IMG/VR virus record: IMGVR_UViG_3300049988_000124
Span: 160,001-224,000 of that record
Source of the DNA: a virus
Lineage: Duplodnaviria; Caudoviricetes
Reading direction: 5' to 3' (one strand)
DNA length: 64,000 nucleotides
This document shows, piece after piece, positions 1-64,000 of the stretch. Every line of letters starts with the position of its first letter. Positions within the stretch are counted from its first letter, which is position 1. Below the pieces are notes generated by a model, which worked only from the letters and a program-made list of their open reading frames with translations, was not told the origin of the DNA and did not search any database. Made by a program: the position numbers and the translations under genes.

Positions 1-408
1 GTTAATGGGTTGGGAATCCTCAAGAATCCCGTCCCATAGATCAAAGGGTCCACCAGAACCAAATGACACCTCGCTCAGAAGAGTGGAGGCAATCAGTTGG
101 TGGAGAAGCGGTGCGGTAATATCAGAATTGATATCGCCACCTACCACATCGCTTAGAAGATAGTGTCGATAAAGAAGCGTCTTGGGGCTCTGGGGCTTAC
201 CGACGACTTCACCCATCCACGTTGCCTGAAGAGGCGCAGCACTGGCGCGTTTCTCAACAATGGTCCACAGCGTGGTATCGTACTGATCCCACAAGAACGG
301 CTCACCGCTGAGAAACGCTAACCAGTCGTGAATGGTCAACACGAAAGGACAAAGACGAGCCGGGAGATCAGGCAAACACGCGCGTGTCTTCTGTATCCAG
401 TTCGTCAT
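1..408 (-). CDS. Hypothetical protein, truncated by the left edge (MTNWIQKTRACLPDLPARLCPFVLTIHDW...)
   Basis: Hand translation: minus frame open from ATG at 408 to position 1. Overlaps the end of the 368..1399 gene. Absent from the ORF track because it has no stop in the window. Confidence 0.6.
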   Translation of the reverse strand, partial: MTNWIQKTRACLPDLPARLCPFVLTIHDWLAFLSGEPFLWDQYDTTLWTIVEKRASAAPLQATWMGEVVGKPQSPKTLLYRHYLLSDVVGGDINSDITAPLLHQLIASTLLSEVSFGSGGPFDLWDGILEDSQPIN

Positions 409-1399
409 TATTGGCAGCAACCGGGGGTCGAGATCCTTCGGTCGGGTGGACAAGAATCTTCTCGGCGTCCTGGATGAGATCGTGGATGGCCTGCTCGCGC
501 TGTCCGAACAAGCACGACTCCACATGAATGCTGACCTTCTTGGAATAGAGAACCAGATCCTCCAGCCGCATTGGACTGGTGGCGGTGATACGATACTGCT
601 TGATCAGACCTTCCATCTGCTCTAGCTGTCGTCCGAGTTCACCGTAACTCATCTGCTGAGCTACCCGGCCCTGCTCCATGATCCCAACGATCGACACTTC
701 AAGGCGATAGCGACGACCAAGGTTCTTGTTGAAGAAAGGCAGTATATAGTTCTTGAAGAAAGCGTCAAGGACACTCAGCTTGACCGTGAAGATCTCACTG
801 GCGATGGTCACCGACAAGGTGTCGGAATTGTCGTTATAGTCGAGCGTGTTGAGACCGGTCTCCCGGCGCAGCTGCTCAATATCCATGGCCTGGCGCGACA
901 GTGAGCGTGTCTCACGGGTGAGCGCATCGATCACGATAGCAGGGAACCCCAGGTGAGACTCGGCCACCTTCAAAAGACCCCAGAAGCCGTAAGCCATGTC
1001 GCACATGAGCTCGACTTGTGTCCGGGTCATCTGGGTCTTGGTGGTGTCACCCTTTGAGACATCAAAGATGCTGATCTCAATGAGGGGGGCACAGATATTG
1101 CGGCACAGCCAGTCCACTCGGTTCTGATCCGAGAAGACGTAGTTGGGCTGAGAGATAGCACCATCTGGTCCGCGCATGCGCAGGTCCCACAAGGGAACAC
1201 GAGCGAACGCCAACTGGGTGGGGCTGCGCACTAGCTTGGAGAAGTCATAGCGCGTGATGTGATCGTAAGCCTCTTGGCTACCATCACTGAAGACGACCAG
1301 TGTCTCAATGCGGTTAGCCAGGAAGAAGTCAGCAGCTTCAGGATTGGACAAGCCATCCTTGGTGAAGTAAATGCTGGTCGTTGCCCTCATGACAAACAC
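368..1399 (-). CDS. Hypothetical protein (343 aa)
   Basis: Long ORF with natural composition, downstream of a TATTAC-type motif at 1523-1536. Confidence 0.75.
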   Translation of the reverse strand: MFVMRATTSIYFTKDGLSNPEAADFFLANRIETLVVFSDGSQEAYDHITRYDFSKLVRSPTQLAFARVPLWDLRMRGPDGAISQPNYVFSDQNRVDWLCRNICAPLIEISIFDVSKGDTTKTQMTRTQVELMCDMAYGFWGLLKVAESHLGFPAIVIDALTRETRSLSRQAMDIEQLRRETGLNTLDYNDNSDTLSVTIASEIFTVKLSVLDAFFKNYILPFFNKNLGRRYRLEVSIVGIMEQGRVAQQMSYGELGRQLEQMEGLIKQYRITATSPMRLEDLVLYSKKVSIHVESCLFGQREQAIHDLIQDAEKILVHPTEGSRPPVAANNDELDTEDTRVFA

Positions 1400-1522
1400 C
1401 TATACGTGAATATGTGAATAAAGGTAGTGGGCTTTTATTCTAACCCTCATTCTATGACCTCGCAAAAGGCCATTCTTTTTTATCTTTTTGCAAAACTCAA
1501 CTCGGAGCTAATTGGCTCTTCG

Positions 1523-1536
1523 TCACCTTAGTAATA
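1523..1536 (-). promoter_or_regulatory. Putative early promoter, TATTAC-N5-TGA
   Basis: Plus strand TCA-cctta-GTAATA; the same spacing occurs at four other intergenic sites. Confidence 0.5.
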
Positions 1537-1548
1537 TAGGCTTGTAAA

Positions 1549-2031
1549 ATGGCTGACATCATTGAAGAAACCCAGGCAAAGATCCGCCGTAGTCTGGGTG
1601 TAGAAATGGCGCTGATGGAGGATGTCTTCGATGAGACAGCCGAGCTGCGCAAGACCATCACTGCTCGCCTCGTTGACGCTGCCAGTAAAGTCAAGATCGT
1701 CGATGTTCTCGATGATGGTACAGCCATGGTCCGCGAGGACACAGGCTTTGCTATGTCTGTCGTAGCAGGGGCCCTGAAGGCACTAGAGGCAACCGAGAAG
1801 GCCAAGGTCCAGTCCATCGGTCTCAAGATGCGTCAGAACGAGGCAGAGATTGCATCGGCTGCGGTACACCAGGATCGCATCCTGGCGGTGCTGGAGATGA
1901 CCAAGCCTGGAAACCTGAAGGATCACGAGTTCGAACCCGCCGCCTTGGAGCACAAGATGGAGGAAATGTTCGATGCTCAGATCCAAGGATTCGAGATGAA
2001 CACCAACCCGAACGATTTGTCGAACGGATAA
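1549..2031 (+). CDS. Hypothetical helical protein (160 aa)
   Basis: ORF with phage-like codon use. TATGAC at 1453 upstream, hairpin downstream. Confidence 0.75.
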   Translation: MADIIEETQAKIRRSLGVEMALMEDVFDETAELRKTITARLVDAASKVKIVDVLDDGTAMVREDTGFAMSVVAGALKALEATEKAKVQSIGLKMRQNEAEIASAAVHQDRILAVLEMTKPGNLKDHEFEPAALEHKMEEMFDAQIQGFEMNTNPNDLSNG

Positions 2032-2046
2032 CCACCAAGAGGATAG

Positions 2047-2075
2047 GACAGGGCATCCCGAAAGGGAGCCCTGTC
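2047..2075. terminator. Hairpin between convergent genes
   Basis: GACAGGGC-a-TCCC-GAAA-GGGA-GCCCTGTC. Confidence 0.7.
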
Positions 2076-2092
2076 TTACCTTATTGTTTGAG

Positions 2093-2821
2093 TTAGTTGC
2101 TCTGACGAAGAGCAGCCGCACGGCGGTTGTAGAAGGTCACGAACTCCTGCTTGCCGAGCACGCGAACGATCGTGGCACTCTCGATACGACCGGCCTGGCC
2201 GTTAGCAAGGCCCGAGAACAGACCGTTGATGAACCCAACCTTCTGCTCGTCGACGTGAGCGAGCGTGGTCGAGCCCTTCATGAAGTTCTCGCCCTTGGCC
2301 ACACCGTCCTTATTCTCGGCGAAGAAGTCGAGAAGGGCAGTCAGTACCGCTGTGGTCGGATGCTTGATGACGAAGCGCGTAATCTCATTGGCGATCTTGG
2401 CCGATGAGCGGAAATGCTCGGGCTTATCACCACCAGTTGAGTTCTCGGCCTTGAATGCAGCCAGGGTCTCCTGGAGCTGCGCTACCAGAGGATCGTCACT
2501 GGCGGAAACAGGCTCGTCGTCGACAGTCTCGTCGGTGACCGCAGTCTCCTCGGTCACAGGCTCCTCGATGGTCGCACCGACCTGAGCCGCCAGGCTCTCA
2601 GCGAGCGCATCTGCTTCAGCGTCGCTGGCGTCGGTATTCGACTGACCTTCGGCGACCTGATTGCTCGCAACACCGTCCTGTGCCTGGACGTCGGTGTTCG
2701 CCGTCACGATCTTGTCCTCACCGCCGGTCTCCTCGGGCGGCTGCTCGGGGGCAGGAGTAGGAGTGGTGGCAGGACGCTGCTGGTTGTTGGGACGCGGTCC
2801 ACGGTTACCGTTGTTCGCCAT
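2093..2821 (-). CDS. Hypothetical protein with Pro/Gln-rich and acidic disordered N-half (242 aa), possibly virion-associated
   Basis: Start refined to MANNGNRG behind AAGGAA RBS. Adjacent to the virion RNAP beta' C-half. Confidence 0.7.
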   Translation of the reverse strand: MANNGNRGPRPNNQQRPATTPTPAPEQPPEETGGEDKIVTANTDVQAQDGVASNQVAEGQSNTDASDAEADALAESLAAQVGATIEEPVTEETAVTDETVDDEPVSASDDPLVAQLQETLAAFKAENSTGGDKPEHFRSSAKIANEITRFVIKHPTTAVLTALLDFFAENKDGVAKGENFMKGSTTLAHVDEQKVGFINGLFSGLANGQAGRIESATIVRVLGKQEFVTFYNRRAAALRQSN

Positions 2822-2935
2822 GGTATTTCCTTTTCTACTTGTTTGAAACTCAAAGCTCGTTGACATACCCCAACCCAACCACACCTAGATGCGGGTAAGT
2901 TGGTAAGAGCATAACATCAAAGCAGAGCCCTACTA

Positions 2936-4327
2936 TTAAGCTCTAATGAGATATTTATCAATGTTTGAAATGTCAACGGTGTTGTGCGACTTACCGTGCA
3001 TGGCTTTCAGGGCCGAGGTTGTCTGGTTACGGGCAAAGTCATTGGCAACAGGCGCAAATGCTTTCTGTCCCAACTCTTCGAACAGATTACCAAAGCACTT
3101 GGCACAAAAGCCCTTGGTAGCTTTACAGTAACCAGGCGTTCTGATCACCAGGTCCTTACCGACGAGCGAAGGAATAGATTCCTCGGTAATCAATGTAGTC
3201 GAGCCGTTCTTGTTAACCACGTAATTCCACAAGAAGTCTTCCAGGGAATCTTTGGTAGCAAAGACGTCCTCGCCGTTCGTCGTGCCGCAATCATCGGTGT
3301 CGATGCGAGTATCTTGCAGAACGCGCAAGATGAGTTTGGCGATCACGCCGCCGTCAGCGGTCTCAATGGCGCGCGAGTAAGAGCCCGAGCGAACCTCGTT
3401 AAAGATCGTCGGCAGATCCTTCTGCTTCCATCCATTACCCATCGGGTTATCAACGAAGACGAACTTACCAGGTGAGCCGAAGACTTCCGTCATTCCTTGG
3501 GTCAAGAAGAGCTTCTTCAAGGTCACGTTGAAGTACTTGGCCTTCAAGAGGAAGTGCATGGAAGGGTCACCCTCCAGGTACGTCCGGTAAGCAGCGATGA
3601 GTTGCTTTTCGATATCCGACATGACCGCCACGTCACCAGCCTCAATGGCTTCGCGGTTCTCCCGAACGAGACGCTCGCGCAAGTCAGTGATCGACTGCGG
3701 GATCGTAATGGTTTTCTCAGAGATCCCAGGATTCACCATCTCACAGGCTTGCCCGAACAAGGAGAGTGTGTTGATGTACTTATCCTTCACGTCCCTGATC
3801 GTGACCTGGTTGTTGATCATACAGTACGCAATCTTCTTCTCGAGCATCGAGATTTTGATCTCGGTGTTCATGTAGCCGATCACGTCACCGAAGGGGTAGA
3901 CGAGGAGGAGGTAGTTGGTAATGAAGATACCAATGGAGGTATCGACTGGCTCACTGCCCTTGTAGTTCAGGATCTCTCCTGGATTCAAGATAAACGAGTC
4001 CTGAGGGGTGCACAGGGGCAGTTTTTCCCCAGGGGTATAGATGATCCCAGTATCAGTGGCAGTGACCTCATAGGCCTTCTCACCGCTGTTGGTATCATAG
4101 ACCCTGGTAAAGGACGTGACCGCGTAGAACCGGTCCGGGTTGTGGTCAAGGATGAAGAGTTTGCCCAAGTAGAGGGGACACTCTGTGGTGATGCGGAACT
4201 TGTCACCGGTCTGGCGACTACCAACGAGGCGCTCAGGGATCATCCAGATCTCACGACAAAGATCGATGTTGATCAAGGATGACTGGTTAGCAATGATAAA
4301 TTCAACGAGCGGGGATCTAGCAGCCAT
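2936..4327 (-). CDS. Virion RNA polymerase beta' subunit, C-terminal part (phiKZ gp80-like)
   Basis: DDCGTTNG and CKATKGFCAKCFG zinc-site motifs of beta' C-terminal regions, plus SGSYSRAIETADGG and TTSALKAMH. Start refined to MAARSP behind GGAG. Confidence 0.85.
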   Translation of the reverse strand: MAARSPLVEFIIANQSSLINIDLCREIWMIPERLVGSRQTGDKFRITTECPLYLGKLFILDHNPDRFYAVTSFTRVYDTNSGEKAYEVTATDTGIIYTPGEKLPLCTPQDSFILNPGEILNYKGSEPVDTSIGIFITNYLLLVYPFGDVIGYMNTEIKISMLEKKIAYCMINNQVTIRDVKDKYINTLSLFGQACEMVNPGISEKTITIPQSITDLRERLVRENREAIEAGDVAVMSDIEKQLIAAYRTYLEGDPSMHFLLKAKYFNVTLKKLFLTQGMTEVFGSPGKFVFVDNPMGNGWKQKDLPTIFNEVRSGSYSRAIETADGGVIAKLILRVLQDTRIDTDDCGTTNGEDVFATKDSLEDFLWNYVVNKNGSTTLITEESIPSLVGKDLVIRTPGYCKATKGFCAKCFGNLFEELGQKAFAPVANDFARNQTTSALKAMHGKSHNTVDISNIDKYLIRA

Positions 4328-4334
4328 GGGTGGA

Positions 4335-5321
4335 TTACTCCTGGTAGAGGCCATCCACGGTCTGCTTTACCGTGGCATCGGGGAATTGGTGAAAGAGAAG
4401 CGACACATCTTTGGTGTAGGCGGCCTGGTCTTCGTGTACGGCGTAGAGAAAGCAGTACATCGCGATGAGCTCGTGGGGCAGCGGATTCATGTTGCGAACA
4501 TTGTAGTAATGCACGCACCAGCGGTTTGCTACCTGGTAATGGTACCACTGCTTGTTGAACGAGGGAACAAGGTCATCGGGGAGGAGTGTTTCATTCAGCG
4601 TGAAAATGTAGTTATACGCAGCAAAGTTCGCAGGGGCAACCGTGTCCAGGATGATCTGATTCTGAAGCTCGGTGAGCTGATCATACACCGGGTGATGCTG
4701 GAAGGCATCAATCGCTTTAGCAAAGCGAACAATCAGTGTACGAATGCGGTTGCGGTAGGCGGTGTGGGCATCCGCATCGAACTCAGTCACGAGGCGCTCA
4801 CTCTTGATCAAACTGTAAAGATTGGTCATGTAGTGGGTGAACACGTCGGTCTGGGAGATGAAGGAATAATACTGGTCAATGAGCTCGGCCAAATGCGGCG
4901 CTAGTGGCTCGTTACCATCGAGACCCCCGAGCTCTGACAGATACGTCTGGATAAGCGTTTCATGGTCACCAAGGTTACCCTCTAGAATGTGACCCACACA
5001 GTCCTTGAGCTTACTGTCATGCTTCAAATGCTGGTAGAGCGTATTGGGAAGCAGGTACGAGGAGAAGGTAAGGAATGAGAAGAGCGTGTCGTTATTCTCA
5101 AACACATCAGCGTAATCGATGTTGAGAACCAGACCAATTGTTTCCAGATCCCTGGTGAGGTTCAAGAATGCACTCTCTAGGATGTGCTGATCGGTTGACT
5201 CATCAACGTCGACACTTTGGCGGTAGGATTCTGTCTCAATCCCTGCTTTGGCAGCAGGAGACATGGAGCAGATCAGAAACAGAGCATTGTTAGTGTTGGG
5301 AGTCATTTCATTCGGGATCAC
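4335..5321 (-). CDS. Hypothetical protein (328 aa)
   Basis: Long ORF tightly coupled to the RNAP gene; TATGAC upstream at 5342-5347. Confidence 0.75.
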   Translation of the reverse strand: MIPNEMTPNTNNALFLICSMSPAAKAGIETESYRQSVDVDESTDQHILESAFLNLTRDLETIGLVLNIDYADVFENNDTLFSFLTFSSYLLPNTLYQHLKHDSKLKDCVGHILEGNLGDHETLIQTYLSELGGLDGNEPLAPHLAELIDQYYSFISQTDVFTHYMTNLYSLIKSERLVTEFDADAHTAYRNRIRTLIVRFAKAIDAFQHHPVYDQLTELQNQIILDTVAPANFAAYNYIFTLNETLLPDDLVPSFNKQWYHYQVANRWCVHYYNVRNMNPLPHELIAMYCFLYAVHEDQAAYTKDVSLLFHQFPDATVKQTVDGLYQE

Positions 5322-5372
5322 TGTGATCCTCCTATCTTGGCGTCATAAAATTGCCAAAAAATAAAGGAAGAA

Positions 5373-5398
5373 AAGAGGGGAGCCGAAGCCCCCCTCTT
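5373..5398 (-). terminator. Intrinsic terminator
   Basis: Minus strand AAGAGGGG...TTCG...CCCCTCTT followed by a T-rich tract. Confidence 0.8.
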
Positions 5399-5406
5399 AG
5401 TGTTGA

Positions 5407-6909
5407 TCAGCTGAGCGTGACTTCGACCTTCACACCGAGCTTGTCGCCGAGGCGCTTGAGCTCGTTGATGTGGTAGAAGAAATCGGTCATGTGCGTATCG
5501 TCGACCTTGGCACTGTTCGAGGCTGCATTGCTGACCGGCACCTTGACAGCAGGAGTCTCGACCGGTACATCGGTCACCGAGCCGACCGGCTTCTTGGGAG
5601 CCTGCTTCATCACCTTCAAGAACTGCGTATGCGAGAGCTTGATGACCACGCTCTTCAGACCGTTCTGGAAGTGCTTGCGCGCTGCCTCCGTCAGGTTGGC
5701 GTTGTTGCCGAGCCGAACAAAGACGTTGCGATTGCGCAGGTCGTACTGCTCGATCACGACGTTGATCGGACCGATCCGGTCCTCGCCGATCTTGGTGAAC
5801 ACCATGACGGTCGTGCCGACTGGATGATCCTCGGGGTTGAGACGCTGACGATCGAGTTCCTTCAGGATGACGAAATCATCGAGCGAGTCCCAGGTGTCAG
5901 TACCCTGCTCATCGAAGAGCAGTCGAACCCGATCGTTGGACTGGTGGGGTGCATCCTTGCCCCAACGCAGGATCGTCACCGGCGTCGGTATCCGAACGCC
6001 CTGAACAGGCACGACCAGCAAGCGCTGACCAACAGTGTAGACGTCAGGGTCGAGGAAGGTAACCTGCGGGTCATCGACCTTGCCGAGGATGCCCTTCAGC
6101 TCGATCGATTCGGTCGTGACGACGATGGTCTCGTTGTTGCTCTTGTTGCGAATGGCAAGACCACCATGCTGCTCGATCCACTCCGTCACCACGCCTTCGT
6201 AGACGACGTTGTCGTTGGTCCCATCGCTGAAGAGGATACGCGTGTCGACGGGCGTGAGTTCGGGCGAAGGACGCACCATCTTGGGCTCTTCCTCGCGCGG
6301 CGTGCCGTCGACGTTGAGGAGCTTCACGATGAGGTAATCGCCCGGAACGTGCCAGGCGACGTTGCCGCCGTTGTTCACCCGCGAGCGGAACTTCGAGCCG
6401 AGCCCCGACCATTCGAGAATGGTGATGTCGTGGTCCGGCGCACCGGCGATCAGGAACATGCCCGCTCGCTCGACCAACATGCGGGTACCGGCAGGATGAT
6501 CCTGCTGGTTGATGACGGGCGTGAACGCGAAGTTGCCGAACACCTCATCGACGAGATTGCTGGCCATTGGAGCCTCGTCCGCTGGTGCATCCTCCTTCTT
6601 GGACGGGCGGGGCGGGAGCGAGACGACCTCGGTGCCGTTCTCGGCGACGATCGCGTTGATGAACACGCTCTCGATATGAGCGTCGACCTGCTTGTCCTCG
6701 TTGACGGTCGTCATGCGAACGTAATCGTTCTCGAGGTACTCGGCGATCTTGCTGTCGAACTCACCGCCGTCATCGTTGAGCTGCCACAGAATACGGCTGC
6801 CGATGGGATAATCGGTCGGGTTGGGATGATAGTTGACGCCCTCGATATCGAGCTGGATTTCGGCGGGAGTGGTCACCTCGTTGGTGCCTGCATCCGTGTT
6901 GATATCCAT
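5407..6909 (-). CDS. Protein with five tandem ~65-aa SH3/Tudor-like repeats (500 aa)
   Basis: Repeats begin NPTDYPIGSRIL, NQQDHPAGTRML, SPELTPVDTRIL, DPDVYTVGQRLL, NPEDHPVGTTVM. Start refined to MDINT behind GAAAGG. Confidence 0.75.
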   Translation of the reverse strand: MDINTDAGTNEVTTPAEIQLDIEGVNYHPNPTDYPIGSRILWQLNDDGGEFDSKIAEYLENDYVRMTTVNEDKQVDAHIESVFINAIVAENGTEVVSLPPRPSKKEDAPADEAPMASNLVDEVFGNFAFTPVINQQDHPAGTRMLVERAGMFLIAGAPDHDITILEWSGLGSKFRSRVNNGGNVAWHVPGDYLIVKLLNVDGTPREEEPKMVRPSPELTPVDTRILFSDGTNDNVVYEGVVTEWIEQHGGLAIRNKSNNETIVVTTESIELKGILGKVDDPQVTFLDPDVYTVGQRLLVVPVQGVRIPTPVTILRWGKDAPHQSNDRVRLLFDEQGTDTWDSLDDFVILKELDRQRLNPEDHPVGTTVMVFTKIGEDRIGPINVVIEQYDLRNRNVFVRLGNNANLTEAARKHFQNGLKSVVIKLSHTQFLKVMKQAPKKPVGSVTDVPVETPAVKVPVSNAASNSAKVDDTHMTDFFYHINELKRLGDKLGVKVEVTLS

Positions 6910-7025
6910 GATCTGAAACCTTTCGTTCTTGTTGCCGACAGTTCGGCAGGGGTAAATCGTTGACACTGAATGACCTAACAGGGGATGTGATCAAGAGACC
7001 AGCATCCCCGATTGGGTCAGTGAGA

Positions 7026-7169
7026 TCAGGCCGTGATGGTCGGAACCGGCGTCTTGCTCTCGTGGCTGATCTTCCAGGACCAAACGGTCGTGGCGACTTC
7101 CTTGAAGCCGATAGCAGCGAGACCCAGGACGACGAGTGCACCAACGGCGCGCGAGAAGAGCGAGACCAT
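7026..7169 (-). CDS. Small membrane protein (47 aa, MVSLFSRAVGALVVLGLAAIGFKEVATT...)
   Basis: Hand-found; strong AAAAGGAA RBS and N-terminal hydrophobic helix. Confidence 0.65.
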   Translation of the reverse strand: MVSLFSRAVGALVVLGLAAIGFKEVATTVWSWKISHESKTPVPTITA

Positions 7170-7226
7170 GTGAAATTCCTTTTCTTGAATGAATGAGAAC
7201 CGCTGAATCAGAATTGAATCGGCGAA

Positions 7227-7508
7227 TTACGTATTCTTCTTCTTGCCCTTGTTCAGACGCTGCTTCTTGCAACGCTCAGTACTCATCCACAACCGGTTAG
7301 CCAGGCGCTGCGCTGCGACGACAGCGGCTGCCTCCATGATGTGCGATGAGATCACCTCGTGTGCAGTACCTTTCTTCTGCATCACGATCCACCGCTTGCG
7401 GTGATTCCCACGGTTCAGGAGACGAGGCTCGACGCGCACCAGTCGCAGGTGGGTATCATGCCAATAGCCGCCACGCTCTTCGATCATGGGATTGGGGTGA
7501 ACGATCAT
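7227..7508 (-). CDS. Hypothetical basic protein (93 aa)
   Basis: AAAGGA RBS before MIVHPNP. Confidence 0.6.
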   Translation of the reverse strand: MIVHPNPMIEERGGYWHDTHLRLVRVEPRLLNRGNHRKRWIVMQKKGTAHEVISSHIMEAAAVVAAQRLANRLWMSTERCKKQRLNKGKKKNT

Positions 7509-7614
7509 AGAACTATCCTTTTGGAAGGACAAAGAAACTTAAGCGGAAGTTACTTCCCAGCTTTTGAGGCTGCAATCATCATTTGAAGAAGGAGAGCTTG
7601 CAGCACTGTCCTTC

Positions 7615-7671
7615 TTATCCTTGATCCAGTTTTACACGTGGGTTCTGTTTGTTCTTGTTATAGATACCCAT
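7615..7671 (-). CDS. Possible 18-aa peptide MGIYNKNKQNPRVKLDQG
   Basis: GAGGAAG RBS then ATG in an otherwise non-coding 260-nt gap. Confidence 0.3.
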   Translation of the reverse strand: MGIYNKNKQNPRVKLDQG

Positions 7672-7733
7672 TACTTCTTCCTCGATATTCTGGGCTTATT
7701 GACGTGCAGCGTGAAAAACTAAAGGAACAGGAA

Positions 7734-7757
7734 CAGGGAGAGGTTGCCCCCTCCCTG
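7734..7757 (-). terminator. Intrinsic terminator
   Basis: Minus strand CAGGGAG-GGGGCAACCT-CTCCCTG then a T-rich tail. Confidence 0.7.
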
Positions 7758-7771
7758 AACCGGTTAAACGA

Positions 7772-8098
7772 TTACGACAGCGCCTGCGAGATGGCGCGAG
7801 CGACGTCCTCGGCGTCACCGGCCGAGAAGAACGACGGCATCGCGCGGCCGGTGTAGTGGTAGTTCATCGCGCTGGCGACGCCGAGGCCGGTCGCGCTGGC
7901 CGCGACGACGGTCGTGGTGCCGGGGTTGTCGCGGAAGGCGCGGGCGATCTTGCCGAAGAAGCCGGGCTTGTCGATGGTGATCTCGTGCTTGTCGGTGCGC
8001 ACCGCGCCGTTGGCGTCGACGGTGGTGGTGTCCGACGAGATCGTGCCGGTGGTCGAAGCAGCGGCGGCGGCGGGCGAGATCTGAGAAATGACGGTCAT
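7772..8098 (-). CDS. Small Thr/Ala-rich protein with hydrophobic segment (108 aa)
   Basis: GAAGGGA RBS before MTVISQ; TTTVVAASATGLGVASAM hydrophobic stretch; very high GC3. Confidence 0.7.
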   Translation of the reverse strand: MTVISQISPAAAAASTTGTISSDTTTVDANGAVRTDKHEITIDKPGFFGKIARAFRDNPGTTTVVAASATGLGVASAMNYHYTGRAMPSFFSAGDAEDVARAISQALS

Positions 8099-8271
8099 GG
8101 GAAATCCCTTCAGTTGAAATGTTTGTTGGAAAACGAAGCACCGCTCATGGGAATGTAAGCGGCGATAGAAAAGGTAGGTCGTGGGGGAGGGGTTGGAGTG
8201 ATACAACCGTTACATGACGAATTCCTTTTGCTTGAAGAATGAGGGGAAATGAGTCAATTCATCTACCCTTA

Positions 8272-8285
8272 TCAACTCAGTAATA
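8272..8285 (-). promoter_or_regulatory. Putative early promoter, TATTAC-N5-TGATAAG
   Basis: CTTATCA-actca-GTAATA-TGGGGCTTCAGAA, closely matching the site at 21298. Confidence 0.65.
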
Positions 8286-8326
8286 TGGGGCTTCAGAATT
8301 TTGATCTCGGTATCCCCTCGGGGATA

Positions 8327-8962
8327 TTACGCGCGCCGGTGGGCGACACCGACACCCAGGAGGGCACCGAAGCCGAGCCAGACGGCGTTGTTCTTCACCC
8401 AGTTGACGGTGTCGGTGCAGTTCTGCGAGAAGGTCTCGTAGATGCCCTGACGCTCGGCGGTCTTGGCCGCCTTCATCTCGAGCTTGGCGAGAAGCTCGGG
8501 TGCGAGCTCGTCCGGGTTGACCTGGCCGACGAAGTTGAGCTGCGAGAAGAAGCCGCCGCGCGTGAAGCCGTCGGGCCGGTAGTAGGAACCGTCCTGATCA
8601 GCGAAGCGGTAGCCGTCAGCGTAGAATCGCGAGCTCTCCGGCACGGTGCCGACGATCTTGCAGATCTGGTCGAGCCCGTTCAGATAGTAGCCGCCGATCT
8701 CGACGACTGCGTAGGGCGACTCGGGCGCGGGCTCCATGAAGGTGCACACGATGTCGTGAGCGTTCTTCTGCTCGACGGGCAGATCGCCCATCGTGCCGAC
8801 GACGCTGCCGTCCTCGCGGTAGTTGATGCCGTTGTCACCACGAAAACGGAAGCCGAGGTGATGCTCGGTCTCGTCCTCACCAAAGGCGTGGACCATGATG
8901 ACCTTGGCACCGACGGTGTCGACGAAGATGGTGCCGAGGGCGAGCTTGAGAGTATCGGACAT
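8327..8962 (-). CDS. Protein with two copies of the dispersed ~60-aa domain and a C-terminal membrane anchor (211 aa)
   Basis: FRGDNGINYREDG and FADQDGSYYRPDG copies; tail AVWLGFGALLGVGVAHRRA. Confidence 0.75.
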   Translation of the reverse strand: MSDTLKLALGTIFVDTVGAKVIMVHAFGEDETEHHLGFRFRGDNGINYREDGSVVGTMGDLPVEQKNAHDIVCTFMEPAPESPYAVVEIGGYYLNGLDQICKIVGTVPESSRFYADGYRFADQDGSYYRPDGFTRGGFFSQLNFVGQVNPDELAPELLAKLEMKAAKTAERQGIYETFSQNCTDTVNWVKNNAVWLGFGALLGVGVAHRRA

Positions 8963-8997
8963 GAGAGTATTCCTTTTTTCACTGATTGATGGGTGAT

Positions 8998-9031
8998 ACA
9001 TGACCTGAGGGCAAATGCCCTCAGGTCATGT
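8998..9031. terminator. Perfect 16-bp inverted repeat
   Basis: ACATGACCTGAGGGCA-aa-TGCCCTCAGGTCATGT. Confidence 0.7.
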
Positions 9032-9039
9032 GATGGGGT

Positions 9040-9747
9040 TTAATCGGGTGCAGTAACGAGCATCTGCCGTACCCAATCGGGCAGAGCGTTGAAGTTTTTG
9101 GTGGAGCGATCATGAATCTCGCCCTTCCACCTTACCCAATCCGACTGATGAGCTTCAACACCCTCAACAGCTCGGTCCCGATCACGCACAGAAGTTTGCG
9201 CGGCGAGCCAGGCGATGTCGTTCTTGAGCCACGGGTTCATGACCACACCTGCGGCCTTGAGTTGACTCATGATGTGGTTGAGGCCCTCGCGGACGTCGTG
9301 GTACCCTGCCCAGACCGGAGGCGGTGGATTCGCTTCACCTTCCTCGGGGTAGCGAACATAGGTACCCGAGCTAACTAGTGATCCTGGCATATGTCCACCG
9401 GTGGGTTGGAAGTTGTAGTGGAGATGAGCGACGTTGACCGACGGCTTACCGAATCCTTCCTTCTCGCCGTAGTCAGACGTGTAGGTGTCGAAGGTGAGGA
9501 GGAAACCGTCGCGGTGAGCGTAGACGTAGTAGGAGTCGGTACGCTCACGGCCGCAGTGGTTGTGCTGGAAGTCGTCCTTCAGCACCTGCTCGAAGCCCGA
9601 CTCGACGAACTTCTCCTGGTACTGCTCGAGGGACATACCGAAGTGGGTGTCACCCGACGACGTGAAGCTGTCGCGAAGCTCCTGGCGATCTTTCTCGTAT
9701 TGGAGACCGCTAGTCCACTCGTCCTCGTGTGGATTGTAGTAATCCAT
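9040..9747 (-). CDS. Hypothetical protein (235 aa)
   Basis: GAAAGGA RBS, strong codon bias. Confidence 0.75.
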   Translation of the reverse strand: MDYYNPHEDEWTSGLQYEKDRQELRDSFTSSGDTHFGMSLEQYQEKFVESGFEQVLKDDFQHNHCGRERTDSYYVYAHRDGFLLTFDTYTSDYGEKEGFGKPSVNVAHLHYNFQPTGGHMPGSLVSSGTYVRYPEEGEANPPPPVWAGYHDVREGLNHIMSQLKAAGVVMNPWLKNDIAWLAAQTSVRDRDRAVEGVEAHQSDWVRWKGEIHDRSTKNFNALPDWVRQMLVTAPD

Positions 9748-9761
9748 GACGTGTCCTTTCG

Positions 9762-10001
9762 TTAACGAAAATTCTTGGCGATGAACTTGGCGTGGTCACC
9801 GTACCAGGTAACAGGACGGTTATACGCGTAGCGACACATCGGAATATCGGTGAATTGCACTTCGATGCGTTCGAGCTCTAGACCATCTGCCTGAACGTTA
9901 AGTACGTCATCGGCGGAGTCGTTCATCTCCTCGATCTTTTTGTTCTCACCGACGTTGAGGAGTTTGTCGGAGTGTCCGTTACGCTTGTAGTAGAGTGCCA
10001 C
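9762..10001 (-). CDS. Hypothetical protein (79 aa)
   Basis: AAGGAG RBS, GTG start. Confidence 0.65.
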   Translation of the reverse strand: MALYYKRNGHSDKLLNVGENKKIEEMNDSADDVLNVQADGLELERIEVQFTDIPMCRYAYNRPVTWYGDHAKFIAKNFR

Positions 10002-10041
10002 CTTACTTCTCCTTGGTTAGCTATTGGACATCGACTGGGTG

Positions 10042-10170
10042 TCAGTTGCCCTGGTGTGAGATTCGGTGTACGATTTTTCGCACCTTTCTGTAGAACTTGG
10101 CAAGGCGATTATACCTTGCCAGCTTCCGCCTGTCAGAACGTCGACGGTTATTAGCTGTTTTCCATCTCAT
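10042..10170 (-). CDS. Very basic 42-aa peptide (MRWKTANNRRRSDRRKLARYNRLAKFYRKVRK...)
   Basis: Fills the gap between flanking genes; preceded by GGAAAAA. Confidence 0.5.
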   Translation of the reverse strand: MRWKTANNRRRSDRRKLARYNRLAKFYRKVRKIVHRISHQGN

Positions 10171-10208
10171 GGATTTTTCCCTGATTGTTTGCTGATAGTT
10201 TATAAAGA

Positions 10209-10232
10209 GGGTGGACTCCGAAGAACCCACCC
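10209..10232 (-). terminator. Intrinsic terminator with UUCG loop
   Basis: Minus strand GGGTGGGTTC-TTCG-GAGTCCACCC then TCTTT. Confidence 0.65.
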
Positions 10233-10245
10233 CAAATAGAAAATA

Positions 10246-10752
10246 TCAGTCCGGTTTGTAGACCGAGACGATGTTGTTCGCCGGGTCAGTGCTGAACATC
10301 TTCCTGCCGTCGGGAAGATAGCCCTTCTTGTTGGCGTCGTAGAAGCGGGGAAATTCGTCCTTGACTTCCTCGCAGATGAGAACGCGTCCGCCGTTACCGA
10401 GATTATACTCGGTGCCGACCCGAAGAGAGATGCCGGGCTTCTTGATCTCGATCATCCCGTTGGCATCCGCGTTGCGGTACGTATCATCGATCACGCGGAA
10501 GTGCTTGTCGGACTCCTCCCGGTCTTCCGGGCGGAGCGGAACGAGGCGGGTGATAGCACCGTTGTTGGTGAAGAGATCGTGAATGAACTCGGCTTCGATG
10601 AAACCGGTCATCGCACAACTCGACACAATGGTCCGGGTCTGGCGGAGACACTCCTCCAGTTCCGCGATGCGCTCCTTCAGCTTCGTGTTCTCCGAACGAA
10701 GAGGATTGTGTAGGAGACGATCTGCGAGCGTGGGTCCGTTATCATAGCTCAT
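10246..10752 (-). CDS. Coiled-coil N-terminus plus C-terminal copy of the dispersed ~60-aa domain (168 aa)
   Basis: LRVGTEYNLGNGGRVLI...FYDANKKGYLPDG...NNIV. Confidence 0.7.
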   Translation of the reverse strand: MSYDNGPTLADRLLHNPLRSENTKLKERIAELEECLRQTRTIVSSCAMTGFIEAEFIHDLFTNNGAITRLVPLRPEDREESDKHFRVIDDTYRNADANGMIEIKKPGISLRVGTEYNLGNGGRVLICEEVKDEFPRFYDANKKGYLPDGRKMFSTDPANNIVSVYKPD

Positions 10753-10770
10753 GATTTTTCTCCCTAGAAT

Positions 10771-11334
10771 TTACAAGAGATTGAGAGTCTTCCTAACGGC
10801 AACTTCAGCTGCTCGCTTGCGAAGATCTTCCCAGTCGTCACTGATGTACGTATAAAGCATGAACTGATCGAGTGTCTGACCTCCTGCCCATTTAGGGAAA
10901 GAGGTCATCTCTCCGACTGCTTGAGCTACGGCAGCGACAATTTCATCGAAATGGTCTGGGAGCGGTTGCTGCTCGACCTTTTGAGGAGTCGAGATAACTT
11001 CGATGAGATCGCCGGGTGAATGATAGACACCGGCGCTGCGGTGCCATCCATCCCAGTGACCGTTAGCGTCGTAACAGCGCGTATCGCTGCCGAGGAAGAG
11101 CGTGTCGGTCTCGTTCATCGAGACGATGGTGACGACTTCATCGATCGCGTTGCGGTAGATACCGCCGACGACGACCACGATAGGATCGCGCTTGCTGGCA
11201 GCGAGGAGCTTCAGCTTGGCGACGATCGTTGTTGCTTGCGACTTGGTGATCCGACCATCGAGGGCAGGATACGTCCCCATTGAGTCAAAGACGCTGTCGA
11301 CGGCTTCTTGGTGAGTCAGTTCATTGATGTTCAT
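10771..11334 (-). CDS. Protein with central copy of the dispersed ~60-aa domain (187 aa)
   Basis: VVVGGIYRNAIDEVVTIV...FLGSDTRCYDANG...GDLI; start refined behind AAGGAG. Confidence 0.7.
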   Translation of the reverse strand: MNINELTHQEAVDSVFDSMGTYPALDGRITKSQATTIVAKLKLLAASKRDPIVVVVGGIYRNAIDEVVTIVSMNETDTLFLGSDTRCYDANGHWDGWHRSAGVYHSPGDLIEVISTPQKVEQQPLPDHFDEIVAAVAQAVGEMTSFPKWAGGQTLDQFMLYTYISDDWEDLRKRAAEVAVRKTLNLL

Positions 11335-11420
11335 GATTACTCTCCTTGTTGATAGAGTTAAGACAGTATCTATTGCACCCGGACAGATGTTAAGTCCATT
11401 CGGATGCAAGGGTTAGTGTC

Positions 11421-11747
11421 TCAATAGTCGAACTTCTCACCCAGCGCAGTGAGGACGAGCACGAGACAGTCGAGAACGACCGCTACTTCATGCATTGCCC
11501 ACATGCGCCTGGAGACTTGCTCGAGCGCGGAGTTGTTGAGGTTCAACATGGGCGTGTACCCATCCTCCCCCTTAGTGCCCAGCGTGTAACCAGCAAGCAT
11601 GTCGACCTTCATCGAACTACTGTTGGTTATGTTGGCGACCAGCTGAACCTGGTCAAGACGGTTGAGGAGCGTTACCACCGCGACGTTGTCGGGGAAGAGC
11701 TTCGCTGTCTCTTGTACTTGGGTGATGATGTTTTTCTTGCTACCCAC
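11421..11747 (-). CDS. Hypothetical protein (108 aa)
   Basis: GGAG RBS, GTG start. Confidence 0.6.
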   Translation of the reverse strand: MGSKKNIITQVQETAKLFPDNVAVVTLLNRLDQVQLVANITNSSSMKVDMLAGYTLGTKGEDGYTPMLNLNNSALEQVSRRMWAMHEVAVVLDCLVLVLTALGEKFDY

Positions 11748-11759
11748 GATGTTTCTCCG

Positions 11760-11996
11760 CTATGACCTAGAAGCCAACCGTTCCCGGCTACGGCTGGCAC
11801 GTAGATCTCGGTTTTTGTCCACCAAGTAATCAGGGACGTTCACTTTGTCCTTGGTGACTTTGTGAGTCACTTTGGTTTTCATGGACATCACCCGGTACTC
11901 AGTAGCGTTGCTGGTATCCGACACGATCTCGAACTCCTCGCTTCCCAGGGACGGACAGAGAACGAGATCGTGTTTCTTAAGACGCATTGCTGGCAT
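11760..11996 (-). CDS. Small KOW/SH3-like protein (78 aa)
   Basis: LKKHDLVLC...FEIVS...YRVMS...HKVTKDKV beta-strand pattern. Confidence 0.55.
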   Translation of the reverse strand: MPAMRLKKHDLVLCPSLGSEEFEIVSDTSNATEYRVMSMKTKVTHKVTKDKVNVPDYLVDKNRDLRASRSRERLASRS

Positions 11997-11999
11997 CGG

Positions 12000-12239
12000 T
12001 CAGCTGATCTTCGAGAAGTGAATGAGGAAGGTCATCGGATCTCCGAAGATATCGAAGTAGATCACCTTCAACGTTGCCGTCCGTCCCTTGGCGTTCTCGA
12101 TCCTGACGACCCGTTCGGCCAGGCCGTCATACTCCTGAAGCTTCTCAGCCAGGTTGCGACACACCCTGGTCGTCAGACCAACGATACCTGCACTGCTGGC
12201 TGCCTTGAAGATTTCGTCGAAGAGTGGATTGTCAGACAT
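12000..12239 (-). CDS. Hypothetical protein (79 aa)
   Basis: AAGGA RBS, tight packing. Confidence 0.6.
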   Translation of the reverse strand: MSDNPLFDEIFKAASSAGIVGLTTRVCRNLAEKLQEYDGLAERVVRIENAKGRTATLKVIYFDIFGDPMTFLIHFSKIS

Positions 12240-12253
12240 CGTACTGGTCCTTG

Positions 12254-12472
12254 TTAGACGCGAACGAAGCCGTTAGCCTCAGCCTGCGCAGCAGCCGCTT
12301 CCCAGAGCTTGGCCTGGGCGGTGTGAAACGCGACTTTCGCCTTCAGGGCAAAGTAGCGCGGCGGATAGCCGTTGATCTGGTCGATCTCGAGCTTCAGGAT
12401 GTTCACCTCGACGCGGTGCTTGCGAGCGACGTTGCGGCGAGTGGTGGCACACATTTCGGTCAGCTTGGTCAT
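12254..12472 (-). CDS. Hypothetical basic helical protein (72 aa)
   Basis: GGAG RBS, strong codon bias. Confidence 0.6.
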   Translation of the reverse strand: MTKLTEMCATTRRNVARKHRVEVNILKLEIDQINGYPPRYFALKAKVAFHTAQAKLWEAAAAQAEANGFVRV

Positions 12473-12520
12473 CGAACTTACTCCTGGTTAGATGTGAAAA
12501 GGTGGGTTGTAGTGTTGGGG

Positions 12521-12826
12521 TTAGATGAGGTTCTTCCACTTGGGAGAGAACAACATGGCGCCGTGGTAGGTATGATCATACCGGTAGATGATAAAGATCG
12601 AACTGATCTCACCATCGACATCGGTGGTGGACGAGACGGCGTAAGCCATCTTGTTCATGACAAGTTCACCCCGCAAGGTTTTCAACTCGTAGAGCATGAC
12701 GTAGAAGGTTTCGGCCGTAATTTCGAAAGGAGAATATACCTCCCAATCCAGAAACGACTTCCAGGTCGGCTTGTGGCCGTCCATGTCGGTGATCTGATCA
12801 CCGGGTGTGACAGATTTAAGTGTCAT
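12521..12826 (-). CDS. Hypothetical protein (101 aa)
   Basis: GAAAGGAAG RBS before MTLKSV. Confidence 0.6.
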   Translation of the reverse strand: MTLKSVTPGDQITDMDGHKPTWKSFLDWEVYSPFEITAETFYVMLYELKTLRGELVMNKMAYAVSSTTDVDGEISSIFIIYRYDHTYHGAMLFSPKWKNLI

Positions 12827-12861
12827 GACATCTTCCTTTCTTAAAGAGTTAAAACGCACCT

Positions 12862-12898
12862 TTAATAGTACCCCGGCTCTGACCCAGGATACTAGAAT
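12862..12898 (-). promoter_or_regulatory. Putative promoter/operator, ATTCTAGT-N21-ACTATTAA (copy 1)
   Basis: Identical boxes and spacing at 19228-19264. Confidence 0.5.
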
Positions 12899-12905
12899 AT
12901 ATGCG

Positions 12906-13052
12906 TTACTTCAGGAGGGCATCGCGCTGAGCCTTGAGGGCAGCGTATTTCTCCTGTTTGCGGGTAGGGAGATCGGCCAGACAGATCTCGTAGTCGCGAT
13001 CTGCGTCGTAGATTTTCTTCATCTCGTCCGTGAGTTCTTCGACTTTACTCAT
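12906..13052 (-). CDS. Small helical protein (48 aa)
   Basis: GAAAGG RBS before MSKVEE. Confidence 0.5.
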   Translation of the reverse strand: MSKVEELTDEMKKIYDADRDYEICLADLPTRKQEKYAALKAQRDALLK

Positions 13053-13071
13053 GATTTGAGCCTTTCCGAAT

Positions 13072-13608
13072 TTAGTCGCCGTAGAAATTCCCGTGGAGAT
13101 AATAATCCTCGGGATCGAATGGTTCGAACGCACCAACGACCACGGTTACCCCTGGACCATATTCCTTGGAAAGGAGCACGATGTGGGGGAGACCCATCGC
13201 CTTAGCGATAAGGTTGGTAACGCGGCGCATTGCGTCGCTCTGGGGTCGCCAGAACTCGAACATCTGATACTGCCGGGAGTTACACTGGTGAAACCACTGC
13301 AACTGCTTTGCCAGGTTCTTGTAGCAGAGTTGACGAAACTTCTCGATCTGCTCGATGTGGTCGGAGTAGAGCGTGAGACACACTCCCTTTCCTGGAACAG
13401 CATCACTCAAAACGAGCTGCTCTTTCTGGTCAGTGAAGAGTCGAGGATTTGCCTCAACGAACTCTATCACCTTTCCGAACTCGAGCAGGTTATCGACATC
13501 CGTGCCATCCGTGTCGATGGCAACGGCGTCGCGCAGGATCTGGTCAGCGGTCGGGATCGTGGTGTACCCGAAACGCAGACTGGTTTCCTGAAGACTCTTG
13601 GCGTCCAT
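13072..13608 (-). CDS. Hypothetical protein (178 aa)
   Basis: GAGGTG RBS. Confidence 0.7.
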   Translation of the reverse strand: MDAKSLQETSLRFGYTTIPTADQILRDAVAIDTDGTDVDNLLEFGKVIEFVEANPRLFTDQKEQLVLSDAVPGKGVCLTLYSDHIEQIEKFRQLCYKNLAKQLQWFHQCNSRQYQMFEFWRPQSDAMRRVTNLIAKAMGLPHIVLLSKEYGPGVTVVVGAFEPFDPEDYYLHGNFYGD

Positions 13609-13628
13609 GTGTCACCTCGTGTAAATGG

Positions 13629-14156
13629 TCAGCGGATACCCGCCTCGTATTGTTCTTTGGACACGCCCTTGAGGAGATAGTCATTCTCGTTGTATTCCGG
13701 CACGCATTCCGCCCGACAGAACACCACGGTGATACACGAACCCCGAAGGTCCTTGCTGTGGTGAAACTTGTAGTCGGTGTGACGCGAGACCCACTGCTCC
13801 ATGTAGGTACCACTGCCCGAGTAAGTCGGCCAGGGGAACTCCGGCGTGGAGTCGAGACTCACCACCATCTCGAGGAAGCGATCGTTTTTCATCTTAAGGA
13901 TGTTGACGATACGCGTGAGCTCGGGACTGGGTCGGAAGTCTGGTGGTAACGGATTGGCGTAAATCATGCCGGTAACCGGATCACCGGTTCCGAAGATGTC
14001 CGACAGATTGGGTTTGGTGTTGCGAGGACGACTGAGTGCGCCGCGTTCCATCCGCTGCGAGAAGGTGGGTTTTCCACCCATCGCTTCCCGCTCGGCGATC
14101 CGCGCATTGAGGCGCTCCAGTGCTTCCTTGCGCTTCTGTTCTTTCGACTTGGCCAT
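13629..14156 (-). CDS. Hypothetical protein (175 aa)
   Basis: GAGGAG RBS; C-terminus resembles that of the 13072 gene. Confidence 0.7.
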   Translation of the reverse strand: MAKSKEQKRKEALERLNARIAEREAMGGKPTFSQRMERGALSRPRNTKPNLSDIFGTGDPVTGMIYANPLPPDFRPSPELTRIVNILKMKNDRFLEMVVSLDSTPEFPWPTYSGSGTYMEQWVSRHTDYKFHHSKDLRGSCITVVFCRAECVPEYNENDYLLKGVSKEQYEAGIR

Positions 14157-14158
14157 GA

Positions 14159-14272
14159 CTAGCTCCTCACGATCAAACCAGTACGAAGATCCACGGCGTA
14201 CCGCAGACCATCGATGGTGACCCAGTCCACATTCTTCCTTCCGCCGGATGAATATAGCAAACTGGTTTTCAT
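14159..14272 (-). CDS. 37-aa peptide MKTSLLYSSGGRKNVDWVTIDGLRYAVDLRTGLIVRS
   Basis: Hand-found; GGAGG RBS, abuts the next gene. Confidence 0.5.
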   Translation of the reverse strand: MKTSLLYSSGGRKNVDWVTIDGLRYAVDLRTGLIVRS

Positions 14273-14294
14273 AAAAACCTCCCTTGTCTAGCGT

Positions 14295-14462
14295 CTAGTC
14301 GCAGACGCCGGTTTTTCTCCACTCTTCAATGCGGCGACCGCATTGATCGTAGGTTGCGCCGCGCAAGTGGGTGTTGTGGACACCGCCTCGATGTTCCGGC
14401 TGCGAGTGGAGGATCAGACGGTATTTCTTCTTACCGTCCTTCCTGATTTCAGCGGTTGCCAT
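14295..14462 (-). CDS. Small basic protein (55 aa)
   Basis: AAGGAG RBS before MATAEIRK. Confidence 0.55.
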   Translation of the reverse strand: MATAEIRKDGKKKYRLILHSQPEHRGGVHNTHLRGATYDQCGRRIEEWRKTGVCD

Positions 14463-14473
14463 TAGGCTTCTCC

Positions 14474-14701
14474 TTAATTCTGATAAGGGTTGAGGATGAG
14501 CGCTTTCTGACGCTCGCTGAACGCGTTCAGCCAGAAGGTGTGACGCTCGTTGCCGATCTCCCACTCCGGATCGTCGTGATAGTCGATGCCGTACTTCTCC
14601 GTATATGCTGCACGCGCAACATCGGCGGCCGACTGGTGAATGTTGGTGTGGAACATGACCTCGCGGTCACCGGTCTGACTGGCAGGAATGGCGTAGGCCA
14701 T
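14474..14701 (-). CDS. Hypothetical protein (75 aa)
   Basis: GAAAGGA RBS before MAYAIP. Confidence 0.6.
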   Translation of the reverse strand: MAYAIPASQTGDREVMFHTNIHQSAADVARAAYTEKYGIDYHDDPEWEIGNERHTFWLNAFSERQKALILNPYQN

Positions 14702-14743
14702 GATGTGAAATCCTTTCATGGTGTAAATGGCAGATTGTGAAAA

Positions 14744-14765
14744 GGGCGGATACGAATACCCGCCC
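14744..14765 (-). terminator. Intrinsic terminator with UUCG loop
   Basis: Minus strand GGGCGGGTA-TTCG-TATCCGCCC-TTTT. Confidence 0.75.
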
Positions 14766-14778
14766 CTAACAGAAGCTG

Positions 14779-15417
14779 TCACTTGGGAAGCGGCATCCAC
14801 TCGAGGTTGGCCTCGTATGGATTTTCGGTGAACGCATCACCTTTCTGCCAACTCACCGCCTTCACTCCATTATGGGTCGTGAAGAACTTACCTTCCACCA
14901 GCTGCGCGACGACGGGCGTATGAGGAAATCCATCATCGTTATCGTTTCCACGTTGGCGAACGAGAACGTAAGATTCCTCAGCGGCAGGAAGGACAGAATC
15001 CTCGGTGAAAGGCTGGTACGACGACTGAGGCGAACGACTTACCATGCGAGGAATAACCGCGCAGGCGTTGATACCGCCTGCCGCCTGGAGCGCCGTGTCA
15101 CGACGCGCCGCAGAAGCGATGATCACACCGCTGCTACGCTGGACGACGTCGAATTCACACTCTCCCCTGGGTATGACCTGATACACACCCCTGGGATCAT
15201 GTCCCCCTTCGTAGCTGCTGGGTTCGCAGTGAGAAGCGTTCGCGAACCAGGCGATAACGCCCTTGGCGTCGATGGCATTCTGCGTCATTCGACCATCGAC
15301 GGTGATACAGAACCGCTCGGGCTTACCCTGGTAGTTCGTCCCGTCGAGGATATCGATTTCGACATTCTGACCATGACGGTCGGTGAAGTTGGCAAGATTG
15401 CCAGTCATCTCGGGCAT
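14779..15417 (-). CDS. Multi-module hypothetical protein with C-terminal DUF551-like WMPLP motif (212 aa)
   Basis: YVLVRQR...VAQLVEGKF...LEWMPLPK pattern; GAAGGA RBS. Confidence 0.6.
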   Translation of the reverse strand: MPEMTGNLANFTDRHGQNVEIDILDGTNYQGKPERFCITVDGRMTQNAIDAKGVIAWFANASHCEPSSYEGGHDPRGVYQVIPRGECEFDVVQRSSGVIIASAARRDTALQAAGGINACAVIPRMVSRSPQSSYQPFTEDSVLPAAEESYVLVRQRGNDNDDGFPHTPVVAQLVEGKFFTTHNGVKAVSWQKGDAFTENPYEANLEWMPLPK

Positions 15418-15432
15418 GGAAATATCCTTCTT

Positions 15433-16053
15433 CTAGAGGGCAGCGGCGAGGTCGCGCTGACGACGCTTCTCGGCAGCATCGGCTTCGGCCTTGATGAGCT
15501 TGGGGCTCTTCTTGGTCGACAGCCAACCTTCGCGCTTCTCGTTGTCGGCGATGGTCGCGAGGACGTGGATGATGGTACCCTCGATCACCATCTTGCCTTG
15601 GGTGAAGATGAGGGTGGCGGTGTAGTGGTTCGAGCCGTCGTCGACGTCGCTGGGCGGTGCATTCCTGCGGAGCGCGTCGATAGCGTTTCCGGTCGAGGAA
15701 TACAGCGACACGCCCTGCATGACGAGAGCAAGGACGTCCAGCCGCATCTTAGACATACGCTCCAGCCCGTCACCCACGGTCTGAGCCACCGGGTCAAGAG
15801 CGGGGTTCGGTTTGTAGGTGAGCATCAGTAGATGATCACCGCCGACCTCGGCGACGTCGAGCGACGTCTGATGATCGGTGTCGACCAGGATGTTGCCCGA
15901 GTAGACCTCCTTGATCTCCCCGTCTGCGAACTTCGCCTGGTAATGGAGATGGGTGTGACCGTATCCGACGATCTTCACTTTCTCGTCCAGGTCAGCCGAG
16001 CTACCCGAACGGTTGGGCACAGCGACACGGTCGCCAATGAGCCAATTGTCCAT
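15433..16053 (-). CDS. Protein with N-terminal KOW/SH3-like domain (206 aa)
   Basis: WLIGDRVAVP...KVKIVGYG...YQAKFADGEIKEV; GAAAGGA RBS. Confidence 0.65.
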   Translation of the reverse strand: MDNWLIGDRVAVPNRSGSSADLDEKVKIVGYGHTHLHYQAKFADGEIKEVYSGNILVDTDHQTSLDVAEVGGDHLLMLTYKPNPALDPVAQTVGDGLERMSKMRLDVLALVMQGVSLYSSTGNAIDALRRNAPPSDVDDGSNHYTATLIFTQGKMVIEGTIIHVLATIADNEKREGWLSTKKSPKLIKAEADAAEKRRQRDLAAAL

Positions 16054-16072
16054 GGTGTAATCCTTTCTGCGT

Positions 16073-16243
16073 TTACTTGTTGGGGTTGAACCAGTAGCCA
16101 CCGTTCAGACGCCGAATTTCACGGCAATCATCTGCGACAGCGATACCCACCACCGCGACCAACATGGCCTCTCCGTACCGACCAAAGACGATCAGGAGGA
16201 GCACGAGGGCAGCGAGGATGATGAAGGGGAGAATGTCTTTCAT
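16073..16243 (-). CDS. Small two-helix membrane protein (56 aa)
   Basis: ILPFIILAALVLLLIVFG and AMLVAVVGIAVA; GAAAGGA RBS. Confidence 0.6.
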   Translation of the reverse strand: MKDILPFIILAALVLLLIVFGRYGEAMLVAVVGIAVADDCREIRRLNGGYWFNPNK

Positions 16244-16285
16244 AGGACAAGTCCTTTCGAGTCGAAGAATAGTTACCGGCGAAAT

Positions 16286-16318
16286 AGTAGAGAGAGCCCA
16301 TGACGGGCTCTCTCTACT
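16286..16318. terminator. 14-bp inverted repeat
   Basis: AGTAGAGAGAGCCC-atgac-GGGCTCTCTCTACT. Confidence 0.75.
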
Positions 16319-16328
16319 GGTTAAGCGG

Positions 16329-16673
16329 TTAGGCGGGGACGGCGAGGTTGTCGTTGAGGACGAGCTCGCGCTGGGCGGTTGCGCCCTGGTTGACGTCACG
16401 CGCATCGATCCAGATACGGGTACGATGCATGTTGCTGATGCGGTTGCACATCAGGCGCAAGATGACCAGGCGACCGGAGACGACCGCGCCGTGATTGTCC
16501 TGCTTCTTGACCGGCACCCAGGCCAGGATCACGAAGGAACGGCTCCACCGACGGGTAGTGACCCCGGGCTGACGTCCGAGGACGATGCCGTAGTTGGTGA
16601 GGGGCGAGTACTGGGCGAGGAACCAGAAGGCGCGAAGGAGAACGCGGGCGAGCTGCTGAAGATAGATGTCCAT
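16329..16673 (-). CDS. Hypothetical protein (114 aa), 5' end overlapped by the acyltransferase
   Basis: GGAAAGG RBS before MDIYLQ; ends just before the hairpin. Confidence 0.55.
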   Translation of the reverse strand: MDIYLQQLARVLLRAFWFLAQYSPLTNYGIVLGRQPGVTTRRWSRSFVILAWVPVKKQDNHGAVVSGRLVILRLMCNRISNMHRTRIWIDARDVNQGATAQRELVLNDNLAVPA

Positions 16674-17719
16674 GGGAATGCCTTTCCGTTAAAGAGCCAC
16701 AGAGTAAGTGCAAACTTACTCACGATGAACTCGTGGACCATCCACGAGATCGAGAACGAACCAACCGTAAGAATTGTGAAAAGAAACACGGGATTGGTAA
16801 CTTGGGTACTCAGGAGATAGAATAAGATCCCGAGCACGGGAACGTGAAACAGGTACACCGAGAAGCCGGACTGGCTGAGGCGGCGTACCAGATCGTTATT
16901 CTCTTGAACCCTCAAGGCTGTTGCCAGCACCGTAAAGCTCATGAGAACAGCGACCAGGGACATGATGAATGTCCGCAAGACCTTAAAGGCCGCACTGGCA
17001 CTGGGATCAGCGACCATATAGTAGACCGCGTTATACCAGCACATCGCCCCTAGAAGCGCGAAGACTCCGACCCAAGCCCACCGCGTGGAGGACATCCACG
17101 CACATAGTCCTTCTTGTCGTGAGACGAAGAACCCGGCTAGGTAGAATACCGCGTAATAAGGGGTAAGGACCGCGATCGTCGGTAAGATCTGCTCCCACTG
17201 GAGGAGATAGAGGATACCCCTGGACAATTGCGCGTTGCCGGTGGCCAACACCACGACGCCGAGCAAGAAGTACTTCGGGTAGGCCTTGATCTTAGCGTTG
17301 ATCCACCCACTCAATCCCGATTCATCGAGCATGTAGCCGAGCGGCGTGATAATCGATAGGACCAGGAGAAACCAGAGATGGTAAGGATTGGCAAATGTGA
17401 AAGAGCCACCTTTGACATCAATGGTGAAGGGTAGCACGAAGAGCCAGACGGCGAACGTCGGCACCAAGAGCTGTTCCAGTCGACGACCAATCGAGTACCG
17501 ACCGGCCACTTGGAGTCTTGCCATAAGAAACCCACTGATCGCGAAGAATGCTTCCATGCGAAACAGGTGGCTGGCGAAGAGGAAGTTGTCTGCCCATTGT
17601 AGAGGGTGGGCAGGGCTAGAAATATAGGATACGCTGTGAATGAGGGGACCTGCTAGAAGCAGGAAAGCGCGCCACGCATCGACCCCCAATATTCGATGCG
17701 GACGCGTCGCGATGTCCAT
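16529..17719 (-). CDS. Acyltransferase family 3 (OpgC-like) polytopic membrane protein
   Basis: DAWRAFLLL..., HLFRMEAFFAISGF, R..QLLVP and HLWFL motifs; many hydrophobic helices; AGGAG RBS. Confidence 0.85.
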   Translation of the reverse strand: MDIATRPHRILGVDAWRAFLLLAGPLIHSVSYISSPAHPLQWADNFLFASHLFRMEAFFAISGFLMARLQVAGRYSIGRRLEQLLVPTFAVWLFVLPFTIDVKGGSFTFANPYHLWFLLVLSIITPLGYMLDESGLSGWINAKIKAYPKYFLLGVVVLATGNAQLSRGILYLLQWEQILPTIAVLTPYYAVFYLAGFFVSRQEGLCAWMSSTRWAWVGVFALLGAMCWYNAVYYMVADPSASAAFKVLRTFIMSLVAVLMSFTVLATALRVQENNDLVRRLSQSGFSVYLFHVPVLGILFYLLSTQVTNPVFLFTILTVGSFSISWMVHEFIVSKFALTLWLFNGKAFPWTSIFSSSPAFSFAPSGSSPSTRPSPTTASSSDVSPGSLPVGGAVPS

Positions 17720-17767
17720 TAAGGACTCCTTGTTTCCTAAAAGAGATAGGTCATACCAGAGTGGGCT

Positions 17768-18379
17768 TTAATCATTCTCCTGCATCGAGAGGGTGTAGCC
17801 GTAATCGTAATCCTTAAACTCAGGCGAGCATTCGGGATACGGATTATTGCGACGATTGAGGGCCGAGGCATCAGCCCAGCCGTTCAGGTACGCCTCGCTC
17901 TTCTCGCCGGTCGTCTGGGCAGGCGCAGGCTCTGCTGTCAGAATCAGGTCCATAAAGGCCTGGAGGAACTTGTTGCCGCGCTCGATATTGTCCTGGGTTG
18001 CCCGCACGATCAAGAGCGGCTCGCCGTAATAGACGTTCATCCAGCCCAAGATCTTCGGGTCATCGAAACGAGCCGACGACTTATGGGTCGTGACGGTCAG
18101 GTCACCGACGATGGGATCGGTCGAACCACGAGTGCCGAGATCGGCGATATAGTTCTTGTCGCCGAAGACCCACACTTCGATCGGACCGTTGAGCGAGCGA
18201 CCCCACTTCTCAGTGAGGTTGACCTTCTTGCCGCCGATCTGCTTGTCGATCATGAGGCGTGCGAGCTTCTCACGAGCCACCGTGGTGGAACCGTGCTCGA
18301 ACTCGGACGAGCCCATGTAGTGGTAGTTGAAGCCGATGTCATCGTCGTTGACGAGCCGCTGGAGAAACATTGCAGTCAT
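17768..18379 (-). CDS. Hypothetical protein with YMGSSEFE motif and RMF-like C-terminus (203 aa)
   Basis: HYMGSSEFEHG; tail AYLNGWADA...NPYP...YDYGY. Confidence 0.65.
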   Translation of the reverse strand: MTAMFLQRLVNDDDIGFNYHYMGSSEFEHGSTTVAREKLARLMIDKQIGGKKVNLTEKWGRSLNGPIEVWVFGDKNYIADLGTRGSTDPIVGDLTVTTHKSSARFDDPKILGWMNVYYGEPLLIVRATQDNIERGNKFLQAFMDLILTAEPAPAQTTGEKSEAYLNGWADASALNRRNNPYPECSPEFKDYDYGYTLSMQEND

Positions 18380-18392
18380 GATGATGCCTTTC

Positions 18393-18698
18393 TTAGATCT
18401 GCGACCGACTGTCCAGGTGCGCTTTCACGCGCCGGTGGAACTCATCATAGTCGTCCTTGTGGATGTAGATGGAATGGTAATTGCTCGAGTCGCCCTGGAA
18501 GCGCAGACCCTCGCCGAGGTTGGGGGAGCCGTGCTCACCCTTGATGTAGCGACAGGCGTACTGGTTCTGACCGAGCGCACGGTCGCCGTTGAACTCGCGA
18601 TAGCCAGCCTTGTCAGCCGAGTTATCGCACGGCTTGTCGTTACCGAGTCCGTGACAGAAGGGTCCGCTGTAATAGCCGTGTATTTTGCAATTGGGCAT
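18393..18698 (-). CDS. Cys/His-containing hypothetical protein (101 aa)
   Basis: GAGGAA RBS before MPNCKIHG. Confidence 0.6.
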   Translation of the reverse strand: MPNCKIHGYYSGPFCHGLGNDKPCDNSADKAGYREFNGDRALGQNQYACRYIKGEHGSPNLGEGLRFQGDSSNYHSIYIHKDDYDEFHRRVKAHLDSRSQI

Positions 18699-18727
18699 GG
18701 TAGCATTCCTCTTGTTTGAGTTGTAGG

Positions 18728-18922
18728 TCAATCGACCTGGTGAACCAGGTCTTCCTTGTCGGGCATCGAGTAGAACATCCGACCTTCCATGGTGTAGGAC
18801 ATGCCGTTGTCACCGTTCCAGCGGTAGCGACCGCCGCCCTTGTTGTATGAAGTGATGGTGACCTTGGTCTTACCATCGGCGGTGGTGTAGGTCTTGCCGA
18901 CCTCCATCTTCACAGTGGTCAT
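18728..18922 (-). CDS. Stand-alone copy of the dispersed ~60-aa domain (64 aa)
   Basis: MEVGKTYTTADGKTKVTI...WNGDNGMSYTMEG...EDLV. Confidence 0.75.
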   Translation of the reverse strand: MTTVKMEVGKTYTTADGKTKVTITSYNKGGGRYRWNGDNGMSYTMEGRMFYSMPDKEDLVHQVD

Positions 18923-18954
18923 GAATGATCTCCTTATCTCTATGAGTTACTGAA

Positions 18955-19188
18955 CTATTGCGGAAACCGATCGTGGACGTAGCCGCGCTTCACCATATCG
19001 GTGAGCTTCTCGGTGTACTTGGCGCGGACCACGTCGATCTTCTGATTGACCGACGTCTTGTCTTCACTATCTCCCATCCGCTCGCGGACCTTTTCCAAAG
19101 CACTCAGTGCCGTACCGTAGCATCCGAGGGCAGCGATGTCCACTTTCGTGACCGGAGGGGTGAACAGCTTCTTCATGAAATCGAGCAT
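18955..19188 (-). CDS. Hypothetical helical protein (77 aa)
   Basis: AGGAG RBS. Confidence 0.6.
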   Translation of the reverse strand: MLDFMKKLFTPPVTKVDIAALGCYGTALSALEKVRERMGDSEDKTSVNQKIDVVRAKYTEKLTDMVKRGYVHDRFPQ

Positions 19189-19227
19189 GGTAAGCTCCTG
19201 ATTAGAGGGGAATGAAATAACACACTC

Positions 19228-19264
19228 TTAATAGTCCCACCGATCGCACCGATGAGACTAGAAT
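19228..19264 (-). promoter_or_regulatory. Putative promoter/operator, ATTCTAGT-N21-ACTATTAA (copy 2)
   Basis: Same boxes and spacing as 12862-12898. Confidence 0.5.
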
Positions 19265-19276
19265 GGTTGTGTTGAG

Positions 19277-19432
19277 TTACGACTGGATGATCTTGGCGAT
19301 CTTCCTGCCGTTGTCGCGGATCTTGTTGATCTGAATGTAGATCATCAGACCCGTCCAGGCCGAGGCGACGAGGAGGCCCGACACCTTGGCGGTCTTCTGG
19401 GCGGCGCGGACGATCTTGAACTGCTTCTTCAT
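19277..19432 (-). CDS. Small basic membrane protein (51 aa, MKKQFKIVRAAQKTAKVSGLLVASAWTGLMIYIQI...)
   Basis: Hand-found; GAAGGGAA RBS, strong codon bias. Confidence 0.65.
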   Translation of the reverse strand: MKKQFKIVRAAQKTAKVSGLLVASAWTGLMIYIQINKIRDNGRKIAKIIQS

Positions 19433-19456
19433 GGTAACGGGTATTCCCTTCTTCTT

Positions 19457-19467
19457 GGGGGGGGGGG
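19457..19467. repeat. G11 homopolymer (C11 on the transcribed strand)
   Basis: cttGGGGGGGGGGGtga, intergenic, about 10 nt upstream of an RBS. Confidence 0.9.
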
Positions 19468-19480
19468 TGAGGTGAGAGGG

Positions 19481-19675
19481 TTAGAGGAAGGCGGACATCA
19501 CCTTGGTGTAGAGTGCGCGACGAGCCTTGATGGCTGCGTCATGCGCTTCGATCACCGTGGGGATGGTGAAGTTGTTGCGGCTACGCTGGAGTTCCTCGAT
19601 GTTCTGGAGGAGCGAGATCTCGAGGAGATCCTTCTCGGCTTCGCTGAGCTCGACGGAGAGACGCTTAACGGACAT
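19481..19675 (-). CDS. Small helical protein (64 aa)
   Basis: GAAAGGGAA RBS. Confidence 0.6.
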   Translation of the reverse strand: MSVKRLSVELSEAEKDLLEISLLQNIEELQRSRNNFTIPTVIEAHDAAIKARRALYTKVMSAFL

Positions 19676-19714
19676 GATGTTTCCCTTTCTGGGATTAGAG
19701 GGTTGTGAGCGAAA

Positions 19715-19912
19715 CTACTTGATGCCGACGATGTCGTGGGCGGGATCGATGCAAGCACCGTCGACTTGATAGACGACATCGTTGCTACCGATATAGTAGG
19801 CGATGCCGGTATCGTTACCGTCATAGCCACCATCAGCCAAGCTGTCGACGATCGTGACTTCGTTGCCGGAATCGGTCAGGTAAGTGACCCGCGACGGAAA
19901 CTCGATGATCAT
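19715..19912 (-). CDS. Stand-alone copy of the dispersed ~60-aa domain (65 aa)
   Basis: VTYLTDSGNEVTIV...YIGSNDVVYQVDG...HDIV; GAGGAGG RBS. Confidence 0.7.
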   Translation of the reverse strand: MIIEFPSRVTYLTDSGNEVTIVDSLADGGYDGNDTGIAYYIGSNDVVYQVDGACIDPAHDIVGIK

Positions 19913-19928
19913 GGGAGTGACCTCCTCG

Positions 19929-20189
19929 TTACAGAGTCTTGGCGTGGACCTTGGCCCACTTGGTGTGCTGGTGGAAGTGGATGTCCCACAACCGAGCGCG
20001 CTCGCCCTCGCTCAGCCCGGCGTAGTCGCCGGACTGAGCAAACAGCTGACGCAGGATGCTCTGGTGATTGTCCATCTCCTCCTTGGCCTCCGCACGGATG
20101 CGAAGCAGCTTCACCTGCGCCGATGCACGGCGGGCAGCATGATAGGCGACGGTACCGAACACGAGCGTCTTGAGAATACGAATGATCAC
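19929..20189 (-). CDS. Small protein with N-terminal hydrophobic segment (86 aa)
   Basis: GAGGA RBS, GTG start at IIRILKTLVFG. Confidence 0.55.
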   Translation of the reverse strand: MIIRILKTLVFGTVAYHAARRASAQVKLLRIRAEAKEEMDNHQSILRQLFAQSGDYAGLSEGERARLWDIHFHQHTKWAKVHAKTL

Positions 20190-20220
20190 GAGATAATCCT
20201 CTTCGTTGATGGTGGGAGAG

Positions 20221-20514
20221 TTAGACCGCGCGGCCGAAGAGCTGGCGGGTGATGCCCATGACGAGCGTGCCGACTGTCTCCTCGACCGAGGCCCCCTTCT
20301 CGGGCAGTTCGCAGATGAGGTCATCCAAGGTCTGGCCCTGGGTGCTCATCCAATTGGCGTTGCCGTCCTCGGTGTAGCGAACACCGTTGTCGCCGAGGAA
20401 GGGACGGAACATGTCGTGGCCCTTGTCGAAGATGTCGGTCTTCATCACGATGCGCACGGGGCGGCAGGTACGAGTCTGGTAGGTCTTGTTGACCTCGAGC
20501 TGGAAACGATCCAT
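20221..20514 (-). CDS. Copy of the dispersed ~60-aa domain plus short tail (97 aa)
   Basis: LEVNKTYQTRTCRPVRIV...FLGDNGVRYTEDG...DDLI. Confidence 0.75.
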   Translation of the reverse strand: MDRFQLEVNKTYQTRTCRPVRIVMKTDIFDKGHDMFRPFLGDNGVRYTEDGNANWMSTQGQTLDDLICELPEKGASVEETVGTLVMGITRQLFGRAV

Positions 20515-20551
20515 GGTGAAAACCTTTCTGATAACGGGAGGGGGGAGTTGC

Positions 20552-20851
20552 TTACGAGTAGTAGCAGCCGGTCGCGGTCTTGTACTTGTCCTTCTGCTGC
20601 TGGATCAACCGCTCGCCTTCGCGCCTGATGTCGGCCGAGCTATCGTAGCGGGCGACAGTGGCAGCGTGACGCATTTGGTAGCGCAGGACGAGCGAGTTGT
20701 ACTCCTCGCGAATACGACGGATCTCTTCGTAGATCTCCGACTTGAGCCGGTGATCTTCGCGCGGCGTGGTATTTGCCTTGTTCTGGGCAACGGTGTCGCT
20801 GACGATGGCAGCGCCAAGGGTGACGAGGGCGATACGACCAAAGATGCTCAT
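20552..20851 (-). CDS. N-terminal anchor plus coiled coil (99 aa)
   Basis: IFGRIALVTLGAAIVS; GAAAGG RBS. Confidence 0.65.
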   Translation of the reverse strand: MSIFGRIALVTLGAAIVSDTVAQNKANTTPREDHRLKSEIYEEIRRIREEYNSLVLRYQMRHAATVARYDSSADIRREGERLIQQQKDKYKTATGCYYS

Positions 20852-20901
20852 GAGGGAAACCTTTCTGAATTGAATGAAGAGTTTACGAAGAACCTCCAGC
20901 C

Positions 20902-21249
20902 TTAGCTGAGATTCTTCTTGAAGACGACGAGCGTGTCGCGCAGCGTGGTGAGTTCGGCGCGCTTGATGTTGATCGACTGGCCGAGCAACTCGACGCCGCC
21001 CATCGCCAGGATGTGGCCGCGAAATTCGTCGTTGGTCTCGAGCATCTCGAGCGTGGCTTCGCCGACGATGATGCAGTCGGTGATGAAGCAGATCTGCTGG
21101 GGGAGCGGCAGCTCCTTGGCGTTGTCGCCTTCGCGAATCGACATCGCGATCACCGCGTTGATGCGCTGCACGGCGCTGTCGGACTCGATGTTACCGAACA
21201 GGTTGACCTGGGTGTTCTCGAGGATCGAAGCGAGCTGGTTGTCGAACAT
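20902..21249 (-). CDS. Hypothetical protein (115 aa)
   Basis: AGGAG RBS; first gene after the 21298 promoter motif. Confidence 0.7.
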   Translation of the reverse strand: MFDNQLASILENTQVNLFGNIESDSAVQRINAVIAMSIREGDNAKELPLPQQICFITDCIIVGEATLEMLETNDEFRGHILAMGGVELLGQSINIKRAELTTLRDTLVVFKKNLS

Positions 21250-21297
21250 GAGAAGTCTCCTGAAAAGATCGAGGAAAGCAGGGATTTGCTATCCTTA

Positions 21298-21311
21298 TCA
21301 CATTGGTAATA
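21298..21311 (-). promoter_or_regulatory. Putative early promoter, TATTAC-N5-TGATAAG
   Basis: CTTATCA-cattg-GTAATA-CGGCGATTCAAAA. Confidence 0.65.
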
Positions 21312-21341
21312 CGGCGATTCAAAACGTTGATGTCGGTTTCG

Positions 21342-21599
21342 TTAGCGGGCCTTCTGACGCCGAATCTGCGTGAAGATCATCACCAGGATCGGGAACCAGC
21401 ACACCGCGATAGCGAGAAGCACCAGGCCCAGATAGTTGCGAGAGATGAACTGATGATAGGGACCACTGTCCTTGACCATGTAGTCGATCTCATCGCGGAA
21501 CGTGTGACCGTGCTTCTTGGCGTAGAAGTTCACCCCTTCGATATAGAGGATCAGGAAGATCATCGCGCAGATGGTGTAGGGATAGATAACGAGCATCAT
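21342..21599 (-). CDS. Two-helix membrane protein (85 aa)
   Basis: Two hydrophobic segments and a basic tail. Confidence 0.65.
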   Translation of the reverse strand: MMLVIYPYTICAMIFLILYIEGVNFYAKKHGHTFRDEIDYMVKDSGPYHQFISRNYLGLVLLAIAVCWFPILVMIFTQIRRQKAR

Positions 21600-21602
21600 G
21601 AT

Positions 21603-22316
21603 TCAAATTCCTTTGGTGAGCCACTGATCGATATCCAGGACCGTCAGGCTAGCCTGATCGGTAACCATGGTGTCGATGAAGGTGCGGTTAGCAAAAGTGA
21701 GCGGTTGCTCAATCGGCGTATGGCCATGGAAGACATGGTCGATACCGTGGACCCGGATCTGTTCAGGATCGAGGTCCGGATTGTTCTGGATAGCGCGAAT
21801 CGTCTCACGGCTGCCGGTGATCAGATTGACCAGGTAGCGCTCGAGCGTCGGATCCGTGCACTGGAGTGCTAACATGTCCCAGCGATTGTGCATGTCAGCG
21901 TGGGCGATGCCGACGCGGTGACCACCAGGGGTGATGACCTCGAGGGCGAGCGGTGCGTTCTCCAGAAGGGACGCGAGGCGTTCCTGGATGGCAGGCGTCT
22001 TGGCGAGGAACCAGTCCCCACCATTGTGCGAGACGTTGTCAGCGCTCTCGTAGCCGAGGAGGAACTCGCGCGGCTGGAGATCGTGATTACCAAGCGTCCA
22101 GTGAAACCAGGGCTGGTTGATGTAGAGCTCGAACCATTCGCTATTGGGACCACGATCAACCAAGTCCCCGACGCAGATCACTGCATCGAGTTCAGGATCG
22201 AAGCCGAGGGAGACGAGGATGGTGTTGAACTGAGCGAACTCACCGTGGAGATCCCCCACGGCGAACACCCGGCGCTTATCCGATAGATCGAGCACCTTGA
22301 AGATAGTGGTCGTCAT
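21603..22316 (-). CDS. Calcineurin-like metallophosphoesterase (lambda NinI/PrpA-type Ser/Thr phosphatase-like)
   Basis: GDLHG, GDLVDRG, GNHD, AHA, GHTP and IDT motifs in order. Confidence 0.9.
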   Translation of the reverse strand: MTTTIFKVLDLSDKRRVFAVGDLHGEFAQFNTILVSLGFDPELDAVICVGDLVDRGPNSEWFELYINQPWFHWTLGNHDLQPREFLLGYESADNVSHNGGDWFLAKTPAIQERLASLLENAPLALEVITPGGHRVGIAHADMHNRWDMLALQCTDPTLERYLVNLITGSRETIRAIQNNPDLDPEQIRVHGIDHVFHGHTPIEQPLTFANRTFIDTMVTDQASLTVLDIDQWLTKGI

Positions 22317-22371
22317 GGGTTTATCCTTTATTAAAAGGGAGGGACAAAGAAAAGCATTTGCTAGTCTTTCT

Positions 22372-22385
22372 TCACTTTAGTAGTA
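22372..22385 (-). promoter_or_regulatory. Putative early promoter variant, TACTAC-N5-TGA
   Basis: TCA-cttta-GTAGTA-TATGCCTTCAGA. Confidence 0.5.
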
Positions 22386-22411
22386 TATGCCTTCAGATCG
22401 ATGATCTCGGT

Positions 22412-22834
22412 TTACTTGGGTATCCCGATGTACGTGTTTTTATCTTCGTCGTAGGTAATGTGGAAGCGAGAATCGACGGTGAGTTTCTTCCATACACCCA
22501 CTGCGCCGTCTGTGCGGTCCCAGTCACTGGTAAGGCTACCCCGCGTCTGGATGATGCATCCATAGGCAAAAGTACACAACCCCTTCCTCCGAACGATCTC
22601 AGTCAAGTAGGTGGAGGTGATAATGGGACCATTCTTCGGGTCGTGGGCGGCAATGTAGCCGACCGGCACATCTCCCCGCACTAGGTAGAAGACGACTCGA
22701 CCGAGCGTCTTGTCCTGGTAGTCGAACAGATCGTAACCGTTGTAGCTGCCGATCTTCTTGGCCAGGTCTTTGCGACGTGACCAATTGTTGCGCAGGTTAC
22801 GTTCCTGCGTTTCCTCGAGTAACGATGGCGTCAT
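22412..22834 (-). CDS. GNAT-fold acetyltransferase-like protein (140 aa)
   Basis: VGYIAA...STYLTEIVRRKGLCTFAY (acetyl-CoA motif A)...LTSD..RTDGAVGVWKKL; start refined behind AAAGGA. Confidence 0.65.
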   Translation of the reverse strand: MTPSLLEETQERNLRNNWSRRKDLAKKIGSYNGYDLFDYQDKTLGRVVFYLVRGDVPVGYIAAHDPKNGPIITSTYLTEIVRRKGLCTFAYGCIIQTRGSLTSDWDRTDGAVGVWKKLTVDSRFHITYDEDKNTYIGIPK

Positions 22835-22847
22835 GCAAATTGTCCTT

Positions 22848-23165
22848 TTACTGGTACCGGCTGTACTCATTACGAGCACGCGCGAGTTGATCCTCGGTGT
22901 TCTGGAAGTCGTTCTCGACGAGTTGCTCGAACTCATCGTAGATCGCGGGATCAATGCCTTTGAACTCACCGGTCTGGTGCTTGACGTCGTAGCGACGAAC
23001 GATGGCATCGAGATACTCTGCCTCCCAGAAGCGAATGTCCTTGGCGAGCATTTCTTTCCTTACCGGGTCATGGATCTTGCGAACCGGGACCAAGGTGGAG
23101 GCAGTGCTCAAGCCAATGACGCCGACGGCGGCGAGAAGAGCTGGCATGATGAAACGAGTGTGCAT
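22848..23165 (-). CDS. Signal/anchor-containing small protein (105 aa)
   Basis: FIMPALLAAVGVIGLST N-terminus. Confidence 0.6.
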   Translation of the reverse strand: MHTRFIMPALLAAVGVIGLSTASTLVPVRKIHDPVRKEMLAKDIRFWEAEYLDAIVRRYDVKHQTGEFKGIDPAIYDEFEQLVENDFQNTEDQLARARNEYSRYQ

Positions 23166-23214
23166 GTATTATCCCCTTTGTTGATTACGAATGAGAACAT
23201 TAAGAATATCCTCT

Positions 23215-23228
23215 TCACGCTAGTAATG
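23215..23228 (-). promoter_or_regulatory. Putative early promoter variant, CATTAC-N5-TGA
   Basis: TCA-cgcta-GTAATG at the head of the minus-strand cluster. Confidence 0.45.
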
Positions 23229-23319
23229 TAGGGATGAACTGAGCTCATCTCGGATTATTTATTGTGGCAATTGTCAGCCGGATTGTATGACATTCTTTAG
23301 CCTATCGAAGGTAGGAACA

Positions 23320-23847
23320 ATGGCCAAACCAAAAAAGAAGGTAGAGATTGAGGCCAAACCTCTCTTTATCCCTCCCAATGCCATGCATCTGTGGGTCGAT
23401 GGATCCTTTCGTCCGCCTGACAATGCATCGTGTGCGTACCTGATCTTCTCCGAGAAGAGCAAGCACGTCGTTGCCATGGAGTGTCTTGCCTACCGGGGCA
23501 AGACCATTAACCAGATGGAATTAGAGGCCATCAACAAAGGCCTCGATAATCCCGGTGACTATTTCATCATCCACTCCGACAGTCAATATTCCATCTCTGC
23601 GCTAACCTTGTGGCACAAGTCATGGGAGCAGCATGGTTGGATGACGCCCAATGGTGAGCCTGTTAAGAACAAAGAGCTCATCCAGTCGATCTTGAAAAAG
23701 ATGCGTACCAAGAAGTTCGTCCGGTTCGTTAAAGTCAAGGCCCACACCGGTATCCCGCTCAATTCCGTTGTTGATTATTTAGCACAAGAACTCTCTGCGA
23801 AAATGAGAGATAATCCCAAAATCACCCAGCTAACTCTGGCAGCTTGA
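23320..23847 (+). CDS. rnhA: Ribonuclease HI
   Basis: VDGS, TINQMELEA, SDSQY, W..HGW...G.PVKNKEL and KVKAHTG...N..VD.LA motifs. Confidence 0.92.
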   Translation: MAKPKKKVEIEAKPLFIPPNAMHLWVDGSFRPPDNASCAYLIFSEKSKHVVAMECLAYRGKTINQMELEAINKGLDNPGDYFIIHSDSQYSISALTLWHKSWEQHGWMTPNGEPVKNKELIQSILKKMRTKKFVRFVKVKAHTGIPLNSVVDYLAQELSAKMRDNPKITQLTLAA

Positions 23848-23853
23848 GGTATA

Positions 23854-23881
23854 TAGACAGGTCCCAGCTGGGACCTGTCTA
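23854..23881. terminator. 28-bp perfect palindrome
   Basis: TAGACAGGTCCCAG|CTGGGACCTGTCTA. Confidence 0.65.
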
Positions 23882-23924
23882 CCTCTTCATTGTATGACCA
23901 CATTTTCCACTAGAAGGATACGTA

Positions 23925-25052
23925 ATGTCTGACGTTGCTCAGGAAATCTCTACCGACTACGATATCGACAGCCAGCCCGTTCGTGACATCGAAGACCCGC
24001 TGGGTGAGTGCGATCAGGAGATGATTGAGATCGAGTCGCTCGACCAGGAGATCGACCAGCTGATGCAGGTAACGATCGCGATCGAGAATTACGGCATGGA
24101 TCCCAGCACCTTCGGTGTCCTGAAGGCAACCAATCTTCTCTCGGGTACCTCACTCGACGTTCTGGGGATGGAGAACTTTGCTAACCAGGATGCGGACAAG
24201 CTAGAGTCCGCTATGGCCACTGAGTCACTTATTGAGAAGATCAAGGAGAAGGCTGCTGCCTGGGCTGCTAAGATCATCGGTTTCACCAAGTCCTCGCTCA
24301 ACGCTGTTCTGGGAATGCTGACCAAGATCAAGGATCAGATTGTCGAGAAGGGCACAGCGCTCGTCACGGCAACCTGGGACGCAGCGAAGTCCGGTGCTCG
24401 CGTAGTCAAGGCTCACCCGTACAAGACAGTTATTGCAGCGATCGGTACAGCGGCTGCCATCATGGGCGTGGTTGCATTGATGGCTGCTCCTGGTACTTAC
24501 GCCAGTGTTGACTCACTGAGGGCATTCGCCGTTAAGCTGCGCGATGCGGTCGCTAACATCAAGCCTCCCTTCAACAAGGTAAAGGTTGAGATGGTGGATG
24601 GTAAGTTCTTCAACTCCGCAATCGTAGTCGACGTCGCCAATGGTGTTGAAACCGTGACATCGACGACCGCGATTACTACGACGTATAGTCAGGTTGAGCT
24701 TGGTTGGACACAGTCGGCCGTGAAGCTCGCGCTTGCTCAGTTCAGTAAGCTCTGGAATACCACCAAAGCAGCGCTGACTGCAATTCCTGGTAAGGTCGTA
24801 GAGATCGCCAAGAAGATCAACAACATGGGTGGTGGTGATGCAGCTACCAGTGTTCAGAACGTGGTGGCTGAGAAGACTGGCTCACCACTCACCGGTTGGG
24901 CTGCTAACAAGGTTGTTGACAGGATCTACACCACGCTACTCTTCAGCATCGTGGGTGTTGTTTACTCACTCTTGAAGGACGTGGTCCTGAAGGCATATCG
25001 CAGTGTTCAGGAAACCTTTGGTGCGCTAAAGGCTGAACCCAAGACGACATAA
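23925..25052 (+). CDS. Putative phiKZ-type internal head (ejection) protein with acidic propeptide (375 aa)
   Basis: Acidic N-terminus ending LGMENF...AMATESLIEKIKE, followed by an amphipathic and hydrophobic body; TATGAC upstream. Confidence 0.65.
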   Translation: MSDVAQEISTDYDIDSQPVRDIEDPLGECDQEMIEIESLDQEIDQLMQVTIAIENYGMDPSTFGVLKATNLLSGTSLDVLGMENFANQDADKLESAMATESLIEKIKEKAAAWAAKIIGFTKSSLNAVLGMLTKIKDQIVEKGTALVTATWDAAKSGARVVKAHPYKTVIAAIGTAAAIMGVVALMAAPGTYASVDSLRAFAVKLRDAVANIKPPFNKVKVEMVDGKFFNSAIVVDVANGVETVTSTTAITTTYSQVELGWTQSAVKLALAQFSKLWNTTKAALTAIPGKVVEIAKKINNMGGGDAATSVQNVVAEKTGSPLTGWAANKVVDRIYTTLLFSIVGVVYSLLKDVVLKAYRSVQETFGALKAEPKTT

Positions 25053-25059
25053 CCAATGA

Positions 25060-25093
25060 GATTAGAGAGAGGGCAGTTGCCCTCTCTCTAATC
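25060..25093. terminator. 16-bp inverted repeat between convergent genes
   Basis: GATTAGAGAGAGGGCA-gt-TGCCCTCTCTCTAATC. Confidence 0.8.
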
Positions 25094-25095
25094 CA

Positions 25096-25248
25096 CTATG
25101 CTTCATTTTTTGACTGACGACCAAGTGTATAAGCTTTCGTTAGTGCTTCTCTGGTCTTTTCTTCCAGCCACCAACCTACCTCAAGACTTGCCAGGATAGA
25201 TTCGATCGCTTTCTTGTCAGCCTCGGTTAGATCCACCGTGTCTGTCAT
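25096..25248 (-). CDS. Small protein (50 aa, MTDTVDLTEADKKAIESIL...)
   Basis: Hand-found; ATGA overlap with the upstream stop and GGAGG RBS. Confidence 0.6.
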   Translation of the reverse strand: MTDTVDLTEADKKAIESILASLEVGWWLEEKTREALTKAYTLGRQSKNEA

Positions 25249-25691
25249 GTGACCTCCGTGGTCATGGGAGGAGCAGTGATGGCCTGGTAAACCAGCTTAC
25301 ACTGAACATCCATCGGTACTACTTCATTGTTGTCACTACCATCCAGCGTCTCAGTGATCCACGTTGGAATAGGAAGACCAAGGAAGGTCAGATGGGCAGT
25401 GAGCCGACGAGGCGTGCTTGGACCAGTAAACCCTACCCAAGCGATGATCTCTTGAGCAAGCTTGTTGTTGGTAATGTAAGAAAGACCAGCGATGGTCAAC
25501 TGGTGATTGGTGCGCTGTTGTGCAAAAAGAAAAACCAGGGAATTTAGATTACCATTCTCTTCATACTCGTGCTTGAGATCGTTGAAGAGATCTTCTTTCT
25601 TCTTACCAAACATCTGGGCGGCGAAATACTTGGCCGTGACCATGAAATCTTCATCCAAGATCTCAATCTCAGAGGCAGGTGTCTGTGTCAT
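25245..25691 (-). CDS. Hypothetical protein (148 aa)
   Basis: ORF in a tightly packed operon. Confidence 0.65.
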   Translation of the reverse strand: MTQTPASEIEILDEDFMVTAKYFAAQMFGKKKEDLFNDLKHEYEENGNLNSLVFLFAQQRTNHQLTIAGLSYITNNKLAQEIIAWVGFTGPSTPRRLTAHLTFLGLPIPTWITETLDGSDNNEVVPMDVQCKLVYQAITAPPMTTEVT

Positions 25692-25700
25692 GACAAACCT

Positions 25701-25964
25701 TTAATTCAAGCTACCAAACAGGTACAGACTCAAACCCGACATAGCCGACAGGCTGATCACTCCGAACATGAACCAGCGAAACCGACTGGGTGATTCGAGG
25801 TAGGCCTGTTCCCGACCCGCTTCGAATGCTTCATCATACTCGCACTGGCTAATCTGACGACGGGTGAAATCGAAGTGCTGGCGCTCTTCACGGCGCGCCT
25901 CGGCGCGAACTTGTGCTAGGATACCATTAGGCATTCCGGCAACCTTTGATGTAAACGGGTCCAT
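25701..25964 (-). CDS. Small C-tail-anchored protein with YxxxYxxG-type helix (87 aa)
   Basis: YDEAFEAGREQAY; C-terminal hydrophobic helix. Confidence 0.65.
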   Translation of the reverse strand: MDPFTSKVAGMPNGILAQVRAEARREERQHFDFTRRQISQCEYDEAFEAGREQAYLESPSRFRWFMFGVISLSAMSGLSLYLFGSLN

Positions 25965-25996
25965 GGTAGAAATCCTTCATGTGTAAAATAACCAAC

Positions 25997-26452
25997 TTAC
26001 TTCTTTCGTGTCATAAAGAATGCGGCAACACCCAGCGTTGCACCAAATAGGGCGTAGGGAACAGTGTTGGGTCGCGAACTATCACCGTCGACGAATCCCT
26101 CGCCGTAACCTTCTAGGTACTGGTCTTTCTGTGCTTTAGTCTGGCCGTGCTTATAGCCTTCATCGTAGCCTGCTTTTCTAGCGAGATCAATGATTGACTT
26201 AACGTTGGTGGGATCGCGCGACTGGTCTGCGTCATAGTCTTGGCGAACTTGCAACCAGTAATGCTGAACTGACTTGAACCGGTCAAGGATCCGGCTGAAG
26301 TAGGCACTGTCACTAGACTTGGGAGCATGCTTGCTCTGATCCAGAAGGGCTGCATTAACGCGCAGTACCGACTCTTCCAATTCATCAAACGCGTAGGTAG
26401 TCGCTTCTCTCAGGTGCTCTTGTCTCACCGGAGTATTGGGATGGGATGCCAT
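25997..26452 (-). CDS. C-tail-anchored protein with GYxxG repeats (151 aa)
   Basis: AGYDEGYKHG...YLEGYGEGFVDG; tail YALFGATLGVAAFFMTRKK. Confidence 0.65.
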   Translation of the reverse strand: MASHPNTPVRQEHLREATTYAFDELEESVLRVNAALLDQSKHAPKSSDSAYFSRILDRFKSVQHYWLQVRQDYDADQSRDPTNVKSIIDLARKAGYDEGYKHGQTKAQKDQYLEGYGEGFVDGDSSRPNTVPYALFGATLGVAAFFMTRKK

Positions 26453-26463
26453 GGTAAATGTTC

Positions 26464-26712
26464 CTAGCGGCGATGTGTTGTTGCTTGGCAAGGAGGTGGT
26501 CGACGCTTGCCGCTCATGGGACCACCACGCTCATAAGCATCGTCTTCCAACTCCGACAAACAAGTGCAAGCTACAGTGTTAAAGTTAATCAGACCTGCCT
26601 TTATCTTGGCGTGTTCGAGTGCCGTGAGAATGGCTCTACTCTCAGATGTACCAAAACCATAGAAGTCGGCCATCACTTGAATTTCTCTGCAAAGTATTTC
26701 AACTGTGTCCAT
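26464..26712 (-). CDS. Hypothetical protein (82 aa)
   Basis: GAGGAG RBS. Confidence 0.5.
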   Translation of the reverse strand: MDTVEILCREIQVMADFYGFGTSESRAILTALEHAKIKAGLINFNTVACTCLSELEDDAYERGGPMSGKRRPPPCQATTHRR

Positions 26713-26784
26713 GGCTATTCTCCTCACACCATGTAAGAAAGATAAAGTTGTAAAAAAGAGACAGGAGCCTTTCGACTCCTATCC

Positions 26785-27228
26785 CTAATTGTTCACGGTA
26801 GATTCTTCTTGATGTTTATCAACGAACGCAAAGAGAACAGCTGCACACAATGCTAACGTGTCTACTTCTGGATGCTCCCCGACAAACATGGTTGGGTTCT
26901 TCTTCGAGCTCGTGAAGATTGTCAGAAAAGCACGGTAACTGCCGTCTGGTTTACGAAGCACGCCGTAATGAGTAAAGTCACCGACAAATCGAGTGAGCCA
27001 TTTTAGATCATCAAGTGAGGTGGTGAACTTGGGTTGTAGTGGTTTACTGTTCCCTGATAAGGACACCGAAGGATAACCACTAATACTATCCTTCGGTAGA
27101 GAGTATCGATCAGACCATCCAAGTGCTTGAATAATCTTGTCGTTTAGATAATAGAAATTACCTGTCTCATCAACAGCAGTCTGACACGCTTGAGCCAGAG
27201 ATTGTAGGCTGAGTAAACAAATAGCCAT
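26785..27228 (-). CDS. Phage ABA-sandwich/NinX-like protein, paralog 1 (147 aa)
   Basis: LNDKIIQALGW...PKFTTSLD...LALCAAVLFA pattern. Confidence 0.55.
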   Translation of the reverse strand: MAICLLSLQSLAQACQTAVDETGNFYYLNDKIIQALGWSDRYSLPKDSISGYPSVSLSGNSKPLQPKFTTSLDDLKWLTRFVGDFTHYGVLRKPDGSYRAFLTIFTSSKKNPTMFVGEHPEVDTLALCAAVLFAFVDKHQEESTVNN

Positions 27229-27231
27229 TAC

Positions 27232-27666
27232 CTACACACTCGCGTTATTGGCTTCTTGTTTCACAGCAAGAGCAAACAGAATACTAGCAAATAGTGCACC
27301 TACTTCTGTGTAAGCATCCGCACCTACGCTTCCACCATCCCACTCTACAGAAGCGGTCCATGCGTTGGGCCCCTTCTTTACGACGTAATAAGCGTATTTA
27401 TCACTGAGCATGTCAAGAGGGATGGTAATAAGAGACAGGTCTTCAGTGAACCGAGGAAGTACATCATACTCAACAAAACGAGACTGCCTGTGAACATCCG
27501 GCTTGGTGGTGACCCAGTAGAGCGTCTCTTCTGCGTTGACATCGTGCTTAAGCTTCCAACCGAACAGTAGTGCAATGTTCAAGTTAAGATGGGCACCATC
27601 TTCTCCTGATTTGATTGCCATACAGTCGGTGGCAAGTTCACGAGCAATCTTGGGATCAATAGTCAT
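27232..27666 (-). CDS. Phage ABA-sandwich/NinX-like protein, paralog 2 (144 aa)
   Basis: LNLNIALLFGW...PRFTEDLS...GALFASILFA pattern. Confidence 0.55.
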   Translation of the reverse strand: MTIDPKIARELATDCMAIKSGEDGAHLNLNIALLFGWKLKHDVNAEETLYWVTTKPDVHRQSRFVEYDVLPRFTEDLSLITIPLDMLSDKYAYYVVKKGPNAWTASVEWDGGSVGADAYTEVGALFASILFALAVKQEANNASV

Positions 27667-27673
27667 CGTTCGT

Positions 27674-29842
27674 TTATCCTAACAATGCCGTGGACGGATC
27701 AAAGAAGTCACTGACGAGACCATTGCAGCGAATGTCCACCGTACCGATACCAAGTGCATCGAGGAAGTGGTAATAGCCTGCCATGACCTGCGAGATATGC
27801 GCTCTGATATCCATCACACTCAAGAAGAAAGGCTGCAACTGCCCTTTAAACGGAGGGATGTAGATCGCACTGATGTTGCGACCTTTATTGTCCTCCAAGA
27901 AGCGAACCAACCGGGCATGAGTCTCTGGATGATCCTTCTCCATCTGCGCCATGAACACTTCATTCTTGAAAAGGCGCATGCCGCCCTTCAAGGGGATCTT
28001 GAAGCATTTGTTCGGGATCACCATTTCGCCGTACTCAGGCGCGAACACTTCCTGCCAGAATTTGTAGTAGAAGTAGTTCGACTGCATGGGATCAGCGTAA
28101 TCCTCCTTGCGTCTCACCGACACCGTCTGCAAGAAGTCCGACTCCCGCTTGTCGTGGATCGAGGTAAAGATCGACTGCTCCACGCCTGCGACGTGCTGGA
28201 GGATGGACCCGGCCCGAATAGGTTCTGCCTTCTCAATGACGGCAAAGAGATTGACGACAAATTCCTCGAAGCCTTTCACCACGAGCTTAGGATAGGTCGA
28301 GCTACGAAAGCCCACGCCCTTGATGTCCTTGCGTGGATTGGGAAGAAGGGAGCCTTCCTGCATCGTTGCAATTGCCAGATAGTGCTTGGCCAAAGCGGTC
28401 ACGATCACGATGGGATAGAGGAACTCATTCTTCATCGAGATGCGGAAGACGTCCTTACCCTCTACCCCGAAGCCTGCTGACAGCCTGGCAAAGATATGCT
28501 CGAGCGACTGCGACAAGATAAACACGACGAGCGCGTTCATCTGGTAAGACTCCTGACTAAAGTCGATCTTACCCCGCTTCCAGCGAATGAGCTCCTGGGT
28601 CGAGAAGATGTTGGAGTCCGTATCGGACAGGGGAACCGTGTAGCGCGCCATCTTGTGCTGCATGACTAGCCGTGAGAAAGTCGTCTCAATCCGCAAGATA
28701 GGACGAAGGATCCGCAGGTGTGGTTCGAAGTTCTGAACAAAGTGACGACAGCAGTAGATGAATTCTTTCAAGCCTTCCGGATTGTTCTTGGCTGCATCCT
28801 TCAAGCTGTTCCACTTATCTTCGGTACCAGGCTTGTTACCGAGGCGACGATAGTCCGTGGCAAGGACGGCGTTGACGACGTCACCTGGGTACTTCTTCAG
28901 CTCACCCGGGTTGACGTCCGCCACGAGGAGGGGATCAATGTCGCCGTGGATGAAGCAGGAGTCGATCCACCCACGCATCATCTCCTCATTATAGCGGCAC
29001 AGATTGTTCAGGCAGCCTGCGTAGAAGACGTAGGCCCGCTCTACTTCCGTGAGGTTGCTGATGATCTTGACGAGGTCATGATCGTCGAGTTTGGTGGTGT
29101 AATTCTTAACCGAGGTGATAAGGTAGGTGGCGACTTGGCCGACACTCGGTGAGTATAAGGTTCCATCGAGAATGAGGGGACCAAAGTCTACCGGGACGTG
29201 GCGAGCATGGTTGATCACGTAGGTGATGGCATCGCGCATCTGGGGAAGGTAGAGGTTCCCGTTTACCGCACGCTCAATGAAGCTGTAACCCTGCTTCACA
29301 CTCATCCGGCCAGACGAGGTGATCGAGTTAAAGCCAGCCTTACACGACATGATGAACTGCTTCATTGCCATGCCGCCTGCAATGGCATTATTGAAGATCT
29401 TGGCGTTGGCCTGGTTCTGATAGTAGTATTGTGCTTCGCGCTTCTCACCTTGCGCTTCGTGCATCAGATACTGCTTCTTGAAGGCGTTACGTTCTCTCAC
29501 CTTCTCATCAATACTGATGCGCAAGTATGATTCTTTGCGCGAGACTGGATGGTAGCAGGTGCCAGAGGGAGCAAGGTTGTTATCCTTCACTACCTCTAGA
29601 ACGTAGCGATCTAGATCCATCGTGACTTCTTTGGTGTCCCCTTCCCTGGGGTGTACCAGAGCCTCGACTTGCGGAGTCTTGTAGTTCTCGCGGATCTTTT
29701 CCTTAACGAACCCCTCGATTGTGTCGTGGGGGATATGGGGGTATTTCAGCTGCAGGTAACGGCTCATTCCTGCCAAATAGTTGGTCAGGAGGTTGGGGCG
29801 TTGTCTCTCTACGGCGTAGTCTGGATTGCGAATGTATGTCAC
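27674..29842 (-). CDS. Divergent family B DNA polymerase, polymerase-domain subunit (phiKZ gp50-like, 722 aa)
   Basis: Motif B QANAKIFNNAIAG, motif C SDTDS, then LAKHY and KGV. Confidence 0.85.
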   Translation of the reverse strand: MTYIRNPDYAVERQRPNLLTNYLAGMSRYLQLKYPHIPHDTIEGFVKEKIRENYKTPQVEALVHPREGDTKEVTMDLDRYVLEVVKDNNLAPSGTCYHPVSRKESYLRISIDEKVRERNAFKKQYLMHEAQGEKREAQYYYQNQANAKIFNNAIAGGMAMKQFIMSCKAGFNSITSSGRMSVKQGYSFIERAVNGNLYLPQMRDAITYVINHARHVPVDFGPLILDGTLYSPSVGQVATYLITSVKNYTTKLDDHDLVKIISNLTEVERAYVFYAGCLNNLCRYNEEMMRGWIDSCFIHGDIDPLLVADVNPGELKKYPGDVVNAVLATDYRRLGNKPGTEDKWNSLKDAAKNNPEGLKEFIYCCRHFVQNFEPHLRILRPILRIETTFSRLVMQHKMARYTVPLSDTDSNIFSTQELIRWKRGKIDFSQESYQMNALVVFILSQSLEHIFARLSAGFGVEGKDVFRISMKNEFLYPIVIVTALAKHYLAIATMQEGSLLPNPRKDIKGVGFRSSTYPKLVVKGFEEFVVNLFAVIEKAEPIRAGSILQHVAGVEQSIFTSIHDKRESDFLQTVSVRRKEDYADPMQSNYFYYKFWQEVFAPEYGEMVIPNKCFKIPLKGGMRLFKNEVFMAQMEKDHPETHARLVRFLEDNKGRNISAIYIPPFKGQLQPFFLSVMDIRAHISQVMAGYYHFLDALGIGTVDIRCNGLVSDFFDPSTALLG

Positions 29843-30035
29843 AGGCCTACCTCGAATGTATAAATCATCACCGACTCAAATCATCGTTACCTCAAATGAA
29901 ATAAGAAAAAACCAACAACCTTTTTTAAGTCTACTCTATGGCGTACTCGTACGTGGCCGCATTTAAACATATAAAGATAAATAGCCCAGTACCCACCACG
30001 TTATTGGACAAGGTTAGGAAATCGGATATTTTACC

Positions 30036-30305
30036 ATGACAACTACGACGGAAGATACCTCACTCGTTAGTGGTGAGATTGACAACCACAAGCAGAACAT
30101 TAACAATTGGGCTGATACCATTCAGAACCAGAAGGTGCCTGAATCCAGGAAAGGCGTGAACGACCGCTTCGTTCGCGATTGCAAGCAGCTCGTTGCTTAT
30201 CTCGATGAGTCTGATTCTCCCTCCTCAGCCGACCTCGTTGACTTCGAGGATCGTCACAACAGCTTGGAAGTGCAGTTCCATCAGCTGAGTGACGACGCTC
30301 AGTGA
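30036..30305 (+). CDS. Small helical protein (89 aa)
   Basis: First gene of the divergent operon; overlaps the next start. Confidence 0.6.
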   Translation: MTTTTEDTSLVSGEIDNHKQNINNWADTIQNQKVPESRKGVNDRFVRDCKQLVAYLDESDSPSSADLVDFEDRHNSLEVQFHQLSDDAQ

Positions 30306-31237
30306 GTGAGGAGCTCCTGAACGATGAGTCGGTAGCAGAAGAAGAAGTAACGACGGGTAAGAAGAAAAAGGCCAAAGTCCCGAAAGAACCCAAAGCCAAG
30401 AAGCGCCCGTCCGACTTCGAGATCTTCCGCACCATCCTTCAACGCACCTCCGAGCGCAAGCAAGCATTTCTCTTGAGGAACCTGGGTGAAGATCCAGACA
30501 TCCTCTTCTTGTGCTCGGCAGATGAAGCAGGATTTACGTTCGGATCTCCAGATCAAGCCATCTCCATGATCGAGTTCACTGATCTAGAACTCAAGTCGGT
30601 CGTGGATCATTACTTGGGTAAACTCCACGGTCTACAACCGGACAGAGAGATCAGCGGCTTCGTATGCCTGCGCGATCAAATCTCTGAATTGGGTAAAACC
30701 AAGGGGGAAGAGTTTACCGACGAGGTCTTTACGAACGAAGCAGGTTCTGCCTGGATCGTGCGGAAGGACAACAAGGATCGGTCCAAGCCGTTCTACTACG
30801 CGCTGGCCATCGACAGCCTCTTTCATGTTCAACTCGTTGCTGACTATTGCAAGAACTTCAGACCCTTGCTCGACGGCAACAATGCTGACTATCTCTACTA
30901 CCCCTATAGTCACGAGTCCAACGACACCGCATCCATCGTAACCCTCCCGCCTCGTGCGGAGTACCGCGACCATATGCTGGGTAAAGCCTATCCTCACGGC
31001 TTCAGGGCCATGATGACCAAGGGCTTGGATATCGCCATGACCAAGTGCGTGCGTGACGACTTTCCTTATCCCGTGGTGGATGAGGAGATCATCGTTTGGC
31101 ACGACGGGGGTAGTGCTTGTCAGCTCGTTCACCGGGTCGTCGCGCAAGGCTGGCGTATGATCACGGTGCGGCCTAATGCCATTCACGTACCCACTCCCCA
31201 AACACCTTTGCATCTCACAGGAAATCACCAGTTATGA
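30302..31237 (+). CDS. Hypothetical protein (311 aa)
   Basis: GTGA and ATGA translational coupling on both sides. Confidence 0.75.
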   Translation: MSEELLNDESVAEEEVTTGKKKKAKVPKEPKAKKRPSDFEIFRTILQRTSERKQAFLLRNLGEDPDILFLCSADEAGFTFGSPDQAISMIEFTDLELKSVVDHYLGKLHGLQPDREISGFVCLRDQISELGKTKGEEFTDEVFTNEAGSAWIVRKDNKDRSKPFYYALAIDSLFHVQLVADYCKNFRPLLDGNNADYLYYPYSHESNDTASIVTLPPRAEYRDHMLGKAYPHGFRAMMTKGLDIAMTKCVRDDFPYPVVDEEIIVWHDGGSACQLVHRVVAQGWRMITVRPNAIHVPTPQTPLHLTGNHQL

Positions 31238-32901
31238 CTGACCAGTCAAACCAGGACGATCAGGATGACATCCTGAACGATCCTACCGATGTCACAGAGG
31301 AGTCAACAGCCAATGTTGCTCCTCCTGTTGATCCCGTCGCCGACGTGATCGACGAGGACGACACTGCTCCTGCCGACGCTCCTGCTGAAGCCAATGACGA
31401 GGACAACGTCGAGGCTGACGACGAGGATGAAGACGCCGAGATCACCAGCACCACTCAGATTCAGTACGATGACACGCTCATCGAGCTGCGCGGTGGTAGC
31501 ATGGAAGAGATCGAGGCGCTGCTCCAGGCAGCCAACGACACCCTCGGCTACAAGGCACTCGATGCTGATGTTCGCACAACAGGATCGTGGGCTAACATCC
31601 TTTATCGCATGCGCATGGATCCCAACTTCGAGGAGATCCGGTCGCAGAAGGCAATCTCGCTCTTCTCTCCTGAACAGCGAGCAATCCTTCAGGAAGTCGC
31701 GGTCGATGATAACGGCAAGGTCTCCTTCAAGGCCTCGGTCAAGCGTAACGAGGACGGCAAGATCGTTCTTCGTACCTCGCGCCTCAACAAGAAGCTGTCG
31801 ACTGGTGAGCGCAAGACCCTGACAGGTCAGGCAGCACTTCTGGCCTTTGAGACCGAAGGCAAGGGTGGCGGTTGGCGCGTACCGCTCTACAATTCTGGAC
31901 TGACGATCGATATCCTGGCACCGACGGGTAACGATTTCCAGACCATGCTCTACAATTGTTCGATCCTTGACCGAGAGATGGGCTCGCGCCTGGGTGCCCA
32001 TTACTTCACCTACAGCGATGTGATGTTCAAGACGCAGATCCTGAACTTCATCCAGCCGCTCATCATCGGCTCCTCGTTCGCTGATTGGCAGAAGCGCGAC
32101 AAGCTCTTTGCCATCATCAAGTTGCCTGACCTTGCCCACATCGTGGCAACGATTGCTGCTATCTGCTACCCCAACGGATACCCTGACTTCGTGGTGACGT
32201 GTAAGCAGATGCCCGACAAGGAGAAGGGAATCGAGCTGTGTGGTCACTCAGAGAAGCTCACCGCTGACATCATGAAGTTGATTGTCACGCGCTTCTCGTC
32301 GATGTCACCGAGCGCCATCGAGCACATGACCGCTGCCCGTACCGCTGGGTCCAAGCACAACGCGTCGCAGATTGCCAAATATCAGGCAGACCTCGGTTTC
32401 GAGGGTGAGAAGCTCACCTTTGGTAAGGTTTCCTTTACCATGCGGATCCCGAGTCTTACTGAGCACCTGGAGGCGGGCGCGCAGTTCCTGGCTGACATCG
32501 TCAATGAAATTGATGGTGACAATAAGCAGGGTCGTGAAGAGCAGGTTGGTATTCGCTACATGCGAACCTTTGTTCCCTGGATCGACTCGGTTGAGAAGGA
32601 ACTGGAGAACGGCTCGACGGCAGTCACCAGTGATGTGCGCACGATCATTCGTGCGCTCGAGAACCTCGATCTCGATGATCCGACCACGGCAGTTCGCCAA
32701 GTCTTCGAGGACTACATTGGCCGTGTTCAGCTGACCTACGTTGGTCATCCGATCCTGCCGTGCACCAAGTGCGGTCACACAGCTGAAACCCCGTCAGGAA
32801 TGTGGACGTTTGATCCGTTCTCGACTTTTTTTACTTTAGCGTTTCTGTATTTGAGGCCGAGCGACTCTTCGGAGACAAAGACGGACCTGACAAATACCTA
32901 A
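31234..32901 (+). CDS. Putative baseplate-hub/tail assembly chaperone (phiKZ gp52-like, T4 gp26-like architecture; 555 aa)
   Basis: Acidic N-terminus; ICYPNGYP...C...C; C-terminal CTKCGH zinc motif followed by DPFSTFF over a slippery site. Confidence 0.6.
   Translation: MTDQSNQDDQDDILNDPTDVTEESTANVAPPVDPVADVIDEDDTAPADAPAEANDEDNVEADDEDEDAEITSTTQIQYDDTLIELRGGSMEEIEALLQAANDTLGYKALDADVRTTGSWANILYRMRMDPNFEEIRSQKAISLFSPEQRAILQEVAVDDNGKVSFKASVKRNEDGKIVLRTSRLNKKLSTGERKTLTGQAALLAFETEGKGGGWRVPLYNSGLTIDILAPTGNDFQTMLYNCSILDREMGSRLGAHYFTYSDVMFKTQILNFIQPLIIGSSFADWQKRDKLFAIIKLPDLAHIVATIAAICYPNGYPDFVVTCKQMPDKEKGIELCGHSEKLTADIMKLIVTRFSSMSPSAIEHMTAARTAGSKHNASQIAKYQADLGFEGEKLTFGKVSFTMRIPSLTEHLEAGAQFLADIVNEIDGDNKQGREEQVGIRYMRTFVPWIDSVEKELENGSTAVTSDVRTIIRALENLDLDDPTTAVRQVFEDYIGRVQLTYVGHPILPCTKCGHTAETPSGMWTFDPFSTFFTLAFLYLRPSDSSETKTDLTNT
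32826..32832 (+). other. Candidate -1 ribosomal frameshift site T TTT TTT
   Basis: In-frame X XXY YYZ heptamer; the -1 frame is open from 32814 to 33359 with no ATG/GTG/TTG until 32991. Confidence 0.65.
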
Positions 32902-33359
32902 ACGCCTTCTCCAAACTCTGGAACGAAGAACTCACAGCACCGACGAATGACTCTACAGAACTCACGTTCTCGCTAGAGCGTTCCCTGATTTTGAGGAGTT
33001 TCAACGCTCATCATCTGGGAATGGAATACCCACCCGCTGACGATGTCCCAGACATCGTTAAGATCATTGGGGTAGGTAACCGTTTACACAAACCAACTGG
33101 TGAAATTCGTCCCGTCGTGGACTTCTTCTACTCGTACTTCAATCGAATGTCGGAAGTCTTCGAGAATACCCCTGTGGCCAAGGTCTTTGGTATCTCCATC
33201 GTCGATGCTCTTGGTATGCCAGTAAACCGCTGGCACGACATTGCTAGACAAGCCAAGATCATTGCTAACCGTCCGACTGAACCTAGTGAGGAGTCAAAGA
33301 TGGTGGACTTAATGAGAGAGTTCATCGGTGCTTTGACTCCGCGTGGTGACGCGGACTAG
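32832..33359 (+). CDS. -1 frame extension (175 codons; GT/T4 gp51-like chaperone tail); fusion product about 708 aa
   Basis: YFSVSVFEAERLFGDKDG...FFYSYFNRMSEVF...VFGISIVDALGMPVNRWHDI. The ORF track shows only the distal 32991..33359 part. Confidence 0.6.
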   Translation, partial: YFSVSVFEAERLFGDKDGPDKYLNAFSKLWNEELTAPTNDSTELTFSLERSLILRSFNAHHLGMEYPPADDVPDIVKIIGVGNRLHKPTGEIRPVVDFFYSYFNRMSEVFENTPVAKVFGISIVDALGMPVNRWHDIARQAKIIANRPTEPSEESKMVDLMREFIGALTPRGDAD

Positions 33360-33378
33360 ATAAAAGGAAGTTGAATCA

Positions 33379-33996
33379 ATGAGTGAGCAGATTGACGATC
33401 ACAAGACCAATCAGGTCGGTGAAGCCGTGACCACGAACCTCATGAAGAACTATGCTGAGCGTAGTACAGAAGAGGGTCAGGGTCTAGGTGATGCGATCGC
33501 GGAATATATCGATCGTAGCGCTATCAAGGGATTGGACATTCCCGCCTCCACGCAGTCTGTAGCGGGCACTGTCTCGATTCCTATTCCCAAGGAAGTCGCA
33601 GAAGAGAAGATCACCAACGTCAACCACATGTTGGCCAAGCTCTTGGCTGAAAATATCGTGGTGCTCACCGGCTCGACTGAGTTCCCGCTCAGCGTCGTAG
33701 TACCGGTCAACAACCTGTACCGTAACGGTCAGTTCGATGCGATCCCGGTGGAGCTGGACAATGTCGAAATCCTTTACATGTTCACCAGGACTGATCCCGC
33801 TCTTGGTTTCATCTGTTGGTGTCTGAACACCGACTTCCGTAATGGTCCCACCGATGAAGTGTCCGACCAGCTGAAAGAAGGTGGGTGGAACGTCAATGCA
33901 CTGGGTGAATTATTCGATCGTCACAATGTGATGGAGAATACTCATCCTCTCAGCCGGTACCGTCTGCCCAACGCTGATCGCTTGAAGAAGCTTTAA
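33379..33996 (+). CDS. Hypothetical protein (205 aa)
   Basis: AAAAGGAAG RBS. Confidence 0.75.
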   Translation: MSEQIDDHKTNQVGEAVTTNLMKNYAERSTEEGQGLGDAIAEYIDRSAIKGLDIPASTQSVAGTVSIPIPKEVAEEKITNVNHMLAKLLAENIVVLTGSTEFPLSVVVPVNNLYRNGQFDAIPVELDNVEILYMFTRTDPALGFICWCLNTDFRNGPTDEVSDQLKEGGWNVNALGELFDRHNVMENTHPLSRYRLPNADRLKKL

Positions 33997-34008
33997 GCTA
34001 CCATGGAT

Positions 34009-34038
34009 ATACACACAGGGCATATGCCCTGTGTGTAT
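34009..34038. terminator. 30-bp perfect palindrome
   Basis: ATACACACAGGGCAT|ATGCCCTGTGTGTAT. Confidence 0.7.
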
Positions 34039-34139
34039 GTTCGTTATTTTTATCAATGAAATAAATAAAAAAGATATGATCAATTTGTTGCCTTCAGACA
34101 GGTTGACCTTTTTTCTACACCAGAGAAGAAGTTTTCCAC

Positions 34140-36224
34140 ATGCCCGCATTCGATCATGCAGTAGTTTCTGCATCTGTTATTCCATCCACCGAAGGTTGGG
34201 TTGCCGCCATCGGTTGGTTAATCTTCATCTGTCTCGTTGCTGCGTGGATCTATTCTCTCGTCGATCACCGTATCAATCTTGATGATCACAACGGACCTGT
34301 GATCGAAGCTGATTCCGAGATTGAGACGTTCGAGAACGCTTATAGCGGCGATAACCTCAAGGATCCCATGATCGCTGCCATGGAGACCGTGGAGAACATT
34401 CTGGTTCATCACTCAGGTCCCTTTGCCAGTAACTGCATCATCGGTAGTCGCTACCGTCAGGTTAACGACGTCGATGAGTTCACCAAGGACGGCATCAACA
34501 TCTTGAAGCACGTGCTCGTCTCCGAGGACGTCAGTGCTCGCGTGGTGATTCGTCTGGCCCGCTTCGTTGGTATCGCGGTTGACTCACGCTGCCATGATGG
34601 TACCACGACCTCGATGCTGATGTTCTCTGCCCTTGCCAAGGTGGCAATCGAGAAGATCAACGAGAGCCACATGTCGCCTGAGCGTCACCAGTGGACCGAT
34701 GATCTGAAGGCCGCGCTCGATGAGTGCTTGAAGCTCGTTAGCGAACTCAAGGTCACCGAGGATGATATCCTGGAGCTCTGTGGTACTCTCGGCATCGAGA
34801 CGAGCATCACGGACGTGCGTGCATCAATCGCTTATCACATGTCCATGATCTCCTCGAAGGGTGATCACGATCTCTCCACCAAGATCTCCGAGATCATTCG
34901 CTCCTCGCCCAAGAAGATCTACGGCATGTACCGTAACATTCCTCTGGCGATCGAGACTGAGGAAGCCTATATCCTGAAACAGCAGGAGCATGACCTGGGA
35001 ACGCGCGCGAACCTTGGTCACATGGACCACTTCAACCACCGCAACAATACCCAGTACCTCTCAGAAGACGCGGTGATCTTTGCCACGGGAAACGTCATCA
35101 GCGTGGAGAGTATGGAGGCAGGATTCCTCCAGGCCTTTATCTCCACGCGCGTTACCTCCAGGGCTGACCTTTCTACCTTCGGGATGGACAAGGGGTGGGA
35201 GAGCTTCCATGAAGGAAAGCGTCACCTGATCATTATCAGCCCGATGTTGGATGATCCCAACCTCATTCAGACGATCAACAATTTCAACGGTAACAATCCG
35301 TCGATCAAGATCTCCTGGTTCAATTTCCACATCGACCACAAGCTGCGTACCTCGTTCAACAAGACGCTTCACTACATGGCAGGGGTGCCGCTATTCGACG
35401 ACACCATGTTCGTCAATGCTGGTGCATCGCTCATTGGTCTGGGCGAGACCCGCGTCAAGGTGCAGATGATCGGCTCACACCTGGCCATCTCGCATCTCTA
35501 CAAGCGGGACGGTGAAGTCTTTCACCCGCTCTACCGTGACCCGGAAGCCTTCAAGCCCTACACCGACTTCCGCCGGGAGACCGAGGAGATCATTCAGTTC
35601 GCCCAGGAGAACATCACCAACCCGACGCTTGACCAGAATGAGCTCGGGATGATGACCTCCCTCTACCGGTCATTGACGTGTCAGCTGATCTACGACATTG
35701 AGGTGGGTGGCTCCAAGCACGACCAGCGGGCTAACCAGACCGTCTACGAGGACGCGATTGGTGCAGCACTCTCCGCCGTCGATGAAGGCGTGATCTTGGG
35801 TGGCTATGCTCACCTGGCTAATTACTTCAGCGAACTGGCAGAGAAGGATGGGGATCTCGTCTCGGGGATGTTTGCGGATGCTTTCCGCAAGGTCGTCATG
35901 GATTCACTGCGCGTGACAGACGAAGACAGCGCCGACAATCTCCTTGATAGGTTGCCGTCTAACAAATGGTACTACCTCGTTGCTGATCGTGCATCTTATG
36001 GACCCGATGTCGATGCTAACGACTACGTATCATGCCTATGTCTTGGTTACAAGCATGGGATGACTGCGTTCCTCGAGCGTCGTCCTGACCATGCGGTGTT
36101 GCTGCAGGCGTACGGTGGGTATCACGAGCAGTTCAAGCGCTTCCGTGACATCCTTCCCAAGCTCTCGAACACCTCACATCTGATTGATATGAGGAATGAT
36201 AAAGATGTCGCTAACGTTGTCTGA
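34140..36224 (+). CDS. Divergent GroEL-like chaperonin with N-terminal hydrophobic extension (694 aa)
   Basis: SGPFASN, FTKDG, DGTTTS, IEVGG and EDAIGAALSAVDEGVILGG match GroEL equatorial and intermediate motifs. Confidence 0.85.
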   Translation: MPAFDHAVVSASVIPSTEGWVAAIGWLIFICLVAAWIYSLVDHRINLDDHNGPVIEADSEIETFENAYSGDNLKDPMIAAMETVENILVHHSGPFASNCIIGSRYRQVNDVDEFTKDGINILKHVLVSEDVSARVVIRLARFVGIAVDSRCHDGTTTSMLMFSALAKVAIEKINESHMSPERHQWTDDLKAALDECLKLVSELKVTEDDILELCGTLGIETSITDVRASIAYHMSMISSKGDHDLSTKISEIIRSSPKKIYGMYRNIPLAIETEEAYILKQQEHDLGTRANLGHMDHFNHRNNTQYLSEDAVIFATGNVISVESMEAGFLQAFISTRVTSRADLSTFGMDKGWESFHEGKRHLIIISPMLDDPNLIQTINNFNGNNPSIKISWFNFHIDHKLRTSFNKTLHYMAGVPLFDDTMFVNAGASLIGLGETRVKVQMIGSHLAISHLYKRDGEVFHPLYRDPEAFKPYTDFRRETEEIIQFAQENITNPTLDQNELGMMTSLYRSLTCQLIYDIEVGGSKHDQRANQTVYEDAIGAALSAVDEGVILGGYAHLANYFSELAEKDGDLVSGMFADAFRKVVMDSLRVTDEDSADNLLDRLPSNKWYYLVADRASYGPDVDANDYVSCLCLGYKHGMTAFLERRPDHAVLLQAYGGYHEQFKRFRDILPKLSNTSHLIDMRNDKDVANVV

Positions 36225-36609
36225 CGTGGAGGCGGGAGCTACCATCAGCTTTCGCTCCAAGAACCCTACCGACCAGGTCGTCTGGCGTGGTACCCTGGAG
36301 TCGCGTGGAACCTTTCGTTCCATTCGTTCCTACATGGATCCTCGTTCCTACAATGAGGCCGTGCGTCAGTCCGATGCCACGGTTCCCTCCGATGTAACGC
36401 TTCTCAACTTCTTCTTGATCACGGTGGACAATCAGTCAACTGACCCACAGATCATGGTGTTTGCCGAGGAGTGGATCAAGGATGGATCACTCATCGAGAT
36501 CGCCCTGGCCAAGCAGATCACGATCCGCGTTGATGATCCCAACAACGATACCCAGCGTATCTTGGCAACACTTGCCGAGGCTGGTTATAGTTCAACGATT
36601 CTGAGCTAA
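36205..36609 (+). CDS. Hypothetical protein, probably virion-associated (about 134 aa)
   Basis: GAGGA RBS; overlaps the chaperonin end. Confidence 0.6.
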   Translation: MSLTLSDVEAGATISFRSKNPTDQVVWRGTLESRGTFRSIRSYMDPRSYNEAVRQSDATVPSDVTLLNFFLITVDNQSTDPQIMVFAEEWIKDGSLIEIALAKQITIRVDDPNNDTQRILATLAEAGYSSTILS

Positions 36610-36617
36610 GCTAATGA

Positions 36618-36647
36618 GACATGGGTACCCGCAAGGGTACCCATGTC
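36618..36647. terminator. 13-bp inverted repeat between convergent genes
   Basis: GACATGGGTACCC-gcaa-GGGTACCCATGTC. Confidence 0.8.
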
Positions 36648-36649
36648 CG

Positions 36650-38029
36650 TTATCGCTTATTGGCTAGGTAGTAGAGAGGATGACGGGATAGCGAGCGCGT
36701 TGCATTTTGCAATCGTTCATAATCCCCGGTCAGCCTATTCTGAAATGGAGCAGATACCAGTCGACCAAGTTTCAGGACATTGTCCTTCCACGTCTTGAAC
36801 TGTGCTCTGGCTCTACGGTGTGGCGCAGACTTATACTGGGTGAGATATTCCTCACACTGCTGGATCTGCTCATGAAGTTCTGACTTCACATCACTGGGGA
36901 GACCCGGATCACTAAACGCATGCTTGGCTGTTTGTACCATCAACTCCAAGCGACGCATAATGGGATCGTAGCCTTGATTGACTTCCTCTGCTCCCATCTT
37001 GAACATCGAGGTGAAGTGCTTACACAAACCAATCACCAAGCTAACAGATGCTGACCTGGACAGACGACCATAGACGTAATGCTTGTCCTCCCCCAGCGAC
37101 TGATACTTAGCCACCATCGTGAGAAGAGACTTATAAGCACCGTGACGTACCGCGAACTCATCAGCGGACCGCTCTGATTCAACCATGTGGTTATTGGTAC
37201 CCACGCGGTCACGACCACTACCTAGAAGATTGTTAAAGATAGATAGCTGCCATGCGGCGCGCTCTGCGACAACAACCGCCAATAGGGTTGTCAGTGATTC
37301 CATGTAGAAAGGATCATCAATGGCATTGTTGGTGCGAAAATAGTCTTCGGTAATCTTTAGCATGTGAGCATAGTCTTGGCTCAGATACTTGGACTGCTTG
37401 AGTTTGGCAATTAGATAAAGAATGAGTTCACGATCAGGATGGACCTGAACATAGTCCACGATCTCTGCTGCATCAAGAGTTCGACCATAGACGCGGCGAC
37501 CTGCACGAATGAAATGGTCAATGTGGCCGAGCTCATGTAGACTGGCAGCGGCTAGTTCATCAGCAGAGAAGAAGAATTGACCGTGATCATCTTTCATCAA
37601 CCACATCGAGGTGGTTACCATGAAGGACATTCGGTAGGGAAGAGGACCAGTTGCGGATGACTGATCTAGGTAGCCGGTTTTGTCATTATAGAGGCGATTG
37701 ATTTCCTCCACCATCATCCCAGCCGTTGCTTCGTGATTCTTCTTTCGCTCAGAAGTAGTGTCACTAGTTCCAACCAAGCACATGAGGTTAGCTTTGGTTG
37801 TCTCATTGACCACCACGTTATCGAGCACAATACCCATGTGCTTTTGAACAATGGCTCTCAAGCGCTCTTTGAAGTGAATAGAACGCAGCGTCAAAGTGAC
37901 ATCACCGTTAGACGCATTAGGAAGCTCACTGACGGCATCTTGGCTCTCTTGGTACAGAGAGACCAGTTCGTTATAGAAAGGGCTTCTACCGCGCTGTGTG
38001 AGCGATTCCAAAGCCATGCTGTCGCGCAT
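36650..38029 (-). CDS. Putative virion protein with HExxH zinc-metalloprotease motif (459 aa)
   Basis: LHELGH plus downstream ERSADEFAVRHG; N-terminal ALES. Confidence 0.6.
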   Translation of the reverse strand: MRDSMALESLTQRGRSPFYNELVSLYQESQDAVSELPNASNGDVTLTLRSIHFKERLRAIVQKHMGIVLDNVVVNETTKANLMCLVGTSDTTSERKKNHEATAGMMVEEINRLYNDKTGYLDQSSATGPLPYRMSFMVTTSMWLMKDDHGQFFFSADELAAASLHELGHIDHFIRAGRRVYGRTLDAAEIVDYVQVHPDRELILYLIAKLKQSKYLSQDYAHMLKITEDYFRTNNAIDDPFYMESLTTLLAVVVAERAAWQLSIFNNLLGSGRDRVGTNNHMVESERSADEFAVRHGAYKSLLTMVAKYQSLGEDKHYVYGRLSRSASVSLVIGLCKHFTSMFKMGAEEVNQGYDPIMRRLELMVQTAKHAFSDPGLPSDVKSELHEQIQQCEEYLTQYKSAPHRRARAQFKTWKDNVLKLGRLVSAPFQNRLTGDYERLQNATRSLSRHPLYYLANKR

Positions 38030-38127
38030 CGGTTTAACTTTCGATAAAGAGATAATTCATCACAACATAGCAGACGGATGTGGAGGGGTTTTACCCCCTC
38101 CACACCACTATCTACGAAAGAACTGAA

Positions 38128-39465
38128 TTACTCAGCAATCTCAGTCTGGACGTCGAGGATCGAGTCCACGGTCGAGAGCACCATGGCCACCGCCGCGACA
38201 CCCTCGGTCACCAGCTTGCTCACGAAGGTCGTGTGGCTGTTGATGAGGGTAACGTGATCGAGTGCACCGTAGGTGACGTCGTCGGTGTTCAGAGCGACAG
38301 GCATCGACTCCACGGCCAGGTTAGCCGCATCAACGAGCTCGTCCTTGCGCAGGGCGATCTGCTCGAGTGTGTCGAGAATCGAGCCTGCACGGTTGATCAT
38401 CAGATCAACGCTGGCAGCAGTGATGCCCTTGTCGCCGAAGGTGCCCTGAGTGGGCTCGAAGACCGCGTCACGATCAGCGTTGCGCAGACCGTACTTGTCC
38501 ATGGACAGGCCCATCATCGGACCGACCTCGGAGATGACCATCTCCATACCCTGCACGTCCTCGACGACCTTCTCCGGATTCGCCTCATTCGTCGAAGCAT
38601 CGAATGCCTGAACGGTTGAGAGGTAGGTCTGGGTCTGGTTAAGGACCTGGTTCAGGCTGGCATCATCCAGGCTGGTGACGGGAAGCGTTGCGAGAACCTC
38701 CTCGGTCAGGTCCGAACTCTCGAGCGCGAACTGGTCGGCATTGAGCTGCGCACGAAGCGTAGCAACCGTGTCACCCAGGTTAACGAGTGAGTCACCGAAA
38801 GCTGAGACGAGCTCACTGGTCTTGGTGCGCATGGCATCGCTCGCCGTTGTGGAAGCAGCCGAGAACGACTCCATACCAGCAACTGCATTGATCGACGTCG
38901 GCGGCTCGAGGCAGACGCTGAACTTGTCGACACCCGGGAAGTCCTGGACGATCTGCGAGAAACCAGGGATCGCCTGGAAAGCGGCAACCATCGGAGCCGA
39001 GAAGTTATTCTCCTCAGCAACCTGCGAGAGTGACTGCACCATGCGAACGTCGCGGATGCTCTCACGAAGGTCAGCCGAGCGACGCTCAACGCGCTGGGCG
39101 GTCAGGCTGTCGCGCAGCAGACCAAAGGCCTTCGCCGAGGTACGTGAAGCGGTCAGCTCCTGCGTAGCACCCTGCTGCTGATCGACTTCCTGCGTCTCGC
39201 CGGTCTCGTGATCGACCTTGGCCTGCTCGTCAGCCTCGAGGCTAGGAACTTCCTCGGTCTGAGTCGCATCGCCAGTATCAAGCGTCTGCTCGCCCTGGGT
39301 CTGCGTATCGTCGACCTGCTGGTCCTCGACCTGCGTGTTGGTGTCCTCGGCGGTCTGCTCCTCAGTCTGCTCGATCTGAGCTTCCTGCGTCACGTCAGCA
39401 TCAAGGGACTCGGTTGCCATCTGCGAAGCGGTGTCAGGGACACCGCGCGGTGAAAAGATACCCAT
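38128..39465 (-). CDS. Putative internal head protein with long acidic propeptide
   Basis: MATESL, PSLEA and AGMESF motifs; Glu/Gln/Thr-rich N-terminus; start taken at MGIFSP. Confidence 0.65.
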   Translation of the reverse strand: MGIFSPRGVPDTASQMATESLDADVTQEAQIEQTEEQTAEDTNTQVEDQQVDDTQTQGEQTLDTGDATQTEEVPSLEADEQAKVDHETGETQEVDQQQGATQELTASRTSAKAFGLLRDSLTAQRVERRSADLRESIRDVRMVQSLSQVAEENNFSAPMVAAFQAIPGFSQIVQDFPGVDKFSVCLEPPTSINAVAGMESFSAASTTASDAMRTKTSELVSAFGDSLVNLGDTVATLRAQLNADQFALESSDLTEEVLATLPVTSLDDASLNQVLNQTQTYLSTVQAFDASTNEANPEKVVEDVQGMEMVISEVGPMMGLSMDKYGLRNADRDAVFEPTQGTFGDKGITAASVDLMINRAGSILDTLEQIALRKDELVDAANLAVESMPVALNTDDVTYGALDHVTLINSHTTFVSKLVTEGVAAVAMVLSTVDSILDVQTEIAE

Positions 39466-39540
39466 TGTAGAAAACTTCCTTCTTGCTACCAATAGTAATA
39501 CTGGCTATAGAAAATTAAACAATCCTTTACCGATCACTCG

Positions 39541-40485
39541 CTATTCGGAATCGGAAGGAGCACGGTAGAACGCTGCAGCTGACACCGCTGATAGATACAT
39601 ACGTCCTCGCATGGAGACGCCCTGATAATCATCGTCGGTGAACAGTTTCACTGTTTGCTGAAGCGGGAAGGGGATTGCTGCCAATGTACCATCGGACAGA
39701 TTGAGTTCTTGGTCAAGATCGACCAGGTTGGTGTCGCGACGCTGCGGCTCCTTACTCAGATCACCCAGCAGAAGCTTGGTGATGACCCACAAGATCTTAA
39801 GCGCAGATCGTGCTCGGTTCTTGTAGGTAGCCTCACGGCCTGAGTAATTTGCCTCACGACGAAGAAGATCAACGAGTTCCTCGACCTGCTTCATGAGATA
39901 AACCCATGACGTCTCTACTGGGGACGAGTAACCTTCCTGACCCTGCAGCTGAACAAGGAGCAGTTCAGCATCCGTTGCCACATCAGACAAGTTCGTGACC
40001 AAGGCACCAGTCACACTGTGACGCAGACCGTGGTCATGGATTGCCGTGTCATTATTCAGCGCCTTCTTCAGACGCTTCAGGAAGGTAACAGGGGGAACGT
40101 AATAATGACGCCGTGCCTCATCAGCGTTGAACGTCACGAACGACTCAGGATTACGCACATCGCCGTTCGAGATAGCGACCACGCGGGCCGCGATCAAGCG
40201 GTGGAGTTCCTGACCGTAGAGGTAGATGTTCTTGGAGATCGACTGATTCATGAACCCACGAAGACTCGTGGGCAGGATCTTGAGCTCGAGTGCTCGCTGG
40301 GTGATCGCTTTGATGTCCTCATCATTGAACGTGGTAACGCCCGCCGACATGACATAGAGCCGCTTCAACCCTGACCCAGGGGTCAACTGACCTTCACCAG
40401 AAATCAGATCGAGGTAGGTCTTGACTGCCCACACGAAGTTATTCGCAGGAGCAATGGTTTGGGAAACAAGCGGCTCTTTACTCAC
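39541..40485 (-). CDS. Putative virion structural protein (314 aa)
   Basis: Coupled gene within the structural block. Confidence 0.55.
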   Translation of the reverse strand: MSKEPLVSQTIAPANNFVWAVKTYLDLISGEGQLTPGSGLKRLYVMSAGVTTFNDEDIKAITQRALELKILPTSLRGFMNQSISKNIYLYGQELHRLIAARVVAISNGDVRNPESFVTFNADEARRHYYVPPVTFLKRLKKALNNDTAIHDHGLRHSVTGALVTNLSDVATDAELLLVQLQGQEGYSSPVETSWVYLMKQVEELVDLLRREANYSGREATYKNRARSALKILWVITKLLLGDLSKEPQRRDTNLVDLDQELNLSDGTLAAIPFPLQQTVKLFTDDDYQGVSMRGRMYLSAVSAAAFYRAPSDSE

Positions 40486-41465
40486 CCGCGCATCCTTTCA
40501 ATTTGCTGCTCGTACTTGGAGACGATACTGGCGTACTTCTCCGTGGCTTTCTTCAAGCGCTGATACTCGCCCGAATCAACATCCATTCCCCGTGACTTAG
40601 ACTGGAGCTGGATGATCTTGGCCGTCAGCCATTCCTTGCGGGCTGACAGAAGCTCGATGTGAGCCTGCGTGCGCATGTGACCCCAGTTGATAATCATCAG
40701 CATGACGTTACCAAGTGAGGCGGTCATCAGGTCCTGCTCATCGGCAGAGAACTGACTGGTGTGAGCGTATTCATCGATCCACTGACCCGTGGACGTCTGA
40801 AGCGGAACGTCTGCGCCCTTGGACTGCATGACCTTGACTTCGGTGAGGAAGCCGCCCCGCTTGGGGCTCCACTTGCCCAGGTTCATGGAAGCAAACTCTG
40901 CCGCTCCACTTGCCTTGTTCAGCATTTCACGTGTACGAAACGGCGGAATCATGTCGCCAGCATCTGAGGTCAGATGCTCAACCAGTGTAGAAACCCATGT
41001 GCAAAAGGTGTCAGCTTTTTGTAGATAGCCGATCACAACGAGAGACGATGACTTGATATTCTGTTCAGGCTTGTCACTATTCAGGCCAGAGAACAAGGCC
41101 TGGAAATTGTCTTCGATCTGAGTGAGATTCTCTCGGATCGCAGCTGTGGTTGCTACCACAGACGAGAGCGGCTGGGCTCGCTCCATCTGCTGCTCGTGAG
41201 GCGACAAACGCTTCACATAATTTTGGTACGCTTCGACAGACTTTTGTACATGTTTGTCCGTCGTCTTGATCCGGCCCTTCAGTACCTCGGTCGGTGCGAC
41301 CGATCCTGTCGGGGTAGAGATCAGTTTAACCAGGTCTTGAGTGGTGGCGAGCAGTTCGCCTGTAGCCAGGAGGGGAGAGAGAATCCCGTAATGGTCCGCT
41401 CTCTCCGGCTTCTGATCCTTAGACGCACTGCGGAATGCATTTGCAATCCCGCTGAGGAAGGTCAT
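40482..41465 (-). CDS. Putative head/inner-body protein (phiKZ gp90-like position, 327 aa)
   Basis: Helical protein with C-terminal coiled coil; synteny in the structural block. Confidence 0.5.
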   Translation of the reverse strand: MTFLSGIANAFRSASKDQKPERADHYGILSPLLATGELLATTQDLVKLISTPTGSVAPTEVLKGRIKTTDKHVQKSVEAYQNYVKRLSPHEQQMERAQPLSSVVATTAAIRENLTQIEDNFQALFSGLNSDKPEQNIKSSSLVVIGYLQKADTFCTWVSTLVEHLTSDAGDMIPPFRTREMLNKASGAAEFASMNLGKWSPKRGGFLTEVKVMQSKGADVPLQTSTGQWIDEYAHTSQFSADEQDLMTASLGNVMLMIINWGHMRTQAHIELLSARKEWLTAKIIQLQSKSRGMDVDSGEYQRLKKATEKYASIVSKYEQQIERMRG

Positions 41466-41513
41466 GGTAACGAGTCCTTATGTGTACGAAACAATATCGC
41501 CACGGTTTTGTAA

Positions 41514-42890
41514 CTACCGCATGCGACCGATGTTGTTGGTCGAGAACGCTTGCATAGCCGCCATGAACTCCTGAGGATTGAAATCCTTGGCGTTGGGACG
41601 GAAGTCAGAGTAGCTGGAATTCACCTCACCATCGAGACCATTGAAGTAAATGGTCACGCGCTGATGAAGCGGATCAACCACGACCAGGATCATGGTGTAC
41701 GTGTTACGGAAGTAACGACGGCGGTCATCAGGATTGTGAAGATCGATACCACTGTCGACCTTGGCCTGCATCAGCGTGTCCTCCGAGAAGATCATCACTG
41801 AGTTGGCAAGGTTCGATGACATCTTGGCGTTGAGGTTGTCACTAGCATCCGCCATGGCGTACTTGTTCTTCTTGGCAACAGTACGCAGGTAGTCGTTATA
41901 GACCTTGGCCTTAACCGGGTCTTTCATCATCGACTGAGCGCGGCGCGCCATGTCACGGTGAAGAAGGAAGTCGTGGAACCAGTGAAGTTCACCTGCCCGC
42001 ATCATCGTCCAACGCTGCCACACACTCTGGGGAACACCCATGTCGATGAAGCGAGGAGCAATGTTGTCAGGGATAACAGTGGGCTGCATCTGGATAAAGA
42101 TCGGCACCGTGATGGAGTTACCATTACCGTTCGGGTTGGTCAGCTTGACCTCGAACAGTTCACCCATCGGACCGATACGACCCTCTGAGACCTTGACCGG
42201 CTTTACCGACTGGGTTGACCAGTTGGTGTCGTGCACCTTGCGGTGCTCGTCGATGAGCTTGACATCCTCGATTTCGTTCTTGAGCTTCTCGCGCTGGGCA
42301 GTGCGTTCTGCTCTAACGTCGATCGGTCGATTGGGACCATAGGTGGAATATGCTTCCAGTCCGAGCATTGACTCAATGGCGAGCTTCGACGCGGATGACT
42401 GGAACGAGTCACCGTGGAAGTTCTCCAGGAATGATTCCTGACCGATGCGGCGAGCAGCGATGTTACCAACGATGCTGGTGTGGCGATCATTGTGACCAGT
42501 CTGGACAACCGTCATGACGTCCTGGACGCTGCGGAAACCATCAACCATCTGACCGAGGTGAAGTGCCGACATCACCTGAGCGGCGTACCACTCGTGGAGC
42601 GACTTGGTCAGGTGAGGAAGAACCGGCTCAGCCAGGACACTCTCTTCCACGAACATGCGCGAGAGAATGTTGGTCTGACCCGTCAGTGAAGTGAGTGAGC
42701 CACCAGCTCGGTCGATGCGCGCAGCGAGCGCTCCATGATTGCGAAGCGAATTCGCAGCAATACCACCGACGGTATCGACAGCGAGCCTGGCTACCTTACC
42801 AGCGTGAGTGGCAACACCCTGATTGGAGAGAATTTCTGCGGCTTTGTCGACGACGCCGATCGTCGTGCTAAGCCCTTTTGCGATAGTCAT
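41514..42890 (-). CDS. Putative head/inner-body protein (phiKZ gp89-like, 458 aa)
   Basis: GQESF, AIES and GLEA motifs; ELFEVKL...VPIFIQM; divergent from the baseplate pair. Confidence 0.6.
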   Translation of the reverse strand: MTIAKGLSTTIGVVDKAAEILSNQGVATHAGKVARLAVDTVGGIAANSLRNHGALAARIDRAGGSLTSLTGQTNILSRMFVEESVLAEPVLPHLTKSLHEWYAAQVMSALHLGQMVDGFRSVQDVMTVVQTGHNDRHTSIVGNIAARRIGQESFLENFHGDSFQSSASKLAIESMLGLEAYSTYGPNRPIDVRAERTAQREKLKNEIEDVKLIDEHRKVHDTNWSTQSVKPVKVSEGRIGPMGELFEVKLTNPNGNGNSITVPIFIQMQPTVIPDNIAPRFIDMGVPQSVWQRWTMMRAGELHWFHDFLLHRDMARRAQSMMKDPVKAKVYNDYLRTVAKKNKYAMADASDNLNAKMSSNLANSVMIFSEDTLMQAKVDSGIDLHNPDDRRRYFRNTYTMILVVVDPLHQRVTIYFNGLDGEVNSSYSDFRPNAKDFNPQEFMAAMQAFSTNNIGRMR

Positions 42891-43065
42891 TGTTGCACCT
42901 TATGCGTGAGCTTGTTTGTGGGCTAAATGTCTCCTCTCGCAGGGGGGTGCGATAGGGAATTCATACTATTTCATTATTTTGTTCCTTTTAGCCTAGTAGC
43001 ACCTAAATAAATGAGAGACTAAAAGAAAGATCGTATGATTTCCATTCTAACTTACTAGGTGCTAT

Positions 43066-44226
43066 ATGGCCGAGGGTTTTCAAGAAGCAGCGGTGAACCA
43101 GCCGAATGCTAACACCGCAATTGTTACCGACGACATTAGACAAAAGCTACTCAACGCTGTCACTGAGCAGCTGTCGATCGGTGTGGGTCGTGGTAGCTCG
43201 GCAAACAACCGTGAGACTCTCCTGACCCAGCATGACCGCTTTGGTCAGTCTGCTATTCAGATCAACTCGGAGAATGTGGGTCTCACCTTCTTCACCAAGC
43301 CGCGTCTTAACATGCACCAGATGTCAATTCGCCAGGACCCAACACTGGCGCTGCTCGACACCCTTGATCCTGAGAACTGGATGTTTGCCCTGCGGTGTAA
43401 TCTCGACACCGTCTTTGCCAAGAGTCCGATTGCCAGGGACATTGCATCGCTCTGCCCATGGTTCAACGACACCAGTGCCTTTAACATTCCCTTGAGCAAC
43501 ATGCTCAGCGGTATCAGTGGTTGGCCTGACTTCTCGGTGGAATATGAGACAACCGAGAGCGGTACCTTCTCCGAAGACATGACGCTGGTGCGCGGGTCTG
43601 ATCATGGTCGTCGTACCTACGACTTGTCCTGCACCTTCCGCGATATCCAAGGTGGCTTCTTGATGTCGTACTTCTACTACTGGATCCTTGCCATGGCACT
43701 CCAGATGGAAGGGTCGATCGTCGCCTATCCAGAGGACCGCGCAGCGAACCGGTTGAACTACACGATCTCGATCTACCGCTTCGTCATGGATCCCTCCATG
43801 CGCACGATCACCAAATGGGCCAAGGCTACTGGTTGCTATCCGGTGAACATCCCCATCGGTGACGTCTTTAACTACGGGCCAGGTGACTCATTCGTTCACA
43901 CCTCCCAGCAGTTCACCATTCCCTTCAAAGCCAACATCATCAAGTACATGGATCCGCGTGACCTGGCTGATTTCAACACACTGGTTGCCCGTTACGGTTG
44001 GCAAAATGAGAAAGAGCGCTTGTCGCGCGTCAAGACTGAAGTCAAGGCCGGGCACAACTTTGCCGGTCTTCCGTGGATCGATCTCGTCAATGGTACCAAT
44101 GAGCTGAGCTTCTTGGCCTTGAAGGAAGAGGTCCAGGACGTTAACAAGGATCTCATCGAGAAGATCCGTGCGCAGATCACCGCGCAGACCCCGACCACGC
44201 CTGCCATCGCAGCGCCTGCGACGTAA
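43066..44226 (+). CDS. Tail-tube-like baseplate protein (phiKZ gp88-like, 386 aa)
   Basis: YDLSCTFRD...IYRFVMD...KWAKATGCYPVNIP tube-fold pattern. Confidence 0.55.
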   Translation: MAEGFQEAAVNQPNANTAIVTDDIRQKLLNAVTEQLSIGVGRGSSANNRETLLTQHDRFGQSAIQINSENVGLTFFTKPRLNMHQMSIRQDPTLALLDTLDPENWMFALRCNLDTVFAKSPIARDIASLCPWFNDTSAFNIPLSNMLSGISGWPDFSVEYETTESGTFSEDMTLVRGSDHGRRTYDLSCTFRDIQGGFLMSYFYYWILAMALQMEGSIVAYPEDRAANRLNYTISIYRFVMDPSMRTITKWAKATGCYPVNIPIGDVFNYGPGDSFVHTSQQFTIPFKANIIKYMDPRDLADFNTLVARYGWQNEKERLSRVKTEVKAGHNFAGLPWIDLVNGTNELSFLALKEEVQDVNKDLIEKIRAQITAQTPTTPAIAAPAT

Positions 44227-44255
44227 GAGATAAGTCCTAGTTTTCACAAGGATTA

Positions 44256-47200
44256 ATGTTCATGTTTGATTCCACGAGCTTTACCCAGGACATGTTGTCC
44301 AACCCCAATAAGCTGACCAAGGTAGTAGTCGATGCCATGGAGCGGTCTGATGCGACCGGTCAGGTCCTTATCAGTGATCCCAATAACGGCTTCGTGATCC
44401 AGCTCTCTGCTTTTCTTGCTGTTCAGGCAAAGATGTCAGAGAAGATCGACAACACCGTGAGTTACATGTTTCCGCAGCGTGCCAGGAACGCAGAGCAGCT
44501 CTACGTCCATCTGTCGGAGTTTGAGTATCACAAGCTGATGGCCTCGCCCGCCACGCTTCCTTTCGCCTTTGCGATGGACGCTGACTGGATCCGGGCTAAC
44601 GGCGTCTACTACGACACCAACTACAACCGACTGGTAATCCCATCAACGAGTTACATTACGATGGGCGGCGTCGTCTACTCGATGTACCATGACATCGAGA
44701 TTCTGATCAACCGCAATACAGGTGCGATCACTGCGTACTACGATGGTAGCTCAACCAATACTCTGAATCAGCTCGCCAGCAACATGCTGATCGATGTGCA
44801 GGAATTTGCTCGTGATGGCCTTAACTGGTTCCAGATCGAGTTCAACATGTATCAGTTCGAGCGGCAGATCTTGTCCTACACGGTTGCTCGTGAACAGGGC
44901 TTTGATAAGACCATCTCGTTTGAGGATCAGTTCTACGCTGCCAAGGTCTTTAACAAAGCACCAGGGGGTGAGTGGACCGAGCTTGCCTACAGTCTCTCCA
45001 AGCAGTTCTACGATCCCAAGAAGCCAACGGCTGTTATTCAGCTGCTGACTGATACTTCTGAGATCAAGATCAAGATTCCTCAGGTTTATTTCGACAACAA
45101 TCAGATCTCCCAGAACATCCGGGTGGAACTCTATACCACCAAGGGTAAGGTCAACTACAGCATCTCAGCGGCTGACGTGAATGATCGTCAGGCTAACTTT
45201 GATACCAGTTCCTCTTCCTTCGCTGCTCCCTTTGAGCAGATGCCAACGTGGCGGATCTTCCCGACAGCCATCGAGGTCGCTGGTGGATCAGACGTATCTC
45301 CCTACGAGGAAGTGCGCGACGCGATCGTTAACCAGCAGCTCTCTGACCGAGTGGCGGTGACACAGAATGAGATCACCAAGAAGGGTAAACACAACGGCTT
45401 TGACCTGACGCGCCTGAAGGATGATCTGACCGAGCGTATCTACTTGGCGTCGAACGTTCTGGTGGACAGCACCAACATGATCATTCCAACCTTTACCGGT
45501 GGGATCCTGATCAAGGACGAGGCGCTGGAAGGTAACCCTTCCACCATCATCAACCACACTGATGGTTATTACACGATTCTTCCCACGACGACCTTCAAGA
45601 TCGCCGACAATGGAAATACGTGTATCCCGATGACGGACGGTGATGTTACCGCAATGGCGGGCATGACCAAGCAGCAGTTGGTCAATGAGCTGAACAGTGG
45701 AAATTACGTGCGCCAACCGTTCCACGTAACGCTTCAGACCAATCCCAAGTCACCTCAGACGCTGATCTACAATCTCCTTGATCCGCAGATGAAGTCACTG
45801 GCGTTCATTGCAGAGAATCCCAACTCTGCTCCCCAGATGTCGGTCACGGCATGTAATGTTACACATCTCGATAATGGAACAGGTGGATACCGAGTAACGC
45901 TCGGGATTACGCGATCGTCCAACATTGAGAGTGAGGATGTCTCGAACTTCCGGGTGATCTTCTCATGTCCCAACAAGGGTGGCGAGTACGTCTACCTGCC
46001 AGCCACCTACGTCTCAACGACGCCGGAAGGCTTGGATGTCTGGGAAGTGATGCTGCGCACTAACTACCATCTGACGAGCGATGATTATCTCACGGTTGAG
46101 ATGTTCGACAGTAACGATCTTCTCTCAGGGGTTGAGGTGTCGATCAATCAGACCTTCTCGATCACGACTGCTTTTGTTGGTTCCTTTGAGCCGACCATTC
46201 CGATCGACGTTAGCTTGAACAGTTTCATACCTGACTCGGTGCGAGATCAGTTGGTCGCGATGGCACGTCAGACCATGAAGCTGCAGCTCGGCCAGAACCT
46301 CTCCTCGCAGATCTTCTGTGCGGTGAATACGAGCTGGGGCAATGATGTCTACAAGACAGCCGATGAGACGGTCTACTACAAGAACAGCCACCCGATCTAT
46401 CAGACCACTCCTGATACCGGCGTGGTGAACACGCGTACCAATGCAGCAGGCACCAAGCCTGAGGTGGTCTTGATCTATCCGATCGATTCTACCCCGTCCG
46501 ATCTGGCGGACTTGGTTATTGGTGTTACCGAGGATGTGCTTCCCTCAGCTGGTTCCACGACTACCTACAAGATCGCCAGCACCAAGGGTCTCCTGGTTGG
46601 AATGAAGGCGCGTGGTACCAATGTTCCAGCGGGTTCGGTAATCTTCTCAGTTGGCCCGAACACGGTTACCCTGAACAAGAAGATCACCAAGGTCGTCACC
46701 AAGGGAACAGCGATCACCTTTACCAATCCTTCGCCCGTTCTGTCGGTGAGTACAGCGCAGTCGACTGCGGGAACACAGGTGAAGGTGGCTAGTACGGCAG
46801 ACCTGCTGATTGGTCAGTCCGTCTACGGCTTTGACATTCCAACTGGAGCCAAGGTCAAGACGATTGATAGTGGTACGCAGTTCACGCTTACGGTGGCAAC
46901 GACCAAGGCGCTTGCCAAGGATACGCTGATCACGGTCATCAACACCACGGCTCCCGGCGTCGTCAAGATTGCTCCGGGTGACATTGTTACTGATGCCTCG
47001 GGTAAAGCGATCGTGGTCAAGAGTGCGCAGAACCAGTATCTGATTCCATCGATCCTCTTCGATGGTCGCCTCTTTGCCTCTGAAGATCCGATCGACCAGG
47101 AGATCATCACCACGATTGCTGGACGCTTGAACAACTTTGCCAATCAAGTCTCCACGATTGATGCAGGTCTCATTGAGGATGCAGACGTTTACTACAAGCC

Positions 47201-47636
47201 TGCGCGCTCCATGGGGTCAGCAGACTTTGGTGTCGGTGGTAAAGAGATCCGCAACATGTCACTGGGTCTGGGCTTTAGTGTCCTTATCTACGTGGATGCG
47301 GCAGTCTACAACACGCAGACGCTTCTAAACACGATGGAGGCAACGGTGAGGGATATCATCAATGCTGAGATCCAGAAGCCAACGATCTCTGTCTCTGCGA
47401 TCACCGAAACCATCCGGAGTCGCTTGGGCACCAATGCTGCGGCTGTTGAGATGGGACCCATCTCAGGCGTGGACGGGCTGAGGCTTATCTCAATTAACCA
47501 GGCCAACATTACGCCTAGCATCGAGAACAAGTTGATCGTGGAATCAGATGGAAACATCAAGCGTGTTCCCAACATCACGGTTACCTACCTACCAAAGCCT
47601 GATACGGCCGAGATGGTAGCAAAGACTACACTCTGA
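44256..47636 (+). CDS. Large baseplate (wedge-like) protein (phiKZ gp87-like, 1126 aa)
   Basis: Size and position; VELYTTKG...AGG...YEEVRDAI wedge-like segment; internal beta-repeat insertion. Confidence 0.6.
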   Translation: MFMFDSTSFTQDMLSNPNKLTKVVVDAMERSDATGQVLISDPNNGFVIQLSAFLAVQAKMSEKIDNTVSYMFPQRARNAEQLYVHLSEFEYHKLMASPATLPFAFAMDADWIRANGVYYDTNYNRLVIPSTSYITMGGVVYSMYHDIEILINRNTGAITAYYDGSSTNTLNQLASNMLIDVQEFARDGLNWFQIEFNMYQFERQILSYTVAREQGFDKTISFEDQFYAAKVFNKAPGGEWTELAYSLSKQFYDPKKPTAVIQLLTDTSEIKIKIPQVYFDNNQISQNIRVELYTTKGKVNYSISAADVNDRQANFDTSSSSFAAPFEQMPTWRIFPTAIEVAGGSDVSPYEEVRDAIVNQQLSDRVAVTQNEITKKGKHNGFDLTRLKDDLTERIYLASNVLVDSTNMIIPTFTGGILIKDEALEGNPSTIINHTDGYYTILPTTTFKIADNGNTCIPMTDGDVTAMAGMTKQQLVNELNSGNYVRQPFHVTLQTNPKSPQTLIYNLLDPQMKSLAFIAENPNSAPQMSVTACNVTHLDNGTGGYRVTLGITRSSNIESEDVSNFRVIFSCPNKGGEYVYLPATYVSTTPEGLDVWEVMLRTNYHLTSDDYLTVEMFDSNDLLSGVEVSINQTFSITTAFVGSFEPTIPIDVSLNSFIPDSVRDQLVAMARQTMKLQLGQNLSSQIFCAVNTSWGNDVYKTADETVYYKNSHPIYQTTPDTGVVNTRTNAAGTKPEVVLIYPIDSTPSDLADLVIGVTEDVLPSAGSTTTYKIASTKGLLVGMKARGTNVPAGSVIFSVGPNTVTLNKKITKVVTKGTAITFTNPSPVLSVSTAQSTAGTQVKVASTADLLIGQSVYGFDIPTGAKVKTIDSGTQFTLTVATTKALAKDTLITVINTTAPGVVKIAPGDIVTDASGKAIVVKSAQNQYLIPSILFDGRLFASEDPIDQEIITTIAGRLNNFANQVSTIDAGLIEDADVYYKPARSMGSADFGVGGKEIRNMSLGLGFSVLIYVDAAVYNTQTLLNTMEATVRDIINAEIQKPTISVSAITETIRSRLGTNAAAVEMGPISGVDGLRLISINQANITPSIENKLIVESDGNIKRVPNITVTYLPKPDTAEMVAKTTL

Positions 47637-47649
47637 TAAACATGAAGGT

Positions 47650-47683
47650 GATAAGAGGGAGGGCATTAGCCCTCCCTCTTATC
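47650..47683. terminator. 15-bp inverted repeat between convergent genes
   Basis: GATAAGAGGGAGGGC-atta-GCCCTCCCTCTTATC. Confidence 0.8.
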
Positions 47684-47685
47684 GA

Positions 47686-49308
47686 TTAGGCGTGCGACAG
47701 ATCAGCTGCCGTGATGTAGTTGAAAGCGTCACCAATCGCGAGCGATGCAACCGTGGCGGCACGAGCGTGCTGCGAGAACTCGCTCTCCGCATTCAGGTGG
47801 TTCACGAACACGTCCGTGGCCTTCTGGACGAAGCTGTCACCGCTGGCCTGAGCCAGCATGGAGATCAGTTCCTGATCCATCCGGATCTCGCTCTTACCAT
47901 TCGTCAGTTCCTGTGAGAACTTGCTGATGGTCTGGTTGAGCGCCAGCGGAATGGTATCGACGTTGCGTGCACTCAGGACAGACTGCACAGCATCACGCGT
48001 GATGCGACCAGCTTCCTGACGGATGACGGCTGCGTCATTATCGCGCAGGCGCTGGAGACGATTGCTATCCTCGGCCATGACCTGGGGAATAACATTCTCC
48101 CGGCGATCCAGAACGTACTGGAGCGACCAACCATTGGCCGAGGCAGGCATACCTGCACGCGGATCGAGATGGAGACCAAACTGCACCAGCTCTGCATCCG
48201 TACCACTGGATGCACGGTAGTTAGCGATGTTGTCCGCGTTCACGAACACGTCGACCTTGGGATCTGCGCCCTCAGCGGCCACACCCATGATAAGCGTGCT
48301 AGCAAAGCGCGTCTCGCGCATCGCCTCGTAGCCGACCAGCGACATGGTCACGGCCTCGACGGCCTGGCTGATCCGCTCCACGGTCTGATCGCTGATCGCC
48401 ATGTCGTCCTGGCGAACCTGCGTGGCAGCCTGAAGATGCTCCAGGAGTTTCATCACCGTGCTCATGTCAGCGACGTTCGCCATCATGGCCTTGGGATCGT
48501 TGCGGCTCTTGTCCCAGTGGTTAATGTGCTGGCGCTGCTGGCCCGAGGAGAACAAGAAGCTATTGAGCTGCGCTTCAGTGAACGAACCCAGGAGCTGCGA
48601 CACTTCACCCTCGGGAGCCTGGCCCAGGAGGAAGGTGATCTCGGCCTGGGCATTCAGACGAGCCGACTCATCGAGCGTCTTGAACGAGGCTGCCTGATGG
48701 GCAAAGTTGAACGCCTGGTTCGCCCAACCAACGGTCGGAACGTGATCGGCCTTGAAGATACCAGCACGGTCATTGGCGCGGTTGAGCGCCGCGTTCAGCC
48801 ACATGCCGTCGTTCAGGATTCCCCAGCTAAAGAGGTTGAACGAACCACCGGTCTCGGTGTTCGACGAGCGAGCCTGGGCTGCCTGCTGGATGAGACGAGC
48901 TGTCGTATCAGCGTTCTTGCCGATCGTGCCGATCACCGTCTGGTCCACCGTGGTACGGTAGAGGTCAGCGGAACCGTAGGTGATGTTCGAGAGCTCGGCG
49001 TGATGGATCGAGGGAAGCGCTGAGACCTGGTCCCAGACATCGCGCGATTCTGCGTTCTCGATGTTGTTCTCGACGGCGAACTGAGCGCACTCGTAGAGGA
49101 AGCGACCAACCGTCGAGGTATTACCGATCGACAGTGATTCGGTCGCGATCTTGGTGGAGACCTCGGTCTCGATGAGAGACGTCAAAACATCCTGGGGGAT
49201 GGAGTGTGAGCCACGCAGGTGACCCATGACGTTGACAGCGAAATCCTTGATGAAGAACTGAGCGTACGTGTTCGCCAGCTCCAGAATCGGATCAATCTTG
49301 CGGTTCAT
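47686..49308 (-). CDS. Putative virion head protein (540 aa)
   Basis: IATESL processing-like motif near the N-terminus; strong codon bias. Confidence 0.55.
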   Translation of the reverse strand: MNRKIDPILELANTYAQFFIKDFAVNVMGHLRGSHSIPQDVLTSLIETEVSTKIATESLSIGNTSTVGRFLYECAQFAVENNIENAESRDVWDQVSALPSIHHAELSNITYGSADLYRTTVDQTVIGTIGKNADTTARLIQQAAQARSSNTETGGSFNLFSWGILNDGMWLNAALNRANDRAGIFKADHVPTVGWANQAFNFAHQAASFKTLDESARLNAQAEITFLLGQAPEGEVSQLLGSFTEAQLNSFLFSSGQQRQHINHWDKSRNDPKAMMANVADMSTVMKLLEHLQAATQVRQDDMAISDQTVERISQAVEAVTMSLVGYEAMRETRFASTLIMGVAAEGADPKVDVFVNADNIANYRASSGTDAELVQFGLHLDPRAGMPASANGWSLQYVLDRRENVIPQVMAEDSNRLQRLRDNDAAVIRQEAGRITRDAVQSVLSARNVDTIPLALNQTISKFSQELTNGKSEIRMDQELISMLAQASGDSFVQKATDVFVNHLNAESEFSQHARAATVASLAIGDAFNYITAADLSHA

Positions 49309-49365
49309 GAAGAAAATGCCTTGTGTGTGAAAAAATAGGGAGCCATAATATTTCGAAAACGACCA

Positions 49366-51387
49366 TTAACCTCTGGGTAGTCCTCGTCCACCGGACGTAA
49401 CTGTGGACACCATACGCGAGATCAACAAGCGTGATCCGCCCTCCATACCCATCATGAAGGGGCTGAGTTTGTTCTTGTAAATGGTGGACAAGAGGATCTG
49501 TGTCTTGCGACGAATTGACCGGAACGGAGCCAGTCGATCGCGCAGACCCATGCCCGACAAGGTCAGCATGTATTCACCAAAGTTATCGTCGGTCCCGAAC
49601 ACTCGAGCAGCGATACCACGGTCACCACCCATGCTCATGTACATGGCAGGCGTCAGATCCTTCAAGGTCACGTTCATGGTGAGCTTTAGAGGAAGACGAG
49701 CCATGTTAAAGCCGTACTGGTCAGCACCACGACTAACCTCGAGCGACTCGATCATGCAGAGAGGTGAGGAGAACATACCACGACAGTAAGCCTGACAGAT
49801 GAAAGGCGCTGAGTGTGATGCTTCACCGGTACCACGGGGCAGTGAGCCTGCCAAAATACATGCCAGGGGAACGTACTCGGACATGAAGATTGATTCAACA
49901 TCTCCGTACGGTGACAGACAGGTGATTGAGAATGATGCAGAGCGTGACCACGCACTACCCATCCAAACCTCAGGAATGTCTACCTTGGCAGCACCAGTAA
50001 GAGTAGCAGCCAGTGGATCGAGCTTGAAGGTATTCGACACACCAGCACCAACCGCCTTAATCGCGTTAACGAAGTCGGTCATCATGCCAGCGATACCGCC
50101 GCTACCAAAGTTACCACCCATCGAGTCGAACTGTACAGAGCGACCCTGCTGGAACTTCTCGTTGGCGAGCATTGCTACCTGAGACTCACCCGTCTGGTTA
50201 GAGAATGACTCAGTGGCACCCATGCCCTTGTCAATGCGGAAGCCAATAAAGAGGTGACCATCGTAGATCGCATCCTTATACGCGCCCTTGAATGCATCGA
50301 ACCAACCCATGTCCCAGAACTTGTCGAGTGGATTCTCTTCTGTGCCTTCTGATCCTGCGTTGTTGGTCTGGTTGGAATCAGGATTTGTTGATGTTTCAGG
50401 ATCGGGCTTGTCAGCGATGCCGTTACCATTGTTGGTGGTGCGCGCTGCCTCAAACATGGCGAAGTCAGTGTTGCGACGCTTCTGTGACTTGTCGGAACCA
50501 TGTTCGTAGAAGTAGCGCTTGGACATGATCTGTGCCATATCCAAACCATCCTTGAAGAGGTCCGGCATACCCGAGACGTCGTGGGTCGGCTTAGTGCCGT
50601 ACTTCAACTGCTCGAGAGGGGTGACGTCCGAAGTCTCAGAACCAGTTAGATTGATGTCATCATTCGACAACATCATGTTCATGTTGGTCGCCAGGTGTAC
50701 CAAGATCGTGTTGACGAAGCGGAAGTACATCGGCATCTGCGAAGAGAACGAATAGTATTTCGAGATCTTCACCGTACTGATTGTGTCAGTGATGGCCTTG
50801 ATGAACTTGAACGGAATAGTAGCGATCTTGATCAGAACGATTGGTGCTGCACCCAGGAGGTAGCCGATCTTCTGGGGCGTGATGTTGGAGCCTTTGTTAA
50901 TGAAGTTGGCCATGTCCCGGTCAACCGCGCTAGCCCAGAAGCTACCAACGTTACTGAAAACAGGAATGCCGAAACCTAGGTAGAGGATCTGCTGGGTGTC
51001 ATCGAAGTTCTCCGAGTAGATCCGTCCCATGCCAACACCAGTGCCTGCCTTGGTCTCGAAGTGGGGATGAACAATGTCATCATCGACCGAGAACTGGGGA
51101 AGTGGGTTGATGGCATCGTTACCACCAAGCGAGGTATCACGGCACTTACTGCGAGAGAAGTAATAAGGCAGGGGCTTGTTACCCTTGCCGCCCTCGTCGT
51201 CCAGATTCCCGCGAAGGATCTGATTCATCGCACTGTCGAATTCTTTCTGACCTTCATCGACCTTGACCGCTTGTGCGTACTGCATGATCTGCTGGTAGGT
51301 ACTGAACTGAGTACCAATGTTGACCATGAAACAACCACGAATGAAGTTGTCTGATGCTGGCCTTTGTACGTTCTTTAGGGTAATCAT
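49366..51387 (-). CDS. Putative virion structural (tail/baseplate) protein (673 aa)
   Basis: DTSLGGNDAINPLPQF and CLSPYGD...RG motifs; located in the structural block. Confidence 0.55.
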   Translation of the reverse strand: MITLKNVQRPASDNFIRGCFMVNIGTQFSTYQQIMQYAQAVKVDEGQKEFDSAMNQILRGNLDDEGGKGNKPLPYYFSRSKCRDTSLGGNDAINPLPQFSVDDDIVHPHFETKAGTGVGMGRIYSENFDDTQQILYLGFGIPVFSNVGSFWASAVDRDMANFINKGSNITPQKIGYLLGAAPIVLIKIATIPFKFIKAITDTISTVKISKYYSFSSQMPMYFRFVNTILVHLATNMNMMLSNDDINLTGSETSDVTPLEQLKYGTKPTHDVSGMPDLFKDGLDMAQIMSKRYFYEHGSDKSQKRRNTDFAMFEAARTTNNGNGIADKPDPETSTNPDSNQTNNAGSEGTEENPLDKFWDMGWFDAFKGAYKDAIYDGHLFIGFRIDKGMGATESFSNQTGESQVAMLANEKFQQGRSVQFDSMGGNFGSGGIAGMMTDFVNAIKAVGAGVSNTFKLDPLAATLTGAAKVDIPEVWMGSAWSRSASFSITCLSPYGDVESIFMSEYVPLACILAGSLPRGTGEASHSAPFICQAYCRGMFSSPLCMIESLEVSRGADQYGFNMARLPLKLTMNVTLKDLTPAMYMSMGGDRGIAARVFGTDDNFGEYMLTLSGMGLRDRLAPFRSIRRKTQILLSTIYKNKLSPFMMGMEGGSRLLISRMVSTVTSGGRGLPRG

Positions 51388-51459
51388 AACGGGTCACTTC
51401 CTACTACGAGGAGTTTATACTGGTTCACACATTATTGTCACCCTTTACCCATCGGTGCT

Positions 51460-51741
51460 ATGGTACAAGAAAGGAAAGTGGTAATGAATGATAAGAAATT
51501 GATCAAAGGTGAAACATACGTCAACGGATTTGGTGAAATTATTGCGGTCGATACCGTTATCAAATTAGCCCCTATGAACGCTGATAAAACTCCTGCAGTT
51601 GAGGAGACTTTGTTCGTAGGTCACACAGGGACCATCTACTACGCCGACGGGGTCACTTTCCAAATCGATGAGATTCTTATCGACAAGAATGATCGCGCCA
51701 AGGATAGCGCACACAATTTGATCTACCAAGTTGTTAAGTGA
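51460..51741 (+). CDS. Isolated copy of the dispersed ~60-aa domain (about 93 aa)
   Basis: LIKGETYVNGFGEII...FVGHTGTIYYADG...AHNLIYQV. Confidence 0.65.
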   Translation: MVQERKVVMNDKKLIKGETYVNGFGEIIAVDTVIKLAPMNADKTPAVEETLFVGHTGTIYYADGVTFQIDEILIDKNDRAKDSAHNLIYQVVK

Positions 51742-51771
51742 TAGAGAGGAGGGCTCGAGCCCTCCTCTCTA
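51742..51771. terminator. 30-bp perfect palindrome between convergent genes
   Basis: TAGAGAGGAGGGCTC|GAGCCCTCCTCTCTA. Confidence 0.75.
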
Positions 51772-51779
51772 CCTTTAGG

Positions 51780-54700
51780 TTATTTGAAGTACATATCGAG
51801 TGCTTGGTTCTTCAGTGCTTCCATGTTGCGCTCAGTGATACCGATCGTCAGTGGCGAGGCCACGATACGGTTAATCACACTCGTTGTTGAGAAGAGGATG
51901 TCTACAGGAATACCAGATTCCGTAAAGTGTGGCTTCTCATTGACGTGCGAGACAATGGACTTGTTAGCGTTACCGATGCAGAGCTTATCGCCCTCGGACA
52001 TGCTCAAGGTCTCATCAATCATGAACTCGATCATGACCGTGGTGTCACCAAAGTCCATGCCCTGGTACTTGGTACCCGGCTGCACCCAACCCGGACGCTC
52101 AGGCGGACGAGCCTGCGGATCTGAGTTCAGTGCCTTGAAGTTCTCACGCACCTCTTTCTCGTAATCCTTCAAGATGTTCTTCAAACTGTCGGAGAGTTTC
52201 TCCCGGTCACAGCTGTAAAGAACACGGATCTTGCGAATGGTACCGGTGTAACCTGCCTGCGGGGTCTGACGATTGAGTTTCTCGAAGATATCAAGATTCT
52301 CGCTATTGATCTCGGTCGATGACCCGATCAGATATTCATCAGAAATAACGCACAAGCTCGATGATGTCTCAACGTGCTGACCAACCTTGACAATGTTGAG
52401 AATAGCAGCACTACACTCGGTGATGACTTCACGCTGGTGACACGGGGTCATCTTCAAGCGATCAGACATCTCTCGTGAAATCTCACAAGCATCCTCGTGG
52501 TTCGAGCTCTTCTCAATCAAAGCAACCGTGGCGGTCACACCGTGCTTGAAGGTAACCTGCTTGCTCAACGGGTCAGGAACGAAGAATCCCTTGTTGTAGA
52601 GAAGGATGTCACCGTGCTTAACTGTTTCACCGATCTTAACGTTGGGAGTGAGCTTCTGGAGAAGGTAGGACCCACTGTTTTGTGAATACACATCAGCAAA
52701 GGAGTAGCTCTTGATCTCTCCGGCTACCCGGTTACTCATCGGGGTAAAACGAATGTAGTAGAGCGCTTGGTAGCGACCACTGACTAGATCCTTGACAAGC
52801 GGTGCTTGCTTTCTAGCAATGTCCTTGTCTGGAATCGAGTCCGGGGTCTCACAACGGAGCCGGTCGGCAACCTTGCCGTAGGTCGTCCGCGTAAACTCGA
52901 ACACCCCGCCCATGGGGTAGCGATCGATCTCGGCTTCAGGAACCAGAAGACCAAAGCTTGTTCCCTCACGCAGGTAACTGTCAACAACCGCGTCAATGAC
53001 AGGAACCTTGAGTTTGCGAATAGCCTGGGCTGCTTGATCAGCGTAGCGGACCTTGATTACCTTTTGGCGATCATCGATCGATTCCACCACACCCTTATCA
53101 GGAGCAGTAACCGCAAAGACGTCCGATGACAAATGAGGGAGGACCTCATCATAGCCGGTACGAACAGCGAGCGTCTCACCATCGTCGTGGTTAGGAACGT
53201 AGTGACTGATCTGGATACTGAGGTAAGAGTTACGCTTACCATCATCAGTGGTACCACCTGGCATCACCATCGATCCGATCGACAAGATGTTTGGCGGCTC
53301 CAATACGTCACCCGGCTTATAGGGTTTCGCAATCCCGTGCAGATCATCGATCCTGGGAGAGGCGGAGAGGTAGGAGGTAATGCCGACCTTGCCTGAGTCA
53401 GGAACAGCATCCGAGATCACCCCCACACCGTCTTCAGGGTAGATACGATCGCGAAGGACAAAGCTGTTACCGTTACGACCACCAGCACCAGTGAAGGTGA
53501 AGTTGGCTCGCTGTTTTACTTCGTGAACAGGATTGATCACTTCGTTAGCAGAGACAGTCGCATCCTGAACAATCTTCTGGAAGACGGCTTCTGGATTGAT
53601 CGAGAAGCTCTTCTTGGAATTGGGATTACCCCGGTGGGTATGGAGAGAGCGCATGATCTCATTGTAAATGATACCATTGAACCGCTCATAGAGACGGAAG
53701 CGGTGGAGCTCGACTGACGAGGGTGACTTGGCCACGTAGTCCGTCAGCATGACATTCGCGCGCAAGAGAAGTTCGTGGAAAGTAATGGGCTCACCCATCT
53801 TCTCCAAGATCGTCTCAGTGATGGGATCCACGAAGAAATCGAAGAACCCGCGCAGACCCTTTAGCACACCCGTACTAAGACGCTTCTGAGCAAACACCTG
53901 TGCGTAGGTATCAGGAACCGACATCGACTGGAAGGTGAACTTGCGCAAGTCAGTCCAGGCAAGGCCCGTCGCAATCAATGAACGGGAAATCGGGTAGCGA
54001 TTGAAGACCAAGGTTCCATCCGCGAAACGAATGCCGATGTCATCGACGCCGAGCTTCACTAGCCGAGGATCAGTGTAGAACTTATAGTCCAGCCGGATGA
54101 GATCAAGAAGCTTCTTCAGACCCATCTGATACCCCAAGATATAGACCAAGGGAATCGTCTGGTTGATGATGTTAGCCTGCGTCCACTCCAGGGGAGTGTT
54201 CTCGATCGTACCATCTTTACCCAGGATGTCGGACAAGAAGTGAAGGAACGAGTTCCAGCTCTTCTCGACCTTACCTTTGTTGACGACGTGGATCTTGTTG
54301 TCGTAGTTCCACATGATCGAGTTACCGGTAGGCGTTTGTCCTGCCAGCACACCGAACTGAGTATCCTCAGTGTTATTGTGGTCGATCGTGAAATCGAAGG
54401 TATAACCTTGCACCTTGATCTCGGTGAAGTGACGACCAATTGCACTATAGTCGTACGGTACCTTTACCTCTGGGAGAGGAGCGGCACCCATGACGGCTTC
54501 GATTTGTTTCTCGAACTTCAGGTGCGAGATGAACTTCATCACCGACTGTTCGTAACTGTAGCGCTTGGACTGGATGCGCTCAATCACGATCTTGTTGTAG
54601 TAAGATGACAAATTCACCCGAGTGGGTGATGTCTTACAGATCGGAAGGTTCGCCATCTGCCTGGTCATGCGGTAATTAATACCGCTGAGTTTCATCACAC

Positions 54701-56345
54701 CGTTCTCATCAACATCGGGAACCGTGAACTTGACGTGGTGCGTCTTACCAGCGAGATCTGAGAGATGGAGACGAATGGTGGTCGTCTTGTCCATCTCGGT
54801 GTTGACCTTGGTTTCCTCGGTCTTGGTGATGAACATTCCGTGCTTAGCCAGAGAACCGACTACCTTGGCCATCTCGTGATGGAAGCCGTGCTGATGATAA
54901 GCGCGGTCCATGGCAAGAAGCGATGACTTGCGGTAGGATGCTTCCGGAGTTGCAGTCAGGTAGTTCATCTCCTTGGGTGCAATCTTCTGACTGCTAGGAG
55001 GCTGAATGAGTTCACTCAGTGTCTTACCACCCAGGGTCACCTTCAAGTGAGAATCCATCAGCTGATTGCGCCTGGACTCTTTCTTAGGCTCCACCGCAAC
55101 GGCTGGGGCAGACTGCTCGATTGCTTTCTTGCGAATTCGAGCTTCGAAGGTGGTGGGATGCACCTCTCTCGTGAATTCACTCTCCTGAAGAATCGCTGCC
55201 TGCGTACTAGGCTTGACTTCGAGCGGTGTAGCCGGTGTAGATAGCGGCTTTGGATCATTCGCTTTAGGAGCGGTGGCCGCCTCGGTAGTAGGAACGGCAG
55301 GTGTGTTCTCAGGCGTTGTGACGGGCTGGTTCGAGGCCTGCTCAACGAAGGTGTCGAACTGCTCTGAGTCAGGGTTCACGGTCTCAGGTAGTGCAGACGC
55401 ACTGAGACGCAGGTTCATGATGTGCCGGTAGAACTTCACGAAGAACGAGCTGTCTTCTGCAAAGCGGGTGAGATCACCCAGATTGTAGACCACCGCTTTA
55501 TTCTCGCGGTAGAAAATGAAGTTGATGGAATTCAGGATGTTCTCGGGCAGACGCTCGATGAGTGACGAGGAGTGAACCTCCCCGAACATCGGATCTCCCT
55601 TACCCAGGATCTTGACGTCTTCCTTGTAGGGCGTGACCGTCTGGTCCTTGGTCTTTCCAAAGACGTAGCCGAGCAGGTGAATGATCGGAAAGATCGACGG
55701 GTCATGGAGTAGGGTGTTAAGGGTACCGGTGCTCAGTTCCTTGAACGCGCGCTGGAGCGCCATGCGAGGAAAGACGTTACCGCTCTGGGGCAGTGCGATA
55801 TAGTGGTGAGGAGCAGGACCGATGGAGACGATCTTGTCCAAAATGGTACGGAACTGAATGTCAAACTTACGGTAGATGTTGAGGGTACCATTCACCCTGA
55901 TCTCATTCAAGGGGCTATAGTCGAGCCACTGAAGCGTACCGGGTGAGGAAGCAATCACGCGCTCTGAGAGCATTCGGTGGATGCGGTGATTGGTGTGGTA
56001 GAAGTGAGTGATGAGCGGCAGAATGGTGTTGGGGCGATAGATGAACGCCTCCTTCACACCAAAAGGACGCGAATCTTCATTGGCTACCTGGCTGAGAATG
56101 CGCAGATACACCGGCAGCTTCTCATTGGTGATGAGCGGCAGTGAAGGATTGGGAAGACCGCTGTCAGGAGCGATCAGTGTATCAAAGCCGTTCAATGTGT
56201 GGAGGACACTACCATTGGGTAGCTGCATCAAGTCCCAGTGATCAAACTTACTAGGAGCCTGGGTCGCTCTCCTGGTGTTGTACATGATCTCGAACTTGGC
56301 ATATGCCATCTTCTCGAGGCCAGCAATGTTGTTAAAGTCTGTCAT
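51780..56345 (-). CDS. Virion RNA polymerase beta subunit, large part (phiKZ gp178-like, 1521 aa)
   Basis: TGAGGRN, PDSGKVG, NHEDACEIS and GDKL...NKSIV...DILFS..S...R beta motifs. Confidence 0.9.
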   Translation of the reverse strand: MTDFNNIAGLEKMAYAKFEIMYNTRRATQAPSKFDHWDLMQLPNGSVLHTLNGFDTLIAPDSGLPNPSLPLITNEKLPVYLRILSQVANEDSRPFGVKEAFIYRPNTILPLITHFYHTNHRIHRMLSERVIASSPGTLQWLDYSPLNEIRVNGTLNIYRKFDIQFRTILDKIVSIGPAPHHYIALPQSGNVFPRMALQRAFKELSTGTLNTLLHDPSIFPIIHLLGYVFGKTKDQTVTPYKEDVKILGKGDPMFGEVHSSSLIERLPENILNSINFIFYRENKAVVYNLGDLTRFAEDSSFFVKFYRHIMNLRLSASALPETVNPDSEQFDTFVEQASNQPVTTPENTPAVPTTEAATAPKANDPKPLSTPATPLEVKPSTQAAILQESEFTREVHPTTFEARIRKKAIEQSAPAVAVEPKKESRRNQLMDSHLKVTLGGKTLSELIQPPSSQKIAPKEMNYLTATPEASYRKSSLLAMDRAYHQHGFHHEMAKVVGSLAKHGMFITKTEETKVNTEMDKTTTIRLHLSDLAGKTHHVKFTVPDVDENGVMKLSGINYRMTRQMANLPICKTSPTRVNLSSYYNKIVIERIQSKRYSYEQSVMKFISHLKFEKQIEAVMGAAPLPEVKVPYDYSAIGRHFTEIKVQGYTFDFTIDHNNTEDTQFGVLAGQTPTGNSIMWNYDNKIHVVNKGKVEKSWNSFLHFLSDILGKDGTIENTPLEWTQANIINQTIPLVYILGYQMGLKKLLDLIRLDYKFYTDPRLVKLGVDDIGIRFADGTLVFNRYPISRSLIATGLAWTDLRKFTFQSMSVPDTYAQVFAQKRLSTGVLKGLRGFFDFFVDPITETILEKMGEPITFHELLLRANVMLTDYVAKSPSSVELHRFRLYERFNGIIYNEIMRSLHTHRGNPNSKKSFSINPEAVFQKIVQDATVSANEVINPVHEVKQRANFTFTGAGGRNGNSFVLRDRIYPEDGVGVISDAVPDSGKVGITSYLSASPRIDDLHGIAKPYKPGDVLEPPNILSIGSMVMPGGTTDDGKRNSYLSIQISHYVPNHDDGETLAVRTGYDEVLPHLSSDVFAVTAPDKGVVESIDDRQKVIKVRYADQAAQAIRKLKVPVIDAVVDSYLREGTSFGLLVPEAEIDRYPMGGVFEFTRTTYGKVADRLRCETPDSIPDKDIARKQAPLVKDLVSGRYQALYYIRFTPMSNRVAGEIKSYSFADVYSQNSGSYLLQKLTPNVKIGETVKHGDILLYNKGFFVPDPLSKQVTFKHGVTATVALIEKSSNHEDACEISREMSDRLKMTPCHQREVITECSAAILNIVKVGQHVETSSSLCVISDEYLIGSSTEINSENLDIFEKLNRQTPQAGYTGTIRKIRVLYSCDREKLSDSLKNILKDYEKEVRENFKALNSDPQARPPERPGWVQPGTKYQGMDFGDTTVMIEFMIDETLSMSEGDKLCIGNANKSIVSHVNEKPHFTESGIPVDILFSTTSVINRIVASPLTIGITERNMEALKNQALDMYFK

Positions 56346-56369
56346 GTCTTCTACCTTACCAACAACACG

Positions 56370-56615
56370 TTATCGAGCTGATGTGAGAATTTGGCCAAGT
56401 TGCGCGTGTATAACTTGCGCTTCTTTCAATGTCCAAGTGTTGTCACTGACACTGTGCGGTCCTTCCGCTACAATTCTAATCTCGGTGTAGCGTTTGTGAC
56501 TGGGACGCTGAATCTCAGTGCTTACTTTGATCGTGTTGCCAATTTCATTAACGATTGTTGTTTGTGTTTTAGTTCTCGGTTTTTGATCACCGAGTTCTTT
56601 TTGAAAAATTGACAT
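56370..56615 (-). CDS. Small hypothetical protein between RNAP genes (81 aa)
   Basis: AAAGG RBS; TATGAC upstream at 56673. Confidence 0.55.
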   Translation of the reverse strand: MSIFQKELGDQKPRTKTQTTIVNEIGNTIKVSTEIQRPSHKRYTEIRIVAEGPHSVSDNTWTLKEAQVIHAQLGQILTSAR

Positions 56616-56710
56616 GGATTTAAACCTTTAACTAAACCTAGGTCGACGGGGATTCCCGTTGACCAGGAGATGGTCATAAGATCAAAAATGAATATAACAT
56701 AAAGATAGGA

Positions 56711-56737
56711 TACTCAGGGGCATCTAGCCCCTGAGTA
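56711..56737. terminator. 11-bp inverted repeat
   Basis: TACTCAGGGGC-atcta-GCCCCTGAGTA. Confidence 0.7.
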
Positions 56738-56744
56738 CCTTTCG

Positions 56745-58514
56745 TCATCGATGTGTTAGGTTGTGAAGAGTCGCATCAATCAAGTAGTTTGAGCCACCTG
56801 TGATGAAACGAAGATCCGTGTTAATAACGCTGCGCGTAGACTGAAGGTAGTCAGCACACTCTCGGTTAGCATCACGTGACCAAACCATCTCGCATGAGCA
56901 TTTATCACCGTCATGGTCACCACCCAGAGCTGCAAGGCGGCTGGGATGAACCATCATGGCGTCCATGTAGGCGGCTCCCACGCACGGGTACTGACGAAGC
57001 GTGGTAGGTGGGAAGTCAGGATTGAGAAGATCAATCATCTCAACAGAGCGCGCCGGAGTCGTGGAGACGACGTGGAGCTCAGCGATGTAGGATGATCCCT
57101 GCTCAATGACGGGGTAGCGAGTAATGATGGCGTGCTTACCCGCCGAGATCGTTTCAGTGATGATGTAGAAAAGTTCGATGTAGGTAATGGCCCTGAGTTT
57201 ACTGCGATCAACCTTTCTTGGCCAGCGCGATTCCAGATCATCCACACTGCGACACAGAGCAATCTGATCCCCGTCGTCGTAGACGAGAAGAAGGGCGTAG
57301 GACTTGCCTTCTGTATCAGGAATGAGTACGGGCTTGCGGCGAAGGTCAGTGTTACGGAAGCTATTGATGAGCTTGTCGATACCGTCCGATGATGTCCAAA
57401 TATCTCTGACCGCAGGAGAGATTGCCGTGTAGACGAGCTTTCCTGTTTTAGGATCGGAGAGGGCGACCTGGGTAACCGAGTCTGTCTTGAAGATGATGTT
57501 GGCAAAGATGGACATGTAGACGTGCTTGAAGAAGGGCTGGAGACCCTTACTCGTCTGATACACACCCACCATTACATCGTCGGTCTTCTGGAGCTGGGGA
57601 TCTTCAGGTGAGGCAGCCATCATGGTGGAGGCCGTGATGACGTTGCGGGTACCCATTGCTACCTTGCGGCGGGCAAAGCTTCCCTGGATGAAGCCGCGCT
57701 TACCATCGAGGAAGTTCTCGATATACTCGAAGATCTCCTGCGCCTTGGACTGGATTTGATAGCGCACCGGATCATAGAGGACCGACTGAGTACCTTTGGG
57801 GATTGAGCGGACCATGATGATGAGGGCGGTATAGAGCTTGTTGACGTCGTCCTGGATCAAGCGGCCAGAAGCATCATTAGCAATGTCACGCAGGCCTGCA
57901 GGCTCAATCAAGTAGCGCACCATTTGGGCACGCTCTTTATACTGTTCCAAGACTTCGATGCGCTCATCGCGCTTGGTGGAATTGTTGACCCGGAAGACGA
58001 GCTCGTTGAAATGATGGAGGAAGAATGAGTAACCGGTGTTAGCGCCCTTGACTAGAGTGGGGTCACCATTGACGCGCACGAAGTCTTTCTTCACTGGATC
58101 AAAGGTTGCCCAAGCAGCACCACTCATCACGTCCTTGTAGATACCACCTAGCTGACAGATGAGCTTGAAGAGCTTGGGGTTAAAGATCGTCGTGTTCAAG
58201 TCAACGTAGCCGAAGCGCAGCATGCGCTCGGGTGAACCAACCAGACCAAAGACTTCCTCTGAGTAGAGTCCGTCTGGATGGTAGAGGTTGGTGGAGGGCT
58301 CGTACACGAGCGTGCTGCTAACTGGCATTGCACGGCGATCACGAATGAAGTTCTCAACATCCATGATGGCGATGTTAACGGGGTCTTCGACACCGCCAAT
58401 GTAATTGGGGGTAAGGAGGGACTCGAGTGCGAACATAAAGCTATCCTGTTCCAGGCTATAAAGGCGGACGTTTTCTAGTCCTGCCGCCGAAATCATACTA
58501 TTGACCTTGGCCAT
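56745..58514 (-). CDS. Virion RNA polymerase beta' subunit, N-terminal catalytic part (phiKZ gp180-like, 589 aa)
   Basis: GLYSEEVFG, PAGLRD, GKRGFI, RNVIT, ITRYPV and catalytic GGDHDGD. Confidence 0.9.
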   Translation of the reverse strand: MAKVNSMISAAGLENVRLYSLEQDSFMFALESLLTPNYIGGVEDPVNIAIMDVENFIRDRRAMPVSSTLVYEPSTNLYHPDGLYSEEVFGLVGSPERMLRFGYVDLNTTIFNPKLFKLICQLGGIYKDVMSGAAWATFDPVKKDFVRVNGDPTLVKGANTGYSFFLHHFNELVFRVNNSTKRDERIEVLEQYKERAQMVRYLIEPAGLRDIANDASGRLIQDDVNKLYTALIIMVRSIPKGTQSVLYDPVRYQIQSKAQEIFEYIENFLDGKRGFIQGSFARRKVAMGTRNVITASTMMAASPEDPQLQKTDDVMVGVYQTSKGLQPFFKHVYMSIFANIIFKTDSVTQVALSDPKTGKLVYTAISPAVRDIWTSSDGIDKLINSFRNTDLRRKPVLIPDTEGKSYALLLVYDDGDQIALCRSVDDLESRWPRKVDRSKLRAITYIELFYIITETISAGKHAIITRYPVIEQGSSYIAELHVVSTTPARSVEMIDLLNPDFPPTTLRQYPCVGAAYMDAMMVHPSRLAALGGDHDGDKCSCEMVWSRDANRECADYLQSTRSVINTDLRFITGGSNYLIDATLHNLTHR

Positions 58515-58564
58515 GTGAGAGATATGATAGTCTCTCCTGGCTGACCTTTTATCAACCTAACAGG

Positions 58565-59503
58565 TTGGATGATGTAACCATGACCGATACACCCGAGACC
58601 AACTTCGATGCGGCAACCATCGAGGCCATGAATGCCAAAGCTGTGGAGAATCAGTTCTTCACACCCGACCACGTCTACATTGACTTGTCGCTGTTGAAAG
58701 ACTATCCGCTGGGGATTGCCTTTACCGACATCATTCAGCACCGCAATGCCGAGCATTTCGAGAGCTTCCAGCGAAGCCTGATGGACGTGATCCACGACTA
58801 TCAGAAGCGCACCTATGACACGGTTGATCCCTACCTGGGTTCGCTCGGCTACACCGATGAGACGCTGGCTGATCTCCTGAAGAACAATCTTGATCATGAT
58901 CAAGTCTTCATGGTCTCGCCTGCCACCCATTTCTTTCACACCCTTATTCGCCACACCATTCGCAATCAGAACAATTCTGGTCCTGCCAATAAGTTCACCA
59001 AGCAAGCAGTCGATAAGCAGAGCTATGCGCTAAAGGCGCTGCCTGTTACCTACTATCTCAACACCTTTCCCTTGACGCTCTCGCATGAGTTGATGGAGCG
59101 GATTGGACCAGAGCTCGGTGAGTCATTCGGGGTGGACATTAAGTTCATCAACAAAGACCCCAGCCTCTTTGATGAGAAAGACTGGAACAGCTGGCTTAGT
59201 AAGATCGAATGCTATTATCTCAATAGCCTTGGTACCTTCACCGGTAATGCGATGATCATGGGTATCCAAGGCGAGATGGGTCTGGCAGGCGTCTACATCT
59301 TTGCCCGGAAGCGCTTCGAGAAAGAAGTGATGTCGGCCATGGCGAACCACGACTTCGAGCAGCAGATCCAGTTGATCACCTCGCGGGTCTCCATGATGTG
59401 CGACTTTGAGTGGCTCCAGAATAATGAAGTCCGACTAACTGACGATGCCGAGCATGTTCCCGTTGAGGATACGCCCGAGCAAGACCATGGGATTAAGTCA
59501 TGA
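58565..59503 (+). CDS. Hypothetical protein upstream of the tape measure gene (312 aa)
   Basis: ATGA coupling to the next gene. Confidence 0.7.
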   Translation: MDDVTMTDTPETNFDAATIEAMNAKAVENQFFTPDHVYIDLSLLKDYPLGIAFTDIIQHRNAEHFESFQRSLMDVIHDYQKRTYDTVDPYLGSLGYTDETLADLLKNNLDHDQVFMVSPATHFFHTLIRHTIRNQNNSGPANKFTKQAVDKQSYALKALPVTYYLNTFPLTLSHELMERIGPELGESFGVDIKFINKDPSLFDEKDWNSWLSKIECYYLNSLGTFTGNAMIMGIQGEMGLAGVYIFARKRFEKEVMSAMANHDFEQQIQLITSRVSMMCDFEWLQNNEVRLTDDAEHVPVEDTPEQDHGIKS

Positions 59504-62500
59504 GTGAAGACATTCAGAACAATGTTGCCACCACGTCCCTGAATACACTGGTTGATGCTCGCATCCGTACCAAGGCTGTTCAGGACGAGGAATATTCTAA
59601 AGGTGATGAAGGCAACAAGATTGCCATCAAGCACCAGCCTCTCACCGACACAGAGGCGACTACCGGTCGCTCCTGGGCACTGGCTGAGATCGAGCGCACG
59701 ATTGCGGCAGAAGTTCTGCCGGTCGGTCGCCAGAAGATCCAACACTTCGGTATGGCGATGTCCAGGCGCAATGACTTTCGTCTGCGTGACCTGGCTCGTC
59801 GTCTTGACCGCCAGACCCGGATGGAGTTTCCAGACGACGTTCCAACGCCGCGCGGTGCTCCTCGACCAAAGAGTGGTGCTCTTCAGCAGATCCGTGACTT
59901 TGATGTTCGGGCTCACTCGTTTCGTCAAATCTCGACAAACGCGACGCTTGCTTCTTATCAGTTCCAGCGCAACACGGTTCTGCCGTACATGCGCAAGTCG
60001 CTGGCCCTTGACTTTCAGAAGACCAGTCTTCTCAAGAAAGTCGTAGGGGGAATTTCAAGCCTCGAGAAGTCGGTTGTTGCGAAGCTCGAAGCGATCAAGA
60101 TGAACACCGGTGCTTCGGCACCAACCAAGGTGGGCCTCTTTACGCGTCTGCGCAATGCTGTTCGTGATAAGCAGATTGACCGGGTTGCCGGTAACATTGC
60201 TAATCGCATCATGGACCGCCACAGCAAAACGTGGCAGAAGCATGTTGCCCCGATCATCACCAAGCTGAACGGCATCATGAAGGATGATGGTCCCCGTGGT
60301 GGCTTCAACGGTGCTAATCGCCGGATCACGAGTAAGTTCAACAAGCTCAGGAAGAGCCTGGGTCGCGTTGGTGACGAGGCACCTGATCCTGAGAATCCCC
60401 TGAGTGGCTTTAAGCAGAATGCTGCCAAGGTTGGCTCACGGGTCTTAGGTGGGATTGTTGGCGCTGGACAGCGCTTCAAGCTCACGCCTGGCATGAACAA
60501 GGTGGTGACAGCACCGCTGGCAATGGCAACGGACTTTGCTAGTGGTCTTAATCCATTCTCAGGTGGTGAGCTCGACAAGGGTGACATCGACGACCTTGAA
60601 GCTAGCATCAAGAAGGGTTCGATCTCTGGTCCTGGTACTCCTCAGATTACCTCGATCATTGGTCTTCTTCAGGATTGGAAGGCGAGTGCGGAAGCCGGAC
60701 AAACCCAGCTCCTCCAGCACGTCTCAGGAATCCGTGAGCATATCTCTAGTGGAATGCTTGCTGCGCCTGAGATCAATCCTCGCCAGAAGCCGACTGCCGG
60801 TAATGTCCTGAAACCTAAGCGTGTTGTCAGGGCTAAGCCCAAGGCTGCCGACAAGGCACCAACGATTGCGCCCTCTAAGACTGCTGTGCCGCTTCCGGTC
60901 ATGAAGACAGAGGCAGCACCTGCTGCACCTACTCCTACTGCTGGTCCTAGTCGTCTTGGTGCACTGGGTCGCAAGCTTGCGTACTCTGCCGTCATGGGAG
61001 CTTCATCACTCAGCCTTAAGTACCGAGAAGCAAGCCAGAAAACAAGCAATCAATTTGGTCGCAGGCTCCTCAACAAGCTTACGGGTAAGGACAAGTCGAA
61101 GACTGCGTCTACTGCTCCGGGTGTTGACAAGCCTAAAACCAAGAAGCGCTCGCTCTTCTCCATGCTTCCCTCCCTTGGGTCGCTGAAGGCAAAAGCTAGT
61201 CCGCTGGCATCAACGGTTACATCGATTGCTGGACAGACCAGAGATCGTGCCGTTATGTCTGCCACTCCCTACATCGCAGGCGCTGGTGCAATTGCGGCTG
61301 GTATTGGTACTGTTTCTAAGCCTGCGTTGAGTTTTGCTACTGCTGGTCTTGAGCAGGGTCAAACTGAGATGACCCAGATCATGGCTCAACTCGGTGGCCA
61401 GCTTGCCAACATCAACGAGACCATTCGTGAGGGTAACACTGCTCGCACGATGTACGAGGGTCTCCAGACCAAGCGTCAGAAACTCGCCGACACGATCACG
61501 TCCAAGCTGAAGATTCGCAAGAACTCCTACGAGGACATGATGGCCAATCGTAAGGCCAAGATCGGTGTCCCTATCTCTGACCAGCTGAAGAACACGGCTG
61601 CCGCTCTTGCTGCGAGTGTCAAGGCCAGGTGGAGTAAGGATGGAACAACTGAGGGTGGTGAGGATTCACCGTCACTGATCGACCAGGTCAAGGACATGTT
61701 CCTTAACAAGGAAGATGAGGACGACGACAAGAAGGCTGCCGCTCAGGACGACGATGAGACTGATGAGTGGGGCAATAAGAAGAAGAAAGGCAAGAACCGT
61801 AGCCGCAGTCGTTTCCGTCGTGGACGCGCTGGTGCTCGTGATCGCCTGGGTCGTATTCGCAACATCCGAAGCAATCGCGGGGTTGGTGGTTTCCTCAAGC
61901 GTACCGTTAAGGGCACTGGGAAGCTCGGCCTGGGGGTTGCGAAGGGTTTAGGGCGTGGTAGCCTGGGTGCATTGAAACTCGGCGGTAAGGGCGCTCTGGG
62001 CGCGTTGAAGTTGGGTGGCAAGGGTGCGCTTACTTTTGCTAAGTCAGGTGTCGGCATGGGTGCTATTGGTGCACTCGCTGCTGGTGCAGCTGGCTCAGCA
62101 CTAGAGGGAAGCGATGCTCCTGACAGTGTCAAGGCACTAGGTGGTACACTTACCTCAATGGCGTCATACGGTTCTACTGGTGCCGCGATTGGTGGTATGT
62201 TCGGTGGTATCGGTGCTGTGCCTGGCGCAGCGATTGGTGCAGCCGTGGGTGCCATTGTTGCCAACGCTGATGCGGTCTCCTCTGCGCTCAGTAAGATGAG
62301 TACCGCAGGTCTTGGTGCCGCCAAGGGTATCTGGTCGACGATCTTTGGTCAGAACGCCAAGTACGATGAGAACGGTAAGATTATCCAGCAGGAGAAAACA
62401 TCGATCCTGGGTGACTTGAAGACCGCTTTCTTCGGGCGTGATGCTAAATACTCAGCGGACGGTCAGCAGATCATGTCAGCTCGTGGTAACATCTTGAGTA

Positions 62501-64000
62501 ACATCAAGTACGGCTTCGAGAAGACACTGTTTGGCGACCGTTATAGTAACGGTGAGTTCAAGGAGGGTACCTCACTTCTTGATCAGGCCCGAGATGGTCT
62601 AAAGGGTGCGATCACCAGCTTTGGTGACCAGCTCATGAACCTACCCAAGGATTTGTCTGAGGGTTGGAAGAAGAGCAACGTTCGCGCCGCTGGTAAGGCC
62701 GTTAAGGACGGTGTCATGTGGGCCGGGGGTAAGATCTCGGATGGTGCTGTTGGTACCAAGAACGCTTTTGCCGCAGCGATGAATGCCAAGGACGACATCA
62801 ACAAGCAGCCTGCTTCCATCTCTGCCATGATGGGCTTGGTGAAGGCTTTCCAGGATTTCTCGTGGAAGGACACCAAGAACAGCTTGTCGAATATTGATGC
62901 AGCCTCGGTTGCTAAGTATAGTTCGTGGTTGACACCTACTGGATTCATGACTGGTGTCAGTAACGCCATTTACGGATGGTGGACGCAGTCGGACGATTAC
63001 AATGATCCTGCAAAACCTTTGTACAAATACGTCGATCTAGTTCTGGGGGCCTACGGGATCAAGAACCGCACCCTCTACAAGTACCTTCACTCGATCGAGA
63101 CCTCGCAAGAGAAGATCAACAAGAATCAAGCAAAGCCCTTCGATGATCAGGACATGGCGTTCATGGCTGGTCGTTTCGGGTTTGATTCCAAGAACAGTGA
63201 TGCGGTGAACTACTTCAAGATGTGGTACAAGCGCCGCTTCTTGCCCGCAATGCTCGTTATCGACAAAGCCTTGAAGTCACGTCGTCTCACGTTTGATTCG
63301 ATACTGGCCGCTGATGATAAGCAGGTCCTTGCCCTCAATGATGTCTTGAAGAAGGAGATCGCTGGTGCAGGGCTAGCAGCCATTGGACTGGAGCCTTCAG
63401 TCTCAGCGTATAACAAATACGCCAAGGAAGGGGTAAAGGATCCCGGTGGTCTGAGTCAGTCAGCGCTTAACAAGGATAAACCGTACGATCCTCGTGATCC
63501 AAACAACCGTGTCAATTCAGAGAACGCTAACGGATACAATCCCAGCGCCTCTGGTGGTACCAACGGTGGATCAGGTTCACCTAATTACGACACAGGTGAG
63601 GGTCTATCGGAACCAGAAGCCAAGCGTAAGAAAGCAGCGATGGTGAATGGTAGGATTCCTGATCAGCCAGAGTTCAAAGAAGCGTTTAATGCTCTCCCAG
63701 TTGCGGTAAGAAACAAGGTCAAGAACTCAAAGGCTCTTCAGTTCATCCTCTGGTCTTCAGCTATTCAGCACGGACCTAAGTATGCCGCGTTGATCTTCCA
63801 GCGAGACTATGTTGAGCAGGACGATGAGACCACCTACGTTCGAAAGATCTATCAGGATCGCTCGCAGCAGTATGGAAACCTGTCTGCCGATAATCGTGCC
63901 CAAGCATCTGCATCATTGGGTAGAGAACTTCGGTTTGCTGGTAGCATCATGAATGGTACTGCTGACATGACTCGAAATAATCTCGAGGGAATGGTCAGTA
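59500..64000 (+). CDS. Tape-measure-like giant tail protein (phiKZ gp181-like), truncated by the right edge (>1500 aa)
   Basis: Starts MSEDIQNN at an ATGA overlap. Segments translated by hand near 59.5-60.2, 61.7-62.6 and 63.4-64.0 kb share one frame. Ala/Gly/Lys-rich with a Gly-zipper, and follows the gp180-like gene. Confidence 0.8.
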   Translation, partial: MSEDIQNNVATTSLNTLVDARIRTKAVQDEEYSKGDEGNKIAIKHQPLTDTEATTGRSWALAEIERTIAAEVLPVGRQKIQHFGMAMSRRNDFRLRDLARRLDRQTRMEFPDDVPTPRGAPRPKSGALQQIRDFDVRAHSFRQISTNATLASYQFQRNTVLPYMRKSLALDFQKTSLLKKVVGGISSLEKSVVAKLEAIKMNTGASAPTKVGLFTRLRNAVRDKQIDRVAGNIANRIMDRHSKTWQKHVAPIITKLNGIMKDDGPRGGFNGANRRITSKFNKLRKSLGRVGDEAPDPENPLSGFKQNAAKVGSRVLGGIVGAGQRFKLTPGMNKVVTAPLAMATDFASGLNPFSGGELDKGDIDDLEASIKKGSISGPGTPQITSIIGLLQDWKASAEAGQTQLLQHVSGIREHISSGMLAAPEINPRQKPTAGNVLKPKRVVRAKPKAADKAPTIAPSKTAVPLPVMKTEAAPAAPTPTAGPSRLGALGRKLAYSAVMGASSLSLKYREASQKTSNQFGRRLLNKLTGKDKSKTASTAPGVDKPKTKKRSLFSMLPSLGSLKAKASPLASTVTSIAGQTRDRAVMSATPYIAGAGAIAAGIGTVSKPALSFATAGLEQGQTEMTQIMAQLGGQLANINETIREGNTARTMYEGLQTKRQKLADTITSKLKIRKNSYEDMMANRKAKIGVPISDQLKNTAAALAASVKARWSKDGTTEGGEDSPSLIDQVKDMFLNKEDEDDDKKAAAQDDDETDEWGNKKKKGKNRSRSRFRRGRAGARDRLGRIRNIRSNRGVGGFLKRTVKGTGKLGLGVAKGLGRGSLGALKLGGKGALGALKLGGKGALTFAKSGVGMGAIGALAAGAAGSALEGSDAPDSVKALGGTLTSMASYGSTGAAIGGMFGGIGAVPGAAIGAAVGAIVANADAVSSALSKMSTAGLGAAKGIWSTIFGQNAKYDENGKIIQQEKTSILGDLKTAFFGRDAKYSADGQQIMSARGNILSNIKYGFEKTLFGDRYSNGEFKEGTSLLDQARDGLKGAITSFGDQLMNLPKDLSEGWKKSNVRAAGKAVKDGVMWAGGKISDGAVGTKNAFAAAMNAKDDINKQPASISAMMGLVKAFQDFSWKDTKNSLSNIDAASVAKYSSWLTPTGFMTGVSNAIYGWWTQSDDYNDPAKPLYKYVDLVLGAYGIKNRTLYKYLHSIETSQEKINKNQAKPFDDQDMAFMAGRFGFDSKNSDAVNYFKMWYKRRFLPAMLVIDKALKSRRLTFDSILAADDKQVLALNDVLKKEIAGAGLAAIGLEPSVSAYNKYAKEGVKDPGGLSQSALNKDKPYDPRDPNNRVNSENANGYNPSASGGTNGGSGSPNYDTGEGLSEPEAKRKKAAMVNGRIPDQPEFKEAFNALPVAVRNKVKNSKALQFILWSSAIQHGPKYAALIFQRDYVEQDDETTYVRKIYQDRSQQYGNLSADNRAQASASLGRELRFAGSIMNGTADMTRNNLEGMVS

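Follow-up and report, generated by a model that had tools for sequence, protein, structure and literature searches.

An unnamed phage domain with a predicted SH3/Tudor/KOW-class barrel fold, present in at least 15 copies in a chimallivirus-like phage

The 64,000-nucleotide stretch of phage DNA analyzed here (the window) encodes eight copies of a small barrel, predicted to be of the SH3/Tudor/KOW class, that occurs at least 15 times in a chimallivirus-like jumbo-phage genome of 307,821 bp. The barrel is probably, though by no means certainly, a non-enzymatic binding or adaptor module, a reading based on its modeled fold, its conservation pattern and the architecture of the proteins that carry it. 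For now it stands as a well-founded new domain of unknown function and falls short of a demonstrated system.

Eight segments of ~60–80 residues in seven ORFs of the window were aligned to one signature, h-x-h-G-x-x-Y ... G-x-x-V-x-I ... F-x-G-x-x-G-x-x-Y-x-x-DG ... D-L-V, in agreement with a preliminary description that had reported eight copies in seven ORFs with a shared consensus; all seven ORFs lie where it had placed them. ORF A (8327–8962, minus strand, 211 aa) contains two copies, A1 (8726–8959) and A2 (8507–8719), both delimited by HMM on the minus strand, together with a helical linker and, at the C terminus, a short hydrophobic tail. This ORF, which had been run to 9001, probably starts at 8962, where a ribosome-binding site lies upstream of the ATG, and the public gene call P0003 is likewise 211 aa. 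The tail (8342–8386, minus strand), read from the sequence, comprises 15 Gly-rich, hydrophobic residues followed by basic residues and is a possible tail anchor. The earlier view of a doubled domain with a membrane tail holds for the two copies and for the hydrophobic character of the tail, but 15 residues are short for a membrane span, and the strongest 19-residue hydropathy window of the protein lies elsewhere. Longer hydrophobic tails are present on family members outside the window's genome.

ORF B (10246–10752, minus strand, 168 aa) has a helical/coiled-coil N-terminal part followed by one copy (10249–10440), and in ORF C (10771–11334, minus strand, 187 aa) the copy (10981–11190) is flanked by helical segments. 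The start of ORF C is probably the ATG at 11334, which has a ribosome-binding site, rather than the TTG at 11409 chosen previously. Two minus-strand ORFs encode stand-alone domains: ORF D (18728–18922, 64 aa), the sequence used for structure modeling, and the very acidic ORF E (19715–19912, 65 aa, pI 4.05). ORF F (20221–20514, minus strand, 97 aa) combines the domain (20293–20514) with a C-terminal extension of ~27 aa, and a protein near-identical to it (P0051) was found in other metagenome samples. The sole copy on the plus strand, ORF G (51484–51741, 85 aa), carries long loop insertions and probably starts at the ATG at 51484, which has a ribosome-binding site, rather than at 51460.

An HMM built from the eight window copies was run against the 3,663 six-frame ORFs of the genome. 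Untrained members were recovered at genome positions 157996–158841 (two copies, E 1e-12), 23699–23983 (E 9e-8) and 39573–40139 (two copies, E 9e-8), with the top reversed decoy at E 5.7. The iterated search converged on 14 domains in 11 ORFs (top reversed decoy E 1.8), and a 15th copy (genome 245485–246159) was taken into a profile, profile A1, that recovers all 15 when searched against the whole genome. In total, at least 15 copies are spread over 12 ORFs, with a borderline candidate for a 16th at genome 6381–6614. Leave-one-out tests with the eight-copy set recovered ORFs A, D, F and C at E 6e-8 to 8e-3 and ORFs B, E and G weakly (E 0.2–0.9, ranks 5–8); with the 14-copy profile, each ORF, at E 6e-13 to 5e-3, was the top-ranked untrained ORF. 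The reversed decoys and leave-one-out tests led us to reject chance similarity. The expectation that the copies would find each other by profile was borne out both by the untrained members and by these first ranks.

Also as described earlier, the loops vary around a fixed core: insertions occur between strands 2 and 3 and between strands 4 and 5, and the core is unchanged in the alignment. By profile search, the window copies are homologous members of one family. Conservation is concentrated in the hydrophobic/aromatic core and in glycines and aspartates at turns; the conserved aromatics, with Y in strands 1 and 4 and F/W/Y in strand 3, may belong to the core rather than to an exposed cage such as that of methyl-lysine/arginine-reading Tudor domains. 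Alignments of the family revealed no catalytic-looking constellation. The net charge is negative in 69% of 320 copies (median pI 5.3), and ~22% are basic, including one in the window's genome at pI 10.4.

The domain was also detected far beyond this phage. Searched against 1.84 billion representative proteins, profile A1 matched 760 clusters at E ≤ 1e-3, of which 90 reached E ≤ 1e-10. Among the 153 best, which include window proteins and cluster mates, 28 proteins have one copy, 97 two, 20 three, five four, two five and one eight; for external proteins, two to eight tandem copies are the usual arrangement, with the signature LEVGKxY-x-R-x-G-x-x-V-x-I ... (Y)PF-x-G-d-n-G-x-x-Y-x-x-d-G ... DLVEE. 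Comparison by hhalign of profile A1 with a profile of canonical external copies (A3) gave a probability of 99.6% (E 6e-24, 63 columns). Recovery was reciprocal, A1 finding the 760 clusters and A3 finding proteins of two cultured phages, and a check with an independently built HMM likewise linked the copies. The cultured-phage proteins, gp272 of Sinorhizobium phage phiN3 (AKF13539.1, E 4.6e-11) and gp51 of Synechococcus phage S-CBWM1 (ATW62735.1, E 1e-6), are annotated as hypothetical and sit among small hypothetical genes. Each of these genomes yielded one match (E ≤ 0.01, A3 profile), in contrast to the 12-gene family in the window's phage. All genomic contexts inspected were of phages or prophages, in replication or accessory regions. 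By fold only, hypothetical proteins of the cultured Brucella phage EF4, Stenotrophomonas phage Salva, Burkholderia phage Mica and Escherichia phage EcS1 matched the predicted structure at TM 0.6–0.78.

No match to the domain came from five reference chimalliviruses (phiKZ, Psa21, RP31, Moabite and Parshik). Searches of 50,697 phage records by tblastn, with ORF A or a four-copy external relative as query, were negative; BLAST does not reach single short diverged domains, and profile searching picked up phiN3 and S-CBWM1. Megablast of the window region against phages, a search of viral contigs with the two-copy protein for related loci, and a word-based homologue search with ORF A, which returned only itself, were equally empty. 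Taken together, the profile matches indicate a widespread phage family without a name that is not private to the window's phage. Of the earlier notion of an expanded family, the many copies in this genome stand, but the expansion is not peculiar to it, given 760 clusters that are mostly tandem arrays.

No model covers the domain in Pfam (window proteins, E ≤ 1), NCBIfam or the annotated PHROG families, and HMM searches of the genome and of the 1.84 billion representative proteins added copies and the 760 clusters without mapping to a well-characterized family; the statement that the domain belongs to no named family is upheld. The closest approach was to the short domain DUF4222 (PF13973): in some external relatives the N-terminal hairpin, G-x-x-Y-x-x-R-x-G-x-x-V-x-V, matches it faintly, over no more than roughly its first 25 profile positions. 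Protein P0005 reached a summed 30.3 bits against a gathering cut-off of 27, with no single stretch passing alone; 5 of 141 external relatives matched at E ≤ 1e-3, and the window proteins neither matched at E ≤ 1 nor reached the 27-bit cut-off. In the literature, DUF4222 was met in running text only, never in a title or abstract. External multi-copy relatives matched the unannotated families phrog_22518 (P0001, E 1e-22), 23578, 9138, 4781 and 1153, to which the window proteins showed no match at E ≤ 0.1. Phage_ProQ_C_like (PF24203) and DUF7205 (PF23835), assumed from their accession numbering to be within the Pfam set scanned, were absent from the window proteins (E ≤ 1) and the 141 relatives (E ≤ 1e-3), and are carried by a minority of members of look-alike clusters in the ESM Atlas. 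We rejected an SH3b cell-wall-binding role of the kind found in lysins: neither the window proteins nor the 141 relatives matched SH3_3/SH3_5-type Pfam families, no paralogue has an N-terminal hydrophobic signal, and none of the 141 relatives is fused to a lysin. A term search of a comparative review of jumbo phages (PMC7824862) found no mention of the domain, and we found no literature on chimalliviruses of Alphaproteobacteria. The Ochrobactrum jumbo phage described in PMC7139368 is a different phage, T4-like and 227 kb long.

The AF2 model of ORF D is all-beta (pLDDT 89, pTM 0.73), with strands at residues 11–14, 20–27, 34–37 and 59–63 plus bridges, and the model of the two-copy paralogue consists of two barrels (pLDDT 85–95). 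Nearly all top solved neighbors are SH3/Tudor/KOW-class barrels at Z 4–5.3, the best at 5.3, although a VIA-align Z of ~4–5 can reflect no more than a common arrangement. The FlgD Tudor-like domain (3c12), CarD N-terminal domain (4l5g), UvrD C-terminal Tudor (7egs) and Spt5 KOW (4zn3) aligned to the ORF D model at Z 4.3–4.6 with an rmsd of 2.4–3.1 Å over 48–52 residues, and a BAH domain was also among the nearest solved folds (Z 4.3–4.6). Like Tudor/KOW/SH3-class barrels, the phage domain is a modular, probably non-catalytic unit of ~60 residues, predicted to be all-beta and often in tandem; it shows no sequence relationship to that class, and its fold scores fall within what generic similarity gives. 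Foldseek of the model against the PDB gave nothing below E 0.1, the family profile against PDB sequences gave nothing below E 0.02, the hits there being short loop matches, and fold searches with the two-barrel model matched no tandem arrangement, such as tandem Tudor, among solved or Swiss-Prot structures. Uncharacterized phage proteins in BFVD, AFDB and the ESM Atlas matched the model at TM 0.7–0.8. The domain is predicted to be a small β-barrel of four to five antiparallel strands of the SH3/Tudor/KOW class; the SH3-like barrel proposed beforehand is consistent with the pLDDT of 89 and with structural neighbors of that class, at a modest Z of 4–5.3.

Pfam analysis of the 141 external matches identified dGTP_diPhyd_N (four proteins), DUF6378 (three) and DUF1599 (three) as the only real partners; all are nucleotide-hydrolase-related and are the sole recurrent fusions, and a DUF6378 gene neighbors a domain gene in one prophage. 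The window's genome gave no match to DUF1599, nor to DUF6378 or dGTP_diPhyd_N, for which control genomes were equally without a match; its partners are the hydrophobic tail, the coiled coil and the helical domains. The partners are indeed shuffled, as had been claimed, and a related phage even carries different fusions of the same genes: the ORF B orthologue in contig L013 (51% identity) has an additional N-terminal domain copy. We propose that the barrel would be rigid and without enzymatic activity and would serve for binding or as an adaptor, with proteins as more probable ligands than nucleic acids, although, with ~22% of copies basic, some members may bind nucleic acids. It would tether the part to which it is fused, here the tail, coiled coil or helical domains and elsewhere a nucleotide-hydrolase-related domain, and copies without a partner would be small binders in their own right.

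A related uncultivated phage contains, in a 20-kb stretch of a 270-kb contig, seven ORFs with nine copies in the same gene order and beside the same RNA-polymerase gene block as in the window's phage. Orthologues of ORF A, ORF B and the two-copy protein share 35–51% identity and neighboring genes 25–63%, a divergence similar to that of the neighbors and not conspicuously faster. This synteny indicates an old expansion that this clade of uncultivated, chimallivirus-like phages has kept, and the targets of the paralogues are therefore probably distinct and non-redundant. The promoter-like motif TATATTAC, which we take to be the phiKZ early-promoter consensus, is missing from the 58 kb upstream of the window cluster; this motif is strand-biased and heads many other transcription units in the genome, and a literature text search for TATATTAC found no phage promoter paper. 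ORFs A–F lie inside a 161–239-kb stretch of the genome free of TATATTAC that also holds virion RNA-polymerase and virion structural genes, and early expression therefore cannot be assumed. Two members outside the window are in short units headed by the motif.

Small barrels of the Tudor/KOW type contact RNA polymerase or nucleic acid in the RNA-polymerase-interacting domains of CarD, TRCF and UvrD, in the NusG/Spt5 KOW and in the ProQ C-terminal domain. The phage domain could be a Tudor/KOW-like module of the same kind, with paralogues that modulate the phage multisubunit RNA polymerases or bind RNA, and we consider this quite unlikely. Its best structural neighbors include CarD, the UvrD C-terminal Tudor and Spt5 KOW (Z 4.3–4.4), Phage_ProQ_C_like occurs on a minority of the ESM Atlas look-alike clusters, the window cluster borders the RNA-polymerase gene block, and the two-copy paralogue (genome 157996–158820) is immediately upstream of a gene for a phiKZ gp149-like virion RNA-polymerase subunit, an adjacency shared by three related contigs, one with differing upstream genes. 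However, most copies are acidic, the structural scores are in the generic barrel range, no CarD_TRCF_RID, KOW or ProQ-type Pfam family matched the window proteins even at E ≤ 1, and the five reference chimalliviruses lack a match to the domain. The adjacency itself lies inside a conserved syntenic block, which makes it weak evidence, and the gp149 gene of phiKZ-type phages is without this neighbor. Complex prediction for the two-copy paralogue with the gp149-like subunit gave no answer (score 0.05, mark 0.32) and weighs on neither side.

A diversified anti-defense, decoy or host-takeover arsenal, as proposed beforehand, with loops that would neutralize or mimic different host or defense proteins or with barrels that would act as a nucleotide-signal sponge, is favored by the small size, copy number, variable loops and frequent acidity of proteins that many phages encode in accessory regions, by the two TATATTAC-headed units, and by fusion to or neighborhood with dGTP_diPhyd_N, DUF6378 and DUF1599, which hints at a link to nucleotide pools. 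We regard this as unlikely: the proteins resemble no known anti-defense proteins, polar pocket-like conserved residues are not evident in the alignments, TATATTAC is absent upstream of the window cluster, and a syntenic cluster with orthologues no more diverged than their neighbors is unlike an arms-race hotspot. Similarly doubtful is a programmable binder scaffold in which the loops of each paralogue or copy catch different host, defense or phage-polymerase parts, making the 12-gene set a retained arsenal of specific inhibitors or adaptors with one member for the virion RNA polymerase. A role in the virion, inner body or nucleus shell, or as chaperones of assembly, with late expression alongside the neighboring virion and virion-RNA-polymerase genes, would fit the position of ORFs A–F in the TATATTAC-free stretch and that of ORF G between a virion structural gene and the gene for the 1521-aa virion RNA-polymerase beta subunit. 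Such a role is very improbable, since elsewhere the domain is found in replication and nucleotide-metabolism regions, fused to nucleotide-hydrolase-related domains and not to structural proteins, and the five reference chimalliviruses, which have this virion architecture too, lack it.

Hundreds of phage protein clusters, now all "hypothetical", are marked by this domain, and a formal definition would bring annotation to a visible part of phage dark matter and flag tandem arrays and fusions such as those with dGTP_diPhyd_N, DUF6378 and DUF1599. Tractable cultured carriers are available in phiN3 of Sinorhizobium and S-CBWM1 of Synechococcus. If the paralogues bind specific targets, this barrel, with its 64 residues, confidently predicted fold and tolerant loops, would offer a view of jumbo-phage takeover and a compact natural scaffold.

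Hairpins of the GAGGGC-N4-GCCCTC type were observed beside two of the window ORFs, one at 9007–9022, between ORF A and its upstream gene and directly upstream of 9001, and one at 51749–51764, directly 3' of the ORF G stop codon.

All seven ORFs in which the preliminary description had placed eight segments of one domain were found, and the segments align with the signature that it had given. Six of the ORFs are on the minus strand of the window, at 8327-8962 (A), 10246-10752 (B), 10771-11334 (C), 18728-18922 (D), 19715-19912 (E) and 20221-20514 (F), and the seventh is on the plus strand at 51484-51741 (G). Pairwise BLAST linked the family proteins poorly, with a best E of about 1e-5 in a database of the seven proteins, and profiles were used instead. 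A profile HMM trained on the eight copies was run with the genome's complete set of 3,663 stop-to-stop ORFs as targets and the same ORFs reversed as decoys. Outside the training set it picked up three ORFs (E 1e-12 to 9e-8), two of which hold a pair of copies, and no reversed ORF scored better than E 5.7. The iterated HMM converged immediately on 14 domains in 11 ORFs (best decoy E 1.8). A further member at genome 245485-246159, slightly below the iteration threshold, was added to give a 15-copy profile, which returned all 15 copies from the whole genome; a candidate at genome 6381-6614 was borderline. When each ORF was left out of the eight-copy profile, A, D, F and C were recovered significantly, and B, E and G scored E 0.2-0.9 at ranks 5-8. 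With the 14-copy profile, every ORF was the top untrained match (E 6e-13 to 5e-3), bearing out the expectation that the copies retrieve one another. Good ribosome-binding sites precede most family genes, their positions shift the likely starts of ORFs A, C and G, and the gene calls of the public collection include ORFs A, B, D, E, F and G. The copies are almost certainly homologous members of one family.

The fold was modeled with AlphaFold2 on ORF D, using an alignment of the 15 in-genome copies only. The resulting model is confident and all-beta (pLDDT 89, pTM 0.73), and a model of a two-copy paralogue of 275 residues, encoded outside the window at genome 157996-158820 on the minus strand, contains a disordered N-terminus, two barrels (pLDDT 85-95) and a C-terminal helix. 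Foldseek found no match below E 0.1 among solved structures. The best hit of an exhaustive VIA-align search, at Z 5.3, was a 47-residue subunit of the methyl-coenzyme M reductase activation complex, followed at Z 4.3-4.6 by the Tudor-like domain of FlgD, BAH, the CarD N-terminal domain, the UvrD C-terminal Tudor domain and Spt5 KOW. These neighbors suggest that the modeled domain is a small barrel of the SH3/Tudor/KOW class, although the resemblance is no more than a generic similarity of fold. Neighbors among predicted structures are much closer. In BFVD, uncharacterized proteins of Brucella phage EF4, Sinorhizobium phage phiN3, Synechococcus phage S-CBWM1, Stenotrophomonas phage Salva, Burkholderia phage Mica and Escherichia phage EcS1 match with TM 0.7-0.78; the ESM Atlas returned viral hypothetical clusters (TM 0.76-0.80), and the AlphaFold DB returned uncharacterized bacterial proteins, two of which take their names from a ribosomal L7/L12 C-terminal domain in another part of the protein. 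Given the confident all-beta model and the class of its solved neighbors, the earlier call of an SH3-like barrel was reasonable, and we regard the barrel fold as very probable.

The statement that the domain belongs to no named family was correct, since searches of Pfam, PHROGs and NCBIfam with the window proteins found no family. Scored against 1.84 billion representative proteins, the 15-copy profile matched 760 representatives with E<=1e-3, of which 90 reach E<=1e-10. Among the 153 best matches, counting the proteins of the window itself and a small number of cluster mates, 28 have one detectable copy, 97 two, 20 three and 8 four to eight. Canonical copies from other genomes follow a more regular pattern than this phage's copies do (LEVGKxY-x-R-x-G-x-x-V-x-I ... 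PF-x-G-D-N ... Y-x-E-x-G ... DLV-x-E), and profile-profile comparison links the window family to them with 99.6% probability. All PHROG matches of external relatives are to families of unknown function, and Pfam gave faint partial matches to DUF4222 in 5 of 141. Sequence profiles place the domain in phiN3 gp272 (E 4.6e-11) and S-CBWM1 gp51 (E 1e-6), both annotated as hypothetical; the same search, which finds all 15 copies of this genome, did not detect it in phiKZ, Psa21, RP31, Moabite, Parshik or EcS1. The domain is new and of unknown function, and its unnamed sequence family lies within a well-known fold class.

The window covers bases 160001-224000 of one virus record (307,821 bp, IMG/VR; CheckV 100% complete). 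The genome has genes for split, phiKZ-type subunits of multisubunit RNA polymerases, which mark it as that of an uncultivated jumbo phage of a distant, chimallivirus-like kind. A virion RNA-polymerase beta-like protein of 1521 residues (window 51780-56345, minus strand) is 24-31% identical to its counterparts in Erwinia, Ralstonia, Serratia and Pseudomonas jumbo phages. The genome also encodes a phiKZ gp149-like subunit and further beta fragments, one of them at window 2939-4366 (minus strand; phrog_2962). A virion structural protein lies at window 49366-51387 (minus strand; phrog_3181/20401). At least 60 cluster representatives, on metagenome contigs of 254-290 kb, are 60-81% identical to the gp149-like protein, which indicates that the phage belongs to a large environmental clade of related, uncultivated jumbo phages.

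Two metagenome loci from related phages bear on the history of the cluster. L013, a 20.6-kb piece of a 270,626-bp contig, has seven family ORFs with nine domain copies, in the same order as in the window and adjoining the same RNA-polymerase gene block. Its orthologues of A, B and the two-copy protein are 39%, 51% and 35% identical, and non-family neighbors in the same piece 25-63%. For the closer relative L012 the identity is 49% for the two-copy protein and 27-83% (mostly about 45-60%) for its neighbors. The shared order and comparable identities argue that the cluster is old, syntenic and retained, and not conspicuously faster-evolving than its surroundings. A special expansion in this genome, as first proposed, is a premise that needs changing: the domain is widespread in phages, and this clade carries an unusually large, retained set of its genes. 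Domain architectures do shuffle between related phages. The L013 orthologue of ORF B (L013 6851-7987; window 10246-10752) has one extra N-terminal copy, and another L013 protein (631-1089) fuses the domain to a homologue of window ORF 12906-13136, which lacks the domain here. Two sub-types, one with an E-Y-x-x-G-F-R-F insertion before strand 3 and the other a shorter YPF form, occur both inside and outside this genome, and part of the paralogy is therefore older than the phage clade. Between E and F, an ORF at window 19929-20324 (minus strand) partly overlaps F in another frame; its L013 orthologue is 39% identical over 87 residues, and it is probably a real gene with a start later than that of the longest ORF.

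The columns conserved in the family alignments hold glycines and aspartates at turns and hydrophobic or aromatic residues of the core, and none looks catalytic. In our preferred reading the domain would be a barrel with variable loops that serves in binding or as an adaptor and not as an enzyme. Net charge is negative in 69% of copies (median pI 5.3; 4.05 in ORF E and 10.4 in one copy outside the window), which favors protein binding over general nucleic-acid binding, although some members may still bind nucleic acid. All paralogues lack a hydrophobic, signal-like stretch at the N-terminus and are therefore presumably cytoplasmic; ORF A is possibly tail-anchored. Pfam partners are nearly absent from the 141 external matches: dGTP_diPhyd_N in 4, DUF6378 in 3 and DUF1599 in 3, which we take to be related nucleotide-hydrolase-type helical domains. 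Clustering of the non-domain tails agrees with this picture and adds a group with hydrophobic tails resembling ORF A and orthologues of the coiled-coil part of ORF B. All inspected contexts of external members are phage or prophage replication or accessory regions, with neighbors that include DNA polymerase A, 5'-3' exonuclease, RNA ligase, ThyX, RNase H, PhoH and primase; in one prophage a DUF6378 gene lies near the family gene. Taken as a package, one family with a barrel fold and a binder role is the account we moderately favor; for the binder reading by itself we put the chances at about even.

Binding of RNA polymerase or nucleic acid seems improbable to us. In four related contigs the gene immediately downstream of the two-copy paralogue is that of the gp149-like virion RNA-polymerase subunit (genome 157244-157906, minus strand, just before the window), the adjacency persists in one related contig with different upstream genes, and the CarD, UvrD and KOW fold neighbors agree with such a connection. 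However, the adjacency sits inside a syntenic block and is hence a weak lead; in phiKZ-type phages the gp149 subunit gene has no family neighbor. An anti-defense or host-takeover role, which overlaps the binder model and is not an exclusive alternative to it, is slightly less improbable though still a minority reading, and an early, takeover-like timing cannot be assumed for the window copies. The strongly strand-biased, promoter-like motif TATATTAC, presumably the phiKZ early-promoter consensus, has 24 occurrences in the whole genome, all on the minus strand and nearly always 20-110 nt above an ORF of that strand. It heads units holding two family genes, both outside the window. Its sole window occurrence is at 1531-1538 (minus strand), it is absent from genome 161,538 to 239,200, and none lies within 58 kb upstream of the A-F cluster. 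A structural role is very unlikely.

Two further features were noted. The palindromic hairpin GAGGGC-N4-GCCCTC occurs 18 times in the genome (21 in a relaxed form) against 0-2 times in shuffled genomes, at window 9007-9022 and 51749-51764, at genome 23667, 39543 and 157965, and elsewhere; several lie directly 3' of family genes, and the element is probably a terminator or RNA-processing signal. In the middle of the cluster, window 16529-17719 (minus strand) encodes a 396-residue multi-pass membrane protein of the Acyl_transf_3 family (E 2.7e-23), a gene of the O-acyltransferase type in a jumbo phage.

Follow-up and report, generated by a model that had tools for sequence, protein, structure and literature searches.

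Closest described systems

Programmed −1 frameshifting of tail assembly chaperones is reportedly conserved in long-tailed phages. A −1 frameshift is also used in gene 10 of phage T7 (10A/10B), where it takes place late in the capsid gene at the site G_GUU_UUC and adds a dispensable extension of about 50 aa. The tail assembly chaperones gpG and gpGT of phage lambda are related by a −1 frameshift (Levin, Hendrix and Casjens 1993, as cited in PMC8570332). In phage T4, gp26 and gp51 are the hub assembly chaperones (Leiman et al. 2010, PMC3004832, Table 2).

The gp77 family gene and its −1 frame

We analyzed a stretch of jumbo-phage DNA of 64,000 nucleotides (hereafter, the window), which carries on its plus strand a gene for a 555-aa protein. 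This protein matched the phrog_4585 profile over its full length (E 1.7e-41, residues 18–541) and was tied by tblastn to phiKZ gp77, 201phi2-1 gp136, and RAY gp267. The gene is a member of the phiKZ gp77 family, which is common to phiKZ-like jumbo phages and had matches in 237 records of the phage collection. The comparisons described below indicate that it is probably expressed by programmed −1 ribosomal frameshifting, giving 555-aa and 708-aa forms whose body has a predicted gp26/gp51-like fold. The original prediction had pointed to the 555-aa open reading frame, a phased T_TTT_TTT after a CxxC motif, a −1 frame from 32814 to 33359, and a late first start in that frame, all of which are present in the sequence. 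The features of the locus are as follows:

31234–32901, plus strand: 0-frame gene encoding the short product of 555 aa (phiKZ gp77 family, PHROG 4585)
32826–32832, plus strand: slippery heptamer T_TTT_TTT, an X_XXY_YYZ site over Thr531 (third base), Phe532, and Phe533
32833–32838, plus strand: spacer ACTTTA of 6 nt from heptamer to helix
32839–32905, plus strand: predicted stimulatory stem-loop, whose outer helix pairs 32839–32848 with 32896–32905
32899–32901, plus strand: 0-frame stop codon, ending a tail of 22 codons (TLAFLYLRPSDSSETKTDLTNT), which overlaps with the first part of the extension
32832–33359, plus strand: −1 frame extension of 175 codons plus stop, entered only by re-reading T32832, with an all-helical predicted fold
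31234–33359, plus strand: span of the putative trans-frame product of 708 aa (533 + 175 aa)

The 555-aa protein begins with an acidic disordered N-terminus (residues 1–72) and contains four invariant cysteines (C323, C336, C510, and C513). The CxxC motif at residues 510–513 is located 18 residues before the FF pair, the C-terminal helix includes the FF codons, and the end of the translated reading frame reads ...PCTKCGHTAETPSGMWTFDPFSTFFTLAFLYL... The sequence encoded across the heptamer is S-T-F-F-T; the codons ACT TTT TTT ACT thus set its phase as T_TTT_TTT. This run of seven T's at 32826–32832 is the sole A or T homopolymer of at least seven nucleotides on either strand of the 64-kb window. 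The neighbors of the gene in the window are a divergent DNA polymerase, small unknown open reading frames, and a chaperonin, while in phiKZ the neighbors of gp77 are gp75 (helicase), gp79 (head protein), and gp80 (vRNAP). The gene of the window is located outside any obvious tail module.

The locus resembles lambda G/GT in that a single start would serve two products, a short one and one with a C-terminal extension, through −1 slippage at a heptamer close to the 3′ end of a gene linked to assembly, and in that the arrangement is conserved despite sequence divergence. However, the protein has 555 aa, unlike the lambda protein of about 140 aa, and shares no homology with it. Neither the 0-frame part nor the extension matched any Pfam TAC family, the gene does not lie between the tail tube and tape-measure genes, and the extension of about 170 aa has a model without a credible match in the PDB or the ESM Atlas. 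The chaperone pair of G/GT style that had originally been proposed was therefore not upheld with regard to family and position, and the likeness is one of strategy, namely two C-terminal variants in a fixed ratio. With gene 10 of phage T7, the locus shares a U-rich slippery site near the 0-frame stop and a C-terminal extension that would be carried by a minority of molecules; it differs in the protein and the site, and its extension of about 170 aa is universally conserved.

Conservation of the slippery heptamer

Relatives of the locus were gathered from metagenome contigs and by exact look-ups; a scan of viral contigs had yielded one locus only. The 34 loci compared included phiKZ gp77, 201phi2-1 gp136, RAY gp267, PCH45, SPN3US-like phages, and metagenomic relatives. 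They came from isolates and metagenomes sequenced independently, with protein identity of 22–63%. The conserved T run and open −1 frame that the original prediction expected among homologs were found in 34/34 loci, with a phased heptamer located over the same pair of codons in every case. Its form was T_TTT_TTT in 25 loci, T_TTT_TTC in five, T_TTT_TTA in two, and G_TTT_TTT in two. Thus, 32 of the 34 loci carry a canonical X_XXY_YYZ heptamer; the remaining two, with G_TTT_TTT, imply poor P site re-pairing, which is a point against frameshifting.

The heptamer is kept even though protein identity drops to about 20%, and it is kept in GC-rich members, where TTT makes up only 3–18% of the Phe codons. 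The heptamer is still intact in Kosakonia phage Kc263 and Bacillus phage AgentSmith, where the two codons read F-L, with Leu as the second residue. The Z position varies between T, C, and A, and in runs of eight T's the extra T is always on the 5′ side; thus, the phase fits ribosomal slippage. Judging from these sequences, the run of seven T's very probably makes some ribosomes slip back by one base.

The same 708-aa product would be obtained by ordinary translation if the phage or host RNA polymerase stuttered on the run of seven T's and added one U in some transcripts. Runs of six to eight T's are present at all loci, one inserted U leads into the same −1 frame downstream, and phiKZ-like phages use their own multisubunit RNA polymerases. 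No RNA run was found to contain this DNA. However, the run stays strictly in one phase with the codons, a constraint that slippage during RNA synthesis would not impose. In five loci the run is of only six T's, C or A can occupy the Z position, and slippage by bacterial RNA polymerase is efficient from about 9 or more A or T. In addition, the heptamer is followed by a covarying helix at a 6-nt spacing typical of ribosomal stimulators (described below). We consider such transcriptional slippage unlikely and regard slippage of the ribosome as the better account of the heptamer.

Conservation of the −1 frame extension

In the window, the −1 frame is open over positions 32814–33359. The earliest ATG, GTG, or TTG in it is TTG 32991, 59 codons from 32814, followed by ATG 33021. 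A slip on the heptamer would give a junction in which ..PFSTFF is directly followed by YFSVSVFEAER. In all 34 loci, the 0 frame stops 8–44 codons past the heptamer and the homologous −1 frame continues for 149–175 codons, with the homology of the extensions starting at the slip site. The divergence at codon positions 1/2/3 was 0.515/0.373/0.681 from the 0-frame stop up to the first conserved Met and 0.551/0.411/0.674 in the remainder of the extension; with such similar values, both stretches look equally coding. The extension is a long −1 open reading frame that is conserved as protein and has no start of its own.

A search of 5.8 billion clusters with the 0-frame protein revealed 35 homologs, all of 500–588 aa and none fused to the extension. 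Likewise, the extension profile, run against 1.84 billion representatives, retrieved 53 proteins, all of 90–202 aa, with scattered called starts and no fused form among them. Searches of Pfam, NCBIfam, and PHROGs with the extension gave no match, and comparison of its model with the PDB and the ESM Atlas, as well as a search of a language-model atlas, gave no credible match. A cluster of “GT” chaperones that came up at rank 97 with a value of 0.83 was dismissed as noise. In the phage collection, from which the window's own record is withheld, neither megablast with the region nor tblastn with the extension found a match, the relatives being too distant.

The short proteins retrieved with the extension raise the question of an independent small gene that starts at TTG 32991 or ATG 33021, next to which the T run would be incidental. 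Gene callers give proteins of 90–202 aa there, most genome records annotate the region in this way (for example, phiKZ 076.4, 201phi2-1 gp135, and RAY gp266), and a Met near extension position 63 or so is conserved in most of the close clade. However, this Met is replaced by Phe in one locus (L015), and no start in the frame is conserved: the first start codon is found 5–87 codons in, and the first ATG up to 139 codons in. In phage AH06 and phiKZ, the first start leaves less than half of the conserved domain. The 53–63 codons preceding the proposed starts are conserved as protein, with the codon-position pattern of coding sequence, and by eye there is no convincing Shine-Dalgarno sequence before 32991 or 33021. 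Two separate genes, which would also leave the retention of the heptamer against codon bias unexplained, are therefore highly improbable, and entry into the −1 frame from the upstream gene is preferred.

Homopolymers are error-prone and the window is a metagenome assembly, so a sequencing or assembly error might have split one true 708-aa gene. However, the two-frame layout is present in 34/34 independently sequenced loci, and no fused homolog was found in the 5.8 billion clusters or the 1.84 billion representatives. The seven T's are kept with no indel in contigs that stem from four runs and four studies, two of the contigs being from divergent relatives, and the substitutions in these contigs change from 0-frame third positions upstream to −1-frame third positions downstream. 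Since four independent assemblies of the phage and its relatives concur on the seven T's, sequencing error is excluded. The homopolymer error that had been named as a possible refutation of the original prediction is thus effectively refuted itself.

Predicted downstream RNA structure

In the window, 8 of the 10 pairs of the outer helix form, and the predicted stem-loop has a dG of −21.8 kcal/mol and a z value of −2.59. The helix was specified by hand, and its pairs were counted against controls in one clade of 14 sequences. In this clade, 85% of the cells of the 10-bp helix were paired, compared with 26–56% when the helix was slid. Six pairs were altered on both sides, and the covariation score was reached by 0/500 shuffles. 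These values should be read with the caveat that both arms of the helix fall within conserved coding sequence. The outer helix covaries in 11 of the 14 clade members and is absent in L008, L009, and L016; because of these three, RNAalifold on the 14 sequences returned an empty consensus structure. In most of the clade, a predicted RNA structure is located 6 nt downstream of the heptamer, within the range of 5–9 nt for canonical −1 frameshift sites. A search of Rfam with positions 32600–33100 found no family. A weak terminator-like match using the T run (stem 32804–32820, 5 bp) was rejected as the cause of its conservation, as it leaves the conserved −1 coding frame unexplained.

Predicted fold likeness to the T4 hub assembly chaperones

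A search of BFVD with the model of the 0-frame body retrieved models of about 250 aa that bear the name of a T4-like baseplate hub assembly protein, of a subunit, or of a chaperone. Their E values were 2e-4 to 1e-2, with a probability of about 1 and a TM by target of 0.5–0.58, and the models on both sides of the comparison are predicted ones. The predicted fold of the body resembles the T4 gp26/gp51 hub-assembly chaperones. Fold searches of the PDB and AFDB Swiss-Prot with the same model gave no match. In an hhalign comparison, the second CxxC motif was aligned to C187/C190 of T4 gp26 (E 0.0028, probability 11%), and the body did not match T4 gp51. The Pfam family PF12322 (T4_baseplate), which recovered T4 gp26 at 8.8e-64 and gp51 at 3.9e-52 as positive controls, gave no match to the 555-aa protein and matched one of 35 relatives at E 0.15, below the gathering score for membership.

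Like T4 gp26, whose end reads ..CPECGKTHAHVIRGLKEFFELL, the jumbo-phage protein has two Cys pairs, the second of which is a CxxC located 15–20 residues before a hydrophobic C-terminal helix of FF type. In addition, the short paralog gp26 and the longer gp51 of T4 (the core plus about 48 aa) loosely parallel the short and long forms proposed here. However, the jumbo-phage protein has an additional N-terminal half and more than double the length, and T4 has two genes and no frameshift, with its FF coded as TTC TTT. A likeness to gp26/gp51 is thus seen in the 0-frame body, at the level of the predicted fold only. It fails for the extension, the end of which had originally been compared to the tails of GT and T4 gp51: hhalign against gp51 gave a probability of 0.1%, and the extension model matched nothing.

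Proposed mechanism

Taken together, the heptamer, a −1 frame that is both open and homologous, the lack of a conserved start, the downstream helix, and the lack of a fused homolog strongly support the 555-aa and approximately 708-aa products that had been anticipated from a −1 frameshift. Under this mechanism, most ribosomes would reach the stop codon at 32899–32901 and release the 555-aa protein. A fraction would pause over U_UUU_UUU (32826–32832), held by the stem-loop that starts 6 nt downstream; two tRNA-Phe would then slip one base back, and the −1 frame would be translated to 33359. The resulting 708-aa product would share its first 533 residues with the short form and end in a different, helical C-terminal domain of 175 residues. 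With lambda G/GT as the model, the bulk chaperone may be the short form, while the extra domain of the long form may tie it to a partner, with the efficiency of slippage fixing the ratio of the two.

We tentatively suggest a broader reading, in which an ancient and obligatory −1 frameshift lets one jumbo-phage gene provide the hub-assembly chaperone in a short and a long form, a task that T4 assigns to the paralogs gp26 and gp51. The gene would then be the jumbo-phage equivalent of the G/GT rule, set in another protein family and acting at the baseplate hub and not at the tape measure. Dozens of genera would have kept it without one fused or cleanly split case, and every genome annotation would have missed it. 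In agreement with the original prediction, no published description of a frameshift at this site of the gp77 family was found in the literature on frameshifting in jumbo or phiKZ-like phages, gp26, gp77, SPN3US, and the RAY core genome.

Significance

If the frameshift is correct, every genome of the group mis-annotates a shared gene, with a conserved domain of about 170 residues left out or split off as a truncated “hypothetical protein.” The site could be tested simply in phiKZ, PCH45, or SPN3US, for which genetics and proteomics exist, and the heptamer with its covarying helix would offer a clean natural case for studying recoding in infected cells with mRNAs made by phage polymerases. The frameshift, if correct, would also bring a second protein family under the rule that −1 frameshifting sets the ratio of two assembly-chaperone forms in long-tailed phages, and would offer a concrete way into the hub assembly step of the gp26/gp51 type, which is poorly understood.

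The Probable −1 Frameshift Site in the gp77-Like Gene

Re-examination of the window sequence confirmed in every detail the original prediction's description of the open reading frame, its slippery heptamer, the CxxC motif, and the −1 frame. The gene belongs to the phiKZ gp77 family, and the main elements of the locus are as follows:

31234–32901, + strand: 0-frame open reading frame, 555 aa
32826–32832, + strand: T7 run (heptamer), codons ACT TTT TTT ACT, in the exact phase T_TTT_TTT, close to the end of the reading frame
32814–33359, + strand: open −1 frame, with no potential start codon before the TTG at 32991; the next is the ATG at 33021

The CxxC motif (C510, C513) lies 18 residues before the heptamer. 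No other run of 7 or more A's or T's occurs anywhere in the 64 kb. A −1 slip at this site would yield a product of 533 + 175 = 708 aa, with ..PFSTFF before and YFSVSVFEAER after the junction.

A sequencing error as the origin of the two-frame layout was ruled out by the lengths of the relatives, the recurrence of the run, and the substitution pattern. Among 5.8 billion protein clusters, 35 relatives were found for the 0-frame protein; each was 500–588 aa long, and a fused form of about 700 aa was not among them. The T7 run was present without an indel in contigs from all four sequencing runs, which came from four studies; two, from leaf metagenomes that may be the window's source, matched it almost exactly, and the others were from divergent relatives. 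Substitutions in these contigs fell at 0-frame third positions upstream of the run and at −1-frame third positions downstream of it, also before 32991. In X3 and X4, the two runs with divergent relatives, one nucleotide is lost at 32887 and one is gained after 32890; the two changes cancel each other, leaving both frames intact.

Conservation of the Site

The comparison set comprised 34 loci, namely the window and 33 others. It included metagenomic relatives (34–63% identity) and annotated jumbo phages (about 20–26% identity): phiKZ (gp77), 201phi2-1 (gp136), Erwinia RAY (gp267), Erwinia AH06, Pseudomonas DT01, Serratia PCH45, Salmonella SPLA10, SPN3US-like EC001, Erwinia Phobos, Xanthomonas LucasX, Burkholderia FLC9, Ralstonia RSL2, Klebsiella Eowyn, Aeromonas D3, Vibrio sm033, Kosakonia Kc263, Stenotrophomonas BUCTxx100, Bacillus AgentSmith, and a Halocynthia phage. 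Both the slippery site and the open −1 frame, whose conservation in phiKZ-like homologs had been proposed as a check, were present in every locus. The heptamer occupied the same two codons as T_TTT_TTT (25 loci), T_TTT_TTC (5), T_TTT_TTA (2), or G_TTT_TTT (2); the 0-frame stop followed 8–44 codons past it, and the −1 frame remained open for another 149–175 codons. In GC-rich members the heptamer was retained despite codon bias, TTT accounting for only 3–18% of the Phe codons elsewhere in the gene. Kc263 and AgentSmith have the residues F-L at the site, and the heptamer is still present there as T_TTT_TTA. The heptamer region is a real, conserved recoding site.

Coding Character of the Extension

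The −1-frame extensions could be aligned along their entire length. Divergence by codon position in the close clade was as follows:

Divergence at codon positions 1/2/3 of the extension (close clade)
0-frame stop to first conserved Met: 0.515/0.373/0.681
Rest of the extension: 0.551/0.411/0.674
Overlap with the 0-frame tail: third position, 0.557

Since the first two profiles are indistinguishable, coding character is as strong ahead of the Met as in the remaining extension. The lower third-position divergence in the overlap is what would be expected under dual constraint. Across the 34 loci, the extension had no conserved start codon: the first ATG, GTG, or TTG was located 5 to 87 codons in, the first ATG 24 to 139 codons in, and the conserved Met was replaced by Phe in one close-clade member. 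A profile search of the extension against 1.84 billion representatives returned 53 proteins, all of 90–202 aa with called N-termini scattered over the profile, and none of the 53 was fused. Therefore, in no case is the extension joined in frame to the upstream gene, and in no case is it a clean gene of its own. Its boundaries are set inconsistently in public records: RAY gp266 (comparison locus L002, 3496–4044) begins within gp267, ahead of the slip site, and phiKZ 076.4, AH06_283, and Aeromonas D3 gp201 (L025 3281–3523, L001 3979–4185, and L029 3201–3410) comprise only the last 68–80 codons. The extension was predicted to be all-helical (pLDDT 73, pTM 0.40) and had no matches in any structure, profile, or atlas comparison made.

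Probable Mechanism of Slippage

The trans-frame product is very probably made, and ribosomal −1 slippage is its likely source. A minor alternative is transcriptional slippage, in which RNA polymerase stutters on the T run. Three features favour the ribosomal route over it: the run never changes its phase relative to the codons, the additional T of T8 runs is always 5', and the heptamer can end in T, C, or A, with only six T's at five loci. Ribosomal slippage may be accompanied by a downstream structure. In the window this is a predicted stem-loop:

32839–32905, + strand: predicted stem-loop, dG −21.8 kcal/mol, z −2.59

Within the clade of the window, 11 of the 14 members have a helix of 10 bp that starts 6 nt past the heptamer, and three lack it. 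Its cells were paired in 85% of cases, versus 26–56% with the partner slid by 1–3 columns, and 6 of the 10 pairs showed changes on both sides. The covariation score was reached by none of 500 shuffles. As a caveat, both arms lie inside conserved coding sequence, and RNAalifold gave no consensus structure for the full clade set.

Identity of the 0-Frame Protein and Comparison with Known Systems

The 0-frame product matched PHROG 4585 (E 1.7e-41), to which no function is assigned there, and no Pfam or NCBIfam model. Its AlphaFold model (pLDDT 76.5, pTM 0.74) has a strongly acidic, D/E-rich N-terminus predicted to be disordered (residues 1–72, pLDDT below 50) and is closed by helix 528–540, which contains the FF codons. 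The length of the acidic region (window 31234–31450) varies among relatives. Fold searches with this model found nothing in PDB and AFDB Swiss-Prot. In BFVD, the gp77 family's own members ranked highest; below them came proteins of ~250 aa that carry the names T4-like baseplate hub assembly protein, hub subunit, or hub assembly chaperone, with E values from 2e-4 to 1e-2, a probability of about 1, and target-based TM scores of 0.5–0.58. In T4, gp26 and gp51 are hub assembly chaperones (PMC3004832, Table 2; Leiman et al.). PF12322 covers both, yet it reached only one of 35 gp77-family members (E 0.15); hhalign aligned the second CxxC to that of T4 gp26 (E 0.0028, probability 11%). We thus describe the 0-frame body as gp26/gp51-like by predicted fold and do not claim family membership. 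In the 201phi2-1 records, virion proteins nearby are marked “identified using mass spectrometry”, but gp136 and gp135 are not, which fits a non-structural assembly factor.

The C-terminus of T4 gp26 (..CPECGKTHAHVIRGLKEFFELL) has the same CxxC-then-FF layout as the 0-frame protein; unlike in the gp77 family, its FF pair is coded TTC TTT, so that T4 has no slippery site. T4 gp51 (6480–7229 in L024, the T4 gene 26/51 locus) consists of a gp26-like core (PF12322, residues 1–201) lengthened at its C-terminus by about 48 aa, and the stop of gene 26 (L024 5803–6429) overlaps the gene 25 start (TAATG). Lambda G/GT uses the same strategy as the gp77-family frameshift, but the gene differs from it in size, family, and position; the proposed G/GT-style chaperone pair was thus not upheld beyond this likeness in strategy.

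Genomic Setting and Implications

The window belongs to a 308-kb leaf-metagenome phage (G000, 307,821 bp), of which it covers positions 160001–224000; the phage represents a new, divergent clade, with a GroEL-like gene adjoining. This chaperonin gene (window 34140–36224; phrog_5725, E 1.3e-17) lies two genes downstream of the frameshift locus, and the order of divergent DNA polymerase, small ORFs, gp77-like gene, and chaperonin is kept in all close metagenomic relatives. A terminator-like element, a strong 19-bp hairpin with a T tract (34003–34044), ends the plus-strand gene run 30036–33996.

The literature searched held no description of a frameshift in the gp77 family, in agreement with the original statement that none was known for phiKZ-like phages, and it is apparently undescribed. 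The mechanism itself is a conventional one; what is new is the gene family in which it would operate. What the window adds is a divergent clade, a covarying downstream helix, a cross-assembly check, and the finding of no fused form in 1.84 billion representatives. At a cutoff of E <= 0.01, G000 gave no match to phiKZ chimallin (gp54): either its shell protein has diverged beyond detection, or the clade does not form a nucleus. The consequence of the frameshift for annotation would be wide, and if the clade is not nucleus-forming, the frameshift would extend beyond Chimalliviridae.
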